This document shows, piece after piece, positions 1-64,000 of a stretch of 64,000 nt of DNA. How positions within the stretch are numbered: the stretch's first letter is position 1; every line of letters starts with the position of its first letter. This DNA comes from an uncultured Candidatus Saccharibacteria bacterium. Lineage in GTDB: Bacteria; Patescibacteriota; Minisyncoccia; Phycocordibacterales; DAORIS01. The stretch lies in contig CAZXUH010000001.1 of assembly GCA_964644035.1 (NCBI GenBank), forward strand, positions 259,712 through 323,711, in the 5' to 3' direction. Below the pieces are notes generated by a model. It saw only the letters and a list, made by a program, of their open reading frames with translations. It had not been told where the DNA came from and did no database searches. A program made the position numbers and the translations under genes.

Positions 1-740
1 TTGGAGGTTTTGTGGGACTTATCGATGATTTATTGGAAATCAAAAAGGGAGCGGGGGGACTATCTTTGAAAAAGCGCCTGCTTGTCGTCGGCGCACTTGG
101 ACTTGTCTGGGGATGGTGGTTTTATACCAAGCTCGGTGTCACCAGCATTGGTATTCCTTTTAGTGACGACTTATTTATCGGTGTAGGAATTATTCCTCTT
201 TTTGCTCTGGTAATGATTGGCTTGTATTCAGGTGGAGTGATCGATGGTATCGATGGTTTGGCGGGAGGAATATTTGCCACCATGTTTACTGCATATGCTG
301 GTATTGCCTTTTTCCAAAATCAAATCAATCTCGCTGCATTTTGCGCAACCGTCGCTGGAGGTATTTTGGCATTTCTTTGGTTCAATATTCCTCCGGCGCG
401 CTTTTACATGACCGAAACCGGCAGTATGGCACTGACTATGACCCTGGCAGTAGTGGCATTTATGACCGATGCAATCGTAAAGACCAATAGTACGTCGGTC
501 CGCGGAGGATATGGTTTGCTCGTGCTACCGATTATTGGTTTGCCACTGATTGCAACTGCCGCTTCAAATATTTTACAAATACTTTCAAAAAGATTTAGGA
601 AAAAGAAATTGCTCCGCATTGCTCCACTACATCATCACTTTGAAGCACTTGGCTGGCCTGCATACAAAGTGACCATGCGATATTGGATTATTGGCGTGGT
701 CGCGGCAATTCTTGGTTTAACCCTCGCAGTAGTCGGCTAA
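1..740 (+). CDS. mraY: Phospho-N-acetylmuramoyl-pentapeptide transferase MraY, C-terminal part (gene starts before the window).
   Basis: Polytopic membrane protein with the MraY C-terminal motifs 'FYMTETGSMALT' and 'APLHHHFE'. It sits immediately upstream of ftsW and murG. Confidence 0.8.
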   Translation, partial: GGFVGLIDDLLEIKKGAGGLSLKKRLLVVGALGLVWGWWFYTKLGVTSIGIPFSDDLFIGVGIIPLFALVMIGLYSGGVIDGIDGLAGGIFATMFTAYAGIAFFQNQINLAAFCATVAGGILAFLWFNIPPARFYMTETGSMALTMTLAVVAFMTDAIVKTNSTSVRGGYGLLVLPIIGLPLIATAASNILQILSKRFRKKKLLRIAPLHHHFEALGWPAYKVTMRYWIIGVVAAILGLTLAVVG

Positions 741-744
741 CTAT

Positions 745-1836
745 ATGATAAAAGGCAAGACCATAGATCGCAGACTTCTCTTTATCGTACTCATACTTGT
801 CGTAGTAGGGTATATTATTTTCTCGTCGGCATCTTTGGGTAGATTGGCTCGAGAAGAATCACTCTATGCATCATTGGCATTCAAACAAGCCATCATTGGC
901 ATTGTCGGCGGAGGATTGGCCATGCTTACCTTGGCCAATATTCCTTACAAATATCTACGTAGGTTTGCATTGCCACTCTTATTGGGCGGAATAGGTATCA
1001 ACCTTCTTATTTTTATTCCAGGACTTTCACAATCATACGGTGGAGCGTCACGATGGCTTTCGATTGGAGGCTTTTCATTTCAACCTTCGGAAATTCTCAA
1101 GCTCGTAGCGGTTATTTATTATGCAGCGTGGCTTTCGGGGAGAATCAAAGACATACAGACGTTTGAAAACGGATTCATTCCTCTAGCACTTATTTCCGGC
1201 CTGATCGAAGGTTTGCTTTTACTCCAACACGATACCGATCCAATCATTATTTTGGCATTTATTGGTATGTTCTTTATTTCAGGCGGCAAATGGCGACATA
1301 TAGGATTGTTGATGCTTGTCGGACTTGTCGGTTTGGCTGGACTGGCATTTTATCGGCCATATATTCAGCAACGTATATTATCGTTTGTTGATCCATCGAG
1401 AGATGCTCAGGGTTCGAGCTATCAACTTCAACAAGCACTGATTGCCGTCGGTACGGGAGGATTCTTTGGTAGAGGCTATGGACAGAGTATACAGAAGTTC
1501 AATTATCTTCCTGAAGCAATCGGCGACTCGATATTTGCTGTCGAGGCAGAGGAGTTTGGTTTTGCCGGATCAGTCATACTTATCACGCTCTTCTTACTTT
1601 TTGCATTACAAGCGCTTAAGATTGCTTCCAACACTACTGATGTTTTTGGATCAAATCTGGTTATCGGTTTTGTCATTATTATGATCGGGCAATCCTTTAT
1701 GAATATTGGAGCGATGCTCGGAATATTGCCCCTGACAGGCGTACCACTGCTGTTTGTCTCACAGGGTGGTACTTCGATGCTTGTCGGCTTGGCCGAGGTG
1801 GGTATTATCCTGAGCGTTTCGAGATTTAAAAAGTAG
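745..1836 (+). CDS. ftsW: SEDS-family lipid II flippase/peptidoglycan polymerase, FtsW/RodA.
   Basis: About 10 transmembrane segments with the conserved FtsW/RodA C-terminal region 'GGTSMLV'. Lies in the dcw context between mraY and murG. Confidence 0.8.
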   Translation: MIKGKTIDRRLLFIVLILVVVGYIIFSSASLGRLAREESLYASLAFKQAIIGIVGGGLAMLTLANIPYKYLRRFALPLLLGGIGINLLIFIPGLSQSYGGASRWLSIGGFSFQPSEILKLVAVIYYAAWLSGRIKDIQTFENGFIPLALISGLIEGLLLLQHDTDPIIILAFIGMFFISGGKWRHIGLLMLVGLVGLAGLAFYRPYIQQRILSFVDPSRDAQGSSYQLQQALIAVGTGGFFGRGYGQSIQKFNYLPEAIGDSIFAVEAEEFGFAGSVILITLFLLFALQALKIASNTTDVFGSNLVIGFVIIMIGQSFMNIGAMLGILPLTGVPLLFVSQGGTSMLVGLAEVGIILSVSRFKK

Positions 1837-1850
1837 GTTATAATTTACTT

Positions 1851-2975
1851 ATGAAAATCCTTTTCACGGGCGGCGGTACTGGCGGACATTTCTATCCTAT
1901 TATTGCAGTCGCAGAAGAGGTCAATCGCATTGCTCAAGAGAAAAAACTTCTCAAGCCAGAACTCTATTTTATGGCTCCAAAGCCATATGATGAAAATGTC
2001 TTGTTTGAAAACAATATCAATTTCATACCTGTCACTTCGGGCAAGGTTCGCAGATATTTCTCATTGCTCAATATCATTGATGCGATAAAGATGCCTTTTG
2101 GGGTCATAGGAGCCTTTTGGAAGCTTCTTTTGCTCTATCCTGACGTGATCTTCAGCAAAGGTGGCTATGGCAGTTTTCCCACGCTTTTTGCAGCTCGATT
2201 TTTGCGTATTCCAATCATTATTCATGAATCAGACACTGTCCCAGGCAAGGTCAATGCATGGTCAGGAAGATTTGCATATCGAGTCGCGCTTTCGTATCCA
2301 GAAACTGCAGAGTATTTTAAGAAACGACCTATCGCAGTAGTCGGCAATCCTATTAGAAGGGAAGTACTGATCGCGCCTCGTGAGACAAGCAGGGAATATT
2401 TTGGCTTCGATGGCTCGACTCCTGTCGTACTTATTCTGGGTGGTTCTCAAGGTTCAAAAATAATCAATGAATCGGTTCTCGACATTTTGCCTGAACTAGT
2501 AAAAAAATATTATGTCATTCATCAGACAGGCTCGCAGAATATAGAAGAGATCAAACGTACGGCTGGAGTAGTGCTCAGTGAGAGCGAAAACAGCGATCGA
2601 TATCGTCCATACGATACGCTCAAGCCGCTCGATCTCAAGATGGCGGCCGGGGCAGCGCATATTGTCGTTTCAAGAGCTGGCTCAACCATTTTCGAAATCG
2701 CCCTTTGGAGTCTTCCAAGTATTTTGATACCGATTACCGAATCCAATGGCAATCATCAACGTACCAATGCCTATACCTACGCTCACACCGGTGCATGCAA
2801 GGTGATAGAGGAGAACAATTTGAAGCCTCACGTACTACTTGCAGAAATAGATCATATCCTCGGTGACAACACACTCAAAGAAAAAATGATTGCTGGTGCA
2901 AAAACATTTGCTAAGCCCGATGCAGCCAAACAGATTGCTGAACAACTCGTCGCAGTTGGCCTCAGCCACGAATAG
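1851..2975 (+). CDS. murG: UDP-GlcNAc:undecaprenyl-PP-MurNAc-pentapeptide GlcNAc transferase MurG.
   Basis: N-terminal 'ILFTGGGTGGHFYPIIAV' motif and a GT28 fold; follows ftsW. Confidence 0.85.
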   Translation: MKILFTGGGTGGHFYPIIAVAEEVNRIAQEKKLLKPELYFMAPKPYDENVLFENNINFIPVTSGKVRRYFSLLNIIDAIKMPFGVIGAFWKLLLLYPDVIFSKGGYGSFPTLFAARFLRIPIIIHESDTVPGKVNAWSGRFAYRVALSYPETAEYFKKRPIAVVGNPIRREVLIAPRETSREYFGFDGSTPVVLILGGSQGSKIINESVLDILPELVKKYYVIHQTGSQNIEEIKRTAGVVLSESENSDRYRPYDTLKPLDLKMAAGAAHIVVSRAGSTIFEIALWSLPSILIPITESNGNHQRTNAYTYAHTGACKVIEENNLKPHVLLAEIDHILGDNTLKEKMIAGAKTFAKPDAAKQIAEQLVAVGLSHE

Positions 2976-3212
2976 AATAGTTGACCACACCCACATTTCT
3001 ATTTCATAACTATTTTTAATGCTTGCATGGTTTTGCTGAGTTGATATTATGTACATGTATCCGATGTTCGACAGAGTCAGCAAACGATACCTCCGACTTC
3101 GGTCGGTGTGAAGACCCTTCAGGTAATTATTCTTTCGAGAATTATTACCACAAGGGTCTTTTTTTATGCCACATTTTAGCTGCGTCTCCTTTAATATTTT
3201 TGATATAATACA

Positions 3213-4538
3213 TTGATGCCAGCAAAGGTAGTTACGCGATTCGCACCAAGCCCTACGGGGCTTTTGCATGTAGGTTCAGTCCGAACTATGCTTTTCAGCT
3301 ATCTCTATGCCAAGCAGCAGGGTGGGAAATTCCTATTGCGCATCGAAGACACCGACAAAGAGCGTTCATCCAAAGAACACGAGCAATACATATTTGAAAG
3401 TATGAAGTGGCTTGGTATCGAAGCCGATGAAACGTTTATTCAATCAGAAAATGTAGCTTCGCATAAAAAAGCTCTACAGAAACTCATCGACAGCGGCCAT
3501 GCCTATATTTCTAAAGAAACTCCAAAAGAAGAAGGTCAAAGAAGCGAGGTCATACGTTTCAAAAATCCAAACAAAGAAATAACCTTTAGAGATGAAGTCA
3601 GAGGTGATATTACATTTGATACGACGGATCTCAAAGACTTTGTTATAGCTAAAACTCTTGAAGAGCCGCTGTACCACATGGCCGTAGTTGTCGACGATAT
3701 CGATGAAGGAGTAACACATGTAATACGAGGAGAAGACCATATTTCCAATACGCCTCGCCAGATCCTTATTATCGAGGCTCTTGGCGCCACACGACCCATA
3801 TATGCCCATTTACCCCTTATTTTAGCGCCAGATAAGACCAAACTCTCCAAGCGCAAGCATGCCGAGCTCGTAGCTACGCTTTCATATAGAGACAAAGGCT
3901 TTCTCCCAGAAGCCCTTATCAATTTCTTAGCACTTTTGGGTTGGAATCCTGGCACTGACAAAGAGATCTTTAGTATGGATGAATTGATCAAAGAATTTAC
4001 TCTACAGAAAATCCAGAAAGCTGGAGCAGTCTTCAATGTAGAGAAACTTCGTTGGATGAATAAAGAATACATCAAACTCATACCCGAAAAAGAAATACAG
4101 AACCTGATCGAAGAAAAATTCGGTCAGAAAAAAATCAATCCCAAAATTCTTTCTCTTATCAAAGAGAGAATTGAAATACTTTCTGACATAGATACTATGA
4201 AAACCTCAGGAGAATTTTCATATTTCTTCGAAAAACCTGCATATGATGCTGGCAAATTTATTTGGAAAGACAGTACCACTGACCAAACAATCACTCGACT
4301 CGAAAAACTTTCAGAAATATTGAATGATCAGAAAGATTTTGATGCTGGAGCAATCAAAGAAGCAATTTGGCCTTATGCCGAGAGCGAGGGGAGAGGAGGA
4401 GTGCTCTGGCCACTTCGATATGCGCTATCAGGCAAAGATAAATCGGCCGATCCCTTTACCCTTGCAGATATTTTGGGAAAAGAAGAGAGTTTAGAAAGAA
4501 TTAAAGGGGGAATTGCCTTCCTAAAAAATCATGCGTAG
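3213..4538 (+). CDS. gltX: Glutamyl-tRNA synthetase.
   Basis: Class I aaRS HIGH-type motif 'PSPTGLLHVG' and KMSKS-type 'KLSKR'. An upstream extended -10 (TGaTATAAT) lies at about 3193–3202. Confidence 0.85.
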   Translation: MMPAKVVTRFAPSPTGLLHVGSVRTMLFSYLYAKQQGGKFLLRIEDTDKERSSKEHEQYIFESMKWLGIEADETFIQSENVASHKKALQKLIDSGHAYISKETPKEEGQRSEVIRFKNPNKEITFRDEVRGDITFDTTDLKDFVIAKTLEEPLYHMAVVVDDIDEGVTHVIRGEDHISNTPRQILIIEALGATRPIYAHLPLILAPDKTKLSKRKHAELVATLSYRDKGFLPEALINFLALLGWNPGTDKEIFSMDELIKEFTLQKIQKAGAVFNVEKLRWMNKEYIKLIPEKEIQNLIEEKFGQKKINPKILSLIKERIEILSDIDTMKTSGEFSYFFEKPAYDAGKFIWKDSTTDQTITRLEKLSEILNDQKDFDAGAIKEAIWPYAESEGRGGVLWPLRYALSGKDKSADPFTLADILGKEESLERIKGGIAFLKNHA

Positions 4539-5811
4539 TACGTCCAGAAATTTTCTTTTATTTAGTTTAATACTGTGCGCAGGCATGCTTATAAATGCAC
4601 GCACCAATGCAGCTACTATCGACGAACTCAAACAGAAAATCGAAGAAAGAAACCTCATTATCAAGCAGCTCGATGCCGAGATTAGCCAGTATCAAACCCA
4701 AATTGGCGAAACAAGTAAAAAAGCTCAAACGCTTCAAAATACCCTCAATACGCTCAATGCTTCTATTAAAAAACTCGGTGCAGAGCTTTCTAAAACAGAA
4801 AACAATCTCGTAAAAACAACATACACCATTACGGCTCTTGATACAGAAATCGATCAGAAAGAAGAGAATATTGATACACGAAAAGAAGCTCTCAAAACGC
4901 TTATCAAGCGACGTTCTCAAGAAGAAGATATGTCAATGATACAGTCTATGCTCATGTACAAAACACTCAGCGAAGCCTGGAACTATCTGAGCGAATCATG
5001 GATGATACAAGATTCTATCAATGACAACCTCGAAGATATTAGGGATACAAAAGATAAACTCGAGACAGATAAAATATCCAGAGAAACTCAGAAGAAACAG
5101 CTTGAGACGTATAAATCTACACTCAATGACCAGAAAAAACTTGTTGAAATAAGTCAGAAAGATCAGAACAATCTTTTGAAAGCGACAAAAAATACTGAAG
5201 CAACGTATAAAAAAGAATTGGCAGCTCGTCAGGCAAAAAAAGAAGCCTTTGAAAAAGAATTACGACAGTTTGAATCGGACCTTAGTATCGCCATCGATCC
5301 AAGCAAGATTCCTACTTTCGGTGGTGGACTTTTGTCTTGGCCACTTGAAAAACGCACAATTACGCAAACATTCGGTGACACGGAATTCTCTCGTACACAC
5401 GCTCAAGCCTATAGTGGAAAAGGTCACAATGGTATTGATATAGCCAGCCCTGTCGGCTCACCAATCATGTCAGCTGCCGAAGGTACAGTGATAGGAGCAG
5501 GAGACACTGATACAGCCTGTCCTGGGGCTTCCTACGGCAAATGGGTGCTTATACAGCACCCTAATGGCCTTTCAACGCTCTATGCCCACCTGTCCCTTAT
5601 AAAAGTCTCTCAAGGTCAGACTGTAGCACGTGGCGAACTCCTTGGATATATAGGTATGACAGGATATACAACAGGTCCACACCTCCACTTCACCGTCTAT
5701 GCATCTGAAGGTGTCAAAGTCCTCAGCAGAAAAAGTATAGCCTGCGGCTCGACGTACACCATGCCGATTGCCGATCTTAAAGCATATCTCAATCCACTCT
5801 TGTATTTGTAA
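4531..5811 (+). CDS. M23 (LytM) peptidase with an N-terminal signal peptide and a long coiled coil (EnvC-like murein hydrolase activator/hydrolase).
   Basis: Coiled-coil N-terminal half. The C-terminus carries 'HNGIDIA', 'HLHF' and the 'GYIGMTGYTTGPHLHF' M23 signature. Confidence 0.75.
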   Translation: MRSTSRNFLLFSLILCAGMLINARTNAATIDELKQKIEERNLIIKQLDAEISQYQTQIGETSKKAQTLQNTLNTLNASIKKLGAELSKTENNLVKTTYTITALDTEIDQKEENIDTRKEALKTLIKRRSQEEDMSMIQSMLMYKTLSEAWNYLSESWMIQDSINDNLEDIRDTKDKLETDKISRETQKKQLETYKSTLNDQKKLVEISQKDQNNLLKATKNTEATYKKELAARQAKKEAFEKELRQFESDLSIAIDPSKIPTFGGGLLSWPLEKRTITQTFGDTEFSRTHAQAYSGKGHNGIDIASPVGSPIMSAAEGTVIGAGDTDTACPGASYGKWVLIQHPNGLSTLYAHLSLIKVSQGQTVARGELLGYIGMTGYTTGPHLHFTVYASEGVKVLSRKSIACGSTYTMPIADLKAYLNPLLYL

Positions 5812-5983
5812 ATTTATTTAAAATATATCTGGAAAACTTTTAAAAATATTTCTTTTCACGGTGTTATAATTAATAAATGATTAGAGGAATTTTACTCACC
5901 ATTTTTGTACTTGCAGTTCTTAGCTATTTTGGCTTCGATCTCAATGTTGTAGTTCACAAAGTAGTAGCTTACGCGATAGACGC

Positions 5984-7315
5984 ATGGAACGCCCTCAGAC
6001 AATCATTCGCCGCATAGCAATACGTGCGAGCTTCGCACTCGTATTTACATACATGCTGGCATGTAGTTCTGTTTCTGCACAAACAGCTTTTCATGGACTC
6101 ATCTATCAGTACACGCAAAACATCATTGCACCCAACAATAGTAGTGTGGGAACTAGCACACCGATATATTCCGGTATTCGTATTACCTATGATATAGCTT
6201 CACACACCTTCAGTGGCGGTATTAGAATCGTCGACGATCTAGGCAATGCTGCTCCTGCAGTATCTATTACATATCCAAACAGCAATGAATGGTCTTCGGC
6301 ACCCATTATCGATCGTTTTAGAGTGGTAGGGAAAGATATTATGGTCGTCGATATGGGTCTCAATACATCCAGACACTCGACAATTGATATAGATATCAAT
6401 GAAGACAGCGGCGAAGGTATTCTTTCTGCATTTAGCACTGCTGAATACTATGGAATAGAATTTAGCACCTGGGATGTACTCGGACGAGATATCACTGTCT
6501 ATAAAAATACTGATACCGGCAATGGCACGTTCTCCAATACAACCATTGAATATCCTGAGAGTCGTAATCGATACGTCATGTTGGTCCTTAAGAGCGATAT
6601 GGAAAAATCATTTACCATAGCCAAGGCGTATAAAAAGAATCCCGACTATACCGACAGCCGAGAGCAGTTTTATGCCGAGGCTGAGATCGAAGAAAAAGAC
6701 AATAAAACAGTCATCACGATCGATACCAAGTCCAACTTCATCACGCACAATCGCGTCGATATAATCATGTACAACGAATCAATCATGACATCGGCAACTA
6801 TAGAGACCAGCACCGACAACAATCGCTGGGTCAATCGCGGCAATGACAATATCTACCATTTTCTTCAAGGTAAAAAAGAAATCACCAAAACATGGATTGG
6901 TTATAAGGAAAATAAAGATCGCTTTATAAAGATCACTATTCCTGAAAAGAAACTCCTCATGCACAAGCTTATATTGGTAAGTGGTACGGCAGAATTCCTG
7001 ACATTTAACTATGATCAAAACAGAAAGTACACACTTTTTTATGGCAATGAATTGGCAGCTGGCCAAGAGTGGGGAACAGGGGACAATACCCTCTCCTCTA
7101 CTACAAAATCTGCACAAGAGACCTTCGATTCTATGACCGAACTCAAAGTAGGTATCAGAGAAGACAATCCGAAGTACATTTCATTTACGCAAGATCAAAC
7201 CACGCCATTTGGACTCAATATAGACTATCGATATTTCAATTATGTCGAAACGGTCATTATAAGCATGATTGCACTTGCGGTACTGGCCGGAATATTAAAA
7301 ATCATTAGGTTATGA
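5984..7315 (+). CDS. Hypothetical secreted protein with a C-terminal membrane anchor.
   Basis: N-terminal signal-like hydrophobic segment and a C-terminal TM helix. No recognisable catalytic motif. An upstream extended -10 'TGTTATAATTAATA' lies at about 5866–5880. Confidence 0.4.
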   Translation: MERPQTIIRRIAIRASFALVFTYMLACSSVSAQTAFHGLIYQYTQNIIAPNNSSVGTSTPIYSGIRITYDIASHTFSGGIRIVDDLGNAAPAVSITYPNSNEWSSAPIIDRFRVVGKDIMVVDMGLNTSRHSTIDIDINEDSGEGILSAFSTAEYYGIEFSTWDVLGRDITVYKNTDTGNGTFSNTTIEYPESRNRYVMLVLKSDMEKSFTIAKAYKKNPDYTDSREQFYAEAEIEEKDNKTVITIDTKSNFITHNRVDIIMYNESIMTSATIETSTDNNRWVNRGNDNIYHFLQGKKEITKTWIGYKENKDRFIKITIPEKKLLMHKLILVSGTAEFLTFNYDQNRKYTLFYGNELAAGQEWGTGDNTLSSTTKSAQETFDSMTELKVGIREDNPKYISFTQDQTTPFGLNIDYRYFNYVETVIISMIALAVLAGILKIIRL

Positions 7316-7400
7316 GATCTGGAGAAATAAAATTTATTCTGAATACTTTTATAGTCAATAAAAACCCTACAGGTGTAGGGACTTCAATATTTTAAAGGAT

Positions 7401-7622
7401 ATGGTATACGCACCCAAGGAGCATAGGAACCAATCACTTGTACAGTTGCGCGTTAAAAACCCAAAGAAATGGACATGGGGCAAACTCGGCGAGCACTTTG
7501 CAGTACATAGATCAGTAGCTAAGCAGATATTTGAGAGAGACATGGAAAAGTTTGCCAACGAATACGAGATAGAGGCGTATGAATTGAAAACAAAGAAGTA
7601 TAAAGCTGCACGTAAAGAATAA
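7401..7622 (+). CDS. Hypothetical small basic protein, possibly HTH.
   Basis: 73-aa ORF just outside the left prophage boundary with no recognisable family. Confidence 0.2.
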   Translation: MVYAPKEHRNQSLVQLRVKNPKKWTWGKLGEHFAVHRSVAKQIFERDMEKFANEYEIEAYELKTKKYKAARKE

Positions 7623-7722
7623 AACTATTGCATAGGGAAGAGTATAAAGAGAAATAAAATATTTTGAGCGGCTCATAGGGCGTTCTTCATGCCTTTATTA
7701 GGCATATAGAGTCGTAAAAGAT

Positions 7723-7800
7723 ATATTGTGCGACGTTCTAAGGTCTTTTAAAAATGTGGAGTTATCCACACCCTACCCTACAACACCATACAACAAATCT
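7723..7800. repeat. Left copy of an imperfect direct repeat flanking the prophage (attL candidate).
   Basis: ATATTGTGCGAC (7723–7734) and AGTTATCCACA (7760–7770), plus a weaker ACACCA..CAAATC block. They recur with the same spacing at 48003–48080. Confidence 0.5.
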
Positions 7801-7906
7801 TTTGGCAATAACCCGACAGGTCAAACGATATTCAACAAACTTTCTTTCTGAATTAATTATATCGTTTGTGTTACATCAAGCAACAAACTTATCCCCACCT
7901 CCCCCA

Positions 7907-8770
7907 CTAGAGGGTGTACTTCTTCAAGACAGACAATGCTTCATTCCTATTCAACTTAATGTATTGGAACGCCGCACGTGGATTTTCTTCTGAATGTCCT
8001 AGTACAACCTGTAATTCTTTCACATCTGCACCATTCGCTAACATGGTGTGAGCTTTATAATGTCTGAAACTATGTGGTGTAAGCCTAGACAGTATACCGG
8101 CCTTTTTTCTCAATATCTCAATCCACCTTTCAACCGATCGTGGCGTGATTCTTTTTTTAATCCTGTAACTAATGAGAAGCGGATTCGTCTTTGTCAGGTT
8201 TTGCCTGATCTCAAGATATTTCAACAACATCTCATGTGTCTCTTTCCCCCACATTACATACCTCTCACTTCCATTTTTTTTCGTAACGACAACGCAATAA
8301 TTTTTGTCCTTATGAATATCGGAAATATTCAAGTCTGTGAGTTCGGAAACTCTCATGCCAGTATCTTTCATCATGTACAACGAAAGTTTTTTTAGAAGAT
8401 CATCATATGTCCAATCGTTAAGATATTTACACATTCTGTTTATATGATCTTCTTCTGCTACCGGCATTTTCTTTGGAAGGAACTTTGGAACCTTAATCAT
8501 GAAAGGATCGATCACTGTCTCCCCTTCTGACTTAAGGAACTTTATGAAGTCTCTGACAATGGTCACAATATACGAGACGTTTGACGGGGCGTACTTCGTG
8601 CGGATGCCGACTTGAAACTCCGACAGATTTGATAACCTTAGTTTTGCGACCTGAATGTCGCCAAAGTACTCTACGAGCTTTTTCAAGTTCGGTCGATACG
8701 AGTATGCTGCACGATTTGTATGGGCTGATTTCCATGTCAGATACTTCTCTATTGCGACAGTTAGTTGCAT
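7907..8770 (-). CDS. int: Phage tyrosine integrase/recombinase.
   Basis: C-terminal catalytic region 'HSFRHYKAHTMLANGADVKELQVVLGHSEENPRAAFQYIKL' carries the H-x-x-R, LGHS and catalytic Tyr pattern. It is adjacent to the left boundary repeat. Confidence 0.85.
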   Translation of the reverse strand: MQLTVAIEKYLTWKSAHTNRAAYSYRPNLKKLVEYFGDIQVAKLRLSNLSEFQVGIRTKYAPSNVSYIVTIVRDFIKFLKSEGETVIDPFMIKVPKFLPKKMPVAEEDHINRMCKYLNDWTYDDLLKKLSLYMMKDTGMRVSELTDLNISDIHKDKNYCVVVTKKNGSERYVMWGKETHEMLLKYLEIRQNLTKTNPLLISYRIKKRITPRSVERWIEILRKKAGILSRLTPHSFRHYKAHTMLANGADVKELQVVLGHSEENPRAAFQYIKLNRNEALSVLKKYTL

Positions 8771-8781
8771 CAGAGTAGTAT

Positions 8782-8809
8782 ACTTTATTGGGTGAACGTT
8801 CGTTCACTT
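8782..8809. promoter_or_regulatory. Perfect inverted repeat GTGAACGTTCGTTCAC plus a third CGTTCAC half-site, 12–40 nt upstream of the integrase start; operator-like.
   Basis: Palindrome read directly from the sequence; it sits over the int RBS/promoter region. Confidence 0.4.
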
Positions 8810-9090
8810 TTCCGTTCACCGGATTGTGGATAAGTACGACCTATAGCACAAAATCCCAAGGTTCTTAGGACTTGGGATGATAACCGATTAGTTATCTTAC
8901 GACTTGTGTCGCTTCTGGCATAGAGCCAGTGCGTAAACACATTATACACCTCACAGTTTTTCTATTATAGTGTCCCTGTGGGTGAATAATATGCTACGCA
9001 TCCCCATTGCTAAGAACGGCTTTTCAGCCTCAATGGAATATGTGTACAGGATATATCTATCACAGGCTAATTTTCCTGTCAATAGACTTC

Positions 9091-9471
9091 CTAACCCCAG
9101 CAAGGTTTGCTGGCATTCCAAGGTTTTGTTCCCTGCGATTCGTAAAGAATCTTTGCGTATTTAAGATTGTCATTGAGTTGTTCAATGTTCAATCCCATTT
9201 TTGTTGCAGAATCAAGGTGATACCTTTTGTTGATCTGCATGACACCAGTGTCATCAGGGTCTACTCTACCCTGTAACACGTTGCCATTTTTATCATACTG
9301 TCTGAATTGTGATTCACACCATGCGATTTCAGAAAGAATGGGAGTATCTTTATAATACTCCCTCACCCTTTCTTCCGTAGTCATTTCTTTTTTTGCGGGA
9401 GCGACTACGTAAGCCCCTTGGCTTGGTTCGGTTGATTCTGGTCCGCCAATAAGGCAGAACAGACCTAACAA
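9091..9471 (-). CDS. Small secreted lysozyme-like/transglycosylase-like protein (prophage copy).
   Basis: Signal peptide; 'CES..FR..DKNGNV..G.VD..DTGVMQIN.RYH' resembles the E-S...G-[LV]-M-Q lytic transglycosylase/Rpf-like catalytic region. It is about 65% identical to the chromosomal paralog at 48276–48755. Confidence 0.5.
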   Translation of the reverse strand: MLGLFCLIGGPESTEPSQGAYVVAPAKKEMTTEERVREYYKDTPILSEIAWCESQFRQYDKNGNVLQGRVDPDDTGVMQINKRYHLDSATKMGLNIEQLNDNLKYAKILYESQGTKPWNASKPCWG

Positions 9472-9586
9472 GCAAATGATAATCTGTTTTATACCTGTAA
9501 CTTAGGGAGTACGGAATATTCTCAGCTCTGTAATCCTCGTAGCGACACTACGGGGCAAGCTCTTGCAATGCAGTATAACCCGTTCG

Positions 9587-9802
9587 TTATTCAGCTCTGA
9601 AATACTTGTCCAAAGCAAGGAGTCCACCAGTGATACCAGCAGCTACACCCAAAACACCGAGTGTATTGAGGTTAGTAAAAAGGGATTGCCAAGTTGTTGA
9701 AGTCGTAAGTACGAGCGTCGATGTTGCACCGACAAAAGCCGCACCAAAACCTCTGACAAACCTTAATACCAGACTCTTTACCAAACTGTAATCATTGTTC
9801 AT
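9587..9802 (-). CDS. Small two-TM membrane protein (holin-like).
   Basis: 71 aa with two hydrophobic helices and a charged C-terminus, located in the lysis-proximal region. Confidence 0.3.
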   Translation of the reverse strand: MNNDYSLVKSLVLRFVRGFGAAFVGATSTLVLTTSTTWQSLFTNLNTLGVLGVAAGITGGLLALDKYFRAE

Positions 9803-9976
9803 ATACTTTCTTAATTAACTTATAACTGCCCATTCGGGCTTTAGCTTTTAACAAAGGAAGTTAGAAGAATCACCAACTAACTTCCTTCTATGACGGTCAT
9901 TTGCAATGTGACCGTAACAGCGTGGTGTACCACGATACCAAGTTGATTAGACTTGGAAAGATAGGAGATCACCTCC

Positions 9977-10201
9977 TTAGTGTAGTTGCCCTGCGCAACC
10001 TTGCAGGCAATATTCCTTGACCCAATCAGGAAGTGCCTTGTAGCCTTCCCGATGCCATAGACGGTTTAATGCAGCCGCCCGATCTGCGGGATTTGGGAAT
10101 CCCTGACCTCTTGAGGCTTCATAGAACACCTGTTCGATGTACTTGAAGCCAAGACGTTTTGCACAGTCTGTGACTGTGTCTTGGACGATGTCTGGGAGCA
10201 A
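9977..10201 (-). CDS. Hypothetical protein.
   Basis: 74-aa ORF with balanced composition; an overlapping alternative-frame ORF (10066–10281) was judged less likely. Confidence 0.2.
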   Translation of the reverse strand: MLPDIVQDTVTDCAKRLGFKYIEQVFYEASRGQGFPNPADRAAALNRLWHREGYKALPDWVKEYCLQGCAGQLH

Positions 10202-10363
10202 GTTCCACCTCCAAAGGCGTTAGCCCTGTAAGAAGATGACTGTCGAGCAACGTATCTACGAGATACGTCAATCTTATTCATGTGACCTCCTAAAAAAGAA
10301 CTATCTACTTGTGAACGTCACAAGCAGGGTATAAGGGAATGGCGGCATTCCCCTACTCTCTGC

Positions 10364-11374
10364 CTACGAGTACAATTCTTTTAACTTTGCGGTTGTCTTT
10401 GGTCCGACTTGTCCTGTCTGTTCAAAGCCATACTTTTTCTGAAACTTTTTAACTGATTCAATAGTGATGCTTCCGTATACTCCACGACTTGTGACATTTG
10501 CTGGAAACACACCTTCATATGTAAGACAGTCTTGAAGTGATGCTGTGGAGCCTGTGTAGACTGGTTTAATATTTATGGGAGCCGCATCAAACTTGAAGTT
10601 GATTGGATACCTTGCGAGATAGCAACGGGCTTGGAAGAAATCACGATCGATAAGCTTCTGGTATATATTCTCCTGATCCGCTGAATCTTCGATCAAGATG
10701 TATTTCTTGTTGTCGTAGGTAAAAGCGTCGATAGCGGTAACATCATGTCCCCAAGGCTTATTTGTACCTGCAACTCTAGGATATTGAGTACCAAAGAACT
10801 CGTTTGGGCCGAACTGGAACCAAAGCTTGATCCCCTTCCCTGTCTTCTCAATAGTTGATGCGACAGTTTCAAAATCAATTGGCATCTCTACCCAATTTTC
10901 TGGAATAGCGAAAGCGTCTGCTGCATCTCTGTGGTATTGTTCGATTTTTGTTGAGTTGATCTGCGCCTCCGTCATACCTTCGCAAGGAAGCAGGTCGTAT
11001 AGAAGTGCTCCAGTGTTAGCAAGTCTGGCAATATCACTAAAAACCATACCTTCACTTGGTTTGTTAGCTCTCTGTGTGTAGAAAAATGCTGGAGAAAACT
11101 TAACAATTCTATCAGTCTTTAAGAAGTAAAGAATAGTGCATAGCTTTGATGTGCCATACGCAACACAAGCAGACGATGAGAATTGGTACTGGTATGGAAA
11201 CTTTCTCCACTGACTAGGTTGTTTTGCTTTAAACTCAGGTATGGAAGCAGATGCCACAGCTTCATTAAATTGGTGTACTGTAGATAGTTCCTCGCCCAAC
11301 CCTAAAACACCGAGAAATCTTTCTTTCTCTTTAGTCTTCGTTAAAAGATTTTTTATTGATTTAAATATATTCAT
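10364..11374 (-). CDS. Endolysin with a cysteine peptidase domain (CHAP/NlpC-P60/papain-like) and a C-terminal peptidoglycan-binding domain.
   Basis: Candidate nucleophile 'SSACVAYG' and His 'WGHDVTAID'. The C-terminal 'KKFQKKYGFEQTGQVGPKTTAKLKEL' matches the PG_binding_1 pattern. Next to a holin-like gene. Confidence 0.6.
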   Translation of the reverse strand: MNIFKSIKNLLTKTKEKERFLGVLGLGEELSTVHQFNEAVASASIPEFKAKQPSQWRKFPYQYQFSSSACVAYGTSKLCTILYFLKTDRIVKFSPAFFYTQRANKPSEGMVFSDIARLANTGALLYDLLPCEGMTEAQINSTKIEQYHRDAADAFAIPENWVEMPIDFETVASTIEKTGKGIKLWFQFGPNEFFGTQYPRVAGTNKPWGHDVTAIDAFTYDNKKYILIEDSADQENIYQKLIDRDFFQARCYLARYPINFKFDAAPINIKPVYTGSTASLQDCLTYEGVFPANVTSRGVYGSITIESVKKFQKKYGFEQTGQVGPKTTAKLKELYS

Positions 11375-11376
11375 AT

Positions 11377-11604
11377 TTATTGACTTAACCTACTTTTAAT
11401 CCACTGGAGGTCTGTTTGCATTTGACTTAGCTGAACTAGGATTTGAATATTTTGTGCAGTCTGTGCTTCTAATTTTGTTTCCAAAACTCCGGTCCGAACT
11501 TCAATATTTTTAATAGTGCTTTGAATGTTTGCCCATGCAGTAATAAAGGCGACCCCTAACGCTATTAATTGCCAATATTTTTGTAGAGATTTTACTTGTT
11601 CCAT
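11377..11604 (-). CDS. Holin/spanin-like small membrane protein.
   Basis: 75 aa with one TM segment followed by a coiled coil, immediately upstream of the endolysin. Confidence 0.4.
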   Translation of the reverse strand: MEQVKSLQKYWQLIALGVAFITAWANIQSTIKNIEVRTGVLETKLEAQTAQNIQILVQLSQMQTDLQWIKSRLSQ

Positions 11605-11605
11605 T

Positions 11606-13828
11606 TTAAATACCTGTTGTGTCTATTAATATCCATGCTGAACCATTCCAATAATAGAGAGGCATTTCTTGCCAACCACTTGAAACCGGTGATGGTGATG
11701 AACTTGGTGATACTGAGGATGACGGCGAAACTGAGCTGCTAGGACTATGTGAAACTGATGAACTTACCGATGACGAAACTGATGTAGATGGTGACACCGA
11801 TGAACTTGGAGAATGACTTATTGAACTAGATACACTGGACGACGCCGAACTTGAGACAGAAGAAGAAATAGAAGTACTTGGGCTAGTGCTGCTCGAAACT
11901 GATGACGAGACACTTGAAGATACAGAGCCTGCGATCTGGTAGCAAACCTTCATTGAAATGGAATCCACTTGGACTGTACCTGCTGGGTTTGCGTAATCTA
12001 CATTGACCTCAACTCCCTCAATAACTGCATCAACTGGTATAGAGAAACCAAAGTCAGTCATTGCTAGGTACTTACCAGTTCCCATGTTTCCGATGATGCT
12101 CCATCCAAAACCGAAGTTGCTTGCATTTATATCAGCCGGTGTTAAAGAAAGACCCCATAATTCTGTTGGTCCCCCGTACACCCTAGGACTTCCAGCTCCT
12201 GAAATAGCTACACCTGTATGTAGACTTGTACCCGAAATACTTCCTCCTACTATTAATTTTGCGCTATTATCAGTTGTTGATCCTGAAGCCCTTACTGCAC
12301 ATGTAGTTGAGGTTGATCCATTATCAGTTTTTGCATCATTTGGATTCAACCAATCGATAGTTCCGACTGTTGCATCATTTGCGGCTACGTTAGGAAATTG
12401 AAAGTTTGTGCATACAGACACTACGGAAGATGGTGACGGACTTACACTACTCGATACGCTAGTCGATGGAGAAACTGAGGAACTTGTCGAACTGCTGACC
12501 GAAGATGAAGTTGAGCTTGATACCGACGTTGACGGACTTACTGATGAGGATACCGAAGACGAAACGGAAGAACTAACACTTGATGAAACTGAGGTCGAGG
12601 GACTTACTGATGAACTTACAGAAGAAGAAACTGATGATGACACCGACGATGAAACTGAACTTGAAACCGAGGTCGAGGCTGATCCTGCTGCATCATATGT
12701 TGCATAGATCGAGGCAGTAAATAAGTTTACACCCGCACTCATTACCCAAGGAGATTCGGGGCTAGCGTACGTGACACTGATGTCATAGTATTCTTGATCT
12801 GATGTATTGTCGTAACTTATGTAGTAGCCTCTTGTGCCTGAAATATCTGCGGGATCACCCTGAGCATTTAATATGTATTCAGTTGCATCCGAAAAAGCTT
12901 CTGAACCCATAATGAACGTTTTCCAACCAAGGGCTTCTGCTTGATCTAGTCCGGTTTGTGTTGCGATTTGTCCATGAGTTCCTGTACCACCAGAGTCCCT
13001 TTCATTCATGAAAACTTTAACGTCAACAGCAGTAGAGCCTGTATCACCCCCCAAATAAGCATCAATGGCTGTGAGAGTTCCTGCTTCTGTTGTGAGAAAT
13101 GATGTACCAAAGCGTTCGCTTTCAGCTACACCAAAGCGTTCTGCGATAGCAATTTGAAGCGCACCAATACTTGTGTATCCAAACGTAGGGTCAACTGTTA
13201 CCGGAAATACTGCTTCTTCTAGAAACTTTTGAGGTACAGTGACAGTGAGTAAATCTACATTCTCGTAAATATTCAAATCACACCATGTCCTATTCCCCTC
13301 TGCATCAACTGCCTCTGGTCTATATATATGAAAAGCTTTACCAGTTTTGTATTCTTTACCAGCAGAATTATTTATACGTCCTTTAGTTTTGTGATACACA
13401 GCATAAGAGCCAACAGTGTTCTCAGGCTGCTTGAATCGTTTGGAATCGATTTGTTCTTGAGTAAGTGGCGGCTGGTAGAAGAAATCAAGTCCTTTTGTAT
13501 TAATTGTTGCGGTTAGAACATTGTTTTCAGGTATTTGCTTGAGGACCCATTCAAACTCAAAACCACCATCTTCACCGGCTTCTGGCTTTTCGTACTGATG
13601 CACTTCGTAATCAGGCGTAATGTACTTAATTACCCCGTCAGTCTCCTCGATAGTTGCATCTGGATGTTCCTCTGCTCGAAGTGAAAAGTTTACCTCGTTG
13701 TCCCATCTTTGAATCTTTACTTGGGGTTTGAAATCAATCTGCTTGTCATCACCTATAATGATCTCAATTTTATCTTTGGGATTGGACTTTACCTCTTTTA
13801 GAAATGTTGTGTCGTTTAATTTATCCAT
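11606..13828 (-). CDS. Tail fiber/virion surface protein with two long serine-rich repeat tracts.
   Basis: 740 aa. The N-terminal globular domain is followed by (SSSVSSSVSPSTSV)n tracts in the middle and at the C-terminus, and it sits beside the LamG fiber gene. Confidence 0.55.
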   Translation of the reverse strand: MDKLNDTTFLKEVKSNPKDKIEIIIGDDKQIDFKPQVKIQRWDNEVNFSLRAEEHPDATIEETDGVIKYITPDYEVHQYEKPEAGEDGGFEFEWVLKQIPENNVLTATINTKGLDFFYQPPLTQEQIDSKRFKQPENTVGSYAVYHKTKGRINNSAGKEYKTGKAFHIYRPEAVDAEGNRTWCDLNIYENVDLLTVTVPQKFLEEAVFPVTVDPTFGYTSIGALQIAIAERFGVAESERFGTSFLTTEAGTLTAIDAYLGGDTGSTAVDVKVFMNERDSGGTGTHGQIATQTGLDQAEALGWKTFIMGSEAFSDATEYILNAQGDPADISGTRGYYISYDNTSDQEYYDISVTYASPESPWVMSAGVNLFTASIYATYDAAGSASTSVSSSVSSSVSSSVSSSVSSSVSPSTSVSSSVSSSVSSSVSSSVSPSTSVSSSTSSSVSSSTSSSVSPSTSVSSSVSPSPSSVVSVCTNFQFPNVAANDATVGTIDWLNPNDAKTDNGSTSTTCAVRASGSTTDNSAKLIVGGSISGTSLHTGVAISGAGSPRVYGGPTELWGLSLTPADINASNFGFGWSIIGNMGTGKYLAMTDFGFSIPVDAVIEGVEVNVDYANPAGTVQVDSISMKVCYQIAGSVSSSVSSSVSSSTSPSTSISSSVSSSASSSVSSSISHSPSSSVSPSTSVSSSVSSSVSHSPSSSVSPSSSVSPSSSPSPVSSGWQEMPLYYWNGSAWILIDTTGI
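11653..11905 (-). repeat. Coding tandem repeat (Ser/Val/Pro/Thr-rich tract, C-terminal) of the fiber gene.
   Basis: Nucleotide-level tandem repetition of Ser codons; likely slippage-prone. Confidence 0.6.
12418..12718 (-). repeat. Coding tandem repeat (central poly-Ser-Val tract) of the fiber gene.
   Basis: About 100 aa of SSSVSSS repeats; the antisense strand reads as an acidic DELTDE artefact ORF. Confidence 0.6.
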
Positions 13829-13829
13829 A

Positions 13830-15437
13830 TTAGTCTAGGAAAACTTTTAGAGGTGCTTTGATCCAAGTCAATCCGTTAAATCGATAAAGAGTTCCGCCAT
13901 ATAGACTTGCTGACGGTGATGAGCTGGGTGAACCAGATATAGAAGAACTCACAGAGGTTGACGGACTCACTGAGCTACTTACAGAGCTGGAAACCGAACT
14001 TGAAATACTGGATGAAACCGAGGTTGAGGGTGACACAGATGAAGACACAGAACTGCTCACAGACGAGCTTACAGAGGTCGAGGGACTCACTGATGACGAT
14101 GGTGAATGACTTATACTGCTCGATACGCTCGTTGACGGACTTACTGAACTTGAAGGTGACGAGGAGATCGAGGAAGAAACGGACGTGCTCGGTGAAGATG
14201 AAACAGAAGAAGATATAGAAGTCGATGGAGAAACTGAGCTGCTCACTGATGAGCTAACCGAACTACTTACGGATGAACTTACCGAACTTGAAACTGATGT
14301 GCTTGGTGAAACTGACGAAGATGGAGAGCTGCTGATGGATGAAGATACTGACGTTGATGGGCTAACGCTCGAAGAAACCGAACTCGACACGGAGCTAGAT
14401 ACACTGGAAGAAACAGATGTTGATGGAGAGACAGATGATGAAACGCTGGACGATACCGAGGAACTTACCGAAGTTGAAGGGCTGACAGAACTACTTGGTG
14501 AACTTGATACCGACGAAGACACGGATGAAGACACCGAGCTGGACACTGAACTTGAGACAGACGACGAGACAGAGCTGCTAACGCTTGTTGAAGGTGAAAC
14601 GGAAGAACTAACACTTGATGAAACGCTCGTACTTGGAGAAACCGAGCTTGAAGGAGAGCTACTGACCGAAGATGAAACAGAAGTTGAAGGACTGACGCTT
14701 GAACTTGGCGAAGATGATACTGAGGATGAAGGCGAACTGCTTACCGATGAAACTGCAAGTGGATATGCTAGACCAGCACCACCATTATAAAGAGATGTAA
14801 CTTCCGCATCTGAAAGTTGTCTGCTCCATATACCTACTTCGTCGATGTATGCATTCGAAAATGCGGCCAGAACGTTGTCTGATCGATCAGCACCAACAAC
14901 AAAGTTGTTAAATGTTGTTCCACTCGTACCAGCACCTGAACTGGCTTGCGTTCCTCGATTGACACCATCTGTATAACCAGTAATAGTTGATCCGTCATAT
15001 GTCAGTACCAAATGATGCCAGCCTGCCGTTCCGAGCGTAATGTTGTATATAAAATTGTCTTGAGCGACACCCTTCTTCAAACGTGAGAAGAATAGACGAC
15101 GAGTACCACCATTATGCTGATAGATAATGTAATAACCGTTTTTATTCGTAACACTTTCTTGAAATATAAAAGTCTGTTGGCTGGCCGCAATTTCAGTTCG
15201 CATCTTGACCCAGAGCGACATAGACATTGCGCCTCCTGTAATACCCATGTTTGCAGCACGTGTGAGACTCTTGTTGGTATTAGCCGTGCCAAAGTCTGCA
15301 CCATTGTTTATAAGTGCGGCAGCAAAACCAACGGTGTTGTTGTTGGTTAGTGTGAGAGCTGCGCCGGAAGAATCGGCTGGGTTGCCGCTTGATTCGTCGA
15401 GCTTATAATATGCTAATAGGTTTGTTGTTAACGCCAC
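13830..15437 (-). CDS. Tail fiber/receptor-binding protein with an N-terminal LamG (concanavalin-A-like lectin) domain and a ~300-aa serine-rich repeat.
   Basis: The N-terminus 'LLAYYKLDESSGNPADSSG...LVLTYDGSTITGYTDG...IDEVGIWSRQLSDAEVTSLY' is the LamG pattern common in phage fibers. It is followed by (SSSVSSSVSPSTSV)n. Confidence 0.65.
   Translation of the reverse strand: MALTTNLLAYYKLDESSGNPADSSGAALTLTNNNTVGFAAALINNGADFGTANTNKSLTRAANMGITGGAMSMSLWVKMRTEIAASQQTFIFQESVTNKNGYYIIYQHNGGTRRLFFSRLKKGVAQDNFIYNITLGTAGWHHLVLTYDGSTITGYTDGVNRGTQASSGAGTSGTTFNNFVVGADRSDNVLAAFSNAYIDEVGIWSRQLSDAEVTSLYNGGAGLAYPLAVSSVSSSPSSSVSSSPSSSVSPSTSVSSSVSSSPSSSVSPSTSVSSSVSSSVSPSTSVSSSVSSSVSSSVSSSVSSSVSSSVSSSPSSSVSPSTSVSSSVSSSVSSSVSPSTSVSSSVSSSVSSSVSSSVSPSTSVSSSISSSPSSSVSPSTSVSSSVSSSVSSSVSSSVSSSVSPSTSISSSVSSSPSTSVSSSISSSPSSSVSPSTSVSSSISHSPSSSVSPSTSVSSSVSSSVSSSVSPSTSVSSSISSSVSSSVSSSVSPSTSVSSSISGSPSSSPSASLYGGTLYRFNGLTWIKAPLKVFLD
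13884..14765 (-). repeat. Coding tandem repeat (about 295 aa poly-Ser-Val-Pro-Thr) within the LamG fiber gene.
   Basis: Highly repetitive Ser codons; the antisense acidic ORF 14185–14790 is an artefact of this tract. Confidence 0.6.
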
Positions 15438-16357
15438 TTTTCTATCTCAGTTTCTGTCCATCCCGTAACTGGTGAAAACTTTTCTATGAGCCATGCCAGA
15501 GGATACTTTTGTAAACTCCAGCTTCTATCTTTAAATTGATTAAGGACTGTCTTCTTGGCGTGTTCTGTTTGTCGTCCTGATATTGGATATGGGAATCCAA
15601 AATCATTTGCTGCTTTTGTTCTGAACATGTGTGCGTACCAAGTCGTGTGATTGACTACTACCCTTCCTCCTGAGAGCCATGTCTTACATGCCACCTCTAT
15701 TCCTTGAGATCCCCAAGAACCAAGAGCCTCATCACAAATATTGAGTTCCCAATATTTTTCTCTGGTCATAAGAAAACAAGAACCTTGGATACTCATTGAA
15801 TCCGTGAGATCACCTCCATACCCTTCTCGTTTGGTGTACTCATTGAAATATTGGAAGTGTGGTTCACTATCAAAGCAAAATGAATTGCTTTCTGGCCTTC
15901 TCTTGGCAATCCACACAATGTCCTTAGTCATTATCTTTCCGCACTTGTCGCACTTAGAACCTTTGTCCTGATATTTCCTTTCTCCGCACTCACAGACCCA
16001 ATCAAAGGCGTGTAGGTTTCGCATTGTAGGAACCATAGTCCAATCGTCCTGCATCTTCTCGATCAACTTCCTATCAAAGCCCTTATCGAAAGCACAATGA
16101 GCGTCTACCTTCACCACATACTTTGCTTGTGAGAGTTTGCAGGCCAAATTGGTTGCTGCTCTCTGCCCAATACTTTCAGGAAGATAGATGACGTTTACTC
16201 TTTCATGTTGAGGGATAGCTGGATTAGCCCACTGCCCATCTAGAACAACGATTACTTCTGTATCTGCTTCAATATTGGATACAATATCCTCAATCGTTCT
16301 CGCTAAAAATTCCTCGTTGCGAGCAGGAATCAGAATACTTAAATCTCTTGCTGCCAT
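15428..16357 (-). CDS. Family 2 glycosyltransferase (GT-A) with a C-terminal Cys-rich (Zn-ribbon-like) region.
   Basis: N-terminal 'LSILIPARNEE...VIVVLDGQW' GT2 signature. Paralogous to 18120–18899 (both have the 'HC[AS]F[DG]KG[FY]DR' motif). C-terminal 'CECGER...CDKCGK'. Confidence 0.65.
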   Translation of the reverse strand: MAARDLSILIPARNEEFLARTIEDIVSNIEADTEVIVVLDGQWANPAIPQHERVNVIYLPESIGQRAATNLACKLSQAKYVVKVDAHCAFDKGFDRKLIEKMQDDWTMVPTMRNLHAFDWVCECGERKYQDKGSKCDKCGKIMTKDIVWIAKRRPESNSFCFDSEPHFQYFNEYTKREGYGGDLTDSMSIQGSCFLMTREKYWELNICDEALGSWGSQGIEVACKTWLSGGRVVVNHTTWYAHMFRTKAANDFGFPYPISGRQTEHAKKTVLNQFKDRSWSLQKYPLAWLIEKFSPVTGWTETEIEKWR

Positions 16358-16899
16358 TTTGTTACATCAACGAAGTTAGAAAGAACTGTTGTGTGCGGTG
16401 TAGCTCCGGTCCAGTCGTATCGATACTTGAACTGCGAGTAGAGTTGGTCATAACCGTACTTCTGCTTTCCGTTCACACCGGCGTCATGCAAAACCACGTA
16501 ATCAGCCTTATCTTTGAAAAGAAGGGCGTCATCTCCCCTTGTTCGGGGCTTCTTCGGTGTATGGTCGATAAAGACAATACTGTAGTGTTCATTCAAGTCA
16601 GCCTTCTCAAGTTCCTTAATGTGTAGGACTTTGTGACTGAGTGTCTTGAACTTATTTGCAAAATCTAAGTAATGAAGATGTCTTTCGACGGTGATGAGAC
16701 TTCTCTTGTTCTCAAAACACATCCAGTGCAAGAGGGGTGTACTGAACATTCCAGAACCGACTTCCATAATCGTCCCCGTAGTGTTCTGGACCAGTTTCAT
16801 GAGTATTGGAAAGTGCGTGGACGTTTCCATTTCCAAGCTTGTGTGCTTGTACTTCTCATTCTTCTGCTCCCTTGATTGAAATACTCTTTTTTTACTCAT
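16339..16899 (-). CDS. Class I SAM-dependent methyltransferase (Methyltransf_24/TylF-CmcI-like O-methyltransferase).
   Basis: 'IMEVGSGMFS' glycine-rich SAM motif, 'IVFIDHT' (DGDH-like) and 'VVLHDAG'. Paralogous pattern to 38956–39537. Confidence 0.5.
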   Translation of the reverse strand: MSKKRVFQSREQKNEKYKHTSLEMETSTHFPILMKLVQNTTGTIMEVGSGMFSTPLLHWMCFENKRSLITVERHLHYLDFANKFKTLSHKVLHIKELEKADLNEHYSIVFIDHTPKKPRTRGDDALLFKDKADYVVLHDAGVNGKQKYGYDQLYSQFKYRYDWTGATPHTTVLSNFVDVTKWQQEI

Positions 16900-17572
16900 A
16901 TTTTTTAATTAATTCCCTTGCATGTCCCCAGTGGTAAAGATCGTATGCTTTTATCTGTCCAAGCCTCTTTCGTTGCGTTCTTTGCCTGTCCTCAGAAGCA
17001 TTCTCATGATTGATTTGGATGATTGAAACTTCTCCAAAGACCTCTACTGATTTCCTTTCTGTAATATTTAAATTTCTTTCGATAATCCCCCGCCCTACTT
17101 CTCCAGTGAACTCATGAGGTGTACCGTTTGGCCATTTCTCGAATCTTTCTTCTAGGGCTTCGATCAGTAATTTCCTTGGAGCGATCAATGAGCAGTTACT
17201 CTTTCTGTTTCGCCATGAGTAGATGGGTTCTCCCCATGTAAATAGAGCAAAGCGATTCTGGTCATAGGCAAATTCATCTAAATTTGGCCTGTAGAAGTTG
17301 AAATGATTTTCATGATACAAACAATCATCTTCTGCTGTAGCAATGAACTCGGTCGTAGCTAATTTGGCGGCTCGTAGCATCTGACGGTAAATGTTTGACA
17401 TGCCTTTTTCTCCGTCATCTAATATGTTCTGTCCGAAATCCAATGGTTTACGAGAAACACTTATGAGTGGGTAATCTCCTATTGCTGAACTCAAGACTTC
17501 TCTCTGATAGGATGAGAACTTATCGGGCATCTGTGAGGCTGTCAGATAGATCACTGTTAAGTCTTTTGCCAT
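16892..17572 (-). CDS. Hypothetical protein within the glycosylation cassette (possible GT-like).
   Basis: 226 aa with an 'EDDCLYHENHF' acidic motif and no confident family assignment. Confidence 0.3.
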   Translation of the reverse strand: MAKDLTVIYLTASQMPDKFSSYQREVLSSAIGDYPLISVSRKPLDFGQNILDDGEKGMSNIYRQMLRAAKLATTEFIATAEDDCLYHENHFNFYRPNLDEFAYDQNRFALFTWGEPIYSWRNRKSNCSLIAPRKLLIEALEERFEKWPNGTPHEFTGEVGRGIIERNLNITERKSVEVFGEVSIIQINHENASEDRQRTQRKRLGQIKAYDLYHWGHARELIKKYE

Positions 17573-18168
17573 GTGGATACAATTAAGTCGTCCTCTAGAT
17601 ACGTTGCAAACTCTCTTGTTGAGACTGTTTCCTTACCATTTGAGAATCCATCAACCGATGCATTCCAAGCGTGCATACCTCCATATCTTTTCTTTTGATC
17701 TGGTGCATGTCTGAGATATACCCAGCCACCTTTTTTGCAAACTCTTTTCATCTCCTCGATCGCCTTCTGACAATCGGGAGTGTGATCGAGTGCGTTTACA
17801 CAATGAACTATGTCGAACGTTTCATCTGGATACGTGAGATTCTCCATATCCTGATATTCAATTGGAACCAGTGGAACTTTTCCGTTATTAACCCAGAATT
17901 TCTTATATTCATCTGAGAAGATGTCGGATGCGAATATGGTCACATCTACTCCTTCACAATGATCCCCGATCGTATTAACTGGACCAGCCCCTAACTCCGC
18001 TATCACCACTTTTTTCTTGTCTCCAATTAAATATTTAAAATACTTTGGTAGTGGTGCTGGTTTGTTAAACTCTCTTTCTTTTGAACCGAACTTAACCCTG
18101 TAAAAAAACGTTGTTTTATTTATATCCGCCATTTTGGTCGTATTTCTTTCTCGTAATAGTCCCCCCAC
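17557..18168 (-). CDS. Class I SAM-dependent methyltransferase.
   Basis: Motif I 'VVIAELGAGPV' and motif 'FDIVHCVNALDH' typical of Methyltransf_11/23-like enzymes. Confidence 0.6.
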   Translation of the reverse strand: MGGLLRERNTTKMADINKTTFFYRVKFGSKEREFNKPAPLPKYFKYLIGDKKKVVIAELGAGPVNTIGDHCEGVDVTIFASDIFSDEYKKFWVNNGKVPLVPIEYQDMENLTYPDETFDIVHCVNALDHTPDCQKAIEEMKRVCKKGGWVYLRHAPDQKKRYGGMHAWNASVDGFSNGKETVSTREFATYLEDDLIVSTWQKT

Positions 18169-18899
18169 AATTCAAGTGAATACTTCCAGCCCGGCTCTGC
18201 TTCCTTCGTGCCGTAGTTGTGGGTTCGTGGAAAGTCCCTGTGCTTGTGGGCGTGCCATGTATTCTTGTTGACCATGAGCCTGCCTCCTGCTTTCCATGTC
18301 TTGAAGACCATCTCATGCGAATCACCGTAATGAGTGCCGTAGCCTTCGGATTGCAGCTCTACGATCACTTTGTCCCACCACGAACGCTTCATGATCCAGC
18401 AGGAACCCTGCATAGCCATTGTTTCGTCAATCATTTTGTCTGCCCTTTGCTTGGCTCTGCTTTTCCAATCAACACCCGAGAACTTGTTTCTCGAAGTGTC
18501 TATGACTAGCTTGTTGTAATCGTTTGGAGGTAAATCCATTACTTCCCATTTGTCCACATCCAAGAAGTAGCGGCGTGGCGTGACAATCCAGTTGTCCTTA
18601 AACCTTTCTGTCAAAATACGATCGTAGCCTTTACCGAATGAGCAATGCTCGTCAGTACGCATTATGAACTGTCCCTTTGAGACAGACACACCGGCATTGA
18701 TTGCTCCTCTCATACCCCTTGTCTTTCCAAGGTGTAAAACTTTTACTCTTGGATCATCAATGGGACCAGTCCAGTACCCATCAAGAACACAGATAATTTC
18801 CAGTTGATCCTTTGGTAGTTCAGAGTTTTCTAAAAGCGATTCAACTGTATTCTTAAGGAGTGGGTCCTTGAAACTTGGAATAATGACGCTTAATAGCAT
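18120..18899 (-). CDS. Family 2 glycosyltransferase (paralog of 15428–16357).
   Basis: 'LLSVIIPSFKD...ICVLDGYW' GT2 N-terminus and a shared 'HCSFGKGYDR' block. Confidence 0.65.
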   Translation of the reverse strand: MLLSVIIPSFKDPLLKNTVESLLENSELPKDQLEIICVLDGYWTGPIDDPRVKVLHLGKTRGMRGAINAGVSVSKGQFIMRTDEHCSFGKGYDRILTERFKDNWIVTPRRYFLDVDKWEVMDLPPNDYNKLVIDTSRNKFSGVDWKSRAKQRADKMIDETMAMQGSCWIMKRSWWDKVIVELQSEGYGTHYGDSHEMVFKTWKAGGRLMVNKNTWHAHKHRDFPRTHNYGTKEAEPGWKYSLELWGDYYEKEIRPKWRI

Positions 18900-18906
18900 G
18901 AGTGAA

Positions 18907-19602
18907 CTACGTTATCTGAACCCACAAATCGTGGAGTTCTGGGTTTATTGGTGCTGTTGCTGATACTGTTATACCGATCACATCTTTAAGGTGCGTCGTC
19001 CTTGATGATGGTTTGAAAATAGTTGGTTTGTCTTTGAGACTATCGTATGAAAATTTGCCATCAATCTTTTGGATGATCTGCTCTGCTGTGTCAGGGCTGC
19101 CGTCTTCCCCCTTGTCACCTTTCTCACCCTTAGGACCCTGAGGTCCTTGTGGACCTTCTGGACCTATTTCCCCGACCTGACCCTCCGGTCCCTGTTCACC
19201 TTGATCCCCTTTAGGACCAGCGACAGTTGAATCAGCTCCGGTGTCGCCCTTGTCACCCTTTTCTCCTTGTGGACCAGTGGGTCCAACTTCTCCTCGTATT
19301 CCCTGTATACCTTGCTCACCCTGCTCTCCTTTTGTTGCTTTAAGAAAACCCTCAATGAACTCAGCAGCGCTACCTGCTCGTTTGATCTCTGGTTTGATAC
19401 CATCAATAGCACCGACCACTTTGTCGGTGTTTTCGTTGTTTTGGATAAGCATCGCCTCCAAAGCTGGTTCAGGATTGTTCTTCTCGTTTTGCTGGACAAT
19501 AGTCTCTAGAAGACCGTTGGTTTCGTCGGTTTTCTGACTGTTGGAGGTTAGAATCGCTTCTAGTACTGGCTCTAGGTTGTTTTCTTGGTCTTGTTCAGGC
19601 AC
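18907..19602 (-). CDS. Collagen-like (Gly-X-Y repeat) tail fiber protein.
   Basis: About 100 aa of uninterrupted G-X-Y triplets ('GEQGEQGIQGIRGEVGPTGPQGEKGDKGDTG...') flanked by non-collagen N- and C-terminal domains. Confidence 0.6.
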   Translation of the reverse strand: MPEQDQENNLEPVLEAILTSNSQKTDETNGLLETIVQQNEKNNPEPALEAMLIQNNENTDKVVGAIDGIKPEIKRAGSAAEFIEGFLKATKGEQGEQGIQGIRGEVGPTGPQGEKGDKGDTGADSTVAGPKGDQGEQGPEGQVGEIGPEGPQGPQGPKGEKGDKGEDGSPDTAEQIIQKIDGKFSYDSLKDKPTIFKPSSRTTHLKDVIGITVSATAPINPELHDLWVQIT

Positions 19603-19640
19603 GTAATGAATCCCCGTTCATTACCCCGATTTATATCTAT

Positions 19641-19657
19641 TAATTATACCACATTTT
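19641..19657 (-). promoter_or_regulatory. Conserved phage extended -10 promoter, copy 1 (upstream of the collagen-fiber/glycosylation/fiber/lysis operon).
   Basis: Minus-strand reading is AAAATGTGGTATAATTA; the -10 hexamer corresponds to + coordinates 19643–19648. Confidence 0.55.
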
Positions 19658-19674
19658 CGAGTTTTTTGCCTCTA

Positions 19675-19866
19675 CTACCCATAGGGATTGACTGAAAATA
19701 AGTAGATGGAGTAAAATACGAGACAAGGTAGCACTGAGCGGAAGCTTGGGGTTACATTAGTAGGCCCATCAAGGGCATAATCAATTTTTTTATGACATTC
19801 ATAGCAAAATTGAGCAGTGCCATCTTGTGCCAGAGTGACTTGCCTTTTGCACAATAGGCTCGACAT
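19675..19866 (-). CDS. Hypothetical small ORF downstream of promoter copy 2.
   Basis: 63 aa with a 'CYECHK' motif and weak coding evidence. Confidence 0.15.
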   Translation of the reverse strand: MSSLLCKRQVTLAQDGTAQFCYECHKKIDYALDGPTNVTPSFRSVLPCLVFYSIYLFSVNPYG

Positions 19867-19995
19867 TAAGGATTTACTCTGGCCTGCGATATTGTGCCGA
19901 TGCTGAGCAACAGTAGGTGTACAAACTCAGAGCAACTCATCAAGTTGCCGAGAGGGGTCATGCAGATCACCACCAAAAATACAGGGGCTAGGTAC

Positions 19996-20046
19996 AAGAC
20001 AAAAGCCGTTAGAGTTGATACCTCTAGCGGCCTTTTGTTTTTTTGC
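19996..20046. terminator. Strong bidirectional intrinsic terminator hairpin.
   Basis: 10-bp stem GCCGTTAGAG/CTCTAGCGGC (one G·U pair) with a 7-nt loop. It is followed by CTTTTGTTTTTTT on + and preceded by an A-run, which reads as a T-run on the minus strand. Confidence 0.6.
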
Positions 20047-20075
20047 GGAAGCTTATTTTTGTAACGTTACACATA

Positions 20076-20092
20076 TAATTATACCATATTGA
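20076..20092 (-). promoter_or_regulatory. Conserved phage extended -10 promoter, copy 2.
   Basis: Minus-strand reading is ATATGGTATAATTATAT (-10 = + 20078–20083). It fires toward the terminator hairpin about 35 nt downstream. A plus-strand TATAAT (20075–20080) overlaps it divergently. Confidence 0.5.
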
Positions 20093-20112
20093 CTTATGGC
20101 GTGTAAGAGCTA

Positions 20113-20322
20113 TTGTACATACATATGGATAACTTTTTAAAACTACACTGGTTCAAAGTCGGTATCCTTATACTACTTGTCGGTATTCTTGGTCAACTTC
20201 TTTTTATAAATATGAAAATGGAATCTGCCTATCAAATGCAGGAGTATTTCATGCAACGTCAGGACACCAATATTGGTGCTTTAGTTGAGTACATTTTACA
20301 ATTTGAAGAACCATCAATATGA
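20113..20322 (+). CDS. Small membrane protein; one of only two plus-strand ORFs inside the prophage (moron candidate).
   Basis: 69 aa with one strong TM helix ('VGILILLVGILGQLLFI'). Confidence 0.35.
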   Translation: MYIHMDNFLKLHWFKVGILILLVGILGQLLFINMKMESAYQMQEYFMQRQDTNIGALVEYILQFEEPSI

Positions 20323-20471
20323 AAATGCTTATACATGTAGAGGGTTGGATACTCATGCTTTGTCCGATTATAGTAATTGTTGCAGTCATATTAGACTTTA
20401 GTTCAACAAATCTTATCCTAGCCTGCATAGCCCTACTTGTTTGGAAAATAGGAAATAACGCTTTAGATTGA
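20319..20471 (+). CDS. Small (50-aa) two-TM membrane protein overlapping the previous ORF by ATGA.
   Basis: Hand-translated as MKMLIHVEGWILMLCPIIVIVAVILDFSSTNLILACIALLVWKIGNNALD. It lies below the track's 60-aa cut-off. Confidence 0.25.
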   Translation: MKMLIHVEGWILMLCPIIVIVAVILDFSSTNLILACIALLVWKIGNNALD

Positions 20472-20472
20472 T

Positions 20473-23181
20473 TTATCTAAATAACTTCTTCTTGTCGTCA
20501 AAAGTGATCGATTCGTCCTTGTTGTGAATATAGTAAGAAGCACCATTCGTAATATCTTTAAATGTCTGCGAACCCAATTCAGCAAGTAACTTCTTAGTGA
20601 TGGCTTCTATCTCCTCAGCTTTCTTACCTCCCTTACCAGCCATGTATATATTATATTGCTTACCAGCATAGGCTTGGTATTGGTTCTTTTCACTAAGAAT
20701 CTGAGCAAGGGTTCGTTTGGTTCCCCTCTTTGAATGTTCCCTGATTCGGTTGAGAGCTGTGCCAAGAATGACACGTGCTTCCAATTCCTTCTTCTCTGTT
20801 GGACGATTACTAATTTCACCGTAGAGAATAGGTAGGAGAATATCCAAATCAGACTGAGTTATTTTAAGGTCCTGATCTTTGTATTTAGTTTGGACTACTG
20901 TGTTCTTTGGAAGGTCTACCTTCTTTGATCCTGTAGCTTGGATAGGTACTTCTGCCTGAGGTTTAGCTGGAAGGGTTTGAGGAGTACTTTCAGAAATCTT
21001 AGTGTCAGAAGCTGTGTACTTCTCCTTGCTTGGAAGCTGTGCAACTAAAGCTGCTGCACCCACTAGACCACCCGCACCCACAACAAACTTCTTAGAAGCT
21101 GAACCTTTCTGTAGGTTGACTTTATCTAGCTGTGATGGTATTTTATTTGGAACGCCACGTTCAGTATTACTAGGTAATTTATTATTTATGGAATTAGCAT
21201 TTTCTATAGCACTCGGAATATTATTGGTTCCAGTCTTGTTGCTTGTTATTGGTTTACTATTCAATATAGTCCTATCGCCTTTTGTGTTTGTAACTTGGCT
21301 TTTTGATAAGTTTATTGGTTTTTTAGCTTCAAGGCTTCCTAAAGCAGAGGCTCCTGTTGACGCAGAGGGTCCGGAAATAAACTCTTCTAATTTCTGAATC
21401 ATCTGTGTTTCAGGTAATTCTTTTTCTATTAACTCTTGAATCTTCTTTAGATTCTTTTCAAGAATAGCTTCTAGATCGAGTGCATTCATGGTTTTATAAC
21501 CCTGACCTCTAGGAATCATCTGTTCAACAAATCCTTTTATACCGCCACCAGTAATTTTATTAAGAATACTTGAGACGTTTCTACCTAATTTTTCGAATAG
21601 ACCCCTTTCAATTATCTTCTGTTGGAGATTATTTACACCTTCTTCTACCTTCTTAACAAGATCTCTGGTCCTAATGAGGTTTGATATTTCTTTGTCCGTA
21701 GCTTCATATATATCGTTTCCAAACAAATTACGAGCTGTACTCTTTAAACCTGCACGTGTATTTTCAAACGACTGGGCATTTACACTCGTAAACGGCTCAC
21801 CGGTCTTGCTGAAAGCTTTTGTACTAAACTCTGTGCCATGCAAACGAGCAAGATCATTCACTTCTTGAATAGTAATGCCGTTAGTTTTCGCATTATTCTT
21901 TAATTGATTTATTTTTGCTTGTCCAATCGGATCATTTGTCTTTTTATATAATTCCTCAAGTTGATTTATTGCATCATCAACATAATTATGTGAAACAACT
22001 TCCTCACCAACCTTTGTATCAAACTTTAGGTTATCAAGTAGTATTTTTTCCTTCTTAGTTGAAAGAACTTCATCAAGTTTTGTCTTTAATGTAGTAGCTT
22101 TATCGTTTAAAGCCTTTGTGAGGTCTTTATAGGTCTTTACACCATCAAAATCTATGTTTGATAATGCTTTCTTAGCACGAGGAATATCTGATATTTTTCC
22201 TTGAGTAATTTTTCCAACCAAATCATCAAATTGATTGACGGCTTTTGTAGCTCTCTTTTGCATCAAACTTGAAACTTTATTAGTACCCTCTGCAACAGCA
22301 GGGATAGCTACACCTGTTAGTGTCCCTAAGCCCGGAATAAGAGCTTTTTTACCAGTCCTGTCCTCACCTCTAGCACCTTGAAGTCCCTGCGCCACGTCAG
22401 ATGTGTAACCAATGGCTGCACCTCCTAATACCTTTTTAGCAGCACCTCCTTTACCACCAGCAATACTTGCGATTTTACCCAATTCCGGAGAGATAGCTGT
22501 AGCTGTTTTAATAACTGCACTACTCTTTTTGGGTATTACTTTGAAAGATTGAGCACCTTTTACAGCTTTTCCATAAGCTCCAGCCGTAAGAACATCTAGT
22601 GCAGTGCCACCAATTTCACCACCAACTTTTAAGTTTGATTTTTTAGTTGCAGATAAGTTCTCGTCAATAAATTTATTTACATCAAGTGATTCACCTGTGA
22701 GTTGGTTATATGCTTTTTCTAATCTTGAGGTATCCTTACCATTTTTTTTATTTTCCCTGATCCTTTTAATAAGATTCACTTTTATATCTTCCTGTCCCTG
22801 CTGAGCAGCAGAAAGTGCAGGAAGCGTATTCCTTGCAGCCAAAGACTCACCAATAGTTTTACCAAGTCCTACTTCCGATGATGCAATATTACCTACAAAT
22901 GCTTTACCGAAATTAGCAGCCATACCCCCAAAAGAGTTGGCTTTTTTAGATTCTTTTGCAGATGCTGCCGCTTCATTTTGAAGCTTTAATATCTTAGCTT
23001 TCCTATCCTCAGGCTGATTGTATTTAAATTCTTTAGACTCGATAGAAGCCTCTGGTTTCGTTCCATATTTAGCTTCGTACTCAGCACGTGTCATCTGGAT
23101 CGGCTCTGATTTCACAGGCTGAATAGGCGGAGGTGTTCCGTATTTAGCCTCGTATTCTGCTCTCGTCATTTGTATAGCCAT
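20473..23181 (-). CDS. Large internal virion/tape-measure-like protein with a C-terminal cell-wall hydrolase (SleB/Hydrolase_2-like) domain.
   Basis: 902 aa, Lys/Ala-rich with a central Gly-rich hydrophobic segment. The N-terminal motif 'IQMTRAEYEAKYGT' is duplicated. The C-terminal 'ELEARVILGTALNRIREH...QYQAYAGKQY' resembles the EARGE...VIxNR...QF pattern of SleB-type hydrolases. Positionally analogous to T7 gp16. Confidence 0.4.
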   Translation of the reverse strand: MAIQMTRAEYEAKYGTPPPIQPVKSEPIQMTRAEYEAKYGTKPEASIESKEFKYNQPEDRKAKILKLQNEAAASAKESKKANSFGGMAANFGKAFVGNIASSEVGLGKTIGESLAARNTLPALSAAQQGQEDIKVNLIKRIRENKKNGKDTSRLEKAYNQLTGESLDVNKFIDENLSATKKSNLKVGGEIGGTALDVLTAGAYGKAVKGAQSFKVIPKKSSAVIKTATAISPELGKIASIAGGKGGAAKKVLGGAAIGYTSDVAQGLQGARGEDRTGKKALIPGLGTLTGVAIPAVAEGTNKVSSLMQKRATKAVNQFDDLVGKITQGKISDIPRAKKALSNIDFDGVKTYKDLTKALNDKATTLKTKLDEVLSTKKEKILLDNLKFDTKVGEEVVSHNYVDDAINQLEELYKKTNDPIGQAKINQLKNNAKTNGITIQEVNDLARLHGTEFSTKAFSKTGEPFTSVNAQSFENTRAGLKSTARNLFGNDIYEATDKEISNLIRTRDLVKKVEEGVNNLQQKIIERGLFEKLGRNVSSILNKITGGGIKGFVEQMIPRGQGYKTMNALDLEAILEKNLKKIQELIEKELPETQMIQKLEEFISGPSASTGASALGSLEAKKPINLSKSQVTNTKGDRTILNSKPITSNKTGTNNIPSAIENANSINNKLPSNTERGVPNKIPSQLDKVNLQKGSASKKFVVGAGGLVGAAALVAQLPSKEKYTASDTKISESTPQTLPAKPQAEVPIQATGSKKVDLPKNTVVQTKYKDQDLKITQSDLDILLPILYGEISNRPTEKKELEARVILGTALNRIREHSKRGTKRTLAQILSEKNQYQAYAGKQYNIYMAGKGGKKAEEIEAITKKLLAELGSQTFKDITNGASYYIHNKDESITFDDKKKLFR

Positions 23182-24690
23182 TTAGTCGGTGATGATTATC
23201 TCTTGACCGTCAGGAGCTGTGATTACTTGCGAACCATCTATATTACTTGGTGATCCCCCGGGATTGTATCCACCACCAACATAACCTGTATCAATTCCAA
23301 ATTTCTGTGCATAACTTACTGCCCTTGATTTTTCCTCATCTATAGAAGCTTGGGCTTTCTTTGCGAATGTATTACCCAAATTAACAAACTCATTCAATGA
23401 AGCTGGTGTCAAACCTGCTCCACCTTGCATGATTCTCTGTGCCTTTCCTTCTAGTTGAGCAAGGAATGACTGGCCTTCTGGAGAACGTGCATATTCTGAT
23501 TCTCTAACAACTGATGTTGGGTCAAGAATCTTGTTGAAGTTAGTGATAACTACTTGGGAAGTTGCATTTAAATCTTTTACCTCACCACGGTTATATCGGT
23601 CTAATGCTTGTTGAGCAAGACTAGCTCGATTAACTACCTCTTTACTTGCCTTGACTAAGTTATCCACTTTCGCACCTAATGTAAGACCCCCCTGAAACTG
23701 CTGATAGGGTGTAAGACCACCTGCTCCGGCTCCCGCAACTTTTGCTTTTCTATTTGCATCTTCATTTTGGTATTCAGTAAACGAACCTGTGTATCCATTT
23801 TGTTTTGCAAACTCGTATTCCTCGGCAGAAGCTGGAATCTTTGGGTTACCACTTGCAATCAAATTTCCTTTTGAGTCGTAACGATTTTGACCTTCTGAAA
23901 GCGCAAATCCGTTATCAATATCTTCTGCATCCTTTGCTCGCTTTGCGGTCAAATATGAAGTCTTAATATCCCCTTCTGATACTCCGTATGATGTAGCGAT
24001 CTTTTGAAGTTCACTTGGGTCAATGTCCTCAGGTGAAAGACCTTGTAATAGAAGTGCTTGGCCAAGTTCCGTGAGCTTTCCTTGTTTTCTCTCCTTTGAT
24101 GAAGTGAGGAATTTAATATATGAATCAGCACCTTCTTGTTTAGCTTTAGTTTTGGCAGCAATTTCATCTACTGATGCTTGGTCCGCTTTTCCCAAGATAG
24201 CTGAAATAGTAGCCATCTGTTGATCCCTAATGCTGTTTGTAATATCTGTATTGTATGCAGTGACCTTATCAGTCTGAGCTGCACCGAAGTCTGATCCCAA
24301 AAGACCGCCACGGGCTTGTGAAGCACGGGAAGTACCAAGTCGGCCTTGTCCTTGAAACGCTGCCTCAGCAATTTTATCAGCATATACTCTATTAGTTGCA
24401 TCAATTTCAGCCTGAAAACGTCCAAGTGTTGCTCGTCTAATGTTGTCTTCGTTTACGTCTGAGTTCGCAAGTCCTTCGTAGTACGAACCAATTTTATTTA
24501 ACGAAGCATCCCCTGCATCCGGAGTTGGGGCCTGAAATGGTTTATACATCTCACCAACTGTAGGGTTAGTCGGAGATGCCACTGGTGTAGATGTTGGGTC
24601 ACCAATCTTTTGACCAGTGTTCATGTTGTAAATAGATTGCTGATCCCCCGGCCGTAGAAGCTTTCCTGTATTGTAGTCGTATCTATCCAT
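23182..24690 (-). CDS. Virion structural protein (internal core or tail protein).
   Basis: 502 aa within the structural module; no motif assignment. Confidence 0.35.
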   Translation of the reverse strand: MDRYDYNTGKLLRPGDQQSIYNMNTGQKIGDPTSTPVASPTNPTVGEMYKPFQAPTPDAGDASLNKIGSYYEGLANSDVNEDNIRRATLGRFQAEIDATNRVYADKIAEAAFQGQGRLGTSRASQARGGLLGSDFGAAQTDKVTAYNTDITNSIRDQQMATISAILGKADQASVDEIAAKTKAKQEGADSYIKFLTSSKERKQGKLTELGQALLLQGLSPEDIDPSELQKIATSYGVSEGDIKTSYLTAKRAKDAEDIDNGFALSEGQNRYDSKGNLIASGNPKIPASAEEYEFAKQNGYTGSFTEYQNEDANRKAKVAGAGAGGLTPYQQFQGGLTLGAKVDNLVKASKEVVNRASLAQQALDRYNRGEVKDLNATSQVVITNFNKILDPTSVVRESEYARSPEGQSFLAQLEGKAQRIMQGGAGLTPASLNEFVNLGNTFAKKAQASIDEEKSRAVSYAQKFGIDTGYVGGGYNPGGSPSNIDGSQVITAPDGQEIIITD

Positions 24691-26234
24691 TAGATTTTGA
24701 TGATGTAGTTAAGAACAAGGAAAGGATTCATGACATTCATAGCTGCGTTACCTCCTTTTGAACTTGGATTAGCAGAAGCAGCATCGTTAGTACTTGAGAG
24801 TGCAACAGAGCCTGAGTTGAATGTACCTGTAGCACCATGCGTGTGAGCCAAAAGTTCTGTAACAGACATGGCATGATTTTCTTCACCACCAGTTGTACCA
24901 GCCGTTCGAGCTGTGAGTGTGAGAGTGAATGTTTGTGTACCTGTGCCATCACTTGAAAGTGAGATGACTGTACCGTTTTGAGCGTTTGCTAGAGATGTAG
25001 CAAGTGAGAACGTTAAGTTACTTACACGAACAACATAGTAAGTTGTGTTGTCTGTGAGACCTGTCATAGCACCAGATGGAGCTGCATAGAGCACCGCCTG
25101 ACCAGTCTGAAATTCATTGTTTGCAGCATTTGAAAGACCGGTAACTGTAATGACGTTTGAGGAACGTGATGCAAATGTTGCAACCTTAGTAGGTGCTGTA
25201 CCTGCACCAAGAACCGATCGTGATCGGAGATCAGGAAGATTGAACGTTGTTGAGCCGTTACCTACTCCGTATGTAGTGCTTGTAACAGCAAAGAGTGCAG
25301 CGTAAGTTGTTCTTGAAACTGCCGAGCCATCACAGAGTAGAAAGCCCGTTGGAGCTGCTGAACCTGCGTAAGGAATTACGATACCTGTAAGAGCCGTGTA
25401 GTTTGTAAGAAAATCCTTTTCTAGTTTTGTAGGCCAATAGATTTCCTGAGGTGTGAACTTGATTGTTGTTGTATTGACTGCGACACCAAGAAAGACAGTA
25501 TTTGTGCCACCGCTTGTGACTACAGCTCCTGCTGTGTTTGATAGGAAGTACTTAGTACCAGCACTTAGTCCTGAAAAGTTTGCTGCAAGACCGGAAAGGA
25601 GAATGGTTACTCCTGCACCACCTGCGGCTGTGCCTTGTGCAACACCGAGTTGGACCTGATCAAAAGTAGCTGAGAGATCAGCGTCAGCTTTCCACCAACG
25701 TTGATCCGATTCTTTAAAATAGACAATGTTACCGGCAACAAGTGATTCACCTGCTGTGGCTGAGATTGTTTGAGATGAGAAAGAGACTGCGCCGCCATTA
25801 ACAACTGACAAAACGTAGGCCACGGTAGCAACTTGTTTAGGATCAGTCAGTGTTGGGGCTGTGTCATATGAAAGAGGAGTAGTACCATCGAGTGTACCTG
25901 TCCCTCGAAGTATGTCAGCCAAGTATCGAATATGTGCGAAATCAGTAAGAGTTACCTTTGCGCCAATTTTATGTAGTCGAGCAGCACCAGTAGTCTCAAC
26001 TCCCTGTCTAGAAATAGACTTAAGATCAGTAAGAGCAGTACTTGTAAGTTGGCAAGAGAAATGTTCTCTGCGACCGTTATCACGATCAACAGTAAAAAAG
26101 TAGCGGCCTGTTGGAAGGGCTACTCCATCATCGTCTGTTGCTGATTGTAGGGTTGCTGTTGTATCCCCTACATTGATTTTCGTAGCCAATGCTGTCTGAA
26201 AATCTGCTACTACCGTACCGAGTTGAGTTGACAC
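24690..26234 (-). CDS. Virion structural protein, fiber/spike-like (Thr/Gly/Ser/Ala-rich β-rich composition).
   Basis: 514 aa, the first gene after promoter copy 3; composition typical of fibers and tailspikes. Confidence 0.35.
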   Translation of the reverse strand: MSTQLGTVVADFQTALATKINVGDTTATLQSATDDDGVALPTGRYFFTVDRDNGRREHFSCQLTSTALTDLKSISRQGVETTGAARLHKIGAKVTLTDFAHIRYLADILRGTGTLDGTTPLSYDTAPTLTDPKQVATVAYVLSVVNGGAVSFSSQTISATAGESLVAGNIVYFKESDQRWWKADADLSATFDQVQLGVAQGTAAGGAGVTILLSGLAANFSGLSAGTKYFLSNTAGAVVTSGGTNTVFLGVAVNTTTIKFTPQEIYWPTKLEKDFLTNYTALTGIVIPYAGSAAPTGFLLCDGSAVSRTTYAALFAVTSTTYGVGNGSTTFNLPDLRSRSVLGAGTAPTKVATFASRSSNVITVTGLSNAANNEFQTGQAVLYAAPSGAMTGLTDNTTYYVVRVSNLTFSLATSLANAQNGTVISLSSDGTGTQTFTLTLTARTAGTTGGEENHAMSVTELLAHTHGATGTFNSGSVALSSTNDAASANPSSKGGNAAMNVMNPFLVLNYIIKI

Positions 26235-26269
26235 TTTGGGTTAGTTCGAATTAACCCCGTTCGTTTATA

Positions 26270-26286
26270 TAATTATACCATATTTT
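26270..26286 (-). promoter_or_regulatory. Conserved phage extended -10 promoter, copy 3.
   Basis: Minus-strand reading is AAATATGGTATAATTAT (-10 = + 26272–26277), about 30 nt upstream of the 26234 start. Confidence 0.55.
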
Positions 26287-26294
26287 GAGCCTTT

Positions 26295-28199
26295 TTAGAA
26301 CTCTGGATTAGGTAAATCCGTTTGTGTTCCGTCAAGGGACACATTTTGTTTGACACGCAATCGTCTTGGCATTCTGTCCTCGAAAAGGAATACATCATGG
26401 TCGATCGCTTTGTTGATTGAAACGTATCCAAATCCCAAAGCAACGAATCGCAACTTCCTTGTCTTGAACTTTGGCGTCTTGAGTTTGAGTTCGTGATAGT
26501 AAGGATAGACTGTTATTAAATCACTGCCTCCTACCATCTCATCCCCTACCATATTTCCACCAATTGTCTGTGGAGACGTAGTATCTACATACTCACCTGT
26601 ACCAAGTACCGTACCTACTAAGTTAAAATCTCCCTTGTCATATGATATATAGACTTCATAGCTTTGTGTTGGGTCAATCAAGCCCCCAAGCCTGAGCTTT
26701 CGATACTTCTTAAGGTTTTCAGTCTTAAACTTGTCGTCCATTCCGGTCCAGTTGTTGTCTATTTCTACCCCATCATCATCGAAATCAACAAAGATTTGGT
26801 AGACGCTTTCACTTACCGGAGAGCCTATATAGAGATTACCTGCATCTTTGGCGAAGGTAGCTGCTCCGTAGTTTGTAATGTCTACTGTGTTTTGTGTAAG
26901 GTCACAGAGTAAAGTTGTGTCATTACTGTCTGCACCCAAGGTCTTGCAAGATACCACAACGAACTGGCCGTTTGTATCAAGCACTGTATTATCATGTTCA
27001 TAATCAGCGAAATTAAATTGAGGAAAGAGAGGAAATGGTTCTACATTACCTCCTATTGGATTCTGTTGAAGAATAGTAAGTTCAGGTGCATTTGGATTAC
27101 CAGTATTCAAGAAAACAATACCCTTTTGAGTCGATACTGCTGCTCTAAAATATGGAATACCAATATCCCTTCTAAAGACTTGGTTATCTGGGTCCTCATC
27201 GGTTGGGTCAAGGAGAAGTCTGTATGCACTTCTGCTCTTGAGTGAGTAATATGCACCATCAAGACCAAGGAGAACGTTGAGAATTGGATCACCACCTTCG
27301 TCTTGCCTTAATACAAATCCTTCACCCGGAAGACGTGTACCTGATTTAGTGAAGTCAGTAACACCAAGGGCATTAGCATTCTCCCACTGATAGTCTGCTG
27401 TAACGTTACCAGCAGTCACGACACCGTTGAACGTTACACTGTACGCACCGGACACGTAGTTGACCGTGCCTGTACCACCAAGTGAACCTGTGAGCACACC
27501 ATTGTAGTTGTCAGTGAAGGTTTCTACACCGCCACCTGTTGTACCAGTAACTACAAGACCAAAAGCGTTCCGAGTTGCTCCACCTGCTTTGAACGCAAGT
27601 GTACCAGAATAAGTAGCATTACCAGATGCACCTAGAACTTCTGCTGATACGGTCGTGTAAACAGTAGAATCCTGACCATCAATCCTTGAGCCATAGAGGC
27701 CTGTTCTGTCCCTCTCGCTTCCCCACGCAATCATTCTTCCTTTATCTATGAATGCACCACGGAATTTTTGGTTCTTAGATGAATCATATAGTGAGATGTA
27801 CGAGCTAGGATTACCATTGTGCATCTTATAGATACCATCAAGACCAATTGCGAAAGTGAAGTTACCTGCTAGAGAGGAATAGTTTGTGAAGACGTACTCG
27901 TAGCTTGCTGTGAGGCCGGTAATCGTATCCTGCCATGTCGTACCATCAAAGTACTGAATCCTCGTGTTGTTTTTTCTCCACATGACGGTCGTACCATCTG
28001 CTTTGTATCCAAAATGAAGTCCTTGGTTTGGACCCTGTGCTCCTTCTGCACCTACGATTGCTTTACCGTGCGTAAGAAAAATAGAACCGTCTTCGGTAAT
28101 CCAGTTTAATGAATCACTTGCTGAATCAGCAGGTGTGTTTTCACTATCTATCAGATTATGAACACCTGATACAAATTGTGGGATTGTATTGTCTGCCAT
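26295..28199 (-). CDS. Large virion structural protein (tail tubular B/nozzle-like by synteny).
   Basis: 634 aa, two genes downstream of the MCP in a T7-like gene order. Confidence 0.3.
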   Translation of the reverse strand: MADNTIPQFVSGVHNLIDSENTPADSASDSLNWITEDGSIFLTHGKAIVGAEGAQGPNQGLHFGYKADGTTVMWRKNNTRIQYFDGTTWQDTITGLTASYEYVFTNYSSLAGNFTFAIGLDGIYKMHNGNPSSYISLYDSSKNQKFRGAFIDKGRMIAWGSERDRTGLYGSRIDGQDSTVYTTVSAEVLGASGNATYSGTLAFKAGGATRNAFGLVVTGTTGGGVETFTDNYNGVLTGSLGGTGTVNYVSGAYSVTFNGVVTAGNVTADYQWENANALGVTDFTKSGTRLPGEGFVLRQDEGGDPILNVLLGLDGAYYSLKSRSAYRLLLDPTDEDPDNQVFRRDIGIPYFRAAVSTQKGIVFLNTGNPNAPELTILQQNPIGGNVEPFPLFPQFNFADYEHDNTVLDTNGQFVVVSCKTLGADSNDTTLLCDLTQNTVDITNYGAATFAKDAGNLYIGSPVSESVYQIFVDFDDDGVEIDNNWTGMDDKFKTENLKKYRKLRLGGLIDPTQSYEVYISYDKGDFNLVGTVLGTGEYVDTTSPQTIGGNMVGDEMVGGSDLITVYPYYHELKLKTPKFKTRKLRFVALGFGYVSINKAIDHDVFLFEDRMPRRLRVKQNVSLDGTQTDLPNPEF

Positions 28200-28835
28200 T
28201 TAGTTATTGAAAAATTGGCTGTTGTAATAGCAGAGGTCTTTGAGATAGTTGTCGTGCAACGTCTGGTTCTCGTTTTTATAAGAACGTGCCTTTTCGAAGA
28301 GTTGTAATATGTTATCCTCTACCGCCATACCGTGATAGATCATTGGATGGAAGTCTGAATGGAATACTGGAGCTGTTGCTAACGTGAGATCATCTGGCTT
28401 GTAGATGTAATCAAATTCAACTGTGTTAGCGGTTGTAGGTTGCTTCGTGAAATAGAGGCGTGAATTTACAAGATCAGCATATGCATAGCCGTCTTTATCT
28501 CTATACTGTCTTCGATCAGAGAAGTTGATGATTTGATACGGGGCATAACTTGGACCCACAAAGACAACCTTTGGAGAAGCATTGTTGTCTACCTGACGTG
28601 TGTTGTCAGTAAAGTTTCCGTTCTCTGTGAAATACTTGAAATCTGATGGGAGAGCAATGTATGGAACAGTGGTTGATTGAGTTCCTGTACCGGCTTTCTT
28701 GAGAAATTCCCAAGGCTTATAGTTGAGAATCCATCGGTATCTTTTGTTAGCTAGAGCAAGTTCCTCAACGTCTGAGAGTTCACTCATATCGTCAACATAT
28801 AACTCGAATCCAGCGATAATTTCAGAACCTATCAT
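28200..28835 (-). CDS. Virion structural protein (tail tubular A/adaptor-like by synteny).
   Basis: 211 aa, immediately downstream of the MCP. Confidence 0.3.
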   Translation of the reverse strand: MIGSEIIAGFELYVDDMSELSDVEELALANKRYRWILNYKPWEFLKKAGTGTQSTTVPYIALPSDFKYFTENGNFTDNTRQVDNNASPKVVFVGPSYAPYQIINFSDRRQYRDKDGYAYADLVNSRLYFTKQPTTANTVEFDYIYKPDDLTLATAPVFHSDFHPMIYHGMAVEDNILQLFEKARSYKNENQTLHDNYLKDLCYYNSQFFNN

Positions 28836-28878
28836 AATGTTTTCATCCCAATCCCCTTAAAGGGACTGAGGGGAAACA

Positions 28879-30090
28879 CTAGGCGTTGATGAGAACGTCG
28901 AGGAACTTCTTAGCACCGTCTGCGAAGGTTTTGATACCTGCGAGATATGAGCTAAATACGTTCGTACCACGTCTGTCAGCAGTTACTCTCATGTCAACTT
29001 CCTTCAAATCTTGGATAACAAGATCAATTGCACCTTTCTTACCGAAGTAAGCGTGGATGAAGTTCTTGGACCAAGTGTTGTTGGTGTTCGTGAGAGTACC
29101 AGCGAGTGTCAAACGACCTGAACCTGTACCGACGAGGGTAGCAGTGTCAGATGCGGCTGAGCCGTTAGTTGCAGCAATTCGGAGAACATCACCAAGGATG
29201 ATCTGACTAGCTGTTGAAAGGGCTGTACCGTAAGTTGTCGTTGTACCCGGAGTGTTGATGAGAGCAACAATGTTTGCTCTTGCAGCATCAGCAGAACCTG
29301 AGATCAAGATAGAACCCGGAGTTGTCGTCAAAGTCGTGTTGAATGTGAATACAACACCACCAATTACAACTGTGTCACCATCTGTAGGTGTCTGTGGAAG
29401 GTAGAGATTAGCTTCACCAGTTAGGTTTTCAGAAACGTACATCTGTGCGTTTGATACGTCACCAGTGTAACCATTTTTGAATACTGAACCAGCAAGGTCA
29501 ATGTTCTTACCCAAGAGGTACTGAGCAATGTCAGCAGCAGCGTAAGAGTCAACTACGAAGGCAAGACTTGAGGTAATGTCTTGGTTGTTGAGTCTTCGTA
29601 GCTTTGCTGGCATACGAGTAACCATCTGAGGAACAGTTGTCGAGTTAAGAGTGATAGCTGTACCAGTTGAAGCTGTACCAGCAAGGTCACCATTATCGAA
29701 GTCATAAAGAGCGTTTGTGACTTCATAGAAGCAACGAGCATCGAGGTCAAGAGAAACTTTCTTTGCAATTTCTGCACCGATAGTTTCACCTGGATTCAAT
29801 GGACCAGCCTGTGTGACTTCACCATCTGAGATGTGGAAGACAGCTTCTTTTTCAAGGTTGATTGTAATAAGTTCACTTGTGTCGCTGATAGTATCAATTG
29901 TTGATGCTGAACCGCGAGTAACTGTGCGAACTCGGACGTTGGACATGTCGAATGCGACACGTTCAACTGACTCACCAAACTTAAGCGTAGGCTCAAATCG
30001 AGTGTTCATGATTGGCTTTGCAACAAGTACCTTCTGGAAAACTTCCTGGTACGCATTATCAAAGGCTTCTTTGTAAATAGAGAGAGACAT
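28879..30090 (-). CDS. Major capsid protein (putative).
   Basis: 403 aa, directly downstream of an acidic scaffold-like gene and portal. Gly/Thr/Ala-rich with a probable inserted domain. Assigned by position and composition. Confidence 0.5.
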   Translation of the reverse strand: MSLSIYKEAFDNAYQEVFQKVLVAKPIMNTRFEPTLKFGESVERVAFDMSNVRVRTVTRGSASTIDTISDTSELITINLEKEAVFHISDGEVTQAGPLNPGETIGAEIAKKVSLDLDARCFYEVTNALYDFDNGDLAGTASTGTAITLNSTTVPQMVTRMPAKLRRLNNQDITSSLAFVVDSYAAADIAQYLLGKNIDLAGSVFKNGYTGDVSNAQMYVSENLTGEANLYLPQTPTDGDTVVIGGVVFTFNTTLTTTPGSILISGSADAARANIVALINTPGTTTTYGTALSTASQIILGDVLRIAATNGSAASDTATLVGTGSGRLTLAGTLTNTNNTWSKNFIHAYFGKKGAIDLVIQDLKEVDMRVTADRRGTNVFSSYLAGIKTFADGAKKFLDVLINA

Positions 30091-30126
30091 TTAGGGATAT
30101 TTAATCTAATATCCCCGTTCTAAAGA

Positions 30127-30870
30127 TTAGTTAGAATTTTGTATTCGCTCAATCATAGTCTTGTTGTACTCCTTCTTGAGAGTTGGGTTTGCCATAATCT
30201 CACGATAGTAAGTAGGATCAGATTTTGCTTTGCGATAGTCAATACTTTCAGGCTCCTTTCCGCCTCCTGGGGTTGTTGTCTCTATAGTGCGCTTACCAGT
30301 GAGCATTTTGCTATAGGTTTTTTCAATAAGTTCTGGGAGAGTAAGTTTAGCGTTTTTAGGGTCAAGTGAGAGGCTTTTTATAACCTCTGGATCAACATAG
30401 TCTTTGTACTCAGTCATGTTCTCCATTGTTTTGGTGAAATGCCTTTCAAATACTTCGTCAATCTTTGCTTTCTTGTCCTTCTCTTTAAGAGGAGCTACCT
30501 CATTGTCGAGATCGGCTTTATACTTCCTTTCGAGTTTAGATTCCAGAGCACCAGTAAGCTTCCTAAGAAACTTTGGGTCTACATCAAACTCATCAGCGAG
30601 TGCGTCTATATCTTCTGATACTTCCTTATCGGGAGCACCTTCATCAATACGAGCTTTAAGTTCATTGAGTTCCTTAGTAAGGGCCTTTCGAGCCTTCTTT
30701 TCAGCTAAAAAAACACTTTCAGGAATCATATTAGGCTTCTCCTCCGGTTCTACCTTTGGGTTAGCCTTCTCAAGAACTTCGCCGATAGTTTCTTTTTTAT
30801 CTTCAGTGGAAACATCTGGAGCTATCTTCTTGTCCTCCGTAGCAGGAGTATTCTTAGCTTCATCAGCCAT
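30127..30870 (-). CDS. Scaffolding protein (putative).
   Basis: 247 aa, highly charged (K/E/D-rich) with predicted helical/coiled-coil character, located between portal and MCP. Confidence 0.45.
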   Translation of the reverse strand: MADEAKNTPATEDKKIAPDVSTEDKKETIGEVLEKANPKVEPEEKPNMIPESVFLAEKKARKALTKELNELKARIDEGAPDKEVSEDIDALADEFDVDPKFLRKLTGALESKLERKYKADLDNEVAPLKEKDKKAKIDEVFERHFTKTMENMTEYKDYVDPEVIKSLSLDPKNAKLTLPELIEKTYSKMLTGKRTIETTTPGGGKEPESIDYRKAKSDPTYYREIMANPTLKKEYNKTMIERIQNSN

Positions 30871-30973
30871 AGATTTTCACCTTTATTACACAGTGGCCTG
30901 TGGAGCTTTTTCACCCGAAGGTCCGTTTCTCAGACGTAATAGATTTGAGCATCCCTGCTCCCCGTAGTTAATA

Positions 30974-30990
30974 TAATTATACCACAATTG
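30974..30990 (-). promoter_or_regulatory. Conserved phage extended -10 promoter, copy 4 (upstream of the scaffold–MCP operon).
   Basis: Minus-strand reading is CAATTGTGGTATAATTATAT (-10 = + 30976–30981). Confidence 0.55.
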
Positions 30991-31067
30991 GCACGAAAAT
31001 GAAAATTGCGGAGTAAGTTGCGATCCCCTCGGAACGGGGGGCGAGAGGACCACGACTTACCCAACAA

Positions 31068-31400
31068 TTATTCTTCGTTGAGTATCTTTTCTAGAGCAAT
31101 GAGTGCTCCTTCTTTATTCTTCTTTGCGTTAGTGAGTGACCGATATATATTTAAACGCTCTGTGAGAGTTGCACAGGCTGCCATAAGCTCTGCATGCGAG
31201 GCTGTTTTGTACTTATTAAGAGAGCCGATAGCGGATAGAATATCCAGTCTAAGTGATTCAAGTATGACCTTCCCCCCATCAGTGGACGCTAGGACCGCTA
31301 AAGGTTCATATCGGTCCAAGTCATCCGTAACAGCTCTGACACTCTCGTTTTCTACGAGATCGGGACGCTTAGACTTTACCCTCTGTATTGCTTTCGTCAT
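31068..31400 (-). CDS. Hypothetical protein (head-associated by position).
   Basis: 110-aa ORF between portal and scaffold. Confidence 0.3.
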   Translation of the reverse strand: MTKAIQRVKSKRPDLVENESVRAVTDDLDRYEPLAVLASTDGGKVILESLRLDILSAIGSLNKYKTASHAELMAACATLTERLNIYRSLTNAKKNKEGALIALEKILNEE

Positions 31401-31800
31401 TAGTTTCGAGGTCCTTCAAGTTGATTACGACCCCGCACTGCTTAGTGATCTCTTGCTTCTCAAGCTCTGACTGATCCAAAGCTTCTTGTAGTTGTTTTTT
31501 CTTTATTTCACATGCCCGTGCAAATGCAAAAGACTCTTGGTACATGTGTACTGTGAAACGATCCTGCTCTGTCATCTCAAGAACAAAGGGGTGATTATCA
31601 GCAATGTTCTGCATAGTTGCCTTCCTGATCTCAATCATTCCATCGAGTTCTCTGAGGTTCTTCCTATTAACATTTTCAGCCGCTTCGATTTCAGCCATTG
31701 TGAACTTAGCTGATATACCTTTCTTTTCAATTATGTTTAGTTTCGGATCCTCAGGGTTCTTTTCTACCACTGTATATTCGTATTGTTCGTGATTTGTCAT
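31369..31800 (-). CDS. Hypothetical protein (head-associated by position).
   Basis: 143-aa acidic ORF immediately downstream of the portal. Confidence 0.3.
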   Translation of the reverse strand: MTNHEQYEYTVVEKNPEDPKLNIIEKKGISAKFTMAEIEAAENVNRKNLRELDGMIEIRKATMQNIADNHPFVLEMTEQDRFTVHMYQESFAFARACEIKKKQLQEALDQSELEKQEITKQCGVVINLKDLETNDESNTEGKV

Positions 31801-31802
31801 TA

Positions 31803-33716
31803 CTACATTCTTACTTTATTACTAAAAATATCCTGCCCCGGTGCTACAGGTTTTGTAGGTTGTACTGGAGCTGCGGCTGCTGCCATACGTTGTCGAGCAA
31901 TAGCCTCGTTCATCTTTCTCACCATGTTCTGCATGATGACTGGCTCAAGAGCCTGTACATATGCAGCCATGAGAGCAAACTGGTCCTCATCAATGTCCTC
32001 TTGGTGATCCTGCATGTAGTCAACAAACTTCTGTTTGTATGCAGTGTTTGCCATTCTGTTAGGTTCAATTGACTTTCCATCAAGGAGAGATTCAATATCC
32101 CTTTCAGCCTCTGACATAAGCTGTGCATCACCAAACTCTGACGTGTCCATAAGTTCTTTAATTTCGTCCTCACTGAAACCTGCTATATTTGCACCAATTT
32201 CATACGACTTCTTTGGACTCTGTATTGGATTCATTAGGTTGTTTGTGAGATAGGTCATCTTAGTTCGCTTGTCTCCAAGTGACATTTGCAATTCGGCATC
32301 AGATGCTTCGATCATCACACCAAATTGGTCATCCTTTCTGAAAATATCTCGCTTTGATACCATCTCAACTTCCACACCTTCTGGACCAAGAATGTCCACT
32401 GCCACCTTCTTATTTAAATGTTCTCGTACTCCCCATTCATAGAGCTTTGCAAATCGTTTGTATCCAAATGAATACGATTTATTGAGCAGTCCGAAACGAT
32501 CAGCAGTATTGGCTTGGTTACCCTCGTAAATACCAACTTTCTCCTCACCAGCTACACCCTTAGATGCGGCCGTAATACCAGAAGCCTTTTCTTGAATACC
32601 TTCCAAAGCTTCGAAGACTTTGAGAGGAGTATCGATTGATGGGACAGTTACTAACTGGAGTGCTTTATTAACATCGAAATCACCCTTTACCTTGATGTAT
32701 CCATCACGTCTGTATTTAACTTCGGCTAGGTTCTCAATTGCTGAAACATTTATCAATTTCTGAGGCTTGTTAACACGTTCTGCGTTATCAAGCATTTGGT
32801 TGATCGATACATGCTGTGCCATGAATATTTCACGTACATAATCGCAATATGAAGGGGTCCAAAATTCTGTAAGGTCTGGAAATGCTGCCCATGACCAGTA
32901 AGGCCATAGACTAGAACCGAAGACATCTTCAAGCTTCTCAACCCGAATAGCACGTGCGCCTGTTTCTTGGAGAAGAAGATAGTATCTCTGTCCTTCGTAT
33001 GTTGTGAACCACCTCCAGAACTTAAACTTGTCTGTGTCTTCAATCTGTTTCTCTGAAACCGTATTCTGACCATATGACCTTGAAAGCTTGTTGGTTTCTT
33101 CCGGACTAGATTCAGTTGAGTTACCTGAACCTTCCATTAATTCCTCAGTTTCAGTCTTTAGGAATACTTTATCCTTTATACCTTTCTTGAGTTCCGAACG
33201 GTCCAAGACGACACCATAGTCGCCCATGTTTCGGGCCTTTTCCATATCAATACCTCCACCAGAAGGATCAATAAGGAAGTCGTAAACGTCAGAGTTATTT
33301 AAATGAGCTGCATATTGGCCATCAATCGAATCTGCATAGTATGAATAGATTGCACGGCCGTATATTACAGCCTGCTTCTTTCCTACAAGGTCCTTAATAT
33401 CCCAATCGTCCTTCTGCTGGTCAACGATCCGGAGAGCGTTAAGTCTTTGAGCACGTCTTAATTGTGATTCCTTTCGCTTAGTGAATTTGAATACAAGAGG
33501 TTCGTCTATCTTTGAGAGAAGACTGTGTACGAACTCTTGCATCCTTCCCAAGTCTACATTCGCTACTGATTCAGTAGAAGTTTCCTTCTTTCCGTAGTAA
33601 AGATTCTCATTTTTTCTCCAATTCGATACCTTTCCCTGCTTGTAGGTACGGTCAAATTGAATCTCTTGCAGTGCTTGAGCTACTATTTTGTCTCGGAGGG
33701 TTTTGTTGATCGCCAT
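31803..33716 (-). CDS. Portal protein (putative).
   Basis: 637 aa, immediately downstream of terL and upstream of scaffold/MCP; size and position are typical of portals. Confidence 0.5.
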   Translation of the reverse strand: MAINKTLRDKIVAQALQEIQFDRTYKQGKVSNWRKNENLYYGKKETSTESVANVDLGRMQEFVHSLLSKIDEPLVFKFTKRKESQLRRAQRLNALRIVDQQKDDWDIKDLVGKKQAVIYGRAIYSYYADSIDGQYAAHLNNSDVYDFLIDPSGGGIDMEKARNMGDYGVVLDRSELKKGIKDKVFLKTETEELMEGSGNSTESSPEETNKLSRSYGQNTVSEKQIEDTDKFKFWRWFTTYEGQRYYLLLQETGARAIRVEKLEDVFGSSLWPYWSWAAFPDLTEFWTPSYCDYVREIFMAQHVSINQMLDNAERVNKPQKLINVSAIENLAEVKYRRDGYIKVKGDFDVNKALQLVTVPSIDTPLKVFEALEGIQEKASGITAASKGVAGEEKVGIYEGNQANTADRFGLLNKSYSFGYKRFAKLYEWGVREHLNKKVAVDILGPEGVEVEMVSKRDIFRKDDQFGVMIEASDAELQMSLGDKRTKMTYLTNNLMNPIQSPKKSYEIGANIAGFSEDEIKELMDTSEFGDAQLMSEAERDIESLLDGKSIEPNRMANTAYKQKFVDYMQDHQEDIDEDQFALMAAYVQALEPVIMQNMVRKMNEAIARQRMAAAAAPVQPTKPVAPGQDIFSNKVRM

Positions 33717-33753
33717 TTAGTGAACCCCCGTCCACTTCTTGCGTAATTACTAT

Positions 33754-33770
33754 TAATTATACCACATTTT
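33754..33770 (-). promoter_or_regulatory. Conserved phage extended -10 promoter, copy 5 (upstream of the portal).
   Basis: Minus-strand reading is AAAAATGTGGTATAATTAATAG (-10 = + 33756–33761). Confidence 0.55.
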
Positions 33771-33786
33771 TTACTTTAAATCACGC

Positions 33787-35265
33787 TTAAATACCTATAT
33801 CTGGGTACAAAGGCTTGTCTTCCACATAATCATCAACGATTTTGTATGGCGGTTCAGCAATTTGTAACTGATATGCAAGTGAATCAGCACAGTCGTCATG
33901 TACTCCCTTGGGAAAGCGTAGTAATTCACCCTCTAGATCGCTTGTTTTGCCCTCTAGGTGATAGATATGACCCGCTTCGTACTTAGGTATAAGACCTCGA
34001 ATGCGAGTTTCTTTCATTATTCCACCGTGCTTGAGCTTTACAATGTATGGATACTTATTCCTGACCCGACATTCATCTTGGAAGAATGGTTCTACCGCTT
34101 GAGTGAACGCACCTTCTTCAATTCCAATCTTCTCAAACCCATCATCATGAAACTGGAAGATCAGGTCCACTAAAGACTTGGAGTTAATCTTGTACTGACG
34201 TGATTCGATATTCCAATCGTTAGCTTCAGTGACATAGTTCTTGGTGATACCTGTATTATCTGAATCAGCATTACGAGTGAGAGCCGAATCGATTGTAACG
34301 AACTTACGAAGACGCATATCCTTAAGGTCCTCAAGTTTTCTCACCTTCCAGTCCTTCTTATGGAACTCCTGTGTTGCTTCATCTATGGGTTGATTCATCA
34401 TTTCTGCACTGAATACCTGTGAGCCAAGCTGACGCTTCTTGTCCTCAAGTGATACTTTATTGGTTAACCTTGCTTCCTCGTCAGTCATAGCATACTTGGC
34501 TGGCCATGTGGGTTGTCCATCTTTAATGACTGGTACGGACCGGATCAATAGCCTATGGTCCGTCTTAGCCCGATCAATAAGAGTTTGGATTGAACCGTAT
34601 TCAGTGATGTAGTTACCGAGGTATAGGACTAGAGCAGTGGAATCTAGACCTGCTTTGAACTCATCAATATGTTTTATGACTTGCTCAGTATATGCTTTAG
34701 AATCCTTTGTTTTGTTCGTCTCGAAGTCGTCGAGTAATAGGAAATCAGGTCTTTGCTCAGCGTGTAAGCGTCCTCGAACAGATTCTTGGGTAGAATGAGC
34801 TTCGACTCGGACCCCGTTGTTGGTGAGGAAGTTGTTAACTCTTTTTTGTGTGATCTCGTCAGGGTTTTTCTTTGCATTGAATAGCTCACCAAAGTCTGAC
34901 TTAATCAGATCGTTGGTTTGGAGTTCCAGTACTATGTCGAATAGGATACGTTCAGCATTCTCCTTATCAAACGAGTCCACGTTCACGTACTTACGCTTCT
35001 TGTAGAGGATGATCCATGTCAGTAATCCCTTAGAGAGTGATGTCTTAGCTGATTCACGGAACATAATCCATGCAGCCTCACGATACTTGCCATCGAACAA
35101 GTCCTTAACATCCCCAAACATTTCGTAGTGGAAGGGAGCGTAGGGGTACTTAACGTATTTGAGAAAGTAGTAGCAGAAGAACAATGAGAAATCCTTTGAG
35201 CATAGGTATCTTCGCTCCTCTGGTGTGCCGTTTATTACCCGATCTAGTGCTGCTTTATTTATCAT
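33787..35265 (-). CDS. terL: Terminase large subunit.
   Basis: 492 aa with an N-terminal ATPase-like region. The C-terminal nuclease region contains the acidic 'GVHDDCADSLAYQLQ' motif typical of terminase RNase-H-like domains. It is adjacent to terS and portal. Confidence 0.6.
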   Translation of the reverse strand: MINKAALDRVINGTPEERRYLCSKDFSLFFCYYFLKYVKYPYAPFHYEMFGDVKDLFDGKYREAAWIMFRESAKTSLSKGLLTWIILYKKRKYVNVDSFDKENAERILFDIVLELQTNDLIKSDFGELFNAKKNPDEITQKRVNNFLTNNGVRVEAHSTQESVRGRLHAEQRPDFLLLDDFETNKTKDSKAYTEQVIKHIDEFKAGLDSTALVLYLGNYITEYGSIQTLIDRAKTDHRLLIRSVPVIKDGQPTWPAKYAMTDEEARLTNKVSLEDKKRQLGSQVFSAEMMNQPIDEATQEFHKKDWKVRKLEDLKDMRLRKFVTIDSALTRNADSDNTGITKNYVTEANDWNIESRQYKINSKSLVDLIFQFHDDGFEKIGIEEGAFTQAVEPFFQDECRVRNKYPYIVKLKHGGIMKETRIRGLIPKYEAGHIYHLEGKTSDLEGELLRFPKGVHDDCADSLAYQLQIAEPPYKIVDDYVEDKPLYPDIGI

Positions 35266-35615
35266 AATGCAAGCTTGCGCATATCCTCCAAGTGCTTCTC
35301 AGTCGCTTCAAGTTTCCCTTCAAGATAGCCTTGTTTTGGTTTGATACCAATATTATTAAGAGCATCAGCAAATACTTGTAATTGATCTAGTGTCAATTCA
35401 AGCGTTGGTTTTGATACCGCCACACCACGATGAACAGTCTCGCCGTCAAGAAACTCTACCTTTTCACCTATCTCACGAAATATGTACACATCTTTAGTGA
35501 GTTTGTACCCACTGTCTACAATTTTTATGTTCCATTCATTATTGTTCATATTGTGCTGGTACTGAGAATTGAACTCAGTCTCACTGTTTGGAAAACAGTA
35601 GTGCTGCCGTAACAC
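35262..35615 (-). CDS. Hypothetical protein.
   Basis: 117-aa ORF overlapping the terL start. Confidence 0.3.
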   Translation of the reverse strand: MLRQHYCFPNSETEFNSQYQHNMNNNEWNIKIVDSGYKLTKDVYIFREIGEKVEFLDGETVHRGVAVSKPTLELTLDQLQVFADALNNIGIKPKQGYLEGKLEATEKHLEDMRKLAL

Positions 35616-35623
35616 TTCACCAA

Positions 35624-35827
35624 CTATGCATAGTAAACTCCCTTAGTCGCCTTCTTGTTTGATTTCCAATTCCTTATCTTTCTTTGGACTTTATGAGCCA
35701 TACGAACGCCATGCTTTCTAACATACTTGCATTGAGTGCAATGACAAACACCGAGGGGGTTTCCCCTTCCTTGTGGTCTACCCTTCATAGGCTTCGACTT
35801 TGGGTTGTGTGCAATCGTTCTACTCAT
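35624..35827 (-). CDS. Small, very basic protein with a CHC..QC motif.
   Basis: 67 aa; its start codon lies 2 nt downstream of the tRNA-like gene. Confidence 0.25.
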   Translation of the reverse strand: MSRTIAHNPKSKPMKGRPQGRGNPLGVCHCTQCKYVRKHGVRMAHKVQRKIRNWKSNKKATKGVYYA

Positions 35828-35828
35828 G

Positions 35829-35900
35829 CGGGACCTGTGGGATTTGCACCCACAACCGCTTAATCGACAATCAAGTGCTCCACTGTTGAGCTAAGGTCCC
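35829..35900 (-). tRNA. Phage-encoded tRNA-Asp(GUC)-like gene with a non-canonical T-loop.
   Basis: Hand-folded cloverleaf with acceptor GGGACCU/AGGUCCC, a D-arm, the anticodon arm CUUGA-UUGUCGA-UUAAG (anticodon GUC), and T-arm GUGGG-UGCAAAU-CCCAC. Position 55 is G instead of U and CCA is not encoded. Confidence 0.55.
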
Positions 35901-36487
35901 TAACACAGTGCGTTTCAGCATCTATAACGCACAAACTGTTTTCAGTGTACCGCCATGATATTTCAGACGCTCTTTGTGAAGATAGCGAGGATTTGACAAG
36001 TTGCAAACTACTTTCTAAGGTGGGCATCGCTCCCACTGCCTACTTGTATAGTCACCTCGCATGATTGGCTCACCACGGAACGGCATACCAATCTCTGTCC
36101 GTTTACCCCATAGCGTCTACACTTTTCCGCCATATCTTCACAGAAAGCACCTAAATGAACTGATGGGGAGGTTCCTACCTTTAGAAGATGTTGCTGGTTA
36201 CCCATGCAGCAACCGGACTCGAACCGGTATTACTCCCCCCATCAAATCACTTACATGTTCATGGACAGTTGGGGAAAAGGAGTACTGCTCTCTTTAGAAA
36301 GGACTAATATGAGACTTAGTGCACCTATCTCTCAAAGCCAAGCCGTTCCCCCAACAATCCACGAAAGAGAAGCAGAGAGGGAAAGGGTAGTAAATCGCTA
36401 CGCAAGTTTTTTAAGCCTACCCCTGCTTACTATAAGTATTATTTGCGTAATAATTTAACCACAATAAGGATTCCCCTCCCTACTTCC

Positions 36488-37045
36488 CTATCCAAGTAAC
36501 TGATCCAGTCGCTGCCTTTCTTCCTCAGATAGGCCAGTAACTTTAATCTCCTTCCTTTCGATAACACGATTTTTAACCTTGTTGTACTCTGATATAGCTC
36601 TCATCTTTGAACCTAGGTCCCTATTCTGCAAAATCACTTTTGATATTTCTGCATCAACGTTGTGATCGGTCAGCATCTCATTGAGCAACACACTTAGTCT
36701 TTGGTCAATCTTGGGATTTCTTAGAAGCTTACTGGCCCCAGAAGCACATATATTACACATAACATCATAGGTAGATGGTCGAACGAGCTTTCGCTTCTTA
36801 GATGCCTTAACTGGTTCATCTAATTCAGAATCAGCATAGTCTTCACCCTCTACTTCATCTACTACAAACTCATACTCGGCGTCATTTCTGTTGGCACTAT
36901 CAAGGTCATAGCCATAGGCCTCAGCATACGAGAGCGTCCCATTGCCAAATAACTCAGTGTTCTGTGTGTAGAAACGACAAAAGGCCTCTTGCTTGAGAGT
37001 CAGTTCGTCGCCTATTTTGTTTTCATCTATGAGTAGTTCAGTCAT
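36488..37045 (-). CDS. terS: Terminase small subunit.
   Basis: The N-terminal 'LTLKQEAFCRFY...GNGTLSYAEAYGY' matches the Terminase_2/small-subunit HTH pattern; it lies upstream of terL. Confidence 0.6.
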   Translation of the reverse strand: MTELLIDENKIGDELTLKQEAFCRFYTQNTELFGNGTLSYAEAYGYDLDSANRNDAEYEFVVDEVEGEDYADSELDEPVKASKKRKLVRPSTYDVMCNICASGASKLLRNPKIDQRLSVLLNEMLTDHNVDAEISKVILQNRDLGSKMRAISEYNKVKNRVIERKEIKVTGLSEEERQRLDQLLG

Positions 37046-37310
37046 GTTTTACTAAGTTGTTGTCTACGATTACTTGGAATAAGGCGTTTGATAGGAACTC
37101 AATTCGTTCCTCAGTGAAGTTGTGGTTGATTGCATGTAGGACTTCATGTATGACTGTCTCAAGCTTCTGGCTCTCTGGTAGGTCATCTCTAATGAGTATC
37201 GTATTGCGGCTTCGGTTGATTTCACCACAGTTTCCATTGATCTTCTCAGAATCAACGAGTTCTACTTTATATACGTGACCACCGATCTTAAGTGTTTCTG
37301 GTATTACCAT
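37038..37310 (-). CDS. Small hypothetical protein with an HExxH motif.
   Basis: 90 aa containing 'HEVLHAINH'; a possible mini zinc-metallopeptidase-like fold or coincidental. Confidence 0.25.
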   Translation of the reverse strand: MVIPETLKIGGHVYKVELVDSEKINGNCGEINRSRNTILIRDDLPESQKLETVIHEVLHAINHNFTEERIEFLSNALFQVIVDNNLVKHD

Positions 37311-37311
37311 G

Positions 37312-37632
37312 TTATTTTTTGTTAAGTGCTAACCAGAATTTTGCAACTGCAACATCTAGATTTGGGTCAAAGATAAAAACTTTCCAATCAAGAGGATTTA
37401 GACTTCCTTCTGTATCTTGGCCAACAATCCATCCATCTTCACCCTTATAGCTTCCTTGTCGTATTGTCCATAAATTCTCCCCACATGCTTCTATAAGCTC
37501 TGAGAGAGTTGGATAAGAAAGCTGTTCGACATCTTTAGGAGTATTAAGAATTTCATTCTGAAAATAAATCCTTAGTGGGTCTTGAGGGTAGCCAGAATCT
37601 TTAAGTTGTTTTGCGAGTTCGTAAGTTACCAT
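37312..37632 (-). CDS. Hypothetical protein.
   Basis: 106-aa ORF. Confidence 0.3.
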   Translation of the reverse strand: MVTYELAKQLKDSGYPQDPLRIYFQNEILNTPKDVEQLSYPTLSELIEACGENLWTIRQGSYKGEDGWIVGQDTEGSLNPLDWKVFIFDPNLDVAVAKFWLALNKK

Positions 37633-38270
37633 ATAATTGATTTATTATGTTGAGCTATTACCGAAGTATCTGCGTATGCTTTGAATCCTAGGCCAATAGC
37701 TTTAGCTATGAAGTGTGTGTCTTCCCCCATGAATATATCTTTGCCTCTGTCATCCTTGTAGAGGAAGCGATACCAAGGCTTAGGCATTTTTTCAAAGACT
37801 GCTCTTTTAATGAGAACACATGAGCCACCGCATCCTTTGATCTGAATTAGCCCTACATTTGGCTCAGTGAACTTGTCATTCATATCCACAGCATTCCATT
37901 TCTTGTAGTAGCCATTTGATTCATTCTTCCTGTTAGCATCGTGCTCTATGATGGGGGTAATGCCTGAGACAATATCCTTATCATGCGAGAGTAGTTTATA
38001 GAGTGCATCCATAGGCGGAATCGTATCTGAGTCTATAAAGAACAGGTGTGTGCAGTCTGATTGAAGAAACTGTTCAACGATCTCGTTACGGGCATTGTCT
38101 ACCGGACACACTGCCATCGTAGGATATATGGACATATTTATATCTCCTTTCAATTGAGCTTGGGCCATCCACTGTAGGACGGTCATAGCAAGAAAAGTAT
38201 GCATACTTCCCATTGTGGGGATTCCTATGAGTATCTTTGGCTTCATGACATTTTGTGACGTAGATTCCAC
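37626..38270 (-). CDS. GT-A fold glycosyltransferase (DxD).
   Basis: 'ILIGIPTMGS' and the 'FFIDSDTIPP' DxD region. Confidence 0.5.
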   Translation of the reverse strand: MESTSQNVMKPKILIGIPTMGSMHTFLAMTVLQWMAQAQLKGDINMSIYPTMAVCPVDNARNEIVEQFLQSDCTHLFFIDSDTIPPMDALYKLLSHDKDIVSGITPIIEHDANRKNESNGYYKKWNAVDMNDKFTEPNVGLIQIKGCGGSCVLIKRAVFEKMPKPWYRFLYKDDRGKDIFMGEDTHFIAKAIGLGFKAYADTSVIAQHNKSIIW

Positions 38271-38389
38271 GGGGTTCTTTTATATATTTTCTTAGACCTC
38301 CTAAATATTGCGTTGGTAAATTCGATTCCCCTTGCTTGGCATAGTGCTTTAATAGTTTGTCGCAAAGCTTTTGATTTTTTCTCGCTCAT

Positions 38390-38959
38390 TTATGTAAAGT
38401 TAGTTGCCTTCCTCTTGCTAAATAGTTTGCTGTCATGCTCGTAGTTATCTGTATTCAGGACGATCTTGTATGTCTCATCCATAGGAGCCTTTCCATTGTT
38501 GACGTGGTTGTGTTGAATCTTTGCACTTGGTACAAAGATAAGTTTGCCTTCGCTTCTAAGTCGTTCTGTAAACTCATTATCTGAGAAGTTGTGGATGTAT
38601 CCTTCGTGTAAGTATTTTCGTATTGTGTCTGTATGAGCTAAAGGATGTTGGCAAAGTTTTTCTCCATGTAATTCATTGAAAGGTTCTGCTGCACCGTCAC
38701 CTTTTGGAAAGGCGGTAATGAACGTATTCCAAAGATTCCAGAGCCAATCTTTCTCGACAACTGTATCGCTCCCTAAGACCACTACGTATCCGTTGATTCC
38801 TTGAAGTGCGTTATGAATTGCTTTTACCCAACCTCCATCTGCGTTTTCATAGATCACTACACAATGCTGGACGTTCTGTGTGTGTTCCTCGATAGATGCA
38901 AGTAACTCTTTAAGTCTTGGTCGGCGATCCTTGGTTGTTGGTATGAGGATATAGATCAT
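38390..38959 (-). CDS. Glycosyltransferase family 2-like protein.
   Basis: 'MIYILIPTTKDR' N-terminus typical of GT2-like enzymes; 189 aa. Confidence 0.4.
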   Translation of the reverse strand: MIYILIPTTKDRRPRLKELLASIEEHTQNVQHCVVIYENADGGWVKAIHNALQGINGYVVVLGSDTVVEKDWLWNLWNTFITAFPKGDGAAEPFNELHGEKLCQHPLAHTDTIRKYLHEGYIHNFSDNEFTERLRSEGKLIFVPSAKIQHNHVNNGKAPMDETYKIVLNTDNYEHDSKLFSKRKATNFT

Positions 38960-39537
38960 AGTTTGACGTATCTCTGTAAGAGAGTTATTCCATGCCTGAC
39001 TGCCCTGTTTGAGTGGAAGTGAATTTGCTGGAACTCTGGGTATGCTTCCTTGATCCAGTTAACGAATGTCAGTTCATCCGGACAGTGGACCCATTCTTTC
39101 TTCTCATTCATATGTCCGAACTCTGCGTTGAAGACATTGCCCCCTATCCATGTACCTGTGTCGTGGACTGCGATGATAGCCTTCTCAGTCAGATCAGGAA
39201 GCATCTTGATAAATGTCTGCTGGTTTAAACTAAGATCATGAGAAGCATCTAAGAAAGCAAAATCAATATTTCTAACATCTACCTCCTCCTGTGACTTGCG
39301 ATAGAAGTGAAAGCGTTGATCTGCGAATACTGGTTGCTTGGTGTTGTCGTAGCTGTGAAGTTCTGAATCGTGATCCATCACTTCGAGCATTTTCATTGCT
39401 GACTTACCCCAGAAGTGTCCAATCTCCACAACAATCTTAGGGTTAGTCATTCGTATCACTGCCTGTAAGAGAAGTGCATCCTCATCAAGTAGCGGCCCCA
39501 ATTCAATATCTCCAAAATAATTACTTCTCATCTCCAA
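38956..39537 (-). CDS. Class I SAM-dependent methyltransferase (Methyltransf_24/TylF-CmcI-like).
   Basis: 'VVEIGHFWGKSA', 'AFLDASHD' (DGDH-like) and 'IAVHDTG'. Pattern paralogous to 16339–16899. Confidence 0.45.
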   Translation of the reverse strand: MEMRSNYFGDIELGPLLDEDALLLQAVIRMTNPKIVVEIGHFWGKSAMKMLEVMDHDSELHSYDNTKQPVFADQRFHFYRKSQEEVDVRNIDFAFLDASHDLSLNQQTFIKMLPDLTEKAIIAVHDTGTWIGGNVFNAEFGHMNEKKEWVHCPDELTFVNWIKEAYPEFQQIHFHSNRAVRHGITLLQRYVKL

Positions 39538-40076
39538 GTTCCTTTGTATTTAGTTATTAAACCGTTATAGAGAACCATGTTCTGTCTTCCATGTTTTATT
39601 TCAAAGATTTCACTCTGAATCGGTAGTACGGGATCAAACTGTAAAGCGTTTGGATCAAGCTTTAAGTACTCCATGTTCCAATGATGCTCTGCGGTGATCG
39701 CTGCTTCCTTATTATCAATCTTTGGAATCCCTATAGCATCGAGGACAGACTTTTTATACTTTCCTAGATATGAATAGAAGCCGGGTGAGAGATGGACTGA
39801 GCCTTCATAGTCAAAGAGCATGTCGAGTAACTTTGGTTCCTTTAAGACGCACGTGTCCATAAGGTGAACAAATTCCGTGAAGATCTCAGCCCCACGCAGA
39901 ATTCCCCCAAGTTCAAACCCATTCCAATCATTGATAACGTTATACGTTCCTTCGATCTCAGGTTTGTATCCACCGTTGGATACAATAAGGACCGGATACA
40001 TATCAGGGATTGAATCAAAACATTCCTTAAGCCAATCTTTAGTATGTTCAGATGTAGTGATTACTATTCCTCTCAT
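39528..40076 (-). CDS. Hypothetical protein within the second glycosylation cassette.
   Basis: 182 aa with no motif. Confidence 0.3.
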   Translation of the reverse strand: MRGIVITTSEHTKDWLKECFDSIPDMYPVLIVSNGGYKPEIEGTYNVINDWNGFELGGILRGAEIFTEFVHLMDTCVLKEPKLLDMLFDYEGSVHLSPGFYSYLGKYKKSVLDAIGIPKIDNKEAAITAEHHWNMEYLKLDPNALQFDPVLPIQSEIFEIKHGRQNMVLYNGLITKYKGTWR

Positions 40077-40912
40077 TTTGTCTCTGCTCCCGTAAGGAGA
40101 TTAAACCATCGTGTTCTGAGTTTTTCGTATTCTATGAAGTAGTCTCCTTCCCCATATTTTTCATTCATCGATACTCCCCTTGCTTCTTTTTGTAAGTTGA
40201 TAAATGGATCACTTGCCCTGTTGTGATGAACTGTAGCGTATCCGGTGACAGCAGCCCAACCTCTCGCATCTATAACTTTCTTCACTTCTATACCACTCCA
40301 TATATCTGCAAAACGATTAATGTTTCCATACATAGGAGCTTGGTAGAAGTACGGTGTCAGTTCTCGCTTAAACGCCACGTTCATAATGCACATAGGAAAG
40401 AGTACTCCCTTAGGGATAGGCATTCTTCGAGGAGTGACCTCAGGTGTTCCGATAACTAACTGAGTTGAAGCATCGAAGTCTGCCACTCCTTTCCACGCAC
40501 CATGAGATAGGACACATTCTGATTCATCTCTGAGGCTGTAAGGGAAACCTCGCATAAATACTTCATGGACTGTATTCATCCATGATATAGGGTATTTCTT
40601 TGAAAGAGCATCTAGGTGATCTTGAATTGTATCCCCATCTGGCAGAACATCGTCGTCAAGGGAGATGATAATATCCGCACCATCTTTGTATGCTTGATAG
40701 AAACCAAGATTACGGACACCATCATTGAAGTTGTAGATAAGGTCCTTATCCTTCCCCATCACACTCTCAAGTGTCGTACCATTCACAGTTGGATTTTCTC
40801 CATCTTTGACAATGTACAAACTGACGTTATGTTTTTTGAATAGAGATTCCCACGCCTCAAGAAACTTTTTAAGCTGTTCTTCCCTAATCGTCGGTACGAC
40901 GACTGCTATCAT
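40073..40912 (-). CDS. Reversibly-glycosylated-polypeptide/UDP-arabinopyranose-mutase-like (GT75-like) protein.
   Basis: The N-terminus 'IAVVVPTIREEQLKKFLEAWESLF' matches the RGP family 'IVIPTIR...FLE.W..FF' signature, and a DxD-like 'LDDD' region is present. Confidence 0.4.
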   Translation of the reverse strand: MIAVVVPTIREEQLKKFLEAWESLFKKHNVSLYIVKDGENPTVNGTTLESVMGKDKDLIYNFNDGVRNLGFYQAYKDGADIIISLDDDVLPDGDTIQDHLDALSKKYPISWMNTVHEVFMRGFPYSLRDESECVLSHGAWKGVADFDASTQLVIGTPEVTPRRMPIPKGVLFPMCIMNVAFKRELTPYFYQAPMYGNINRFADIWSGIEVKKVIDARGWAAVTGYATVHHNRASDPFINLQKEARGVSMNEKYGEGDYFIEYEKLRTRWFNLLTGAETK

Positions 40913-41024
40913 TTACTGACAACTATCGCAAAGCGCTGCTTCCGCAGGATCGACAGGACAAACTGGCTGGTTATTGCTAACTGGATTTGATACTTGTGAT
41001 GTTTCTTGATTCATAAATAGTTAG

Positions 41025-41041
41025 ATTAGTGTATATATTAT
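41025..41041 (-). promoter_or_regulatory. Conserved phage extended -10 promoter, copy 6 (upstream of the GT75-like/glycosylation cassette 2 operon).
   Basis: Minus-strand reading is AAAAAATGGTATAATATAT (-10 = + 41027–41032). Confidence 0.5.
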
Positions 41042-41301
41042 ACCATTTTTTTATCTTTTTTCCTAAGACAAATTAGGCATATTTTCGAACCTTTTATAGC
41101 CACAAATGGGTTTCCACACTTAATACATTTTGGGTACTTCTTTTGCTTTTTCGTCACCACATATTCCTCTGGCGGTACAGGGTCCATGAATGGGGGTTTG
41201 AACTCCAGCAATGGTTTCTCAGGTACGATCTTAATATTTAGTAGGTACTTCTTTTTCATTTCAGTATCTGAGGCAATTCTGTAACTTTTCCTGTTGGCCA
41301 C
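41038..41301 (-). CDS. Small Zn-ribbon protein.
   Basis: C-terminal 'CIKCGN...CLICL' CxxC pairs. Confidence 0.3.
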   Translation of the reverse strand: MANRKSYRIASDTEMKKKYLLNIKIVPEKPLLEFKPPFMDPVPPEEYVVTKKQKKYPKCIKCGNPFVAIKGSKICLICLRKKDKKMV

Positions 41302-41990
41302 TTACCACAATTAATACACCAGTACTTCTGACGTGTTCCACTGATTGTTTTGAATGTACCTCTTTTCTGTAGTCGATCACTTCCACAATTAGGGCAGCAA
41401 TCTAACTGGTACAAGCGAGGATGGTTCTTGATCCAAGGACGAAGCTGTTTGTAGACCAATTCAAGTAACACCACATCTTGCTTGTTATACTTGACCATCT
41501 TTCTCCAAGATTCACTGTCACCATCCATACATCCTTTCCAAAGTCCAAATCCACCTGTTTCGTATTTCCTGCCGATTCCCAAATAATCCCCCAGATCATC
41601 CAGCTTGTTTGAATTAAACTTAAAGTTGTTTCTGGCTACCTTTAGAGTATCTACTGTCTGATACGGTGAAGGAGGTGTTAGGCCAGCTTTAGCGAAGAAA
41701 GCATTTACCTTCTTAATGTCGAAAGCGTCTCCGTTGTGAGCAATAACTACGTCTGCTTCATCGAGCAAGTCCCAAAGTTCTTTTATAAGTTCCTTGTCAT
41801 TGAATTTGTCCTTCTTGTACAGAGGAAAGTCTGGGAGTGAACGAGCGTGTACAAACTTTTCATCAAGCCATTTATAAGCGAATGAAAGCATACTGCCCTG
41901 TCTTACGTACTGGAGTACGTCCTGTTCATACTTACCCCAGATGTATCCTAAATTTGGTGATGTCTCTATGTCGAATAATAATATCTTCAT
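41256..41990 (-). CDS. DEDDy-type 3'-5' exonuclease (DnaQ-like) with a C-terminal zinc ribbon.
   Basis: Exo I 'LLFDIETSPN', Exo II 'VIAHNGDAFD' and Exo III 'YNKQDVVLLELVY'. C-terminal 'CCPNCGS...CINCGK'. Confidence 0.7.
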   Translation of the reverse strand: MKILLFDIETSPNLGYIWGKYEQDVLQYVRQGSMLSFAYKWLDEKFVHARSLPDFPLYKKDKFNDKELIKELWDLLDEADVVIAHNGDAFDIKKVNAFFAKAGLTPPSPYQTVDTLKVARNNFKFNSNKLDDLGDYLGIGRKYETGGFGLWKGCMDGDSESWRKMVKYNKQDVVLLELVYKQLRPWIKNHPRLYQLDCCPNCGSDRLQKRGTFKTISGTRQKYWCINCGKWPTGKVTELPQILK

Positions 41991-42016
41991 TTTTCATGGC
42001 CCCGTTTTTGTTATGT

Positions 42017-42337
42017 TTAATGTTTCTTCTTTAACAGATTGAAGTCTGGATAAAAGTAATCTCTGGTCTGCGTAACCCACTTGATCTTCCTGCAGTAATC
42101 ACACTTACCTTTATAATAGGTAGATAGATCAAACTTTGCTCTCTTAGGTTCTTGGCCGTGGTCCCTTAGGTATGTTAGGCGGTTAGCTTCAATACCGCAA
42201 TCGTCACAGACAATGGTAATGATCGAATCGGTATTGTTTGAATCCAATTCCCTTCGCATCTCCCTTTCTTTGAGGTCAGCCTTTATGACTTGGTGCTCGA
42301 AGATTGCATCTTTCTTTTTCTTATTTGCCTTTTTCAT
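42017..42337 (-). CDS. Hypothetical Zn-finger protein.
   Basis: 'CDDCG...C..C' motifs in a basic 106-aa protein. Confidence 0.3.
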   Translation of the reverse strand: MKKANKKKKDAIFEHQVIKADLKEREMRRELDSNNTDSIITIVCDDCGIEANRLTYLRDHGQEPKRAKFDLSTYYKGKCDYCRKIKWVTQTRDYFYPDFNLLKKKH

Positions 42338-42527
42338 CGTTTTTCCGTTTGATTATTTCTTTCTCGAGGTTTCGAAACTCCTGCTCGTTGAGATGTATGG
42401 TCGTGGAGGAACAGTCGTACGAAAGTGCGACTCGCTTCCTGTAAAAATTGATATTAAACACCCTGGAATCAACAACATTGTTCTTGAGCGTCACAACCTC
42501 ATCGATCTCTATTAAATTATCATTCAT
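42321..42527 (-). CDS. Hypothetical protein.
   Basis: 68-aa ORF. Confidence 0.2.
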   Translation of the reverse strand: MNDNLIEIDEVVTLKNNVVDSRVFNINFYRKRVALSYDCSSTTIHLNEQEFRNLEKEIIKRKNDEKGK

Positions 42528-42802
42528 ACCTTGATATTTACCTTAGCTAATTCCACGTCCATATCATCGACTGATATGTCTATGCCATGATACTCGTCCT
42601 TAGTGATGATCGTGGCGTCAAACAATCCCAGCTTTTCCGCCCATTGCTGAGCGTATTCGACACCTCCCCCTGACCATACATACATATGACAACCATGAGA
42701 CTGGAACCATCTGTAGAGGTCCAGCACGTCGTGTCTAGGCACTTCTCGGCCAGTGATTCCTTTCTTTATAAGAGTTGAGTCAACGTCAAATGCTATTCTC
42801 AT
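42524..42802 (-). CDS. Small HAD-like hydrolase-related protein.
   Basis: N-terminal 'IAFDVDSTL' DxDx[TS] phosphatase motif I; only 92 aa, so possibly a truncated or minimal HAD. Confidence 0.35.
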   Translation of the reverse strand: MRIAFDVDSTLIKKGITGREVPRHDVLDLYRWFQSHGCHMYVWSGGGVEYAQQWAEKLGLFDATIITKDEYHGIDISVDDMDVELAKVNIKV

Positions 42803-43028
42803 TTTTTATCCCCTTGTGTTTATCCGAACATTCCTGACACCAAGCCGATCCATTTCTCCTTTGGTTTTTACACCCTGAGTTTTTGGGGGTAAAAATATAG
42901 ACGGAGTTTTTTTCATCATCCTTAGTAAGCTCAAGTTCAAAGAAACCATTTTTACAAATTATATTCTTTTGAACACTCAGATCATGCCAACCTTTCTTTT
43001 CTGCTAACGTTCTTTGATACGATTCCAT
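42786..43028 (-). CDS. Hypothetical Cys-containing protein.
   Basis: 80 aa with 'CKNQ...CQEC'. Confidence 0.25.
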   Translation of the reverse strand: MESYQRTLAEKKGWHDLSVQKNIICKNGFFELELTKDDEKNSVYIFTPKNSGCKNQRRNGSAWCQECSDKHKGIKNENSI

Positions 43029-43031
43029 AAT

Positions 43032-43313
43032 TTACATGTTTTTTCTTAATCCGATACTCTTAAGTGTCCCCAGAATCCTTTTTATTTCTTTCGACATTCT
43101 AATAGGAACGTAAGGTGCGAAATGGATTGTTCTAGTTCTATCTGTAAAGAGGTCATAGTGAAGATTTATTCCTTTAGAATCTTCGATATATGCATGAAAC
43201 CTACCATCTCGATCCTCACGAATATAATCACCCCTTGATGACTTTTTTCTGTAACCAACAATTCTTAGGGCAGTAAGTGCATTAACTTTGTACTTCTCAA
43301 GTCCAACTCGCAT
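43032..43313 (-). CDS. Hypothetical protein.
   Basis: 93-aa ORF. Confidence 0.25.
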   Translation of the reverse strand: MRVGLEKYKVNALTALRIVGYRKKSSRGDYIREDRDGRFHAYIEDSKGINLHYDLFTDRTRTIHFAPYVPIRMSKEIKRILGTLKSIGLRKNM

Positions 43314-43314
43314 G

Positions 43315-43647
43315 TTATCTACTTATTTTGTTATTAACGTACTCATAAGCTGCTATGTTGAAGAAGACTGCTGCAGCGTGATCCTCGTCTACATCTCCTT
43401 CTGCCCACTGGAAGAAGTGACGGTAGGCTGATGCCCTAAAACGATTCATTTCTTCTTCTGAGTTGGCCAACTGCCAATTCCTTTCCCCGTACTTCACTGC
43501 GCCTCTAGCATAGAGTTCAGCAATCCTTTTAAGCATAGGGACCGGAATAAGATCGTAGCGAGGTTTATCATCTGCCACATCACGATTCATCCCAGACTCA
43601 AACTTCACACGTTTTCCAGAATCCTTAGTTAGATACGTAGTAGGCAT
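43315..43647 (-). CDS. Phage-associated protein resembling the N-terminal domain of dATP/dGTP diphosphohydrolases.
   Basis: 'RYDLIPVPMLKRIAELYARGAVKYGERNW' matches the conserved RYDLIP...GA.KYG..NW core of that domain family. Recalled from memory, not searched. Confidence 0.35.
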   Translation of the reverse strand: MPTTYLTKDSGKRVKFESGMNRDVADDKPRYDLIPVPMLKRIAELYARGAVKYGERNWQLANSEEEMNRFRASAYRHFFQWAEGDVDEDHAAAVFFNIAAYEYVNNKISR

Positions 43648-43828
43648 AACTCCTTGGTATTACTTTGTTAATTTTTCCTTTCTTTAAACCTTGACCACAA
43701 TCAGGACAACCCTGTCCTCGACACGCAAGCTTCCAACAATTACAGATAAACATCACGCCTTCCTTTTCTTTAGACTTCAGAGATAATATTGGAGATTTTT
43801 TCTTTGTAATAATTAATTTTTGACTCAT
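43625..43828 (-). CDS. Small Zn-ribbon protein.
   Basis: 'CNCWKLACRGQGCPDCGQ'. Confidence 0.25.
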   Translation of the reverse strand: MSQKLIITKKKSPILSLKSKEKEGVMFICNCWKLACRGQGCPDCGQGLKKGKINKVIPRSYAYYVSN

Positions 43829-44192
43829 ATTCTAATTGGGTAAATTCTTTTGTAATCTTTCCCTTGTATTGATTATCTTTGAACCTTTCGTACAAGGAAT
43901 CTGCTGTACCTTCTCCAAACCTCCTATCAAGCTCATACTTGTATCCGACAGAAGCATCTGGGGTCCATTTAGGGTTATTACACCTTTTGCACTGTGCGTT
44001 GACATTCTTCTCGTCAAATAAAAGACCAAACCCACAATGACCTGCCGCAATATAATGACCAGCATCACAGAGTTTCCAGTGAGCTAGGGGCAAACCACAT
44101 GAGACACAAGTCCCATACTTGTAGTAGTCACGCATCCGGATGAACTGACTGAACACTTTCCAGAACTTTCCTTTATTTCCTTTGTATCTCAA
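43770..44192 (-). CDS. NinG/HNH-like zinc-binding nuclease-related protein.
   Basis: 'C.SCG...CDAGHYI.AGHCG...DEKNVNAQCKRCN' Cys/His pattern resembles NinG-type recombination proteins/HNH nucleases. Confidence 0.35.
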   Translation of the reverse strand: MRYKGNKGKFWKVFSQFIRMRDYYKYGTCVSCGLPLAHWKLCDAGHYIAAGHCGFGLLFDEKNVNAQCKRCNNPKWTPDASVGYKYELDRRFGEGTADSLYERFKDNQYKGKITKEFTQLEYESKINYYKEKISNIISEV

Positions 44193-44533
44193 TCAAGTCT
44201 GGCTTTAATATTTTCAATAGCTTTATTCATATTTTCTCGATAGAAGACTTCAAACTCACCTTTCTTGCCCTCTTGCTGCCAGAGAATGAATAGGACACTC
44301 CTAAGCCTTTTACTCGGTGTCTTTTGACCTTCATCTGCATCCTCTTTTGGTAGGTCTGCTGAGGAGAAGGTATTTTCCTTGAAACAGAGATACCCAAACT
44401 TCCCTTGCCTTCGTTTAAGTTCAAGAAAGTCTGTATCTGATAGTTCGTTAGTGGAGAAACTGATACCTGCGCTTCCGTCCGCCTTCGAGGAGAACCGATC
44501 AAGTGTTGCTGGTACTTGAAATGTCTTGTCCAT
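44189..44533 (-). CDS. Hypothetical protein.
   Basis: 114-aa ORF. Confidence 0.3.
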   Translation of the reverse strand: MDKTFQVPATLDRFSSKADGSAGISFSTNELSDTDFLELKRRQGKFGYLCFKENTFSSADLPKEDADEGQKTPSKRLRSVLFILWQQEGKKGEFEVFYRENMNKAIENIKARLD

Positions 44534-44534
44534 G

Positions 44535-44747
44535 TTATTTAGTTATGTACTCCCATACTTTCACAATGAGAGCCAACACTAGAAAGACAGCTATCAGACC
44601 AGCTACCGCCATTAACGGAAGAAGGATTGGTGATAGGACCCAAAACCACGACCACTCCACTACTCCGCAGAGTTTTAGGCCTATGAACAGTATTGCCAGA
44701 AAACCTAGAAAGCTTGGCGTATTATTTACACCTCGGTTGTTTTCCAT
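44535..44747 (-). CDS. Small two-TM membrane protein.
   Basis: 70 aa with two hydrophobic helices. Confidence 0.3.
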   Translation of the reverse strand: MENNRGVNNTPSFLGFLAILFIGLKLCGVVEWSWFWVLSPILLPLMAVAGLIAVFLVLALIVKVWEYITK

Positions 44748-44749
44748 GA

Positions 44750-44956
44750 TTAGAGTATTTTTCCAATAATAGCCTCTACATGTTCACGCTCCATTGTGTT
44801 CTTTTCGAGTTCAAACTTTACATCCAATGCTTCGTGTTCATCCTTGATATGACTCTTGAGAGTTGCGACCTTTATATCGAATGCTTTTTGTGCGTCTGCG
44901 ATCTTTTCTTTTATTGCCGCCATTACTGCCTTATATATTGTGCTTTTACCGAACAT
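44750..44956 (-). CDS. Hypothetical protein.
   Basis: 68-aa helical ORF. Confidence 0.25.
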   Translation of the reverse strand: MFGKSTIYKAVMAAIKEKIADAQKAFDIKVATLKSHIKDEHEALDVKFELEKNTMEREHVEAIIGKIL

Positions 44957-44960
44957 ATGT

Positions 44961-45245
44961 TTATTTGTTAGCTTTATTAACTTTTAAACCTGCTTTGTTT
45001 CTTAAAATCCCCATAAAGTACTTGAACGAATTTGTTCCTCCTATCTTGAGCCACTTCTGGTATGCAATCCAACTGTCTCTGATTAGCGGGACTGAGAACT
45101 CTTCTTTATAAAAAAGTCCCCAAATCTGTGACGGCCGTGTATTTGTGAAATGGTCTTGCAGTTCTTTACCTAATGATTGAAACTCGTGCATTTCCTTCTG
45201 TGACACCGAAAACTTACGTAGATACTCGTCTGCCTTAATGTCCAT
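44961..45245 (-). CDS. Hypothetical protein.
   Basis: 94-aa ORF. Confidence 0.3.
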   Translation of the reverse strand: MDIKADEYLRKFSVSQKEMHEFQSLGKELQDHFTNTRPSQIWGLFYKEEFSVPLIRDSWIAYQKWLKIGGTNSFKYFMGILRNKAGLKVNKANK

Positions 45246-45295
45246 TGCTTTATAACGGAGCGTTAGGTTAGTTGGTAATCCCGATTTTTTACAAA

Positions 45296-45538
45296 CTACT
45301 TCTTTACTTTTATATCCATCAATCCCAAAAGTTTATCTGCGCTATAATCACCATAAACTGCATCTGTGATGTGTCCGTAATAATCAATTCCTAAATCTGG
45401 TTTCTCTTTAAGAACTTCTGCAATCAACTTTTCGCATTCTTTTAGTTTTTCATTTTGCATTCTCGCAATCGCAATCACACCGACTATAACTAAATAATCC
45501 TTCTTGCTTATCGTGCTTTGTTTTTTGACTTTATTCAT
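45296..45538 (-). CDS. Hypothetical protein.
   Basis: 80-aa ORF. A degenerate promoter-like TGGTcGATAATTA sits just upstream at about 45555–45575. Confidence 0.3.
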   Translation of the reverse strand: MNKVKKQSTISKKDYLVIVGVIAIARMQNEKLKECEKLIAEVLKEKPDLGIDYYGHITDAVYGDYSADKLLGLMDIKVKK

Positions 45539-46519
45539 TTACAATCTTATTTTTTCATTTTGTAATTATCGACCAAGGCGCACTCCCCACTTTTCCTTCT
45601 GATAACCAATATGAGGCCAAATACTTACTGCTCTATATCTCTACTTCTTCCTCTTATATCTAGAATAAAAAAGGCGCAATTTATTTTTTTAAGATACAGA
45701 TCAGACGGCTCGGACAGAGTGGTCAACTGTTTTACCGAGCTTTCGCATCAATACCCTAAAAAAACTTTTGTTTTACAGACATTTTTGTTTGAGATGAACA
45801 AGGACCGTGGGGTGAGCTACTCTCCCCTTTCTTAAGCACCGGTTAACGCCGAAGCGTAAAGGACTTATACCTTTAGTGCTATGCATGGCTCAATGCACGG
45901 TCTTTATTCACCTCACGGAGATACACCTGACTACTCCGTTCGTATTTGACAATGTGCCTTGATAGGCATGTGTGACCCGTAAACTTTTACTGACCCCGTA
46001 TACAAGGCGTGGAAGACTTTATGTTCGTCTACCAGTTGACGAGTCGCATCTGCTTACCAAGTTCCGTTTTCACGGGTGCTATGGATAGGAGTCGAACCTA
46101 TCTTTGACCACTCACAGCGGGCGGGGTTTTTGTCCTGATCCGTCGATCAGATTTTGTCCCCCTCAAAACGATAATGGTCTCTATTGTTCGGCTGGTTGTA
46201 CTACCAGCTAAGACTCTCCGATCTTCTGAACTCGTCGGTCCTCGGAGCAATAAAGATGCCCTCACGTCGACTTTTTGATGTACTTGTTGCTTTTCTTCTT
46301 CTCCCTTAGACTCACTATTTGTCCATAACTCGCAAGAAGAAGACCGTCCATTCTTTCGGCTATAGCTTCTGAAAATTTGACATGGAAGCCAACAAGTGAC
46401 TGGTACTTAACCGCCAGCGACTCCTTCTTTGGCTTCCTTCTCCTTATTCTTGTTGCCATAGTTTGAGAGCTAAAGCCCTCATCTCTACCCCCGTTCTCGC
46501 TAGGGGCAGGATGATGGTT

Positions 46520-47131
46520 CTAGAAAGGTATATCGTTAGGATCGATTGTCGCTCCGGACACAGCATCCTTTGAGACAAATCGTGCTTGGTATTCCTTAGA
46601 AGACTTGATCTTCTTCTGGATGAACTCGGGCAAGTTAGTAAAGATGTCCTTATCCCAATGACTGAATGAGAGTACTTTGGGAGCATTGAATGCTGGAGGA
46701 CATACTTGGTCATCCATGAGAGGCATAGCACCTTCAATGTTTGCGTATGTCTTCTCACCCTTACTTTCGTGGACCACACGAATGAGGCAGGCCTTTCCTA
46801 CCACATCTTCTACATCAAAGGCATAGGCTTCATCTTCTGTGAAATGAACGTCTAACATTCCTTCAATAAACTTTCGGAGGTATGCTTTCTCACCCATTGA
46901 TAGTGTGAACTCAACTGAAATAACCATAGGCTTCATTTCTTCCTTTTCTCCAAACGCTTTAAGCTTTGTAGGAAGTTCAAATCCTAGTCTGATTTTGTAG
47001 TATTCTTTTGGCTGACCTTTCCATTCACCCTGAACTGTTCCAATGTTAATAAGTTCAAAGCATCGAGCCATGTGTGTTCCTTGTGGAACTAACTCATATG
47101 ATTTTTCTGGTCTTGGTGCGTGCGTAGGCAT
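46520..47131 (-). CDS. Hypothetical early protein (possibly an ssDNA-binding/annealing accessory protein).
   Basis: 203 aa with no confident motif; it is the first sizeable gene at the right (early) end. Confidence 0.3.
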   Translation of the reverse strand: MPTHAPRPEKSYELVPQGTHMARCFELINIGTVQGEWKGQPKEYYKIRLGFELPTKLKAFGEKEEMKPMVISVEFTLSMGEKAYLRKFIEGMLDVHFTEDEAYAFDVEDVVGKACLIRVVHESKGEKTYANIEGAMPLMDDQVCPPAFNAPKVLSFSHWDKDIFTNLPEFIQKKIKSSKEYQARFVSKDAVSGATIDPNDIPF

Positions 47132-47135
47132 GTTT

Positions 47136-47417
47136 TTATTCTTCGTATTTAATGTTTAGTAATTCTTCTATGTCTCTTTCTTCTGATTCGGTCTTTGGAG
47201 AGTATTCAGGTTCTGCACCATCATCAAATCCAGGTATGTAATCTGGCGAGTAACCTAGTTCCTCTGCAATTTGGATGAGATAAGGATTTTTTCTTCCTTT
47301 AGCAATTTGCTTTTGGAGATACCTTTCTTTCCATGAAATTGGTTTCTGTGCGATTGTTGGCATTTTGTTATAGACCGTAGTCGTTAACCTTGGCGTTAGT
47401 AAAGTCTGATTCCTCAA
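47136..47417 (-). CDS. Hypothetical protein.
   Basis: 93-aa ORF. Confidence 0.3.
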   Translation of the reverse strand: MRNQTLLTPRLTTTVYNKMPTIAQKPISWKERYLQKQIAKGRKNPYLIQIAEELGYSPDYIPGFDDGAEPEYSPKTESEERDIEELLNIKYEE

Positions 47418-47646
47418 AGTCTGATCGGATTCTTTCCGCTACTTTCTTTAGATTCAATCTTTCAATGAGCTTTTCTTCTGGAGTTTTAAGTCTCCACATG
47501 ATTTCTCCGTCAAACTCTCCTGTTACAACCACTTCGTTTCTGTCGTACCTCATACTTTTATATTTATGCTCTGCGTGTCTTAACGTGGTGTGTTTTGTTT
47601 CTGTCGTCCCAGCCGCTTTGCGAGAGGCCGAGGCGACAGAACGCAA
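47368..47646 (-). CDS. Hypothetical protein.
   Basis: 92-aa ORF. Confidence 0.25.
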   Translation of the reverse strand: MRSVASASRKAAGTTETKHTTLRHAEHKYKSMRYDRNEVVVTGEFDGEIMWRLKTPEEKLIERLNLKKVAERIRSDFEESDFTNAKVNDYGL

Positions 47647-47896
47647 AGCTATCTAGTAATTTCGACTTCTTGTCTTCCAACAATGTAGTCACCAGCTTTT
47701 CTTACTGCGGAAGATAGAACTATCACCGCAATACATACAATGAGGATGATATTTGCCGTTCTATTCATCCTCTCCTTCTTGAACTTATCGACTTGCGATA
47801 TGTCAAAATGTGTGTCCATATGTTATTTCTATTAATTTGGTTTGACCTTGAAGTGTTTTCACACTCCAAGCTGATGAGATCGGGGGAACTCAACAG

Positions 47897-47931
47897 TTGG
47901 GAAAGAAAAAAGACCCGACATAAATCGGGTC
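47897..47931 (-). terminator. Intrinsic terminator (minus-strand orientation) near the right prophage boundary.
   Basis: GACCCG-ACATAAAT-CGGGTC hairpin followed, on the minus strand, by TTTTTTCTTTCC. It lies downstream of the chromosomal lysozyme-like gene. Confidence 0.5.
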
Positions 47932-48002
47932 ATTTCTCAAAATTTTTTCTGGTTTTAGTCTAAGCGTGGAAGTATTTAACGACAGAATGGCTCTCTAAAG
48001 CC

Positions 48003-48080
48003 ATATTGTGCGACACTACCATAGCTCTGCCCTCAAGAAGTTATCCACAGGTACCTTATTACACCACAAATCACTTTTCA
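48003..48080. repeat. Right copy of the imperfect direct repeat (attR candidate).
   Basis: ATATTGTGCGAC (48003–48014), AGTTATCCACA (48039–48049) and ACACCA.CAAATC, colinear with 7723–7800. Confidence 0.5.
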
Positions 48081-48275
48081 CTCACTCTCCTACCAAATAA
48101 TCCTACAAAAAATAATTTTTATAATATATTCGTGATGAATATCTACACACAAATTATTTTAGGGAATTAAATAATGAAAAAGGAGAGAGACCCCTTCCCT
48201 GCCACAACGCAAAACCCGCCTCAGGGAATACCTGAAGCGGATTTGCTTGTCTGAGATTAGATTGATTTTTCAATG

Positions 48276-48755
48276 TTACTGATACTGACCCCAACATGGT
48301 TTAGATGAGTTCCAAGGTACGGTACCCTGATTCTCATACAACCACTTGGCATACTGAAGGTTACCTTCAAGTGTATCAATGTCGTAACCGAGCTTCTTGG
48401 CGTCTTCACGGTGATATCGTTCGTTGATCTGCATGACACCAGTGTCGCCCTTGTCCACCTTACCTCGAACGACGTTGCCGTTCTTATCAAGGTGTCGGAA
48501 TGTAGATTCACAAAATGCAATCTCGGCAAGGATAGGAGTTTCTTCATAGAAATCTCGAACCGCTTCCTCGATAACAATTTTGTTGTTCTGGTCTGCGAGA
48601 GGGACAGCAATGACTGAAGCATCTCGTGAGACTGAGAGAACCGTTTCCTTTGAGGTAACGCTATTGAGTGCATCCTGACGTACGGGAATCGAACCAGAAG
48701 ATACTATCGGGGACACAAGCATCGCAAACGCTACGGCAATAGTTGTGAATGGCAT
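48276..48755 (-). CDS. Secreted lysozyme-like/transglycosylase-like protein (chromosomal paralog of 9091–9471).
   Basis: Signal peptide and the conserved 'CESTFRHLDKNGNVVRGKVDKGDTGVMQINERYH...NSSKPCWG' block. Confidence 0.5.
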   Translation of the reverse strand: MPFTTIAVAFAMLVSPIVSSGSIPVRQDALNSVTSKETVLSVSRDASVIAVPLADQNNKIVIEEAVRDFYEETPILAEIAFCESTFRHLDKNGNVVRGKVDKGDTGVMQINERYHREDAKKLGYDIDTLEGNLQYAKWLYENQGTVPWNSSKPCWGQYQ

Positions 48756-48969
48756 AGGTTTAAATTAAAAAATCCAGTCGTCGACTGAATTAGGTATATT
48801 GTAACATAATTTGAACCACTTTGTCAATCCTTTTCTGTTTTGATTTAGTATAGGTCCCCTTTTTGTAGGTCTGGAATCAGGCCTATACAGAGCCATATAT
48901 TATCCAATAGATTGGACAGTACTGCCTAAAAGATGGTCTAAATTTGACCTCTTTTTGCACGTGTTTTTA

Positions 48970-49284
48970 CTACTCATTTCCTTTGCACTGCTTCCCTGCC
49001 TCATACCCTGCCCTTTTGGCCTCATCTTTGCTTAAAAATACCTCTTTATTGTCAGGTTTTAGACGTCTTGCACCATAACACCAAGGGAAATAATACTTTT
49101 TTGAGCTTTTAGAGCCTATTACTATGGCATCTGGTGTATATATAGTCTCTATAACTACCCCTGTACGGCTCGATTCGCCTTGTATAAGGTAAAAAAGCAG
49201 TGCCGCTAGTATTAAGACCAGTATACTGATTGACAGTATGAAAAGCTTGTATTTTGGCGCGGTTTTAGGTATACTCTTGTTCAC
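48970..49284 (-). CDS. Membrane-anchored protein with an Ada-like Zn-binding domain.
   Basis: N-terminal TM helix. The C-terminal 'YFPWCYGARRLKPDNKEVFLSKDEAKRAGYEAGKQCK' resembles the Ada N-terminal metal-binding domain pattern. Confidence 0.4.
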   Translation of the reverse strand: MNKSIPKTAPKYKLFILSISILVLILAALLFYLIQGESSRTGVVIETIYTPDAIVIGSKSSKKYYFPWCYGARRLKPDNKEVFLSKDEAKRAGYEAGKQCKGNE

Positions 49285-49323
49285 GTTTTAAACATAGCAA
49301 ATCAGCGATAAAATAGTAATAAA

Positions 49324-49596
49324 ATGGCAACAAAGAAAGCCGGTGGTTCGTCCAAGAACATGCGTGATTCGAACCCTAAGTATTTAGGGGTCAAAATCAC
49401 TATGGGCGGCAAGGCAAAAGTAGGTTCAATCATCATAAGGCAGCGCGGTACCAACTTCATGTTGGGTAGAAACGTTGCTATGGGCAAGGATCATACTATC
49501 TATTCCCTCAAGGACGGTATCGTAGAATTCAAGAACAAGCGCAAGCTCAATTTTGACGGTTCGTCTTCTGTCAAAAAGCTTGTTAGTGTAAACTAA
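49324..49596 (+). CDS. rpmA: 50S ribosomal protein L27.
   Basis: '[24 protein letters not shown]...[10 protein letters not shown]...GKDHTI' L27 signature. Confidence 0.85.
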
Positions 49597-49616
49597 GTCA
49601 ACTAACTCTAAACAAC

Positions 49617-49652
49617 AAAAAAACACCTCCGGAATTCGGAGGTGTTTTTTTA
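49617..49652. terminator. Bidirectional intrinsic terminator between rpmA and rplI.
   Basis: AAAAAACACCTCCG-AATT-CGGAGGTGTTTTTTT. Confidence 0.7.
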
Positions 49653-49659
49653 TTACCGC

Positions 49660-50103
49660 CTACTCAGCAACGATCTTTACGGTAAAGAATCCGTTATTGT
49701 CCCCTATCTTGACGCTGATCTTGTGATCACCTACTTCCTTGATTGGCTTTTCGAGAAGCATGTAGACAGGATTGATATCTATCTTGCTTGAAGCTTTGAG
49801 AGCAGCAGCGACTTCTTCTTTTCCAATACCCTTGAACAAGTGACCTTTTTCATTGGCTGGAGCAGCGATCTCTACTACCACTTCGCTGATCTTCTTGAGA
49901 TTTTTGATAAGAGCTGCTTCTTGTTCTGCCTTGAGCTTGGTTTCTGTAGCTCTGAATGCTTCGAGCTTTGCAATCTCCTGAGCATTGGCCTTTACTGCCA
50001 AGTTGCGAGGCAAGAGAAAGTTGGTGGCATATCCGTCTGAAACTTCCTTCATGTCGAAGCGTTTGCCGACGCCTGACACATCTTTGTAAAATATGACTTT
50101 CAT
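49660..50103 (-). CDS. rplI: 50S ribosomal protein L9.
   Basis: 'MKVIFYKDVSGVGKRFDMKEVSDGYATNFLLP' L9 N-domain and length. Confidence 0.8.
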   Translation of the reverse strand: MKVIFYKDVSGVGKRFDMKEVSDGYATNFLLPRNLAVKANAQEIAKLEAFRATETKLKAEQEAALIKNLKKISEVVVEIAAPANEKGHLFKGIGKEEVAAALKASSKIDINPVYMLLEKPIKEVGDHKISVKIGDNNGFFTVKIVAE

Positions 50104-50127
50104 AATGAGCTTATATACTACTGATTT

Positions 50128-51354
50128 TTAACGAGAAAGCAACTCGACAGCTTTCAGAAACTGAGCGTCTTTTTTGGCTGCAATATCTTCCTGAGTGACC
50201 TTCACTTCGACGTCGGGTATGAGCCCTCCTTCTGATATAGAAACACCTTTTGGTGTGAGCCATCGCGCAACCGTGATCTTGAGAGAGGTATCAGCCGATG
50301 TCGACATGTATTCCTGCACAGAACCCTTGCCAAAGGTCTTTGCACCGACAAGTTGAGCTTTATTGTATTCACGAAGTGCCCCAGCCAAGATTTCTGCCGC
50401 AGAAGCTGAGCCACCATCGACAAGAATAATCGTCTTTACGTCATTGCCTATCACATTGTAGCCCTTGCTACGGTGATAGACGTTCTCTACTCCACCCTTG
50501 AACTCTTCGGTCACGACCGTACTACCTACAGGCAAGAACCAACTTGCCATATCGACAGCAGCATCGAGATATCCACCAGGATTGCCACGGAGGTCAATAA
50601 TCAGCTTTTTATTGCCCGAAAGGACAAATTGCCTTATTGCCTGCTGGAAGAGCCCTGGAGACTGAGCGGTAAATGAATAGAGTCTAATACTAAAGATACC
50701 GTTGGGAAGGACTTCGGTTTCAATCGTAGGAATACTAATCACATCTCTTGTAACAGAAATTTCTTGAGCATGATCACTCTGAGCTCGAAGAATCGTAATT
50801 CTGACGACCGTGCCCTTCTTACCTTTTATAAGTTTGATCGATTCATCAATCGTAAGATTGTTGGTAAGCGTATCATCGATCTTCAAGATCTTGTCTCCTG
50901 GCAATATACCTGCCTTTTCAGCTGGACTGCCTTTGAGAGGTGCGACAACCGTCAAAATATCGTCTTTAATAGACACTTCCATACCTACACCTTCAAAACT
51001 TCCTTCTATTTCACTTTCAAATGATTTGGTTTCTTCTGGTGGGAAGAATGTTGTATATGGATCGCCATATGCTGCCGCAAGGCCTTGGATTGCTCCGTAG
51101 AGTTTCTCCTGATCGGTAATAGGCGGGCGATTCTTTGTATCAGCATACTTTTGATCGAGAAGATTCCAGACTTTCCAGAAAAGGGTGAAGTCTGTGGTTG
51201 TAGCATTTGGATTGTAGACACCAGTAAGTGTTGTGGGGACCTGCACCGACTGAGCCTCCGTATTGCCCCATCGATAACCAACAACGACGGCAACAATAAC
51301 GATGATCAATGTCGATACAATACGTCCAGTATGATATTTTTTGGTTGTGTCCAT
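50128..51354 (-). CDS. ctpA: Carboxy-terminal processing (S41, tail-specific) protease.
   Basis: PDZ-like middle region, 'IDLRGNPGGYLDAAV' S41 motif and an N-terminal anchor. Confidence 0.75.
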   Translation of the reverse strand: MDTTKKYHTGRIVSTLIIVIVAVVVGYRWGNTEAQSVQVPTTLTGVYNPNATTTDFTLFWKVWNLLDQKYADTKNRPPITDQEKLYGAIQGLAAAYGDPYTTFFPPEETKSFESEIEGSFEGVGMEVSIKDDILTVVAPLKGSPAEKAGILPGDKILKIDDTLTNNLTIDESIKLIKGKKGTVVRITILRAQSDHAQEISVTRDVISIPTIETEVLPNGIFSIRLYSFTAQSPGLFQQAIRQFVLSGNKKLIIDLRGNPGGYLDAAVDMASWFLPVGSTVVTEEFKGGVENVYHRSKGYNVIGNDVKTIILVDGGSASAAEILAGALREYNKAQLVGAKTFGKGSVQEYMSTSADTSLKITVARWLTPKGVSISEGGLIPDVEVKVTQEDIAAKKDAQFLKAVELLSR

Positions 51355-52321
51355 GCGCCTGATTTTCTCAAAATTGCGGCGTTACGTCAAAGCACGCTAT
51401 AATATATTCATGACCAATAAGCGGACCTACAACGATATCATTTGGATAGACATGCTCTCTCCAACTCCCGAAGAAGTCCGCGAGCTGATTGAGACCTACA
51501 ATTTGAACCCTGATGTGAGCAATAACATGCTCCTTCCCTCCCCCAATGAGCAAATCTATGATTATAAAGGCTTGGTTTATCTTGTCTTACATTTTCCCCA
51601 CAAAATAAAAAATCGTGAAGAAGTGATCATTCACGAAGTCGACTTCTTAATGAGTAAAAATGTCATTACAACGATTCATTATGATCATTCCGATGCAATT
51701 GATCGTTTTGCCAAATATTTTGAAGTCAGTTCAGTATTAAAGAAGAATGAAATCCCTGATGCTGGCTATCTTTTCTTCGAACTCATCAAGCAGCTCTATG
51801 GCGCTGTAAAGGATGCTACGGAAACGATCGACAGTGAATTGCAGAGTATAGAGCCCAAAGTCTTTCATGGCCGAGAAAAAGAGGTCGTAAGTCACCTCTC
51901 CGTGCTCAACCACTCACTTTTGCAATTTAAGCAAATCGTAAGTCCGCAAAAAGAATTGTTGGAAATGGCTGCTATTTATGGAGAAAATATGTTTGGTAAA
52001 GAATTCAAAGATATAGGCAAAATGCTTTTGGCCGAACATGCCAAAGCGCTCAAAGAGATCGAATATCGCAAAGAAAATCTCAAAGAACTCTGGGATACCA
52101 ACGATACTCTTCTTTCTACCAAGCAAAATGAAATCATGAAGAATTTGGCCATGATTTCCTTTATCACCTTCCCTCTCACTCTTATTGTCGCCATCTTTGA
52201 ACTCTTCACTAGTCTCGAGGGTCGCACCGGCGGAGCTGATTATTTCTGGAAGCTCATGAGCCTCTTGCTTATCGCTACTGGTCTCATGATCTTCTTCTTT
52301 AAACGAAAACGATGGATATAA
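51341..52321 (+). CDS. CorA-family divalent cation transporter-like protein; true start probably downstream at about 51410.
   Basis: Soluble N-terminal domain with two C-terminal TM helices in a CorA-like arrangement ('AIYGENMF...MISFITFPLTLIVAIF'), but the canonical GMN motif is absent or degenerate. Confidence 0.45.
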   Translation: MVVSMRLIFSKLRRYVKARYNIFMTNKRTYNDIIWIDMLSPTPEEVRELIETYNLNPDVSNNMLLPSPNEQIYDYKGLVYLVLHFPHKIKNREEVIIHEVDFLMSKNVITTIHYDHSDAIDRFAKYFEVSSVLKKNEIPDAGYLFFELIKQLYGAVKDATETIDSELQSIEPKVFHGREKEVVSHLSVLNHSLLQFKQIVSPQKELLEMAAIYGENMFGKEFKDIGKMLLAEHAKALKEIEYRKENLKELWDTNDTLLSTKQNEIMKNLAMISFITFPLTLIVAIFELFTSLEGRTGGADYFWKLMSLLLIATGLMIFFFKRKRWI

Positions 52322-53718
52322 CAGACATACGCCTTACCAATACTCTCTCCGGCACCAAGGAGCGTTTTGAGCCTATACAGCCAGGACATGTCGGCATGTA
52401 TCATTGTGGCCCGACGGTCTATCACTATGCTCATATCGGCAATATGCGTGCCTACGTGCTTGCAGATTTGCTTCGCAAGACATTTGAACTTCATGGCTAT
52501 CAAGTGAAGCAGGTTATAAACATTACTGATGTTGGACATCTTACCGACAGCGATACGAGTGATCTTGGTGATGACAAAGTAGAAAAAGCTGCCAAAGCAG
52601 AAAATAAAAGTGCTAAAGAAATTACAAAAAAATACTACGATGTATTTAGAGATGATTTGTCAAAACTCAATATAAAGACCGACAGCACCATATTCCCTTG
52701 GGCGACTGAACATATCAAAGAGCAGATTGATATGATTTCTACGCTTGAGAAGAAAGGCTATACCTATAAAACATCAGACGGTATTTATTTTGATACTTCA
52801 AAATATGAAGCCTATGGCATGCTAGGTAATATTGATATTAAAGGATTAAAGGAAGGCGCGAGAGTGACGGTCAATGAAGAAAAGAAAAATCCTACTGACT
52901 TTGCTCTTTGGAAATTCTCCAAGAAAGGCGAGCAGCGTCTACAAGAATGGGAATCACCGTGGGGCAAAGGTTTTCCTGGTTGGCATATAGAGTGCTCGGC
53001 GATGTCTATAAAATATCTCGGCCAGACTTTTGATATTCATACTGGGGGCATCGATCATATTCCTGTTCATCACAACAATGAAATCGCTCAATCTGTCTGT
53101 GCCACGGGCGAACCTTATGTGCGATTCTGGCTTCACAATGCATTTATCAATATTACCGATGAAAAAATTTCAAAATCTCTCGGCAATACCATTACCCTTT
53201 CACAAATCATAGAAAAAGGTTTCTCTCCCCTTGCACTGCGGTATTGGTTCCTTGGTGCACGATATAGCACGCAAATGAATTTTACTTGGGAAGCACTCGA
53301 AGATAGCCAGAGATCTTTGGAAAAGCTCAATCGCTGGTACAGTACCCTCGAAAAGCCATCTCAGAAAATCGCAACCACAAGCAATACCTATGAGCAGTCT
53401 TTTATTTCTAAAATTAGTGATGATCTCGATACACCACAAGCTCTAGCCACACTTTGGCAGCTTACCAAGGACACTGAACTTTCAGATGAAATAAAATACA
53501 GCACAGCAAACAAAATCAACAGTGTTCTAGGTATTCTTTCAGAAAACACTCAGAGCGCCGATGTATTTTCAGATGAAGTATTTGATCTTATTGAGAAACG
53601 CAATGAAGCTCGAAAAAATAAAGATTTCAAAGCATCAGACGAACTCCGCGATGCTTTACTTAAACACAATATCCAATCAGAAGATTCCAACGATGGTAGT
53701 AGATATTTTCACGCATAA
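52312..53718 (+). CDS. cysS: Cysteinyl-tRNA synthetase.
   Basis: HIGH-type 'YHYAHIGNMRAY' and KMSKS-type 'KISKSLGN' motifs; Zn ligand pattern. Confidence 0.85.
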   Translation: MDITDIRLTNTLSGTKERFEPIQPGHVGMYHCGPTVYHYAHIGNMRAYVLADLLRKTFELHGYQVKQVINITDVGHLTDSDTSDLGDDKVEKAAKAENKSAKEITKKYYDVFRDDLSKLNIKTDSTIFPWATEHIKEQIDMISTLEKKGYTYKTSDGIYFDTSKYEAYGMLGNIDIKGLKEGARVTVNEEKKNPTDFALWKFSKKGEQRLQEWESPWGKGFPGWHIECSAMSIKYLGQTFDIHTGGIDHIPVHHNNEIAQSVCATGEPYVRFWLHNAFINITDEKISKSLGNTITLSQIIEKGFSPLALRYWFLGARYSTQMNFTWEALEDSQRSLEKLNRWYSTLEKPSQKIATTSNTYEQSFISKISDDLDTPQALATLWQLTKDTELSDEIKYSTANKINSVLGILSENTQSADVFSDEVFDLIEKRNEARKNKDFKASDELRDALLKHNIQSEDSNDGSRYFHA

Positions 53719-53916
53719 TAATGGAAAATAAAAAGAAACATAGAATATTCCAATACCTACTCGGCACTGGTATGGCTGTAGGTGCAGCATTTGTTTCAGT
53801 CTTTGATTTTATAACAGGAAAAACGGATCACCCTATTACCTTTGAACAAAAGACTGGCGAGAAAACGGAAAAGGAAGACGAGATTGGTTTGGATCAATAA
53901 ACTGATCTATTAAAAA

Positions 53917-54492
53917 CTACTTAGAAAGAGTCTGACAGAATTCTTTGACTTTCTGCTCAAAAGCTTCGAGCGTGCCACCATTGTCTATGGTCACATCAGC
54001 ATTGGCCGCGATCTTAGGAATATCAAGCTCAGTTCTGACTTTTTCTTCTTCCAGAAAGGTCTCATAGCTCGCTGTCGCCTCTCCTACATATACCTTGCGA
54101 GCTTTGGTGCGTTCATAGCGTACTTCAGGAGGTGCAGTTACATACACAATCATATTTTTAGGGAATTCTCTGATCATTTTTTCATCCGAGAGCCAGCGCA
54201 CACCATCGAGTACGATTATGTCGGCATCAGTGGCTTTTATTCGCGCAGATACAGCATTGGTAAGCGTTCCCAGACCAAATTTTTCATTCATAACAATCGC
54301 CAATTGCTGAAGATTGTGTCGAGTTCTTTCTATACTCCACAAAGCTAATGTTTCAGAAAGAATATCTGAAAATGTAATATGAACGACTTTTTTATCTTTT
54401 ATATATTGAGCGAGAAATTTTGCACATGTCTCTTTGCCGCTTCCCTTCTCTCCGACAATTCCGATCAAGAGTGGCTGCTTGTCTGTAGTCAT
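53917..54492 (-). CDS. P-loop NTPase, nucleoside/nucleotide kinase-like.
   Basis: Walker A 'IGIVGEKGSGKET'; 191 aa. Confidence 0.5.
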   Translation of the reverse strand: MTTDKQPLLIGIVGEKGSGKETCAKFLAQYIKDKKVVHITFSDILSETLALWSIERTRHNLQQLAIVMNEKFGLGTLTNAVSARIKATDADIIVLDGVRWLSDEKMIREFPKNMIVYVTAPPEVRYERTKARKVYVGEATASYETFLEEEKVRTELDIPKIAANADVTIDNGGTLEAFEQKVKEFCQTLSK

Positions 54493-54612
54493 ATATAAAT
54501 AGTAGCATATAAATTTTCATAAAATAAAAATATCACTCTTGCATTTATTGACATTTAAGATAAGATGGTGTCTGGTTTAGTTCATTTAAACTCACATAAG
54601 GAAAGGATTCGT

Positions 54613-55116
54613 ATGAATCTGAGACACGTACGTGACCATGCTCAAGAACTGTTTTACCGTCTTTTTGGTAAGAGCCATGTGTGTGGCTGCGGTCACAAGA
54701 CCAAAAAGAAAGCGTTACTAACCATTCATGGAAAGAAAGGTGTGTACCACGTCACTGATTTGGACTACTGCCCGCAATGTTGGGCAAATGCCGCAATCAA
54801 ATGCGCGTGGTGCGCCGACACGATCGTGCCAGGAGAAGCGATAACTCTCAAAACTCCTGCGAAGGATTTCCAAGTTCCCAACCATGCGCAGATCTACAAA
54901 AAAGAACCGCGTCTGCAGTTAGTTGGTTGTATGCATTGCGACCCTGACGCAATCATGGATAGAGCGGGCTTCTGGGTCATGCCCGGCAAAGTCCTTCGTG
55001 CGGCTTCACCGACTGAAATAATTGCTAATGGAATGCTTGGCGAAGATGAAGTCTATACGTGCAACAACATTATGGATCCGACTCAAGCGATCCTGATCCC
55101 TGATGAAGTGTCTTAA
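54613..55116 (+). CDS. Cys-rich (putative Zn-binding) hypothetical protein, member of a paralogous pair.
   Basis: 'CGCGHK...CPQCW...CAWCADTIVPGE...CMHCDP'. Paralog of 61187–61636. The start is chosen at the Met after a GGA-rich RBS (the track ORF begins at 54565). Confidence 0.45.
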   Translation: MNLRHVRDHAQELFYRLFGKSHVCGCGHKTKKKALLTIHGKKGVYHVTDLDYCPQCWANAAIKCAWCADTIVPGEAITLKTPAKDFQVPNHAQIYKKEPRLQLVGCMHCDPDAIMDRAGFWVMPGKVLRAASPTEIIANGMLGEDEVYTCNNIMDPTQAILIPDEVS

Positions 55117-55390
55117 CTCACACAATTACAAAGGAGATTCTATGTCTATTACTCCAGCCCAATTGATTTTCATTCTGATAGCGATAGCTGCAGCAGCACT
55201 TATATGGATTGCTGTGTTTATATCCTATGTCCGAGAACACTGGAAGAGGTGTCCTGACAAAGACTGTGGCAGCATGTGGTGTTGGAAAAAGACCAAGGAA
55301 TATGGGGGTCCTCAGTGCGAAGACATTCAGGTCTATTCATGCTTTAGTTGCGGGAAGCAAACTCCGCACTTCGACGGGTATGTGAATTGA
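55103..55390 (+). CDS. Small membrane protein with a Cys-rich C-terminus.
   Basis: TM helix 'LIFILIAIAAAALIWIAVFI' followed by 'CPDKDCG..CW...CFSCG'. Confidence 0.35.
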   Translation: MKCLNSHNYKGDSMSITPAQLIFILIAIAAAALIWIAVFISYVREHWKRCPDKDCGSMWCWKKTKEYGGPQCEDIQVYSCFSCGKQTPHFDGYVN

Positions 55391-55543
55391 AGCCTTATTC
55401 TAAGCGCGAAATCTCAATGGTTTCGCGTTTTTTTATTGCATATTATATAAGAAAAAGTACTCTACACACTTAATACACACCTTTTACACCTCCACAAGTG
55501 GTGCCCCATTTTCAATAGATGATAAAATAGTTCTCAAACATCT

Positions 55544-56923
55544 ATGAAACAAGTTGTAAGGCAAAAAATTGTTCGCACACCACCGCAAGGCCTCGAAGCC
55601 GAGATGGCTCTTATCGGTTCTATTATGTTGCGTCCCGATGCCTTCCATGAAGTCATCGATATTATCAAACCTGAATGTTTTTATTCCGAACGCAACAATG
55701 TCATTTGGAATACTATTCTCGAACTGACCAATAAAGGTGCACCTGTCGATCTCCTATCTCTTTCTTCACGCCTGACCGAACGCAATCTTATAAACAACGT
55801 CGGTGGTTCTGCCTATCTAGCTGAAGTGGTCAACAGCGTTCCCTCTTCAGCCAATGTCCGCTACTATGCCGAACTCATTCATAAGAAGTTCATTATGCGC
55901 GAGCTTATCAGAGCTTCTGAGCGCTTGTCTGATCTTGGATATGAAGAAGTAAGTGATATTCAAGAAATCATGGATCAGGCTGAGAAACTTGTCTATGATA
56001 TTGCCCACAAAGGCACCACACACAAGTTTATCGAGCTCAAAGACGCTCTTGGAGAAGCGTGGGATCGTATTGATAAGCTTCACAAGACTCAGGGCGAGAT
56101 TCGCGGCGTACCAACAGGCTTCAAAGAGCTCGATCACAAGCTTGCTGGTTTGCAAAAAGCCGATCTCATCATTCTCGCTGCTCGACCTTCGATGGGTAAA
56201 ACCTCTCTCGCTCTCGATATTGCTCGTCAAGCAGCTATCATGCACAAGATTCCTGTCGGTATCTTCTCTCTTGAAATGAGCTCGCAACAACTCGTCGATC
56301 GTATGGTTGCTGCCGACGCTCAAGTCGATGCTTGGAAACTACGCACCGGCAAACTCACCCAAGAAGAAGAATTCGACAAGATTCAGGAATCACTTGGTCG
56401 CCTCTCCACCGCCCCTATTTATATCGATGACCAGCCAGGTACCAATATTCTCAAAATGCGCAGTACCGCTCGCAAACTCAAGGCAGAAAAAAATCTTGGT
56501 CTTATTGTCGTCGACTATCTCCAACTTATCTTACCTACTCAGTCGAAGAACAATGACAATGTCGTCCAGCAAATCACTGAAATCTCGCGTGCCCTCAAAC
56601 AACTCGCAAGAGAAATGGAAGTGCCAGTCCTCGCCCTCTCACAGCTCTCCCGAGCCGTCGAACAGCGTGGAGGCCGCCCAAGACTCTCTGACCTTCGAGA
56701 TTCCGGTTCTATTGAACAGGACGCCGACGTGGTCATGTTCATTCACCGTGAAGACAAACAAAAAGAAGACTCAGGTCGTCCAAACATTGCCGAAATCATG
56801 ATCGAAAAACACCGCAATGGTCCGACCGGCAAAGTAGAACTCTTCTTCGACGACAAGAAAACAAGCTTCCTTTCTATCGACAAGAACTTTGGCAGTATGG
56901 CTGGCGGCAGTGACGATTTCTAA
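55544..56923 (+). CDS. dnaB: Replicative DNA helicase DnaB.
   Basis: N-terminal DnaB domain, Walker A 'ARPSMGKTS' and RecA-like C-terminal motifs. Confidence 0.85.
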   Translation: MKQVVRQKIVRTPPQGLEAEMALIGSIMLRPDAFHEVIDIIKPECFYSERNNVIWNTILELTNKGAPVDLLSLSSRLTERNLINNVGGSAYLAEVVNSVPSSANVRYYAELIHKKFIMRELIRASERLSDLGYEEVSDIQEIMDQAEKLVYDIAHKGTTHKFIELKDALGEAWDRIDKLHKTQGEIRGVPTGFKELDHKLAGLQKADLIILAARPSMGKTSLALDIARQAAIMHKIPVGIFSLEMSSQQLVDRMVAADAQVDAWKLRTGKLTQEEEFDKIQESLGRLSTAPIYIDDQPGTNILKMRSTARKLKAEKNLGLIVVDYLQLILPTQSKNNDNVVQQITEISRALKQLAREMEVPVLALSQLSRAVEQRGGRPRLSDLRDSGSIEQDADVVMFIHREDKQKEDSGRPNIAEIMIEKHRNGPTGKVELFFDDKKTSFLSIDKNFGSMAGGSDDF

Positions 56924-56924
56924 T

Positions 56925-57539
56925 ATGTCACCTTTTGACCGACTGATTGAAATATTTAGAAAATTCCCAGGCATTGGTCCTCGCCAAGCTCGGCGTTTTG
57001 TCTATCATCTTATTCGTCTCTCAGAAAACGACACCAAACAGTTTGCCGAAGGTCTTCTGTTACTCAAAAAAAGTTTTAAAGAATGCACGGGTTGCCACCG
57101 ATACTTCTCTTCGTCACACAATGATACCCTCTGCTCAATATGTTCAGACAAAAATCGCACTGATAAAGAACTGATGATTGTCAGTCATGACAGCGATCTC
57201 GATGCTATAGAAAAAAGCGGTACCTATAAGGGTCAATATTTTGTCCTTGGCGGTACGATACCAATACTGGAAAAAGTTCCTACGTATATACGAGAAAGAG
57301 AACTCAAAGCTCGAGTCAGTGATCTTGCATCCAAAAATCTCAGCGAGATTATTATTGCCATGAGTGTCACCGCAGAAGGTGAACAGACTGTTTCGTATAT
57401 TAAAAATATCATCACACCTATTGCTGGAGAAAAAGTCTCTATTTCAACCCTTGGCCGTGGTGTCTCCACTGGCAGCGAACTCGAATATGCCGACAGCGAA
57501 ACTATTTCATACGCATTGGCTGGAAGGAAAAAGGTATGA
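56925..57539 (+). CDS. recR: Recombination protein RecR.
   Basis: 'FDRLIEIFRKFPGIGPRQARRF' HhH, C4 zinc finger 'C.GC...C..C' and Toprim region. Start taken at the Met directly after the dnaB stop. Confidence 0.8.
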   Translation: MSPFDRLIEIFRKFPGIGPRQARRFVYHLIRLSENDTKQFAEGLLLLKKSFKECTGCHRYFSSSHNDTLCSICSDKNRTDKELMIVSHDSDLDAIEKSGTYKGQYFVLGGTIPILEKVPTYIRERELKARVSDLASKNLSEIIIAMSVTAEGEQTVSYIKNIITPIAGEKVSISTLGRGVSTGSELEYADSETISYALAGRKKV

Positions 57540-57544
57540 CGCCT

Positions 57545-57640
57545 CCTCCCTCATTCCCTCCTCTAAAGAGGAGGGAGGTCTCTGAAGGGTGCGCACTGTT
57601 TATTGTTCCCCTCCTCATTCTGAGGAGGGGTTAGGGGAGG
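57545..57640. terminator. Pair of CCTCCTC/GAGGAGG palindromic hairpins between convergent recR and rplU.
   Basis: CCCTCCTC-TAAA-GAGGAGGG and CCCCTCCTC-ATTCT-GAGGAGGGG stem-loops. Confidence 0.45.
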
Positions 57641-57645
57641 AGGTG

Positions 57646-57960
57646 TTAAATACTCTTTACCTTTACCTGAAAGAAAGGCTGGCGGTGGCCGTTTTTGTTG
57701 AAATATCGGCTCTTTTGCTTGTATTTGATAATAGTTACCTTTGGAGCGCGGCCAATAGCTGTAAGCTCTGCTGTAACCTTGGCACCTGAGATATGAGGAG
57801 TACCGATATCGGCCTTTTCGCCTTCAGACTTGAGGAGAACCTTGTCAAAAGTAAGGGTATCGCCTACCTTGAAATCACCCGAAATCTTCTCGATTTTGAG
57901 CATTTGGCCCTCTTCTACCTTATATTGCTTGCCGCCTGTGGCGATAACTGCGAATTTCAT
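57646..57960 (-). CDS. rplU: 50S ribosomal protein L21.
   Basis: 'MKFAVIATGGKQYKVEEGQ' L21 N-terminus and length. Confidence 0.85.
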   Translation of the reverse strand: MKFAVIATGGKQYKVEEGQMLKIEKISGDFKVGDTLTFDKVLLKSEGEKADIGTPHISGAKVTAELTAIGRAPKVTIIKYKQKSRYFNKNGHRQPFFQVKVKSI

Positions 57961-58039
57961 AGAAAATTATATTACCCTATTTATCGAAAATAATCAAATA
58001 AAAAGCCTGTCCGCACCCAATGGTACAGACAAGCTCATG

Positions 58040-58675
58040 TTACACAGAAAGGCGCTTTTTTGCCTCTTCGAAGTAACGCTTAAATCCTGGTTCAAGGAGT
58101 TCGGCCTCCACAAACATTTTATTGTATTGCCAGAGCTTATTTTTCAAATCTAAATAAGCCTCTGTTAGATTGTCAGGATTCTCCATTTTCATTATCTCTC
58201 GAGCCAACTTCGTCATAACTTCTGTTGCTTGTTTGGTGAGTTCTTCAGCAGTCCACCGAAGGTACGACTGATCTGACTCCACCCCATCCAATCGAAGACA
58301 CAACATTATATCCGTATGATGCTTTGAAAAAAGATTCATCTCTTTTTTGCAAAGTTCGATTTCCCCCTCCAAAAAACGAACTATTCGAAAAAGGGGTATT
58401 CCGATCGTTACCATCGCCCCTCCAACAATCACCATTAAAAATAATTGCTGACTGTTGGAAGAAAAGAAGTAGGTGGCAAAGAACGCTATAACCAGGAAAT
58501 AACACATCACAGCTGGTACAACCCAAGGCAAAATACGAGATTTCATCTTATCCATACGTATTGTGCGCGAGGCTACCTCTTCTAAATTACAATTCATCCT
58601 TTTTTGCCATCTGCTTTTAAGAACACCATTAAAGCAGCGTGTTTCCAAATTACGCAAGAAACTTTCGACGTTCAT
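58040..58675 (-). CDS. Hypothetical membrane protein.
   Basis: Two TM helices in a 211-aa ORF. Confidence 0.35.
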   Translation of the reverse strand: MNVESFLRNLETRCFNGVLKSRWQKRMNCNLEEVASRTIRMDKMKSRILPWVVPAVMCYFLVIAFFATYFFSSNSQQLFLMVIVGGAMVTIGIPLFRIVRFLEGEIELCKKEMNLFSKHHTDIMLCLRLDGVESDQSYLRWTAEELTKQATEVMTKLAREIMKMENPDNLTEAYLDLKNKLWQYNKMFVEAELLEPGFKRYFEEAKKRLSV

Positions 58676-58836
58676 ACAAAGAACTCCTTTGCTTTTGAAT
58701 ATAGAAATGGACGGTTCATTCCATCATTACTCCAGGATTCCTGCCCCAGTGCAATACTTCATTTCTAGTGCATCTGAAAAGCACACAGATACGTCTGTTT
58801 TTTACCTTAAAAATAGTACTTGGTCAATAAATCCTA

Positions 58837-59907
58837 TTATTCAATTTCAGGCTTCTCTATAGTGAGCACTTCAAACTCTGAGGTTGTATCAGTGATTTTG
58901 GCTATGTCTTTGTCTATCTTTTTAAACTCTTTTTGAGAACTCATAAAGTGGTTGACGGTCGTACCGAGCGAAGTACCAAGCTTAGCCTGATAATCTTCGT
59001 AGATTTTGAGGTGTTTTGAGAGCTCGCCTACCTTGTATACGATCTCACTCGCCTGTTCTTCTATTTGGAGTGCCTTGAGGCCTTGTAGCACTGTCTGTAG
59101 ATATGCCAAAAATGATGTCGGCGAAACGATAATAACATGATACTTGCTTGCCGCTCTCTGAATGAGATTTTGTGAATCTTCGTCGAGCATGCCGATTTTA
59201 TTGACCAACAAATCATAATAAATCGCTTCGTGTGGCACAAACATAAAGGCAAAATCGAGTGTTTTTTCACCTGGACGAATATATTTTGCAGTTTCTTGTA
59301 TACGCATCTTCAAGTCATTGAGAAAGACTTTATAGAGTTTCTCTTTAGCATCTTCCGATTTTTCTTCTATAAAACGATTGTAGTTTTCGAGTGAAAATTT
59401 AGAATCAATAGGTATCAATCTATCTTTGATCATAACCACAGCATCGACAATCTCCCCGTCCTTGAACTTATATTGCATCTGATATCCCCCAGGCAGTGTA
59501 TTTTGCAGAAGGGTTTCCAAATAATATTCACCGAGCACTCCTCTTTGCTTGGGATTTTTAAGAATATCTTGGAGCGACTTGAGTTGTTCTGTGACTGTCT
59601 GCACTTGCTTGTTACCTTCTTTGACCTCGACAAGCTCACGAGTGATGTCACGAATGAGACGTTGCGATTCTCCAAATTGTTTTGAAAGAGAATTTGAGAG
59701 AATATCCGAAGATTTACCCAAACGATCATCTACCCTACCCAATTTGTCATCGACAGTCTTGTGCAAATCATTCATTTGCTGCATGAGGATCTTCATTACT
59801 TCAGAATGCTCACCCCCGTGTGACACAGGACGACGAACGACAAAAAAGATACCTCCTGCAAGGAGGACTATGAAGATACACAGCAAAATAACGATCACAA
59901 TTTCCAT
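58837..59907 (-). CDS. rmuC: DNA recombination protein RmuC.
   Basis: N-terminal TM anchor and a long coiled coil, with C-terminal nuclease-like conserved blocks in the usual RmuC arrangement. Confidence 0.6.
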   Translation of the reverse strand: MEIVIVILLCIFIVLLAGGIFFVVRRPVSHGGEHSEVMKILMQQMNDLHKTVDDKLGRVDDRLGKSSDILSNSLSKQFGESQRLIRDITRELVEVKEGNKQVQTVTEQLKSLQDILKNPKQRGVLGEYYLETLLQNTLPGGYQMQYKFKDGEIVDAVVMIKDRLIPIDSKFSLENYNRFIEEKSEDAKEKLYKVFLNDLKMRIQETAKYIRPGEKTLDFAFMFVPHEAIYYDLLVNKIGMLDEDSQNLIQRAASKYHVIIVSPTSFLAYLQTVLQGLKALQIEEQASEIVYKVGELSKHLKIYEDYQAKLGTSLGTTVNHFMSSQKEFKKIDKDIAKITDTTSEFEVLTIEKPEIE

Positions 59908-60113
59908 TCACCTAGTATATCAAATGACACTTGAATTGTTATTTAAAAGGAGTATTATAAGCGCAGTTATCGGTCGTTCAAGATTGCTTGGCCTGAGTCC
60001 GCGTGTGCGGCTCTCCTTCCCAGTGCCGGTACAGGACCATCCTGCTACCGGCATTTTCAATGACACATCTTTGCTTGCTTCAAGCAAAGATGGTCTGACC
60101 CGCCATAGCATTT

Positions 60114-60629
60114 ATGCGACGGCGGGTTTTTATTCATCTTAATTTTATATATACTGTACCTACTAACACAAAACATATGTTACAAAACGATATCAAAGGA
60201 CAAATCAAAGAAGCAATGCTTGCAAAAGATGCTGTCAGACTGGCTGTACTTCGCGGATTGTCAGCAGCATTTACCAATGAACTCGTCGCTCAGAAACGCC
60301 CTCCTCAAGAAGCACTTTCCGATGAAGATTGTCTCAAAGTTATCGAACGTTCAGTCAAACAGCGCCGCGAATCGATCGATCAATTTACCAAAGGCGGCCG
60401 ACCAGATTTGGCTGACAGTGAAAAAGCTGAACTTGCAATACTCGAAACCTATTTGCCTACTATGATGTCGCAAGAAGAGATTATGCCTATTGCCCAAGCA
60501 AAGAAAACAGAAATGGGTATTGATGACAAATCAAAGGCAGGCATGCTTATGGGTCTTATTATGCGAGAGCTCAAGGGCAAAGCTCGTGGTGATGACGTGA
60601 AGGTAGTCGTAGACAAGCTTTTTAGCTAA
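60114..60629 (+). CDS. GatB/YqeY domain protein.
   Basis: 'IKEAMLAKDAVRLAVLRGLSAAF...LSDEDCLKVIERSVKQRRESIDQF' matches the YqeY family. Confidence 0.7.
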   Translation: MRRRVFIHLNFIYTVPTNTKHMLQNDIKGQIKEAMLAKDAVRLAVLRGLSAAFTNELVAQKRPPQEALSDEDCLKVIERSVKQRRESIDQFTKGGRPDLADSEKAELAILETYLPTMMSQEEIMPIAQAKKTEMGIDDKSKAGMLMGLIMRELKGKARGDDVKVVVDKLFS

Positions 60630-60706
60630 TTGACAAAAGGGTATATTTTGGTGTATAATATACACATATAGTTCGATTACATTTACTTGCTTGAAAGGAG
60701 ATCTCG

Positions 60707-60943
60707 ATGAGTACCTTCGTTTATTCAAGTGATGAAATTGCAGTGTTCGCTGCCGCAAAGGCCACGGCCGACAAGCAGAGAACACTTTCCGCCAAATTGC
60801 GCAAATGGAAAAAGGAATTGCGGGACCGAGTGGTCAGTCGACCGCTAGGCATGGTCCTCGATCCGATTACCCTTTGCCAAAAAGGCAATGCCTGGTTACG
60901 AAACAATCCGTTCCAAATTATCGAAAAGCCTACCGCAAGGTAG
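60707..60943 (+). CDS. Hypothetical protein.
   Basis: 78-aa ORF. Confidence 0.25.
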   Translation: MSTFVYSSDEIAVFAAAKATADKQRTLSAKLRKWKKELRDRVVSRPLGMVLDPITLCQKGNAWLRNNPFQIIEKPTAR

Positions 60944-61010
60944 GCCTTTTCTTTGTCTGTATTGAATAATGACAGAAATATAGGTATATTTCCTATGCAT
61001 TGCGTAGCAT

Positions 61011-61082
61011 GGCCCTATCGTCTAGCGGCTAGGACGGAAGCTTCTCAAGCTTCAAACCAGGGTTCGATTCCCTGTAGGGTCA
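61011..61082 (+). tRNA. tRNA-Glu (anticodon CUC).
   Basis: Hand-folded cloverleaf with acceptor GGCCCUA/UAGGGUC, the GUCUAGCGGCUAGGAC D-arm typical of tRNA-Glu, anticodon loop UUCUCAA and a canonical T-loop UUCGAUU. An upstream σ70-like TTGAAT/TATATT lies at about 60962–60990. Confidence 0.8.
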
Positions 61083-61186
61083 CAAATTAGAAAGCCATAT
61101 ATTTTATACTTGATATTTTGACACATACTGATAGTGTGTCAGTTAGATTGAAATAAAGCCTTAACATGTACCGAAAGGAGAACGTA

Positions 61187-61636
61187 ATGGCTCGACCAAT
61201 TCACTCGATGGGGCTGCAAGTAATTGCCAGCAGCCGAACTCCTGACCCCAGCAAGCTTCCCAAACCAACACAGGAATGTAAGGTCCTGTGGCGGAGCTGG
61301 TTCAAACGTGATTATAAATGCGGCCATCGTGACAGCAGACGATTCCGTGTTTCCATGTTTGGAATGGAAACAAAGAAGCTTAGTCAGCACGAACAGTGCC
61401 CACAGTGTTTTATGGAAGAGGTTAAGAAGCACACCATTTTCTGTGCATTGTGCGGCCTACCCATCATGCCTGGCGACGGAGTGGCACTTTACGATGATGA
61501 CAATGACGGCATTCGTGAAAACGCCACCCACATCGACAACTTTGTCATCGGCTGTATTCGATGGGAATGCTGTCCATCGGGAGGTTTTTTCTCCGGATAC
61601 TGGACAAAACAAGGTTTCAAATCTGGTCTTAGTTGA
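61187..61636 (+). CDS. Cys-rich (putative Zn-binding) hypothetical protein, paralog of 54613–55116.
   Basis: Shares 'CGH...QCPQCF...CALCGLPIMPGD' with the paralog. An 'AAAGGAGA' RBS lies 6 nt upstream of this Met (the track ORF begins at 61166). Confidence 0.45.
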   Translation: MARPIHSMGLQVIASSRTPDPSKLPKPTQECKVLWRSWFKRDYKCGHRDSRRFRVSMFGMETKKLSQHEQCPQCFMEEVKKHTIFCALCGLPIMPGDGVALYDDDNDGIRENATHIDNFVIGCIRWECCPSGGFFSGYWTKQGFKSGLS

Positions 61637-61658
61637 CCCTGTTTTACCAAGATCACAA

Positions 61659-61687
61659 CCCCACCATTTCTGGTGGGGTTTATTTTT
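61659..61687 (+). terminator. Intrinsic terminator.
   Basis: CCCCACCA-TTTC-TGGTGGGG followed by TTTATTTTT. Confidence 0.7.
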
Positions 61688-61778
61688 GCAAACAAAAACA
61701 GCCCCTTTCGGGACTGTTTTGCGAATTCAAGCCTTACCAATAACGTAAGTATATACTTCTGAAAATCCTAGTCAATAT

Positions 61779-64000
61779 TTATTTTACCGACAATGAGTAT
61801 TGGTCGACATTGAGCTCACCGACTGACTTTATAAGATGAAAGACGGTGAAACCGACTGCACCAGAAGGCATAGTGACTTCCCTTTCATACTTGGTCCAGT
61901 TTGCCGCAGCTGGAACTGTTGCAAGGTCAACATACATGAACGCACCAGTAGACATCGTATAACGAGCTGTAAGTGTCGTTGCTACGGTTGATTTGTAATA
62001 GTTCGAGTAGACATAGGTCGTACTTGCAGTGACAAGCTCTGAAGCGAAGAACCATTTTGCATCGCCGCTCGTGTAAGCAGAGACCACTACCTTTGCAGCC
62101 TTCGTGCCGTCTGACCCAGCGACTGGGTATGTGAAGACTGGAGTGATTGTTCCCCATGAATTCTTAGACCATCCTGTAGGGTTGCCACTGGCATCGGTCA
62201 TTTCAAGAGAAGGATTATCAACCATGTTTGGATTGGTTGAAGTGCTGTTATTTACTGTGACAGAAATAGTGTGAGTGCTGTTATTGCCTGCAGCATCGTG
62301 CGTCGTAGCCTTGAGCGTGTGTAGACCGTTGGCAACAGTCTTGGTATCCCAGACATAGTTGTATGGTGCGGGAAGATTTGCTGTAACAGGATTACCATCA
62401 ACAGCAAACATGACACCAGTCACTCCGACATTATCAGATGAGCTTGCCACAACCGTAACAGTATTACTTACTACAGCATTGTTTGCTGGTGAAGTGATCT
62501 GGACGACTGGAGCAATGATGTCGTTGGTCGAAGTCGCCGAACCGGTGATCACAAGAGACACATCATCAGTCGTTAGTGTACCAATCGAGCTTATCAAGTG
62601 AAATGGAGTGAAATTGACTGCATTTACCGGAGGAGTAAAGGTAGCATTGAAGAATGTCCATCCTGTAACTGGCGGCAATTCTTTTATCACTCCAAAATAA
62701 TGCTGTGTGCCATCGGTAAGTGTATAAGCCCCTATTACATCTGAGATTACATCTGATTTGTACCATGAGCTAAAGGTGTATTCTTTGCCAAACTGCATAG
62801 GCACTCGATCTGGGAACCATTTCACATCACCATCACTATATGCCGTCACTCTAACTTCAGCAGCTTTGTTACCATCGCGGCCTGTAACCGGATAGACATA
62901 GTTTGCAGTGTTTACTCCCCAACCACCATGATTCCAACCCAAAGGATTGGCACCATTGGCTGTTTCAAATGAAGCATTGTTGATGAGATTGCCTGGGGTA
63001 GATGTCGCCTCTTCTTCCTCAGTGTGATTGTGTACGAAGACAGTAACAGGAGTTGAAGTTGCAATATTTCCTGCAGTATCTCGAGCAACTGCTCTGAGAA
63101 TATGGTTGCTGTGGTTGGTGACTGTTGTGGTGTTGAAATTGACTTCATATGGCGAGACAGTATCTTCTGCACCAATCTGAGTCGAATCGACAAAGAATTT
63201 TACACCAGCGACACCTCCCGCATCGGCAGCATTGGCCTTGATCGATACCGCTGTACCGCCTATTTCCTGAGCAGCTGTCGGTGAAGAAATAGATACAGTA
63301 GGAGCTGTCGTGTCGGCAGGTGCACCACCAGGGCCAGTAATACTGTAGAGATCGGTAGTAAGTGTGCCAACTTTATTGGACATATGGAATGCTGTTACAG
63401 AAACTGTATTGACTGGAGGTGTGAAATTGTATGTAAGCTTCTTCCATGTAGCTGAAGCTGGAACAGTCGCAGCAAGAGCAACGTATGAAACGCTGCCGTT
63501 GGCAAGTGTATATCGAAGCGTCAAATTGCTTGTTGAAGATGCCATGTAATAACTCGAATACGTGTACTGAGTGCCGGGAGTAACTGGAACATCCTTGAAG
63601 AACCATTTTGCATCGCCATTGGTATATGCAGTTGTCTTGACCTGCATTGCTTTAGCGCCATCAAAACCTGCTACCGGATAAGTAAAGGTTGTGGTATTTG
63701 TTCCCCATTTACCATTGAACCAATCTTGTGGAACCGTTGTTGGACTACCGGCAGTTTCAGCCGAAGGATTGAGCACAAGGTTACTACCACCTGGAGTACT
63801 TGTGCTTGTCTGATTGAGAACAGCAAATGTGACAGGGGTTGAAGTTGCAATATTTCCTGCAGCATCGCGAGCAACAGCAAGGAGTGAATGATTGCCATTT
63901 GCTACTGATTTGCTATTCCATGCAAAGGTATATGGAGAAGTCGTATCAGTATTTACAACTGTTGCATCAATTAGGAATTTTACATCTACTACCGCAACAT
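61779..64000 (-). CDS. Giant secreted/surface protein built from tandem ~266-aa units (carbohydrate-binding-module-like + Ig-like); it continues beyond the window end.
   Basis: Three unit copies are visible (aa blocks beginning 'NPS.E...GNPTGW..N.WG'). The nucleotide repeat ACAGG[AG]GTTGAAGTTGCAATATTTCCTGCAG occurs at about 63040 and 63838. The reading frame stays open upstream of the GTG at 63776. Confidence 0.5.
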   Translation of the reverse strand, partial: VAVVDVKFLIDATVVNTDTTSPYTFAWNSKSVANGNHSLLAVARDAAGNIATSTPVTFAVLNQTSTSTPGGSNLVLNPSAETAGSPTTVPQDWFNGKWGTNTTTFTYPVAGFDGAKAMQVKTTAYTNGDAKWFFKDVPVTPGTQYTYSSYYMASSTSNLTLRYTLANGSVSYVALAATVPASATWKKLTYNFTPPVNTVSVTAFHMSNKVGTLTTDLYSITGPGGAPADTTAPTVSISSPTAAQEIGGTAVSIKANAADAGGVAGVKFFVDSTQIGAEDTVSPYEVNFNTTTVTNHSNHILRAVARDTAGNIATSTPVTVFVHNHTEEEEATSTPGNLINNASFETANGANPLGWNHGGWGVNTANYVYPVTGRDGNKAAEVRVTAYSDGDVKWFPDRVPMQFGKEYTFSSWYKSDVISDVIGAYTLTDGTQHYFGVIKELPPVTGWTFFNATFTPPVNAVNFTPFHLISSIGTLTTDDVSLVITGSATSTNDIIAPVVQITSPANNAVVSNTVTVVASSSDNVGVTGVMFAVDGNPVTANLPAPYNYVWDTKTVANGLHTLKATTHDAAGNNSTHTISVTVNNSTSTNPNMVDNPSLEMTDASGNPTGWSKNSWGTITPVFTYPVAGSDGTKAAKVVVSAYTSGDAKWFFASELVTASTTYVYSNYYKSTVATTLTARYTMSTGAFMYVDLATVPAAANWTKYEREVTMPSGAVGFTVFHLIKSVGELNVDQYSLSVK

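Follow-up and report, generated by a model that had tools for sequence, protein, structure and literature searches.

The 64,000-nt window analysed here carries an integrated prophage of ~40.3 kb, whose long genes all lie on the minus strand. The prophage was delimited by a related, prophage-free contig (L219/L220) from a near-identical host, which matches window positions 5264-7734 (100% identity) and 47997-64000 (99.98%), the two matches overlapping by 18 nt. Judged from this empty site and its 99.98-100% identical flanks, the integration is real and recent. The host is an ultra-small Paceibacteria (CPR) bacterium and the prophage is temperate and podovirus-like, with a portal and an adaptor of the SU10 type (SU10_portal and SU10_adaptor matches).

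Six extended -10 boxes in the prophage

The features on which the analysis turns are as follows, with the six boxes labeled S1 to S6.

7723..48014, minus strand: integrated prophage
7723-7734 and 48003-48014: 12-bp direct repeat ATATTGTGCGAC (att core) flanking the prophage
7907-8770: integrase gene (Pfam match)
18907-19602, minus strand: collagen-like fibre gene (tail-fibre PHROG matches), then a GT2/methyltransferase block
19643-19651, minus strand: S1, type A (context AAAATGTGGTATAATTAATAG, 19637-19657), 40 nt 5' of the collagen-like fibre GTG (19602)
20074-20083: palindrome TATAATTATA at S2, which also yields a plus-strand TATAAT facing two small membrane-type ORFs
20078-20086, minus strand: S2, type B (TGGTATAATTATAT), best -35 CTTACA at 18 nt
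20113..20471, plus strand: two overlapping small hydrophobic ORFs (69 aa and 50 aa), divergent from S2
24690-26234, minus strand: 514-aa tail-collar fibre gene (collar domain match), then 502-aa and 902-aa genes
26272-26280, minus strand: S3, type B, in the gap between the 634-aa gene upstream (stop 14 nt away) and the collar fibre gene downstream (GTG 26234, 37 nt away)
30127-30870, 28879-30090 and 28200-28835, minus strand: scaffold, major capsid and adaptor genes, which with the 634-aa gene are headed by S4
30976-30984, minus strand: S4, type B, best -35 TTTTCA at 18 nt, 105 nt before the scaffold ATG (30870)
33756-33764, minus strand: S5, type A, between the large terminase (stop at 33787, 22 nt away) and the portal gene (ATG at 33716, 39 nt away), which is succeeded by 143-aa and 110-aa genes
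40913-41014, 40073-40912 and 36488-37045, minus strand: 33-codon ORF, the RGP/GT75-like glycosyltransferase gene that it abuts, and small terminase gene, headed by S6 together with a methyltransferase, GT genes, two tRNAs and the large terminase
41037-41045, minus strand: S6 (AAAAAAATGGTATAATATA), overlapping the stop codon of an upstream 87-aa ORF and 22 nt before the 33-codon ORF
45563..45575, minus strand: GATAAT hexamer TGGTCGATAATTA, 26 nt before the ATG of the first gene past a 720-nt gap

An exact search for the 9-mer TGGTATAAT returned these six copies and no others in the window, all on the minus strand and within the prophage as an earlier note on this DNA had claimed, whereas 300 dinucleotide shuffles gave a mean of 0.44 copies and a maximum of 3. 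Every copy is on the coding strand in an intergenic gap or at the edge of one, and gene junctions account for little of the prophage; no copy was found in the early region (41-48 kb). A repeat search recovered the boxes independently as families D15, D18 and D19. When one mismatch was allowed in the 9-mer, the count was at the level of chance (14 matches vs 15.8 expected).

All six sites have TG one base 5' of a consensus TATAAT and five of the six match the longer Gram-positive form T-R-T-G-n-TATAAT. A good -35 element was sought at a spacing of 16-18 nt and none was found, the best match to TTGACA being 3-4 of 6, which bears out the absence of a -35 asserted earlier. The copies fall into two subtypes, type A at S1 and S5 (identical over 21 nt) and type B at S2, S3 and S4 (14-18 nt), and they have in common an A-tract at -18 to -22 and a TTA that follows the hexamer. 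Describing the extended 17-mer AAAATGTGGTATAATTA as strictly conserved was nevertheless an overstatement: it is exact at 19641 and 33754 only, with one mismatch at 26270, two at 30974, three at 20076 and more than three at 41037. With up to three mismatches the 17-mer has six matches against 0.31 expected, a number reached in 0/100 shuffles, although one of the six is an unrelated site at 3161. The box assigned to the GT75 cassette had been placed at 41027, 10 nt away from its actual position, and the supposed degenerate seventh copy near 45555 proved to be the GATAAT hexamer at 45563-45575, which lacks a correctly spaced TG and is not an extended -10 element. It is a possible early promoter.

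Host promoter-like boxes and orthologous sites in related phages

Two promoter-like boxes in the host flank resemble the prophage motif, in agreement with the earlier note.

3201..3209, plus strand: box TGATATAAT directly 5' of gltX, its -10 box 6 nt from the ATG
5862..5870, plus strand: box TGTTATAATTAATAAATG (also read as TGTTATAATTAATA), 5' of a 46-codon ORF and a DUF3999-like gene

The second shares TATAATTAATA with S1 and S5, and TGnTATAAT also precedes other host genes in the flanks. Several host -10 boxes lie 5-9 nt from the ATG, and the position of the gltX box suggests that its transcript is leaderless or has a very short leader. The exact TGG variant occurs 0 times in the 35.9 kb of host DNA that made up the whole comparison sample and six times in the 40.3 kb of prophage (p = 0.03), whereas TATAAT alone is equally common in the two (28 and 26 copies, respectively).

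In the 94 related loci that were scanned, TG.TA.AAT shows a 3.4-fold preference for the coding strand (280 vs 82). Syntenic extended -10 boxes lie within 250 nt upstream of the portal gene in 30 of 79 relatives, the scaffold gene in 17 of 74 and the collar fibre gene in 19 of 57, as compared to a background of 0.057 per 250 nt; the corresponding counts are 2/94 for capsid, 1/74 for the 634-aa gene and 1/64 for the 110-aa gene. These positions are kept despite sequence that has otherwise diverged, and the same type of box also precedes early-region genes in relatives. The 17-mer is missing from the closest relatives (79-85% capsid identity), which have other boxes at these positions (TATACT, TACAAT, TGATACAAT); the exact sequence is therefore evolutionarily labile. 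Neither the A-tract nor the other flanks are conserved in relatives. It had been proposed that the motif could be used to find related phages, but a degenerate 17-mer run against viral contigs picked out 120 loci, none with a relative of the capsid, portal, scaffold or terminase.

The scaffold promoters of relatives, whose -10 box lies at a fixed distance from a conserved leader, could be aligned by anchoring on that leader. Among 28 distinct orthologous promoters, those with TGn have a mean -35 match of 2.8/6 and those without TGn a mean of 4.0/6, the latter including perfect TTGACA elements at 16-17 nt (one-sided Mann-Whitney p = 0.006, with shared ancestry uncorrected).

Predicted transcription units and structured leaders

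The following RNA features are predicted downstream of the boxes.

19603..19624, minus strand: collagen-fibre leader hairpin GUAAUGAA-CGGGGA-UUCAUUAC, ending directly before the GTG (z = -2.05)
19993..20071, minus strand: predicted short S2 transcript of ~75 nt, ending in hairpin GCCGCUAGAG...CUCUAACGGC plus UUUUGU
20005-20031: S2 terminator hairpin, also called as a terminator in the plus-strand direction
26238..26257, minus strand: leader hairpin GGGUUAAUUCGAACUAACCC between S3 and the GTG, with ACGGGG (26255-26260) partly in its 5' arm
30093..30116, minus strand: capsid hairpin GGGGAUAUU-AGAUUA-AAUAUCCCU, bearing ACGGGG (30113-30118) and ending 2 nt 5' of the capsid ATG (z = -2.9)
30871..30969, minus strand: structured 5' leader of the scaffold mRNA, three helices over ~100 nt (covariance model R1)
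30947-30960, minus strand: its helix H1, GAGCA-GGGA-UGCUC, preceded by ACGGGG
30923-30937, minus strand: its helix H2, with a window-specific UUCG hairpin insert at 30913-30922
30889-30902, minus strand: its helix H3, followed by AAAGGUGA and the ATG
33719..33736, minus strand: portal leader hairpin AGUGGAC-GGGG-GUUCACU, with GGGG in the loop, ending 2 nt before the ATG (z = -3.65)

A terminator scan found no terminator before any of the sites except the hairpin at 20005-20031, so the idea that the motif organises the prophage into operons and marks unit boundaries is not supported. With no terminators between the blocks, most sites are likely to serve as internal promoters whose outputs add up along a single long array of genes read in one direction. 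Five functional blocks would be headed by boxes: glycosylation and packaging (S6), portal (S5), scaffold, capsid and adaptor (S4), collar fibre and large tail proteins (S3), and the collagen-like fibre with a second glycosylation block (S1). Such internal promoters would raise the mRNA supply for portal, scaffold/capsid and fibres.

S2 is the exception. The box was thought to serve a short leader, but no gene lies behind it and transcription would run into the terminator ~45 nt further on. The predicted transcript folds at -19.3 kcal/mol (z = -3.0), and has no Rfam match and no homologue in the 221 loci compared. S2 may also form one side of a bidirectional promoter whose other side serves the 69-aa and 50-aa plus-strand ORFs. 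These two, which have no relatives among the loci compared, may represent an accessory pair acquired by insertion (a "moron") if they are real genes. The late promoter P_R' of lambda is constitutive and fires into a nearby terminator, tR', to give 6S RNA unless Q acts. S2 shares with it a consensus promoter and a strong hairpin with a U-run ~45 nt on. Unlike P_R', however, S2 is accompanied by no Q-like antiterminator that we could find, S1 provides a full promoter for the next gene 435 nt downstream, and the region has no homologue in relatives.

The transcripts would begin with short structured leaders whose hairpins display or sequester a Shine-Dalgarno-like GGGG by the start codon, whereas most other genes of the phage are without any Shine-Dalgarno sequence. 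The scaffold transcript would begin with the three-helix leader, for which model R1 found 36 of 99 sources (the window and 98 related loci), once each and always just 5' of the scaffold gene. Its helices covary strongly: pairing is 94.9% vs 62% in shuffles, with 114 double-change cells vs 31, and 0/500 shuffles reach either value. No Rfam model matched it. The portal-type hairpin architecture recurs with different stems in 13 of 67 distinct relatives, as compared to 0-8% at nine other genes. No promoter box accompanies the capsid hairpin, so capsid and scaffold genes probably share a transcript. Known structured leaders include the hairpins of T4 genes 38 and 25, which draw the Shine-Dalgarno close to the AUG, 5' stabiliser stem-loops in Bacillus mRNAs and the hairpin translational operator of the MS2 coat protein. 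The leaders described here resemble these in adjoining the start codon, in carrying a G-rich Shine-Dalgarno-like element and in having stems that covary between relatives, although no Rfam model covers their sequence family. Their probable role is to set how fast the mRNA is translated or how stable it is.

Recognition of the boxes

In bacterial promoters, sigma region 2 recognises the -10 hexamer TATAAT and region 3.0 a TG one base upstream, and because of the latter contact a -35 box is unnecessary. Primary-sigma promoters of this extended -10 (TGn) kind include E. coli galP1 and those of the cysG type, and the "-16 region" form T-R-T-G-n-TATAAT is found in Bacillus subtilis and other Gram-positive bacteria. 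The class is reportedly treated by Barne et al. in 1997, Voskuil and Chambliss in 1998 and Mitchell et al. in 2003. The prophage boxes share its hallmarks: TG before TATAAT at all six sites, T-R-T-G at five, a poor or absent -35, co-oriented placement just 5' of genes, and interchangeability of TGn and -35 across orthologous promoters. They differ in being predicted promoters of a temperate CPR prophage (we found no experimental promoter data for Paceibacteria) and in that copies within one genome share more flank than the class requires. On this sequence evidence the six boxes are probably extended -10 promoters for host RNA polymerase carrying the primary sigma factor (sigma-70/SigA-type). 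The dependence on host polymerase put forward in the earlier note is likewise supported by the syntenic boxes, the trade-off between TGn and -35, and TGnTATAAT before host genes. That support does not extend to the middle/late timing also proposed there. Searches of the phage ORFs with Pfam, PHROGs and NCBIfam gave no match to a sigma factor or RNA polymerase domain, which counts as weak evidence since most phage proteins match no family. In all likelihood the phage relies on ordinary host RNA polymerase. Nevertheless, near-consensus constitutive promoters before virion genes are a puzzle, since a silent prophage would hardly be expected to have them; in addition, the common flanks (A-tract, TTA and the S1/S5 identity) exceed known polymerase contacts, and S2 has no gene behind it.

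An unlikely alternative is that these are phage late promoters needing a phage-encoded factor, either a very divergent sigma-like protein or an activator bound upstream, with the resemblance to the host consensus reflecting partial mimicry; this would explain silent virion genes in the lysogen. T4 late promoters consist of the -10-like TATAAATA only and are read with gp55/gp33; phiEco32 encodes its own sigma factor, gp36-dependent middle/late promoters being read from a -10-like element alone; and the -35-less phi29 late promoter A3 is served by activator p4 bound upstream. The prophage is similar in having a short, -35-less element of the -10 type that recurs before late genes only, virion genes among them, with no TGGTATAAT in the early region, and in its SU10-type portal and adaptor, SU10 itself belonging to the phiEco32-like group. 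The flanks common beyond polymerase contacts and the lack of the exact TGG variant in host DNA fit such a factor, which could hide among early proteins that mostly have no recognisable family. In contrast to those systems, however, hexamer and TG together equal the host consensus, carried by host genes, rather than a phage-specific variant, and neither a sigma-like protein nor a match to an activator family was found among the phage proteins. At the orthologous scaffold promoter, relatives have canonical -35/-10 pairs, and their replacement of TGn by TTGACA at 16-17 nt only fits primary sigma. Moreover, relatives have the same type of box before early-region genes and do not conserve the A-tract.

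Less probable still, and an addition to recognition by host polymerase rather than a replacement for it, is that the extra conservation reflects overlapping sites for a DNA-binding protein such as a prophage repressor or silencer. A stably integrated prophage must silence strong promoters, the palindrome TATAATTATA is present at three sites, and the two subtypes are sharply defined with identity well past the -10/TGn. However, no repressor gene or operator was identified in the prophage, relatives have no conserved flank, the palindrome is TATAAT followed by TATA and is easily produced by an AT-rich discriminator, and recent duplication of a promoter cassette within one genome would give the same pattern. 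A chance origin of the copies from AT-rich sequence, or their descent from a short repeat that has no role in transcription, is very improbable: the genome is AT-rich (~58% A+T) and neither TATAAT alone nor the one-mismatch 9-mer is enriched, but the excess of exact copies, their coding-strand placement in gene junctions and the conservation of their positions in diverged relatives argue against it.

Recognition by the host primary sigma factor is the reading that we favor, and the boxes appear to be real, mostly ordinary promoters of a known kind. The host and the structured leaders are less ordinary than the motif itself.

Borders and gene content of the prophage

Look-ups with the DnaB and FtsW proteins led to a near-identical host contig from another sample, SRR14271360, that lacks the prophage (L219/L220), which matches the window over 5264-7734 at 100% and over 47997-64000 at 99.98% identity. 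These two segments abut in L219/L220 with an 18-nt overlap, and the intervening 40.3 kb is therefore an insertion. The attachment core is a 12-bp repeat, ATATTGTGCGAC, at 7723-7734 and 48003-48014, and the empty site is L219 2454-2471. The attachment repeats were not among the top families of a repeat search, and the borders came from the empty-site contig. Integration occurred in an intergenic site, not in a tRNA gene, with a DUF3999-like gene on one side and a small SLT-like gene on the other. The host flanks carry mraY, ftsW, murG, gltX, rpmA, rplI, cysS and dnaB, and the DnaB protein, encoded on a 568-kb contig, has its closest named relatives in Candidatus Pacebacteria, Paceibacterota and Parcubacteria. 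Within the insert are genes for an integrase, the two terminase subunits (small and large), an SU10-type portal and adaptor, collar and collagen-like fibres, two glycosyl-/methyltransferase blocks, two tRNAs and an NGO0469-type replication initiator, with every long gene on the minus strand. It represents a temperate podovirus-like phage, apparently intact, of a bacterium of the CPR (Patescibacteria, ultra-small bacteria), and a megablast search with a 23-kb region found no match among public phage genomes.

Several other features of the insert were observed. The phage SLT-like protein (9091-9471, minus strand) is clearly similar to the product of the host gene adjoining the attachment site (48276-48755, minus strand), and the genes for a 740-aa and a 535-aa protein (11606-15437, minus strand) have long imperfect acidic D/E/T-rich repeats in common. 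Two non-coding gaps (35901-36487 and 45539-46261, minus strand) contain the tRNA T-arm-like sequence GGTTCGAnTCC, in one case with an acceptor-like 3' end behind it; neither ARAGORN nor Rfam returned anything for the gaps, and neither gap has a homologue among the 221 fetched loci. Possible identities are tRNAs that are degraded or split by an intron, and RNAs of unknown type. A perfect DnaA-box-like sequence, TTATCCACA(G), stands beside both attachment sites and upstream of the integrase gene (7762-7770, plus strand; 8825-8833, minus strand; 48041-48049, plus strand), and in related loci the motif forms tandem pairs just upstream of early-region -10 boxes (L136 1653/1674, L140 126/137 and L201 1918/1928). 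Its candidacy as a promoter-associated motif was rejected, since TTATCCACA occurs 17 times in the window against 17.9 expected and is not enriched.

Extended -10 boxes and the polymerase that probably reads them

The 64-kb window contains exactly six copies of TGGTATAAT, all of them on the minus strand, against a mean of 0.44 and a maximum of 3 in dinucleotide shuffles, and the repeat search independently recovered the sites as families D15, D18 and D19. All six boxes are at gene junctions, and five of them lie 22-105 nt ahead of a start codon in the same orientation:

19643, minus strand: S1, before the collagen-like fibre gene, in the 870-nt gap that separates this gene from a 902-aa gene
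20078, minus strand: S2, in the same 870-nt gap
26272, minus strand: S3, 14 nt past a 634-aa gene, before the gene for the 514-aa collar fibre
30976, minus strand: S4, 83 nt past a 110-aa gene, before the scaffold, capsid and adaptor genes
33756, minus strand: S5, 22 nt past the large-terminase stop, before the portal gene
41037, minus strand: S6, on the stop codon of an 87-aa ORF, before RGP/GT75 glycosylation and packaging genes

The core observation of the earlier note, six copies on the coding strand, is thus real; five of its coordinates stand, and the sixth, reported as 41027, reflects a 10-nt slip. Its description of a strictly conserved 17-mer does not survive, as AAAATGTGGTATAATTA is exact at only two sites, has one, two and three mismatches at three others and exceeds three mismatches at 41037. 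The supposed degenerate seventh copy, at 45563-45575, is a GATAAT hexamer that lacks a TG at the right spacing. The copies instead comprise two subtypes:

Type A, AAAATGTGGTATAATTAATAG: 19637-19657 and 33750-33770
Type B, TGGTATAATTATAT: 20073, 26267 and 30971, including the perfect palindrome TATAATTATA

The six-site consensus is aAAAT.TGGTATAATTA, with a stretch of 85% A+T on the 3' side of the hexamer. At all six sites the TATAAT hexamer is exact and directly preceded by TGG (placing TG at -15/-14), and T-R-T-G stands ahead of the hexamer at five. Matches to TTGACA at a spacing of 16-18 nt reach at best 3/6 (four sites) or 4/6 (the other two), so that the -35 element is weak or absent. On unrelated viral contigs (L011, L041, L046, L068, L080, L082 and L120), TGGTATAAT occurs three to four times on one strand within 7-12 kb, so this phage family is not alone in having consensus extended -10 boxes in repeated copies.

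From sequence comparison, the best-supported reading is that the boxes are read by the host primary-sigma factor. The hexamer, the TG, the weak -35, the placement upstream of genes, the usage by the host and the compensation between the -35 and TGn (the extension one base upstream of the -10 hexamer) are all shared with the extended -10 class. In the small sample of 35.9 kb of host DNA there are three TGnTATAAT and seven TGnTAnAAT sequences, and those inspected lie upstream of genes; the resemblance to host promoters claimed previously is confirmed by gltX (TGATATAAT), the ORF at 5862 (TGTTATAATTAATA) and dnaB (TGATAAAAT), which carry the same class of box. The -10 boxes of the host genes at 1851, 3213, 49324 and 57960 stand just 5-9 nt ahead of the ATG, an arrangement that points to leaderless mRNAs being frequent in the host. 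The exact TGG variant is found six times in the prophage and not at all in the 35.9 kb of host DNA (binomial p = 0.03), a difference that fits within-genome copying or tuning and not a different promoter class.

Further evidence comes from 28 distinct relatives in which the orthologous -10 box is fixed by the scaffold leader. The mean -35 score of these scaffold promoters is 2.8/6 with TGn and 4.0/6 without it (one-sided Mann-Whitney p = 0.006, with shared ancestry ignored), and two promoters without TGn have a perfect TTGACA at 16-17 nt. Such a trade-off between TGn and the -35 element is textbook behavior of sigma-70 promoters. No sigma factor or RNA polymerase domain was found in phage ORFs of at least 90 aa searched against Pfam, or in the ORFs scanned against PHROGs and NCBIfam, these searches having limited sensitivity for very divergent proteins; the host rpoD/sigA gene is absent from both the window and L219/L220. 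Dependence on host RNA polymerase, as the earlier note proposed, is thus supported by host usage, by the trade-off and by the lack of a detected phage sigma factor or polymerase domain. This differs from the late promoters served by T4 gp55 and phiEco32 gp36: a phage sigma-like factor or a phage RNA polymerase was not found here, and the element is of the host type, TGnTATAAT, instead of deviating from the host consensus.

Under this model, the host primary-sigma polymerase would bind TGn and the -10 element with no need of a -35, transcripts would begin at six sites spread over the late half of the phage and add to read-through from upstream, and translation or stability would be tuned by the structured leaders. 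This model has one main difficulty: promoters of this kind should be active in the lysogen, and no repressor, operator or antiterminator was found in the phage. An activator encoded by the phage and acting at the boxes would accord with the flanks common to the copies, with the palindrome and with the lack of the motif in the early region; we consider an activator unlikely. A silencer at the boxes, for which the same flanks, palindrome and early-region absence can be cited, is less probable still. The sole regulatory hints are weak matches to a "transcriptional regulator" PHROG at 47136-47417 (E = 7e-4) and to an ImmA/IrrE-like protein at 37038-37310.

Promoter positions along the prophage and in related phages

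The earlier note had taken the promoters as boundaries of operons or regulatory units, a view with which the distribution of terminators disagrees. A scan of 18000-37900, a range that takes in S1-S5 and ends short of S6, detected no minus-strand intrinsic terminator upstream of S1, S3, S4 or S5, and these boxes would therefore be internal promoters in one co-directional array and not the starts of bounded operons. The sole strong hairpin followed by a T-run in this range is at 20005-20031, approximately 45 nt downstream of S2, and scores on both strands. S2 has no downstream gene on its own strand; its predicted RNA (from about 20071 to 19996) consists of a short leader and this terminator hairpin (z = -3.0) and has no Rfam match. 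The palindromic S2 box also yields a TATAAT on the plus strand, facing two small hydrophobic ORFs at 20113-20471, and the region has no homologue in any of the 221 fetched loci. One possibility is an accessory block of genes, acquired by insertion and served by a bidirectional promoter; another is a small-RNA gene.

Each of the two glycosyl-/methyltransferase cassettes (36488-41014 and 15428-19602, minus strand), which include an RGP/GT75-like enzyme, is behind one promoter, and one of them comes after the collagen-like fibre gene; these cassettes may serve to glycosylate virions or to alter the surface of the host. A GC-rich hairpin lies 3' of the capsid gene (28836-28878, minus strand) and is also present between the capsid and adaptor genes of close relatives. 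Attenuators that fix how much capsid is made relative to the downstream proteins usually lie at this position, after the capsid gene.

More than 1,700 homologues of the capsid protein exist, many of them on contigs of 38-41 kb, and 98 related loci were fetched through this protein (80 viral contigs, 11 MAG contigs and 7 contigs with close homologues). In 94 related loci (1.22 Mb), the coding strand has 280 copies of TG.TA.AAT and the other strand 82. The motif is found within 250 nt upstream of 30/79 portal, 17/74 scaffold and 19/57 collar fibre orthologues (background 0.057), and upstream of 2/94 capsid, 1/74 634-aa, 1/64 110-aa, 4/47 143-aa and 4/47 terminase genes. Since boxes recur upstream of the portal, scaffold and collar fibre genes, these three promoter positions are features of the family. 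The promoter sequences, unlike the positions, differ among members: where this phage has its boxes, the closest relatives, at 79-85% capsid identity, carry TATACT, TACAAT, TGATACAAT or plain TATAAT. The motif also failed as the proposed probe for related phages, as the degenerate 17-mer retrieved 120 scattered loci from viral contigs, none of which has the capsid, portal, scaffold or terminase of this phage. In many relatives the box stands 6-9 nt ahead of the ATG, a spacing suggestive of leaderless mRNAs.

Contigs of this phage family are found in MAGs labelled Bacteroidetes, Polynucleobacter, Methylobacter and Gammaproteobacteria (L124, L127, L131 and L132; GTDB) and others are binned in Paceibacterota, Parcubacteria, Saccharibacteria, Gracilibacteria and Kaiserbacteria; the former placements look like mis-binned phage contigs.

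Structured leaders and the meaning of the promoters

Most phage genes (window 8-48 kb) lack a Shine-Dalgarno sequence. ACGGGG is enriched in number (21 versus 10.9 expected), 7-8 of its 13 prophage minus-strand copies are in 5' leaders, and CGGGG by itself shows no enrichment. We rejected ACGGGG as an independent DNA motif, since its spacing to three start codons (9-10 nt) and the GGGGG that relatives' fibre genes often have 8-10 nt ahead of the ATG fit a Shine-Dalgarno-like role better; given the latter, the G-run looks like a Shine-Dalgarno analogue that is displayed or masked.

The portal leader (33719-33736, minus strand) forms the hairpin AGUGGAC-GGGG-GUUCACU, with GGGG in the loop and its end 2 nt from the ATG (z = -3.65). 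The same design with different, covarying stems is present in 13/67 distinct relatives, versus 0-8% at nine other genes. In the collagen fibre leader (19603-19624, minus strand), GUAAUGAA-CGGGGA-UUCAUUAC, the G-run is likewise in the loop, immediately 5' of the GTG, and in the capsid (30093-30116, minus strand) and collar fibre (26238-26257, minus strand) leaders it is in the stem.

The scaffold leader (30871-30969, minus strand) is about 100 nt long with three helices and is conserved in relatives. A covariance model built from 15 sequences gave one match each in 36/99 sources, the window and 35 related loci, always at the same position (e.g., L196 5187-5288). On an alignment fitted to the model, 94.9% of cells are paired, compared with 62% in shuffles and 35-55% in slid controls, and there are 114 double-change cells compared with 31 in shuffles. 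Only tRNAs passed Rfam 15 gathering thresholds across the whole window, with no match for the leaders, and permissive Rfam scans of 30800-31100 and 19550-20500 gave only chance-level matches. On this comparative evidence, the scaffold leader is a candidate for a new cis-regulatory RNA of a large phage family. We tentatively propose, as a possibility well short of even odds, that the promoters are the front end of promoter-leader cassettes, through which a large undescribed family of podovirus-like CPR phages would control portal, scaffold/capsid and fibre genes post-transcriptionally by conserved RNA structures. These structures could be operators for a phage protein, as in autoregulation by the scaffold or portal protein, or they could be ribosome-recruitment devices in hosts mostly without Shine-Dalgarno sequences.

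Podovirus-like CPR phages are already known through metagenome surveys, a recent one of which nowhere mentions promoters, and we found no experimental promoter data for CPR bacteria, which are almost entirely uncultured. The finding is a familiar promoter class in an unfamiliar host, and the motif itself says nothing new about transcription. The window does provide a well-delimited prophage with an empty-site control, together with comparative evidence that ordinary primary-sigma rules (-10, TGn, the -35 trade-off and frequent leaderless starts) hold in a CPR lineage and its phages, evidence that can help to predict promoters in, and to annotate, thousands of CPR genomes and phage contigs. Of more interest than the promoters are the exact borders, the sigma-70 rules in CPR phages and the conserved leader RNAs. 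If the genes are indeed controlled through promoter-leader cassettes, the scaffold leader would be a new class of cis-regulatory RNA, and the conserved leaders are the part that could open something new.

Follow-up and report, generated by a model that had tools for sequence, protein, structure and literature searches.

A prophage-borne sugar cassette with a short GT75 protein in a Patescibacteria chromosome and its possible role in virion glycosylation

The window (the whole 64,000-nucleotide stretch of DNA analysed) is not the free phage genome supposed by the first-pass annotation: it holds an integrated prophage of ~42 kb, with an integrase, in a Patescibacteria chromosome. The sugar cassette described there was confirmed, and all five of its ORFs are present at the coordinates given, on the minus strand. 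Overlapping stop and start codons join four of the genes, and one 119-bp gap precedes the last. The cassette consists of one mutase-type protein, three GT-A enzymes and one Methyltransf_24 methyltransferase. The features are, in the order of transcription:

41037-41045, minus strand: extended -10 promoter-like site TGGTATAAT, upstream of the cassette (exact-copy scan)
40913-41014, minus strand: 33-codon ORF MNQETSQVSNPVSNNQPVCPVDPAEAALCDSCQ, between the promoter site and the GT75 gene (read from the sequence)
37626-40912, minus strand: the cassette, five co-directional genes behind the extended -10 promoter-like site, namely
40073-40912, minus strand: GT75 (RGP/UAM/MtdL-type) protein, short form of 279 aa (Pfam, PDB, fold)
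39528-40076, minus strand: compact GT-A-fold glycosyltransferase, 182 aa (AF2, Foldseek)
38956-39537, minus strand: class I SAM-dependent methyltransferase, Methyltransf_24, O-MTase/CmcI-like, 193 aa (Pfam, hhalign)
38390-38959, minus strand: small GT-A/GT2-like glycosyltransferase, 189 aa (phrog, hhalign)
37626-38270, minus strand: GT-A glycosyltransferase with a D80-S81-D82 motif, 214 aa (phrog, hhalign)

The cassette is phage-borne rather than a host-derived island, since it is flanked within the prophage by the replication genes (exonuclease, 41256-41990) on one side and terS/terL/portal on the other. It adjoins terS, is co-directional with terS, terL and portal, and is distant from the integrase/att end. 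This position is the head of the packaging/structural block, not the early region to which the cassette had been assigned. The TGGTATAAT site occurs in six exact copies, all on the minus strand and inside the prophage, while the replication module and host flanks have none; the five copies other than that of the cassette are confined to the structural region, and a longer 13-nt form occurs 5 times versus 0.15 expected. The conserved promoter proposed earlier is real as a sequence feature and may act as a promoter. As a strong -10 element of a generic, host-type kind, it is no proof of late timing. The 33-codon ORF (41014-40913), whose stop codon runs directly into the start codon of the GT75 gene (TAAATG), had been overlooked; at none of 72 related loci is it conserved beside the GT75 gene, and it is uncertain whether it is a true gene.

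Profile, sequence-to-structure and fold searches all placed the 40073-40912 product in GT75 rather than in an ordinary GT2/GT-A family. It matched Pfam RGP (PF03214) with 120 bits (E 1.7e-34; gathering score 23.8), far above chance, and PDB profiles of OsUAM2 (E 9e-23) and MtdL (E 1e-18). The AF2 model (pLDDT 90.4) aligned in Foldseek to MtdL and rice UAM2 with TM 0.72-0.76, the next match reaching 0.42, and the RGP hallmark is present at the N-terminus as 'VVVPTIR...FLEAW'. Residues D64, R67, D86-D88, R121, D145, R200, D203, H230 and R232 correspond to MtdL D87, R90, D109-111, R159, D195, R257, D260, H287 and R289; across 39 family members R232 is conserved in at least 90%, and the others are invariant. 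None of the catalytic residues of MtdL validated by mutagenesis has been lost in the alignment, and the residues whose mutation kills MtdL or AtRGP2 activity (PMC9937993) fall in columns that do not vary within the phage family. Equivalents of R257 and H287 are retained, which is not the case in OsUAM2 chain 8cid; their loss in AtRGP5 accompanies inactivity (PMC9937993). The phage protein is 70-100 aa shorter than characterised GT75 proteins, most of the C-terminal helical domain being missing. Dimer-interface mutations at the start of this domain lowered MtdL activity and abolished that of AtRGP2 (PMC9937993).

We then compared the protein with the two characterised groups of the family. The bacterial enzymes MtdL and Hyg20 (PMC9937993), GDP-L-galactose / GDP-L-fucose pyranose-furanose mutases (PDB 7XPR, 7YUA), share its Pfam family and fold, the DDD + His Mn2+ site, the catalytic Arg, the Asp base and the beta-phosphate Arg. 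In contrast, identity is ~23%, the phage protein has 279 aa instead of 376 aa and lacks the long C-terminal helical domain and H292, and it belongs to a phage glycosylation operon rather than an antibiotic gene cluster. Plant class-1 RGP/UDP-arabinopyranose mutases (OsUAM1, AtRGP1-3; solved relative OsUAM2, 8CID) share the N-terminal 'PTIR...FLExW', 'RG[FY]P[FY]SLR' around the reversibly glycosylated Arg and 'H-x-[KR]-A-S-[ND]-P-F-x-N-L' after the metal-binding His, and OsUAM2 was both the best PDB sequence match and the best TM-score (0.76); they differ in identity (~22%), in their greater length and in the viral/prokaryotic context of the phage protein. At position 64 the phage protein has Asp, as does MtdL at D87, whereas active plant enzymes have Ser (Ser91), and S91D inactivates AtRGP2 (PMC9937993). 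MtdL S228/Q229 are replaced by I176/M177 (G/I in plants). Because of the I176/M177 and Asp64 pattern, the sugar pocket is a hybrid from which the substrate is not readable. The base-selectivity sites Pro7 and Asn63 (MtdL T13 and S86) are nearer to plant UAM than to the GDP-specific MtdL and argue against GDP, so that the donor nucleotide is probably UDP. By analogy, the protein would be a Mn2+-dependent NDP-sugar pyranose-furanose mutase. The role proposed for it, supplying NDP-furanose to a linked furanosyltransferase, is that of the FAD-dependent UDP-galactopyranose mutase (Glf/UGM), with unrelated fold and cofactor: GT75 needs Mn2+/Mg2+ only and no reduced flavin (PMC9937993).

The 39528-40076 gene, previously listed as unknown, encodes a GT-A glycosyltransferase. 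Its product matched nothing in Pfam, PHROG or NCBIfam and has 49 homologues, none annotated, but the AF2 model (pLDDT 96.4) confidently predicts a GT-A fold, with Foldseek matches to WrtF, RmlT, SpsA and a GT8 protein (E 1e-5, TM about 0.6); D74, within 'HLMDTC', is invariant. This gene is the most frequent immediate neighbour of the GT75 gene in related loci: it lies immediately 3′ of it in seven loci and the window, near it in L013 and L069, and about 9 kb from it in L010 (tblastn). We regard its product as a candidate furanosyltransferase. The 193-aa protein is a probable sugar O-methyltransferase, and its TylF/CmcI-like assignment held (Methyltransf_24, 30.5 bits versus 26.3; Methyltransf_3, 24.1 versus 22; a weak CmcI profile match); hhalign related it at 98.7% to Methyltransf_24 cluster c2, which recurs beside GT75 genes. 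The two remaining glycosyltransferases, sub-threshold in Pfam, were also as first described. The 189-aa protein (GT2 in Pfam) matched phrog_14945 glycosyltransferase (E 7e-6), GT2 cluster c3 (hhalign 94.6%) and the N-terminal half of the 182-aa GT-A (85.4%). The 214-aa protein (Anp1 and GT2 in Pfam), whose true start may be M9 at 38246, matched phrog_1574 (E 3.5e-22) and cluster c3 (hhalign 96%). This pair is conserved in L003, L007, L009 and L028.

The short GT75 branch, with proteins of about 280 aa, is present in 61 or more viral contigs and makes up hundreds of metagenomic clusters. In the close subfamily, glycosyltransferase or methyltransferase (GT/MT) genes lie within two genes of the GT75 gene in 40 of 44 loci, and a terminase (terL), portal, capsid (MCP) or adaptor gene lies within 10 kb in 34 of 44. 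About 13 loci have the cluster between an SU10-type MCP and an adaptor. In L019 and L020 it separates an HK97-type portal gene from the capsid gene, in L009 and L028 it separates terL from the portal gene, and in L007 it lies immediately 5′ of terL; the capsid/adaptor and portal/capsid positions are typical of late genes. We also observed that in large phage contigs a distant GT75 subfamily adjoins DNA polymerase III alpha genes, and that one homologue (P0033) stands alone at an apparent prophage/host junction.

A second glycosylation cluster and two Ser-rich proteins lie further along the prophage:

15428-18899, minus strand: cassette 1, probable functional partner (Pfam, hhalign), with GT2 (18120-18899), Methyltransf_11 MTase (17557-18168), GT-A-like (16892-17572), Methyltransf_24-like (16339-16899) and GT2 (15428-16357) genes
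13830-15437, minus strand: fibre-like protein with a Laminin_G_3 (ConA-like) domain, candidate glycan acceptor
11606-13828, minus strand: second candidate acceptor, 740 aa, with two Ser-rich repeat tracts of about 190 aa in total

The methyltransferase at 16339-16899 had been proposed as a paralogue of the 193-aa enzyme; BLASTP was not significant, and the relationship stands as remote homology (hhalign 88.7%, E 2.5e-6). The two cassettes had also been called distinct. In five relatives (L001, L002, L016, L018, L068), cassette 1 homologues directly flank the GT75 gene, which is fused into a cassette-1-homologous cluster, so the cassettes are probably not functionally distinct. The start of the fibre-like gene overlaps the end of the last GT2 gene of cassette 1, and behind the Laminin_G_3 domain of its product come Ser-rich repeats about 290 aa in length (SSSVSSSVSPSTSV...). 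Two of the five fused relatives, L002 and L018, encode long serine-rich-repeat proteins, as does the window. Ser/Pro-rich proteins flank the GT75-containing cluster in L002 (270, 1357 and 547 aa), L018 and L072; in L015 the GT75 gene and such a protein are about 9 kb apart. Ser-rich proteins occur in only 5 of 72 related loci, each viewed over +/-10 kb, and 20 kb separates the cassette from the proposed acceptors in the window. All cassette proteins are soluble: in both cassettes membrane segments are absent (maximum KD19 1.43, versus 2.5-2.9 in host FtsW and MraY), and neither contains a flippase, a polyprenyl-phosphate transferase or any membrane protein.

The first-pass annotation had left a virion glycan, the host envelope and DNA as possible targets; comparative synteny favours the virion glycan and not the other two. 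We consider cytoplasmic O-glycosylation of virion proteins, fed by an NDP-pyranose-to-furanose mutase, to be the best reading, with a probability somewhat above even. The cassette would be a late-expressed, phage-encoded cytoplasmic glycosylation module. If the GT75 enzyme works as MtdL and plant UAMs do, Mn2+ would be held by D86-D88 and H230, and the nucleophilic Arg R121 and the base D203 would open the NDP-pyranose, to be re-closed as NDP-furanose. The prophage contains no nucleotide-sugar synthesis genes; with a UDP donor, the substrate might be host UDP-Galp or UDP-L-Arap. Since NDP-furanose is only a minor product, we propose that the translationally coupled 182-aa GT-A enzyme consumes it at once as furanosyltransferase. 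The other two GT-A enzymes may extend the glycan, in an order that we infer, and the Methyltransf_24 enzyme may O-methylate a sugar. Together with cassette 1, the cassette would build a methylated furanose-containing O-glycan on virion proteins. The likeliest acceptors are the two fibre proteins with Ser-rich repeats (11606-15437); in relatives, capsid proteins could be acceptors.

It is conceivable, if rather unlikely, that, in the manner of mycobacteriophage Che8, the glycan is carried by the capsid protein or some other structural protein and that the Ser-rich fibres are unglycosylated. Ser-rich tracts are classic O-glycosylation substrates, as in streptococcal SRRPs and mucins, and Ser-rich repeat proteins flank the glycosyltransferase cluster in the window, L002 and L018, which argues against this. 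On the other side, the cluster adjoins the major capsid gene in SU10-like and HK97-like relatives that have no Ser-rich protein within 10 kb, and capsid glycosylation has precedent (PMC11256854, citing Freeman et al. 2023). The two kinds of acceptor are not mutually exclusive.

Glycan-modifying genes are common in temperate phages, as in gtrABC-type serotype conversion, and this prophage is itself integrated and has an integrase. A prophage-expressed cassette could remodel a host envelope glycan (wall polysaccharide, teichoic-acid-like polymer or S-layer glycoprotein), for instance to block superinfection; soil-virome papers label viral GT75 genes 'cell wall' (PMC11032446), and P0033 stands alone at its apparent prophage/host junction. 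We consider this lysogenic conversion improbable: both cassettes lack the flippase, polyprenyl-phosphate transferase and membrane proteins, the cassette is remote from the integrase/att end and aligned with terS, terL and portal, and the clusters of relatives occupy late-gene positions. These points weaken the explanation, although a precursor in the cytoplasm would still be within reach of soluble enzymes.

There is only a slight chance that the GT75 protein is mainly an arginine (auto)glycosyltransferase or protein primer and not an NDP-furanose supplier. GT75 enzymes have both activities, AtRGP2 showing only transferase activity on UDP-Glc, and the autoglycosylated arginine is conserved as R121; however, the autoglycosylated state is a mutase-cycle intermediate in the proposed mechanism (PMC9937993). 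Moreover, the residues of mutase chemistry (D203 base, D145, D64, R200) are all invariant, and tight linkage joins the gene to ordinary GT-A transferases, which depend on a donor. Glycosylation (e.g. arabinosylation) of modified phage bases against restriction is very improbable in spite of the arabinosyl-hmC of phage RB69, the adjacent replication module, a nearby dATP/dGTP diphosphohydrolase-type domain protein (43315-43647) and the polymerase-linked distant subfamily, because the scanned prophage ORFs include no hydroxymethylase, thymidylate-synthase-like or other base-modifying enzyme (the remaining ORFs in 41-50 kb are all too short for one), linkage in the close subfamily is to capsid, portal and adaptor genes rather than replication genes, and a sugar O-methyltransferase with at least five glycosyltransferases fits an oligosaccharide better than a base adduct.

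Glycosylation of virion proteins has parallels in known systems. Mycobacteriophages Che8 and Rita also encode soluble glycosyltransferases, which act on the structural proteins of the phage itself and produce a glycan coat (PMC11256854, citing Freeman et al. 2023). The present system differs in its Patescibacteria host, its larger clusters (up to 10 GT/MT genes) and its likely Ser-rich-repeat-fibre acceptors. To our knowledge no GT75 mutase has been reported in mycobacteriophage virion glycosylation, and none was found in the literature searched. SRRP O-glycosylation of Gram-positive adhesins (Fap1/GspB, GtfA/B) likewise combines long Ser-rich repeats with a soluble cytoplasmic glycosyltransferase battery encoded beside them; unlike these systems, the window has neither a GtfA/GtfB-type GT-B pair nor an accessory Sec system, and its Ser-rich proteins are phage fibre-like (Laminin_G_3 domain) rather than cell-wall-anchored. 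The view that GT75 is essentially plant or archaeal is outdated, given bacterial MtdL and Hyg20 (PMC9937993) and a short branch widespread in phage contigs, and the protein described here is not a plant or archaeal oddity. The target of this cassette is most likely the phage's own particle proteins, and probably its serine-rich fibres.

Cassette 2, the glycosylation cluster under study, consists of five minus-strand genes at 37626-40912, and all five open reading frames (ORFs) that the first-pass annotation had placed there were recovered:

40073-40912, minus strand: GT75 protein, 279 aa, first gene of cassette 2
39528-40076, minus strand: predicted GT-A glycosyltransferase (previously "unknown" gene), 182 aa
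38956-39537, minus strand: methyltransferase, 193 aa
38390-38959, minus strand: GT2-like glycosyltransferase, 189 aa
37626-38270, minus strand: GT-A glycosyltransferase, 214 aa, with D80-S81-D82

The first four genes are joined by overlapping stop and start codons, and a 119-bp gap lies ahead of the last. The 279-aa protein matched the Pfam RGP family (PF03214) with an E-value of 1.7e-34 and 120 bits (gathering score 23.8) over profile positions 7-284 of 342. A sequence search of the PDB returned rice UAM2 (8CID) and the bacterial GT75 mutase MtdL (7XPR, 7YUA and related entries), and a family-profile search reached E 9e-23 for rice UAM2 and ∼1e-18 for MtdL. An AlphaFold (AF2) model built from 39 homologues (pLDDT 90.4) contained the GT-A N-terminal domain and the GT75-specific core fold. 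When this model was searched with Foldseek, MtdL and the rice enzyme OsUAM2 were the best matches (E 7.5e-17 to 2.3e-15, the former value for MtdL), with TM-scores of 0.72-0.74 for MtdL and 0.76 for OsUAM2, whereas the next fold gave E 2e-5 and a TM-score of 0.42. The RGP/GT75 assignment, first made from the sequence alone, thus holds: the Pfam match is far above threshold, the fold is that of MtdL and UAM, and the catalytic residues are kept.

The functional residues defined by the structural study of MtdL (PMC9937993) were mapped onto the window protein from an alignment to 7YUA, in native numbering:

MtdL D87: D64
MtdL R90: R67
MtdL D109-D111: D86-D88
MtdL R159 (glycosylated, nucleophilic Arg): R121
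MtdL D195: D145
MtdL R257: R200
MtdL D260 (proposed base): D203
MtdL H287: H230
MtdL R289: R232

Across the 39-sequence family alignment the mapped residues were invariant, with the exception of R232, which is kept in at least 90% of the members. The predicted counterparts of the Mn2+-coordinating DDD (DXD) and His of GT75 are D86-D87-D88 and H230, and the equivalent of the reversibly glycosylated Arg is R121 within 'MRGFPYSLR', aligned with MtdL R159 (OsUAM1 R158). Loss of any one of D87, D195, R257 and D260 abolishes MtdL activity (PMC9937993), and the corresponding D64, D145, R200 and D203 are all invariant. The equivalents of R257 and H287, whose loss accompanies inactivity in the Arabidopsis protein AtRGP5 (PMC9937993), are kept in the window protein and missing from the OsUAM2 chain 8CID in the alignment. 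Compared with MtdL, S228/Q229 are replaced by I176/M177 (G/I in plants); D64 matches the Asp of MtdL, but a Ser is required there in active plant enzymes. H292 of MtdL is also absent and, judging by the plant motif, apparently lacking from the plant enzymes as well. The window protein is 70-100 aa shorter than the characterised GT75 members, most of the C-terminal helical domain being missing: ∼49 residues with two predicted helices (236-251 and 257-274; AF2) follow H230, compared with ∼85 in MtdL. Dimerisation through a hydrophobic interface in this domain stimulates GT75 enzymes, and two sites govern the choice of base, the MtdL substitution S86D abolishing GDP binding (PMC9937993). At the first site the window protein carries Pro7, the plant state (T13 in MtdL), and at the second Asn63, where plants have Asp and MtdL S86. 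From Pro7 and Asn63 we infer, with moderate confidence, that the substrate is a UDP-sugar.

The 182-aa protein gave no match in Pfam, PHROG or NCBIfam, and its 49 homologues are all unannotated. Foldseek analysis of its AF2 model (pLDDT 96.4) returned the WrtF fucosyltransferase (E 1e-5, TM-score ∼0.6), together with RmlT, SpsA and a GT8 protein. The predicted fold is that of a compact GT-A glycosyltransferase, and the "unknown" status of the gene can be dropped. A homology between this protein and those following GT75 genes elsewhere (ORF clusters c49, c125, c51, c131 and c28) received no support from hhalign. The 193-aa protein exceeded the Pfam thresholds for Methyltransf_24 and O-methyltransferase, in agreement with its original assignment, and hhalign related it at 98.7% to a Methyltransf_24 cluster found repeatedly next to GT75 genes. 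Its suggested paralogy with the gene at 16339-16899 survives as remote homology detected by hhalign, and recent paralogy was rejected (BLASTP E 5.3). Although the 189-aa and 214-aa proteins stayed below the Pfam thresholds, hhalign to a GT2 cluster (94.6% and 96%, respectively) upheld both as glycosyltransferases.

Host housekeeping genes were found at both ends of the window, with a prophage between them, so that the window is not a free phage genome:

1-5.8 kb, host flank: MraY, FtsW, MurG, GltX and M23 peptidase
7907-8770: tyrosine integrase
from 49.7 kb on, host flank: ribosomal protein L9, S41 peptidase, CorA, CysS, DnaB, RecR and RmuC

The host genes at both ends and the integrase delimit a prophage of ∼42 kb (∼7.4-49.6 kb); its limits are approximate, no convincing direct repeat indicating att sites having been found around it. 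The flanks at 1-7300 and 49660-64000 are host chromosome, and one NCBI contig of 568,144 bp carries both the identical GT75 protein and the host CysS. The nearest named relatives of the host CysS belong to Candidatus Paceibacterota, Pacebacteria and Taylorbacteria, at identities of at most 60%, which points to a Paceibacterota-like Patescibacteria (CPR) bacterium as the host. On the minus strand, the prophage genes are transcribed in this order:

First, replication-type genes: NinG, a dATP/dGTP-diphosphohydrolase-domain protein and a DNA polymerase exonuclease subunit (41256-41990)
Second: the putative promoter, then cassette 2
Third: two small genes, terS, two tRNAs, terL, SU10-type portal, scaffold, capsid and tail genes
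Fourth: collagen-like protein, cassette 1, two Ser-rich fibre-like proteins, lysin and integrase

This order inside an integrated prophage indicates that cassette 2 is phage-borne, as had been proposed, and no host-derived island, since it sits between the replication genes and terS, terL and portal. The cassette is the head of the packaging/structural block, and its former placement in the early region has to be abandoned. In the replication module, the protein at 43315-43647 carries a dATP/dGTP diphosphohydrolase N-terminal domain (PF18909, 57.8 bits), a hint that the nucleotide pool may be manipulated, and 43770-44192 encodes the NinG-like protein. The tRNA-Gly(TCC) and tRNA-Asp(GTC) genes lie inside the prophage between terS and terL, within 35553-36487; the ∼590 bp at 35901-36487 contained neither a convincing ORF nor an Rfam match, and an Rfam scan of the whole window returned nothing beyond tRNAs.

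An extended -10 element, TGGTATAAT, is located 5' of cassette 2. Six such sites were found, all of them on the minus strand of the prophage, five in the structural region and one ahead of cassette 2; the host flanks and the replication module contained none:

19641-19653, 20076-20088, 26270-26282, 30974-30986, 33754-33766 and 41037-41045, minus strand: extended -10 promoter-like sites, consensus aaaatRTGGTATAATta
40913-41014, minus strand: 33-codon ORF between the last of these sites and the GT75 gene, terminating in CPVDPAEAALCDSCQ, absent from the first-pass annotation

The 13-nt core occurred 5 times, compared with 0.15 expected. This distribution would fit co-regulation of cassette 2 with the structural genes. 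A simple sigma-70 scan did not flag the sites, because no -35 element is present there. The stop codon of the 33-codon ORF abuts the GT75 ATG; no conservation of the ORF was detected among 72 related loci, and it may have arisen by chance or encode a leader peptide.

The GT75 family proved rare in isolated phages: only 5 of 50,697 phage records were hit by tblastn, all weakly, and megablast of the cassette against these records gave no match. In metagenomes it is common, with 935 homologues at 90% clustering. An exhaustive search gave 1,318 clusters (50% identity), of which 331 reached E ≤1e-30; most of these 331 measure 280-330 aa. In a pattern scan, 61 viral contigs of IMG/VR were hit, compared with only 7 matches in 185,579 species-representative genomes, the latter from unrelated phyla and including Saccharibacteria and another contig of ∼0.5 Mb. 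Some representatives of 635-806 aa (P0292, P0346 and P0347) matched the GT75 profile in two stretches and could have arisen by fusion or by tandem duplication of the domain.

All ORFs of the 72 loci and the window were then clustered and the recurrent clusters annotated. In the close subfamily (identity ≥43%, 44 loci), glycosyltransferase or methyltransferase genes lay within 2 genes of GT75 in 40 loci, and 34 loci had a gene for terminase, portal, capsid or adaptor at a distance of at most 10 kb. Three unrelated types of structural module host the GT75 cluster, which is found between an SU10-type major capsid gene and the adaptor (∼13 loci, L073 too), between an HK97-type portal and the capsid (L019 and L020), and either between terL and portal (L009 and L028) or 5' of terL/terS (L007 and the window). 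The five-gene order of the window cassette recurs in L007 at identities of 36-66%. In five loci (L001, L002, L016, L018 and L068) homologues of cassette 1 genes surround the GT75 gene, cassette 1 being the minus-strand glycosylation cluster at 15428-18899; the simplest reading is therefore that the two cassettes of the window are separated parts of a single functional set. Members of a distant subfamily (identity 31-37%, 320-380 aa) lie beside DNA polymerase III alpha genes on large phage contigs, do not share this context and may have a different role. Their loci (L040, L046, L051, L054, L057, L058, L063 and L065, at about position 10001 in each) come from contigs of up to 436 kb, where, apart from the DNA polymerase III alpha gene already mentioned, the neighbours are a GT1-like gene and one for a P-loop protein. 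Two further clusters were observed. Proteins of cluster c105 (L005 and L010; e.g. L010:12162-14639), 765-825 aa long with a LAGLIDADG homing-endonuclease domain, are encoded just before a putative portal gene, the slot of terL in sister loci, and are possibly intein-containing terminases. Cluster c30 (L017, L018, L024, L027 and L039; e.g. L018:1654-2439) represents a short gene for an NAD-dependent epimerase/dehydratase that some relatives carry within the GT75 cluster or close to it; the enzyme, e.g. a 4-epimerase, may perform an upstream step that makes the pyranose substrate. No gene of this type was found in the window.

Ser-rich tracts are classic O-glycosylation substrates. Two proteins encoded 3' of cassette 1 carry such tracts:

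13830-15437, minus strand: fibre-like protein directly 3' of cassette 1, with a Laminin_G_3 domain (lectin-like) followed by ∼290 residues of SSSVSSSVSPSTSV-type repeats
11606-13828, minus strand: second fibre-like protein, with two Ser-rich tracts of ∼190 residues together

Read on the plus strand, the Ser-rich DNA at 11606-15437 consists of acidic T/D/E repeats, the form that the repeat finder reports. Ser-rich proteins were found in 5 of the 72 loci, each covered to ±10 kb only; the GT75-containing cluster is bordered by Ser/Pro-rich proteins in L002 (270, 1357 and 547 aa), L018 and L072, and in L015 such a protein is encoded ∼9 kb away from the GT75 gene. Because of the Ser-rich tracts and this flanking in relatives, the two fibre-like proteins are proposed as acceptors, although the glycan may instead be carried by the capsid (protein 28879-30090). 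A collagen-like (G-X-Y repeat) protein is encoded at 18907-19602, directly 5' of cassette 1 and with its own extended -10 site, and is conceivable as a further target.

Starting from the family, fold and catalytic residues demonstrated for cassette 2, and from its soluble proteins, operon structure and synteny, a pathway can be envisaged in which the GT75 enzyme would convert a host UDP-pyranose into a UDP-furanose, to be transferred by the coupled 182-aa GT-A enzyme. The remaining GT-A enzymes and cassette 1 would extend the glycan and the methyltransferases would O-methylate it. Assembly would be cytoplasmic, with virion proteins as acceptors, at the stage of late expression. We tentatively propose, regarding it as possible though somewhat short of probable, that a large, mainly virus-borne GT75 branch makes UDP-furanose (Galf, L-Araf or a sugar new to the family) for mucin-like O-glycan coats of phage particles, here on serine-rich tail fibres. 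Virion glycosylation is known for mycobacteriophages Che8 and Rita (PMC11256854, citing Freeman et al. 2023); as in Che8-type systems, where phage glycosyltransferases are linked to virion genes, the window cassette lies directly 5' of terS, terL and portal. The two genes 3' of cassette 1 likewise resemble SRRP-type systems, in which a long Ser-rich repeat acceptor lies beside transferases. No GT-B, GT4 or Sec components (the GtfA/GtfB pair and SecA2/SecY2 of SRRP systems) were found in either cassette, and the window system may work in an SRRP-like manner while not being an SRRP member.

The GT75 protein may, alternatively, have a purely autoglycosylating role. Conversion of the host envelope, the outcome of gtr/O-antigen serotype systems, is weakened as an explanation by the structural-module context of the cassette and by the lack of any membrane component: the GtrA flippase, the GtrB bactoprenol transferase and the integral-membrane serotype-specific glycosyltransferase have no counterpart in either cassette, and none of the 11 proteins of the two cassettes reached the transmembrane threshold, with the host FtsW and MraY as clearly positive controls. 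DNA glycosylation, as in T4 hmC glucosylation or RB69 arabinosyl-hmC, where a companion enzyme makes the activated base, is likewise weakened, since no domain of a hydroxymethylated- or activated-base enzyme was found among the prophage ORFs scanned, and 41-50 kb held no further ORF of at least 200 aa.

GT75 mutases are the sole flavin-independent route to NDP-furanoses and have been studied only in plants and two antibiotic pathways (PMC9937993). In the literature searched we found no discussion of phage RGP/UAM proteins, and in soil viromes GT75 appears as a mere CAZy label of viral 'auxiliary' genes (PMC11032446, PMC12016548). With the GT75 protein reported here, a known enzyme family gains a compact, virus-centred variant, within a known kind of system, phage-encoded glycosylation. 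A phage-borne branch of ∼280 aa with hundreds of clusters would broaden the biology of the family and provide small, soluble enzymes that make NDP-furanoses. In at least three unrelated phage lineages the cluster is consistently placed inside virion modules, which suggests that particle glycan coats are commoner than the few mycobacteriophage cases, and chemically richer, with furanoses and O-methyl sugars; such coats could influence host recognition, particle stability and immune visibility, and the link to serine-rich fibres offers a concrete, testable acceptor hypothesis. If the proposed role of the GT75 branch is true, this would be the first furanose-containing virion glycan and the first physiological role of GT75 beyond plant cell walls and two actinomycete antibiotics. 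The host belongs to the Patescibacteria, has a very small genome and comes from a group whose phage biology is almost unexplored; if the proposal is true, it would be evidence that phages of ultra-small bacteria make up for a host unable to supply nucleotide-sugar tailoring by bringing it themselves.
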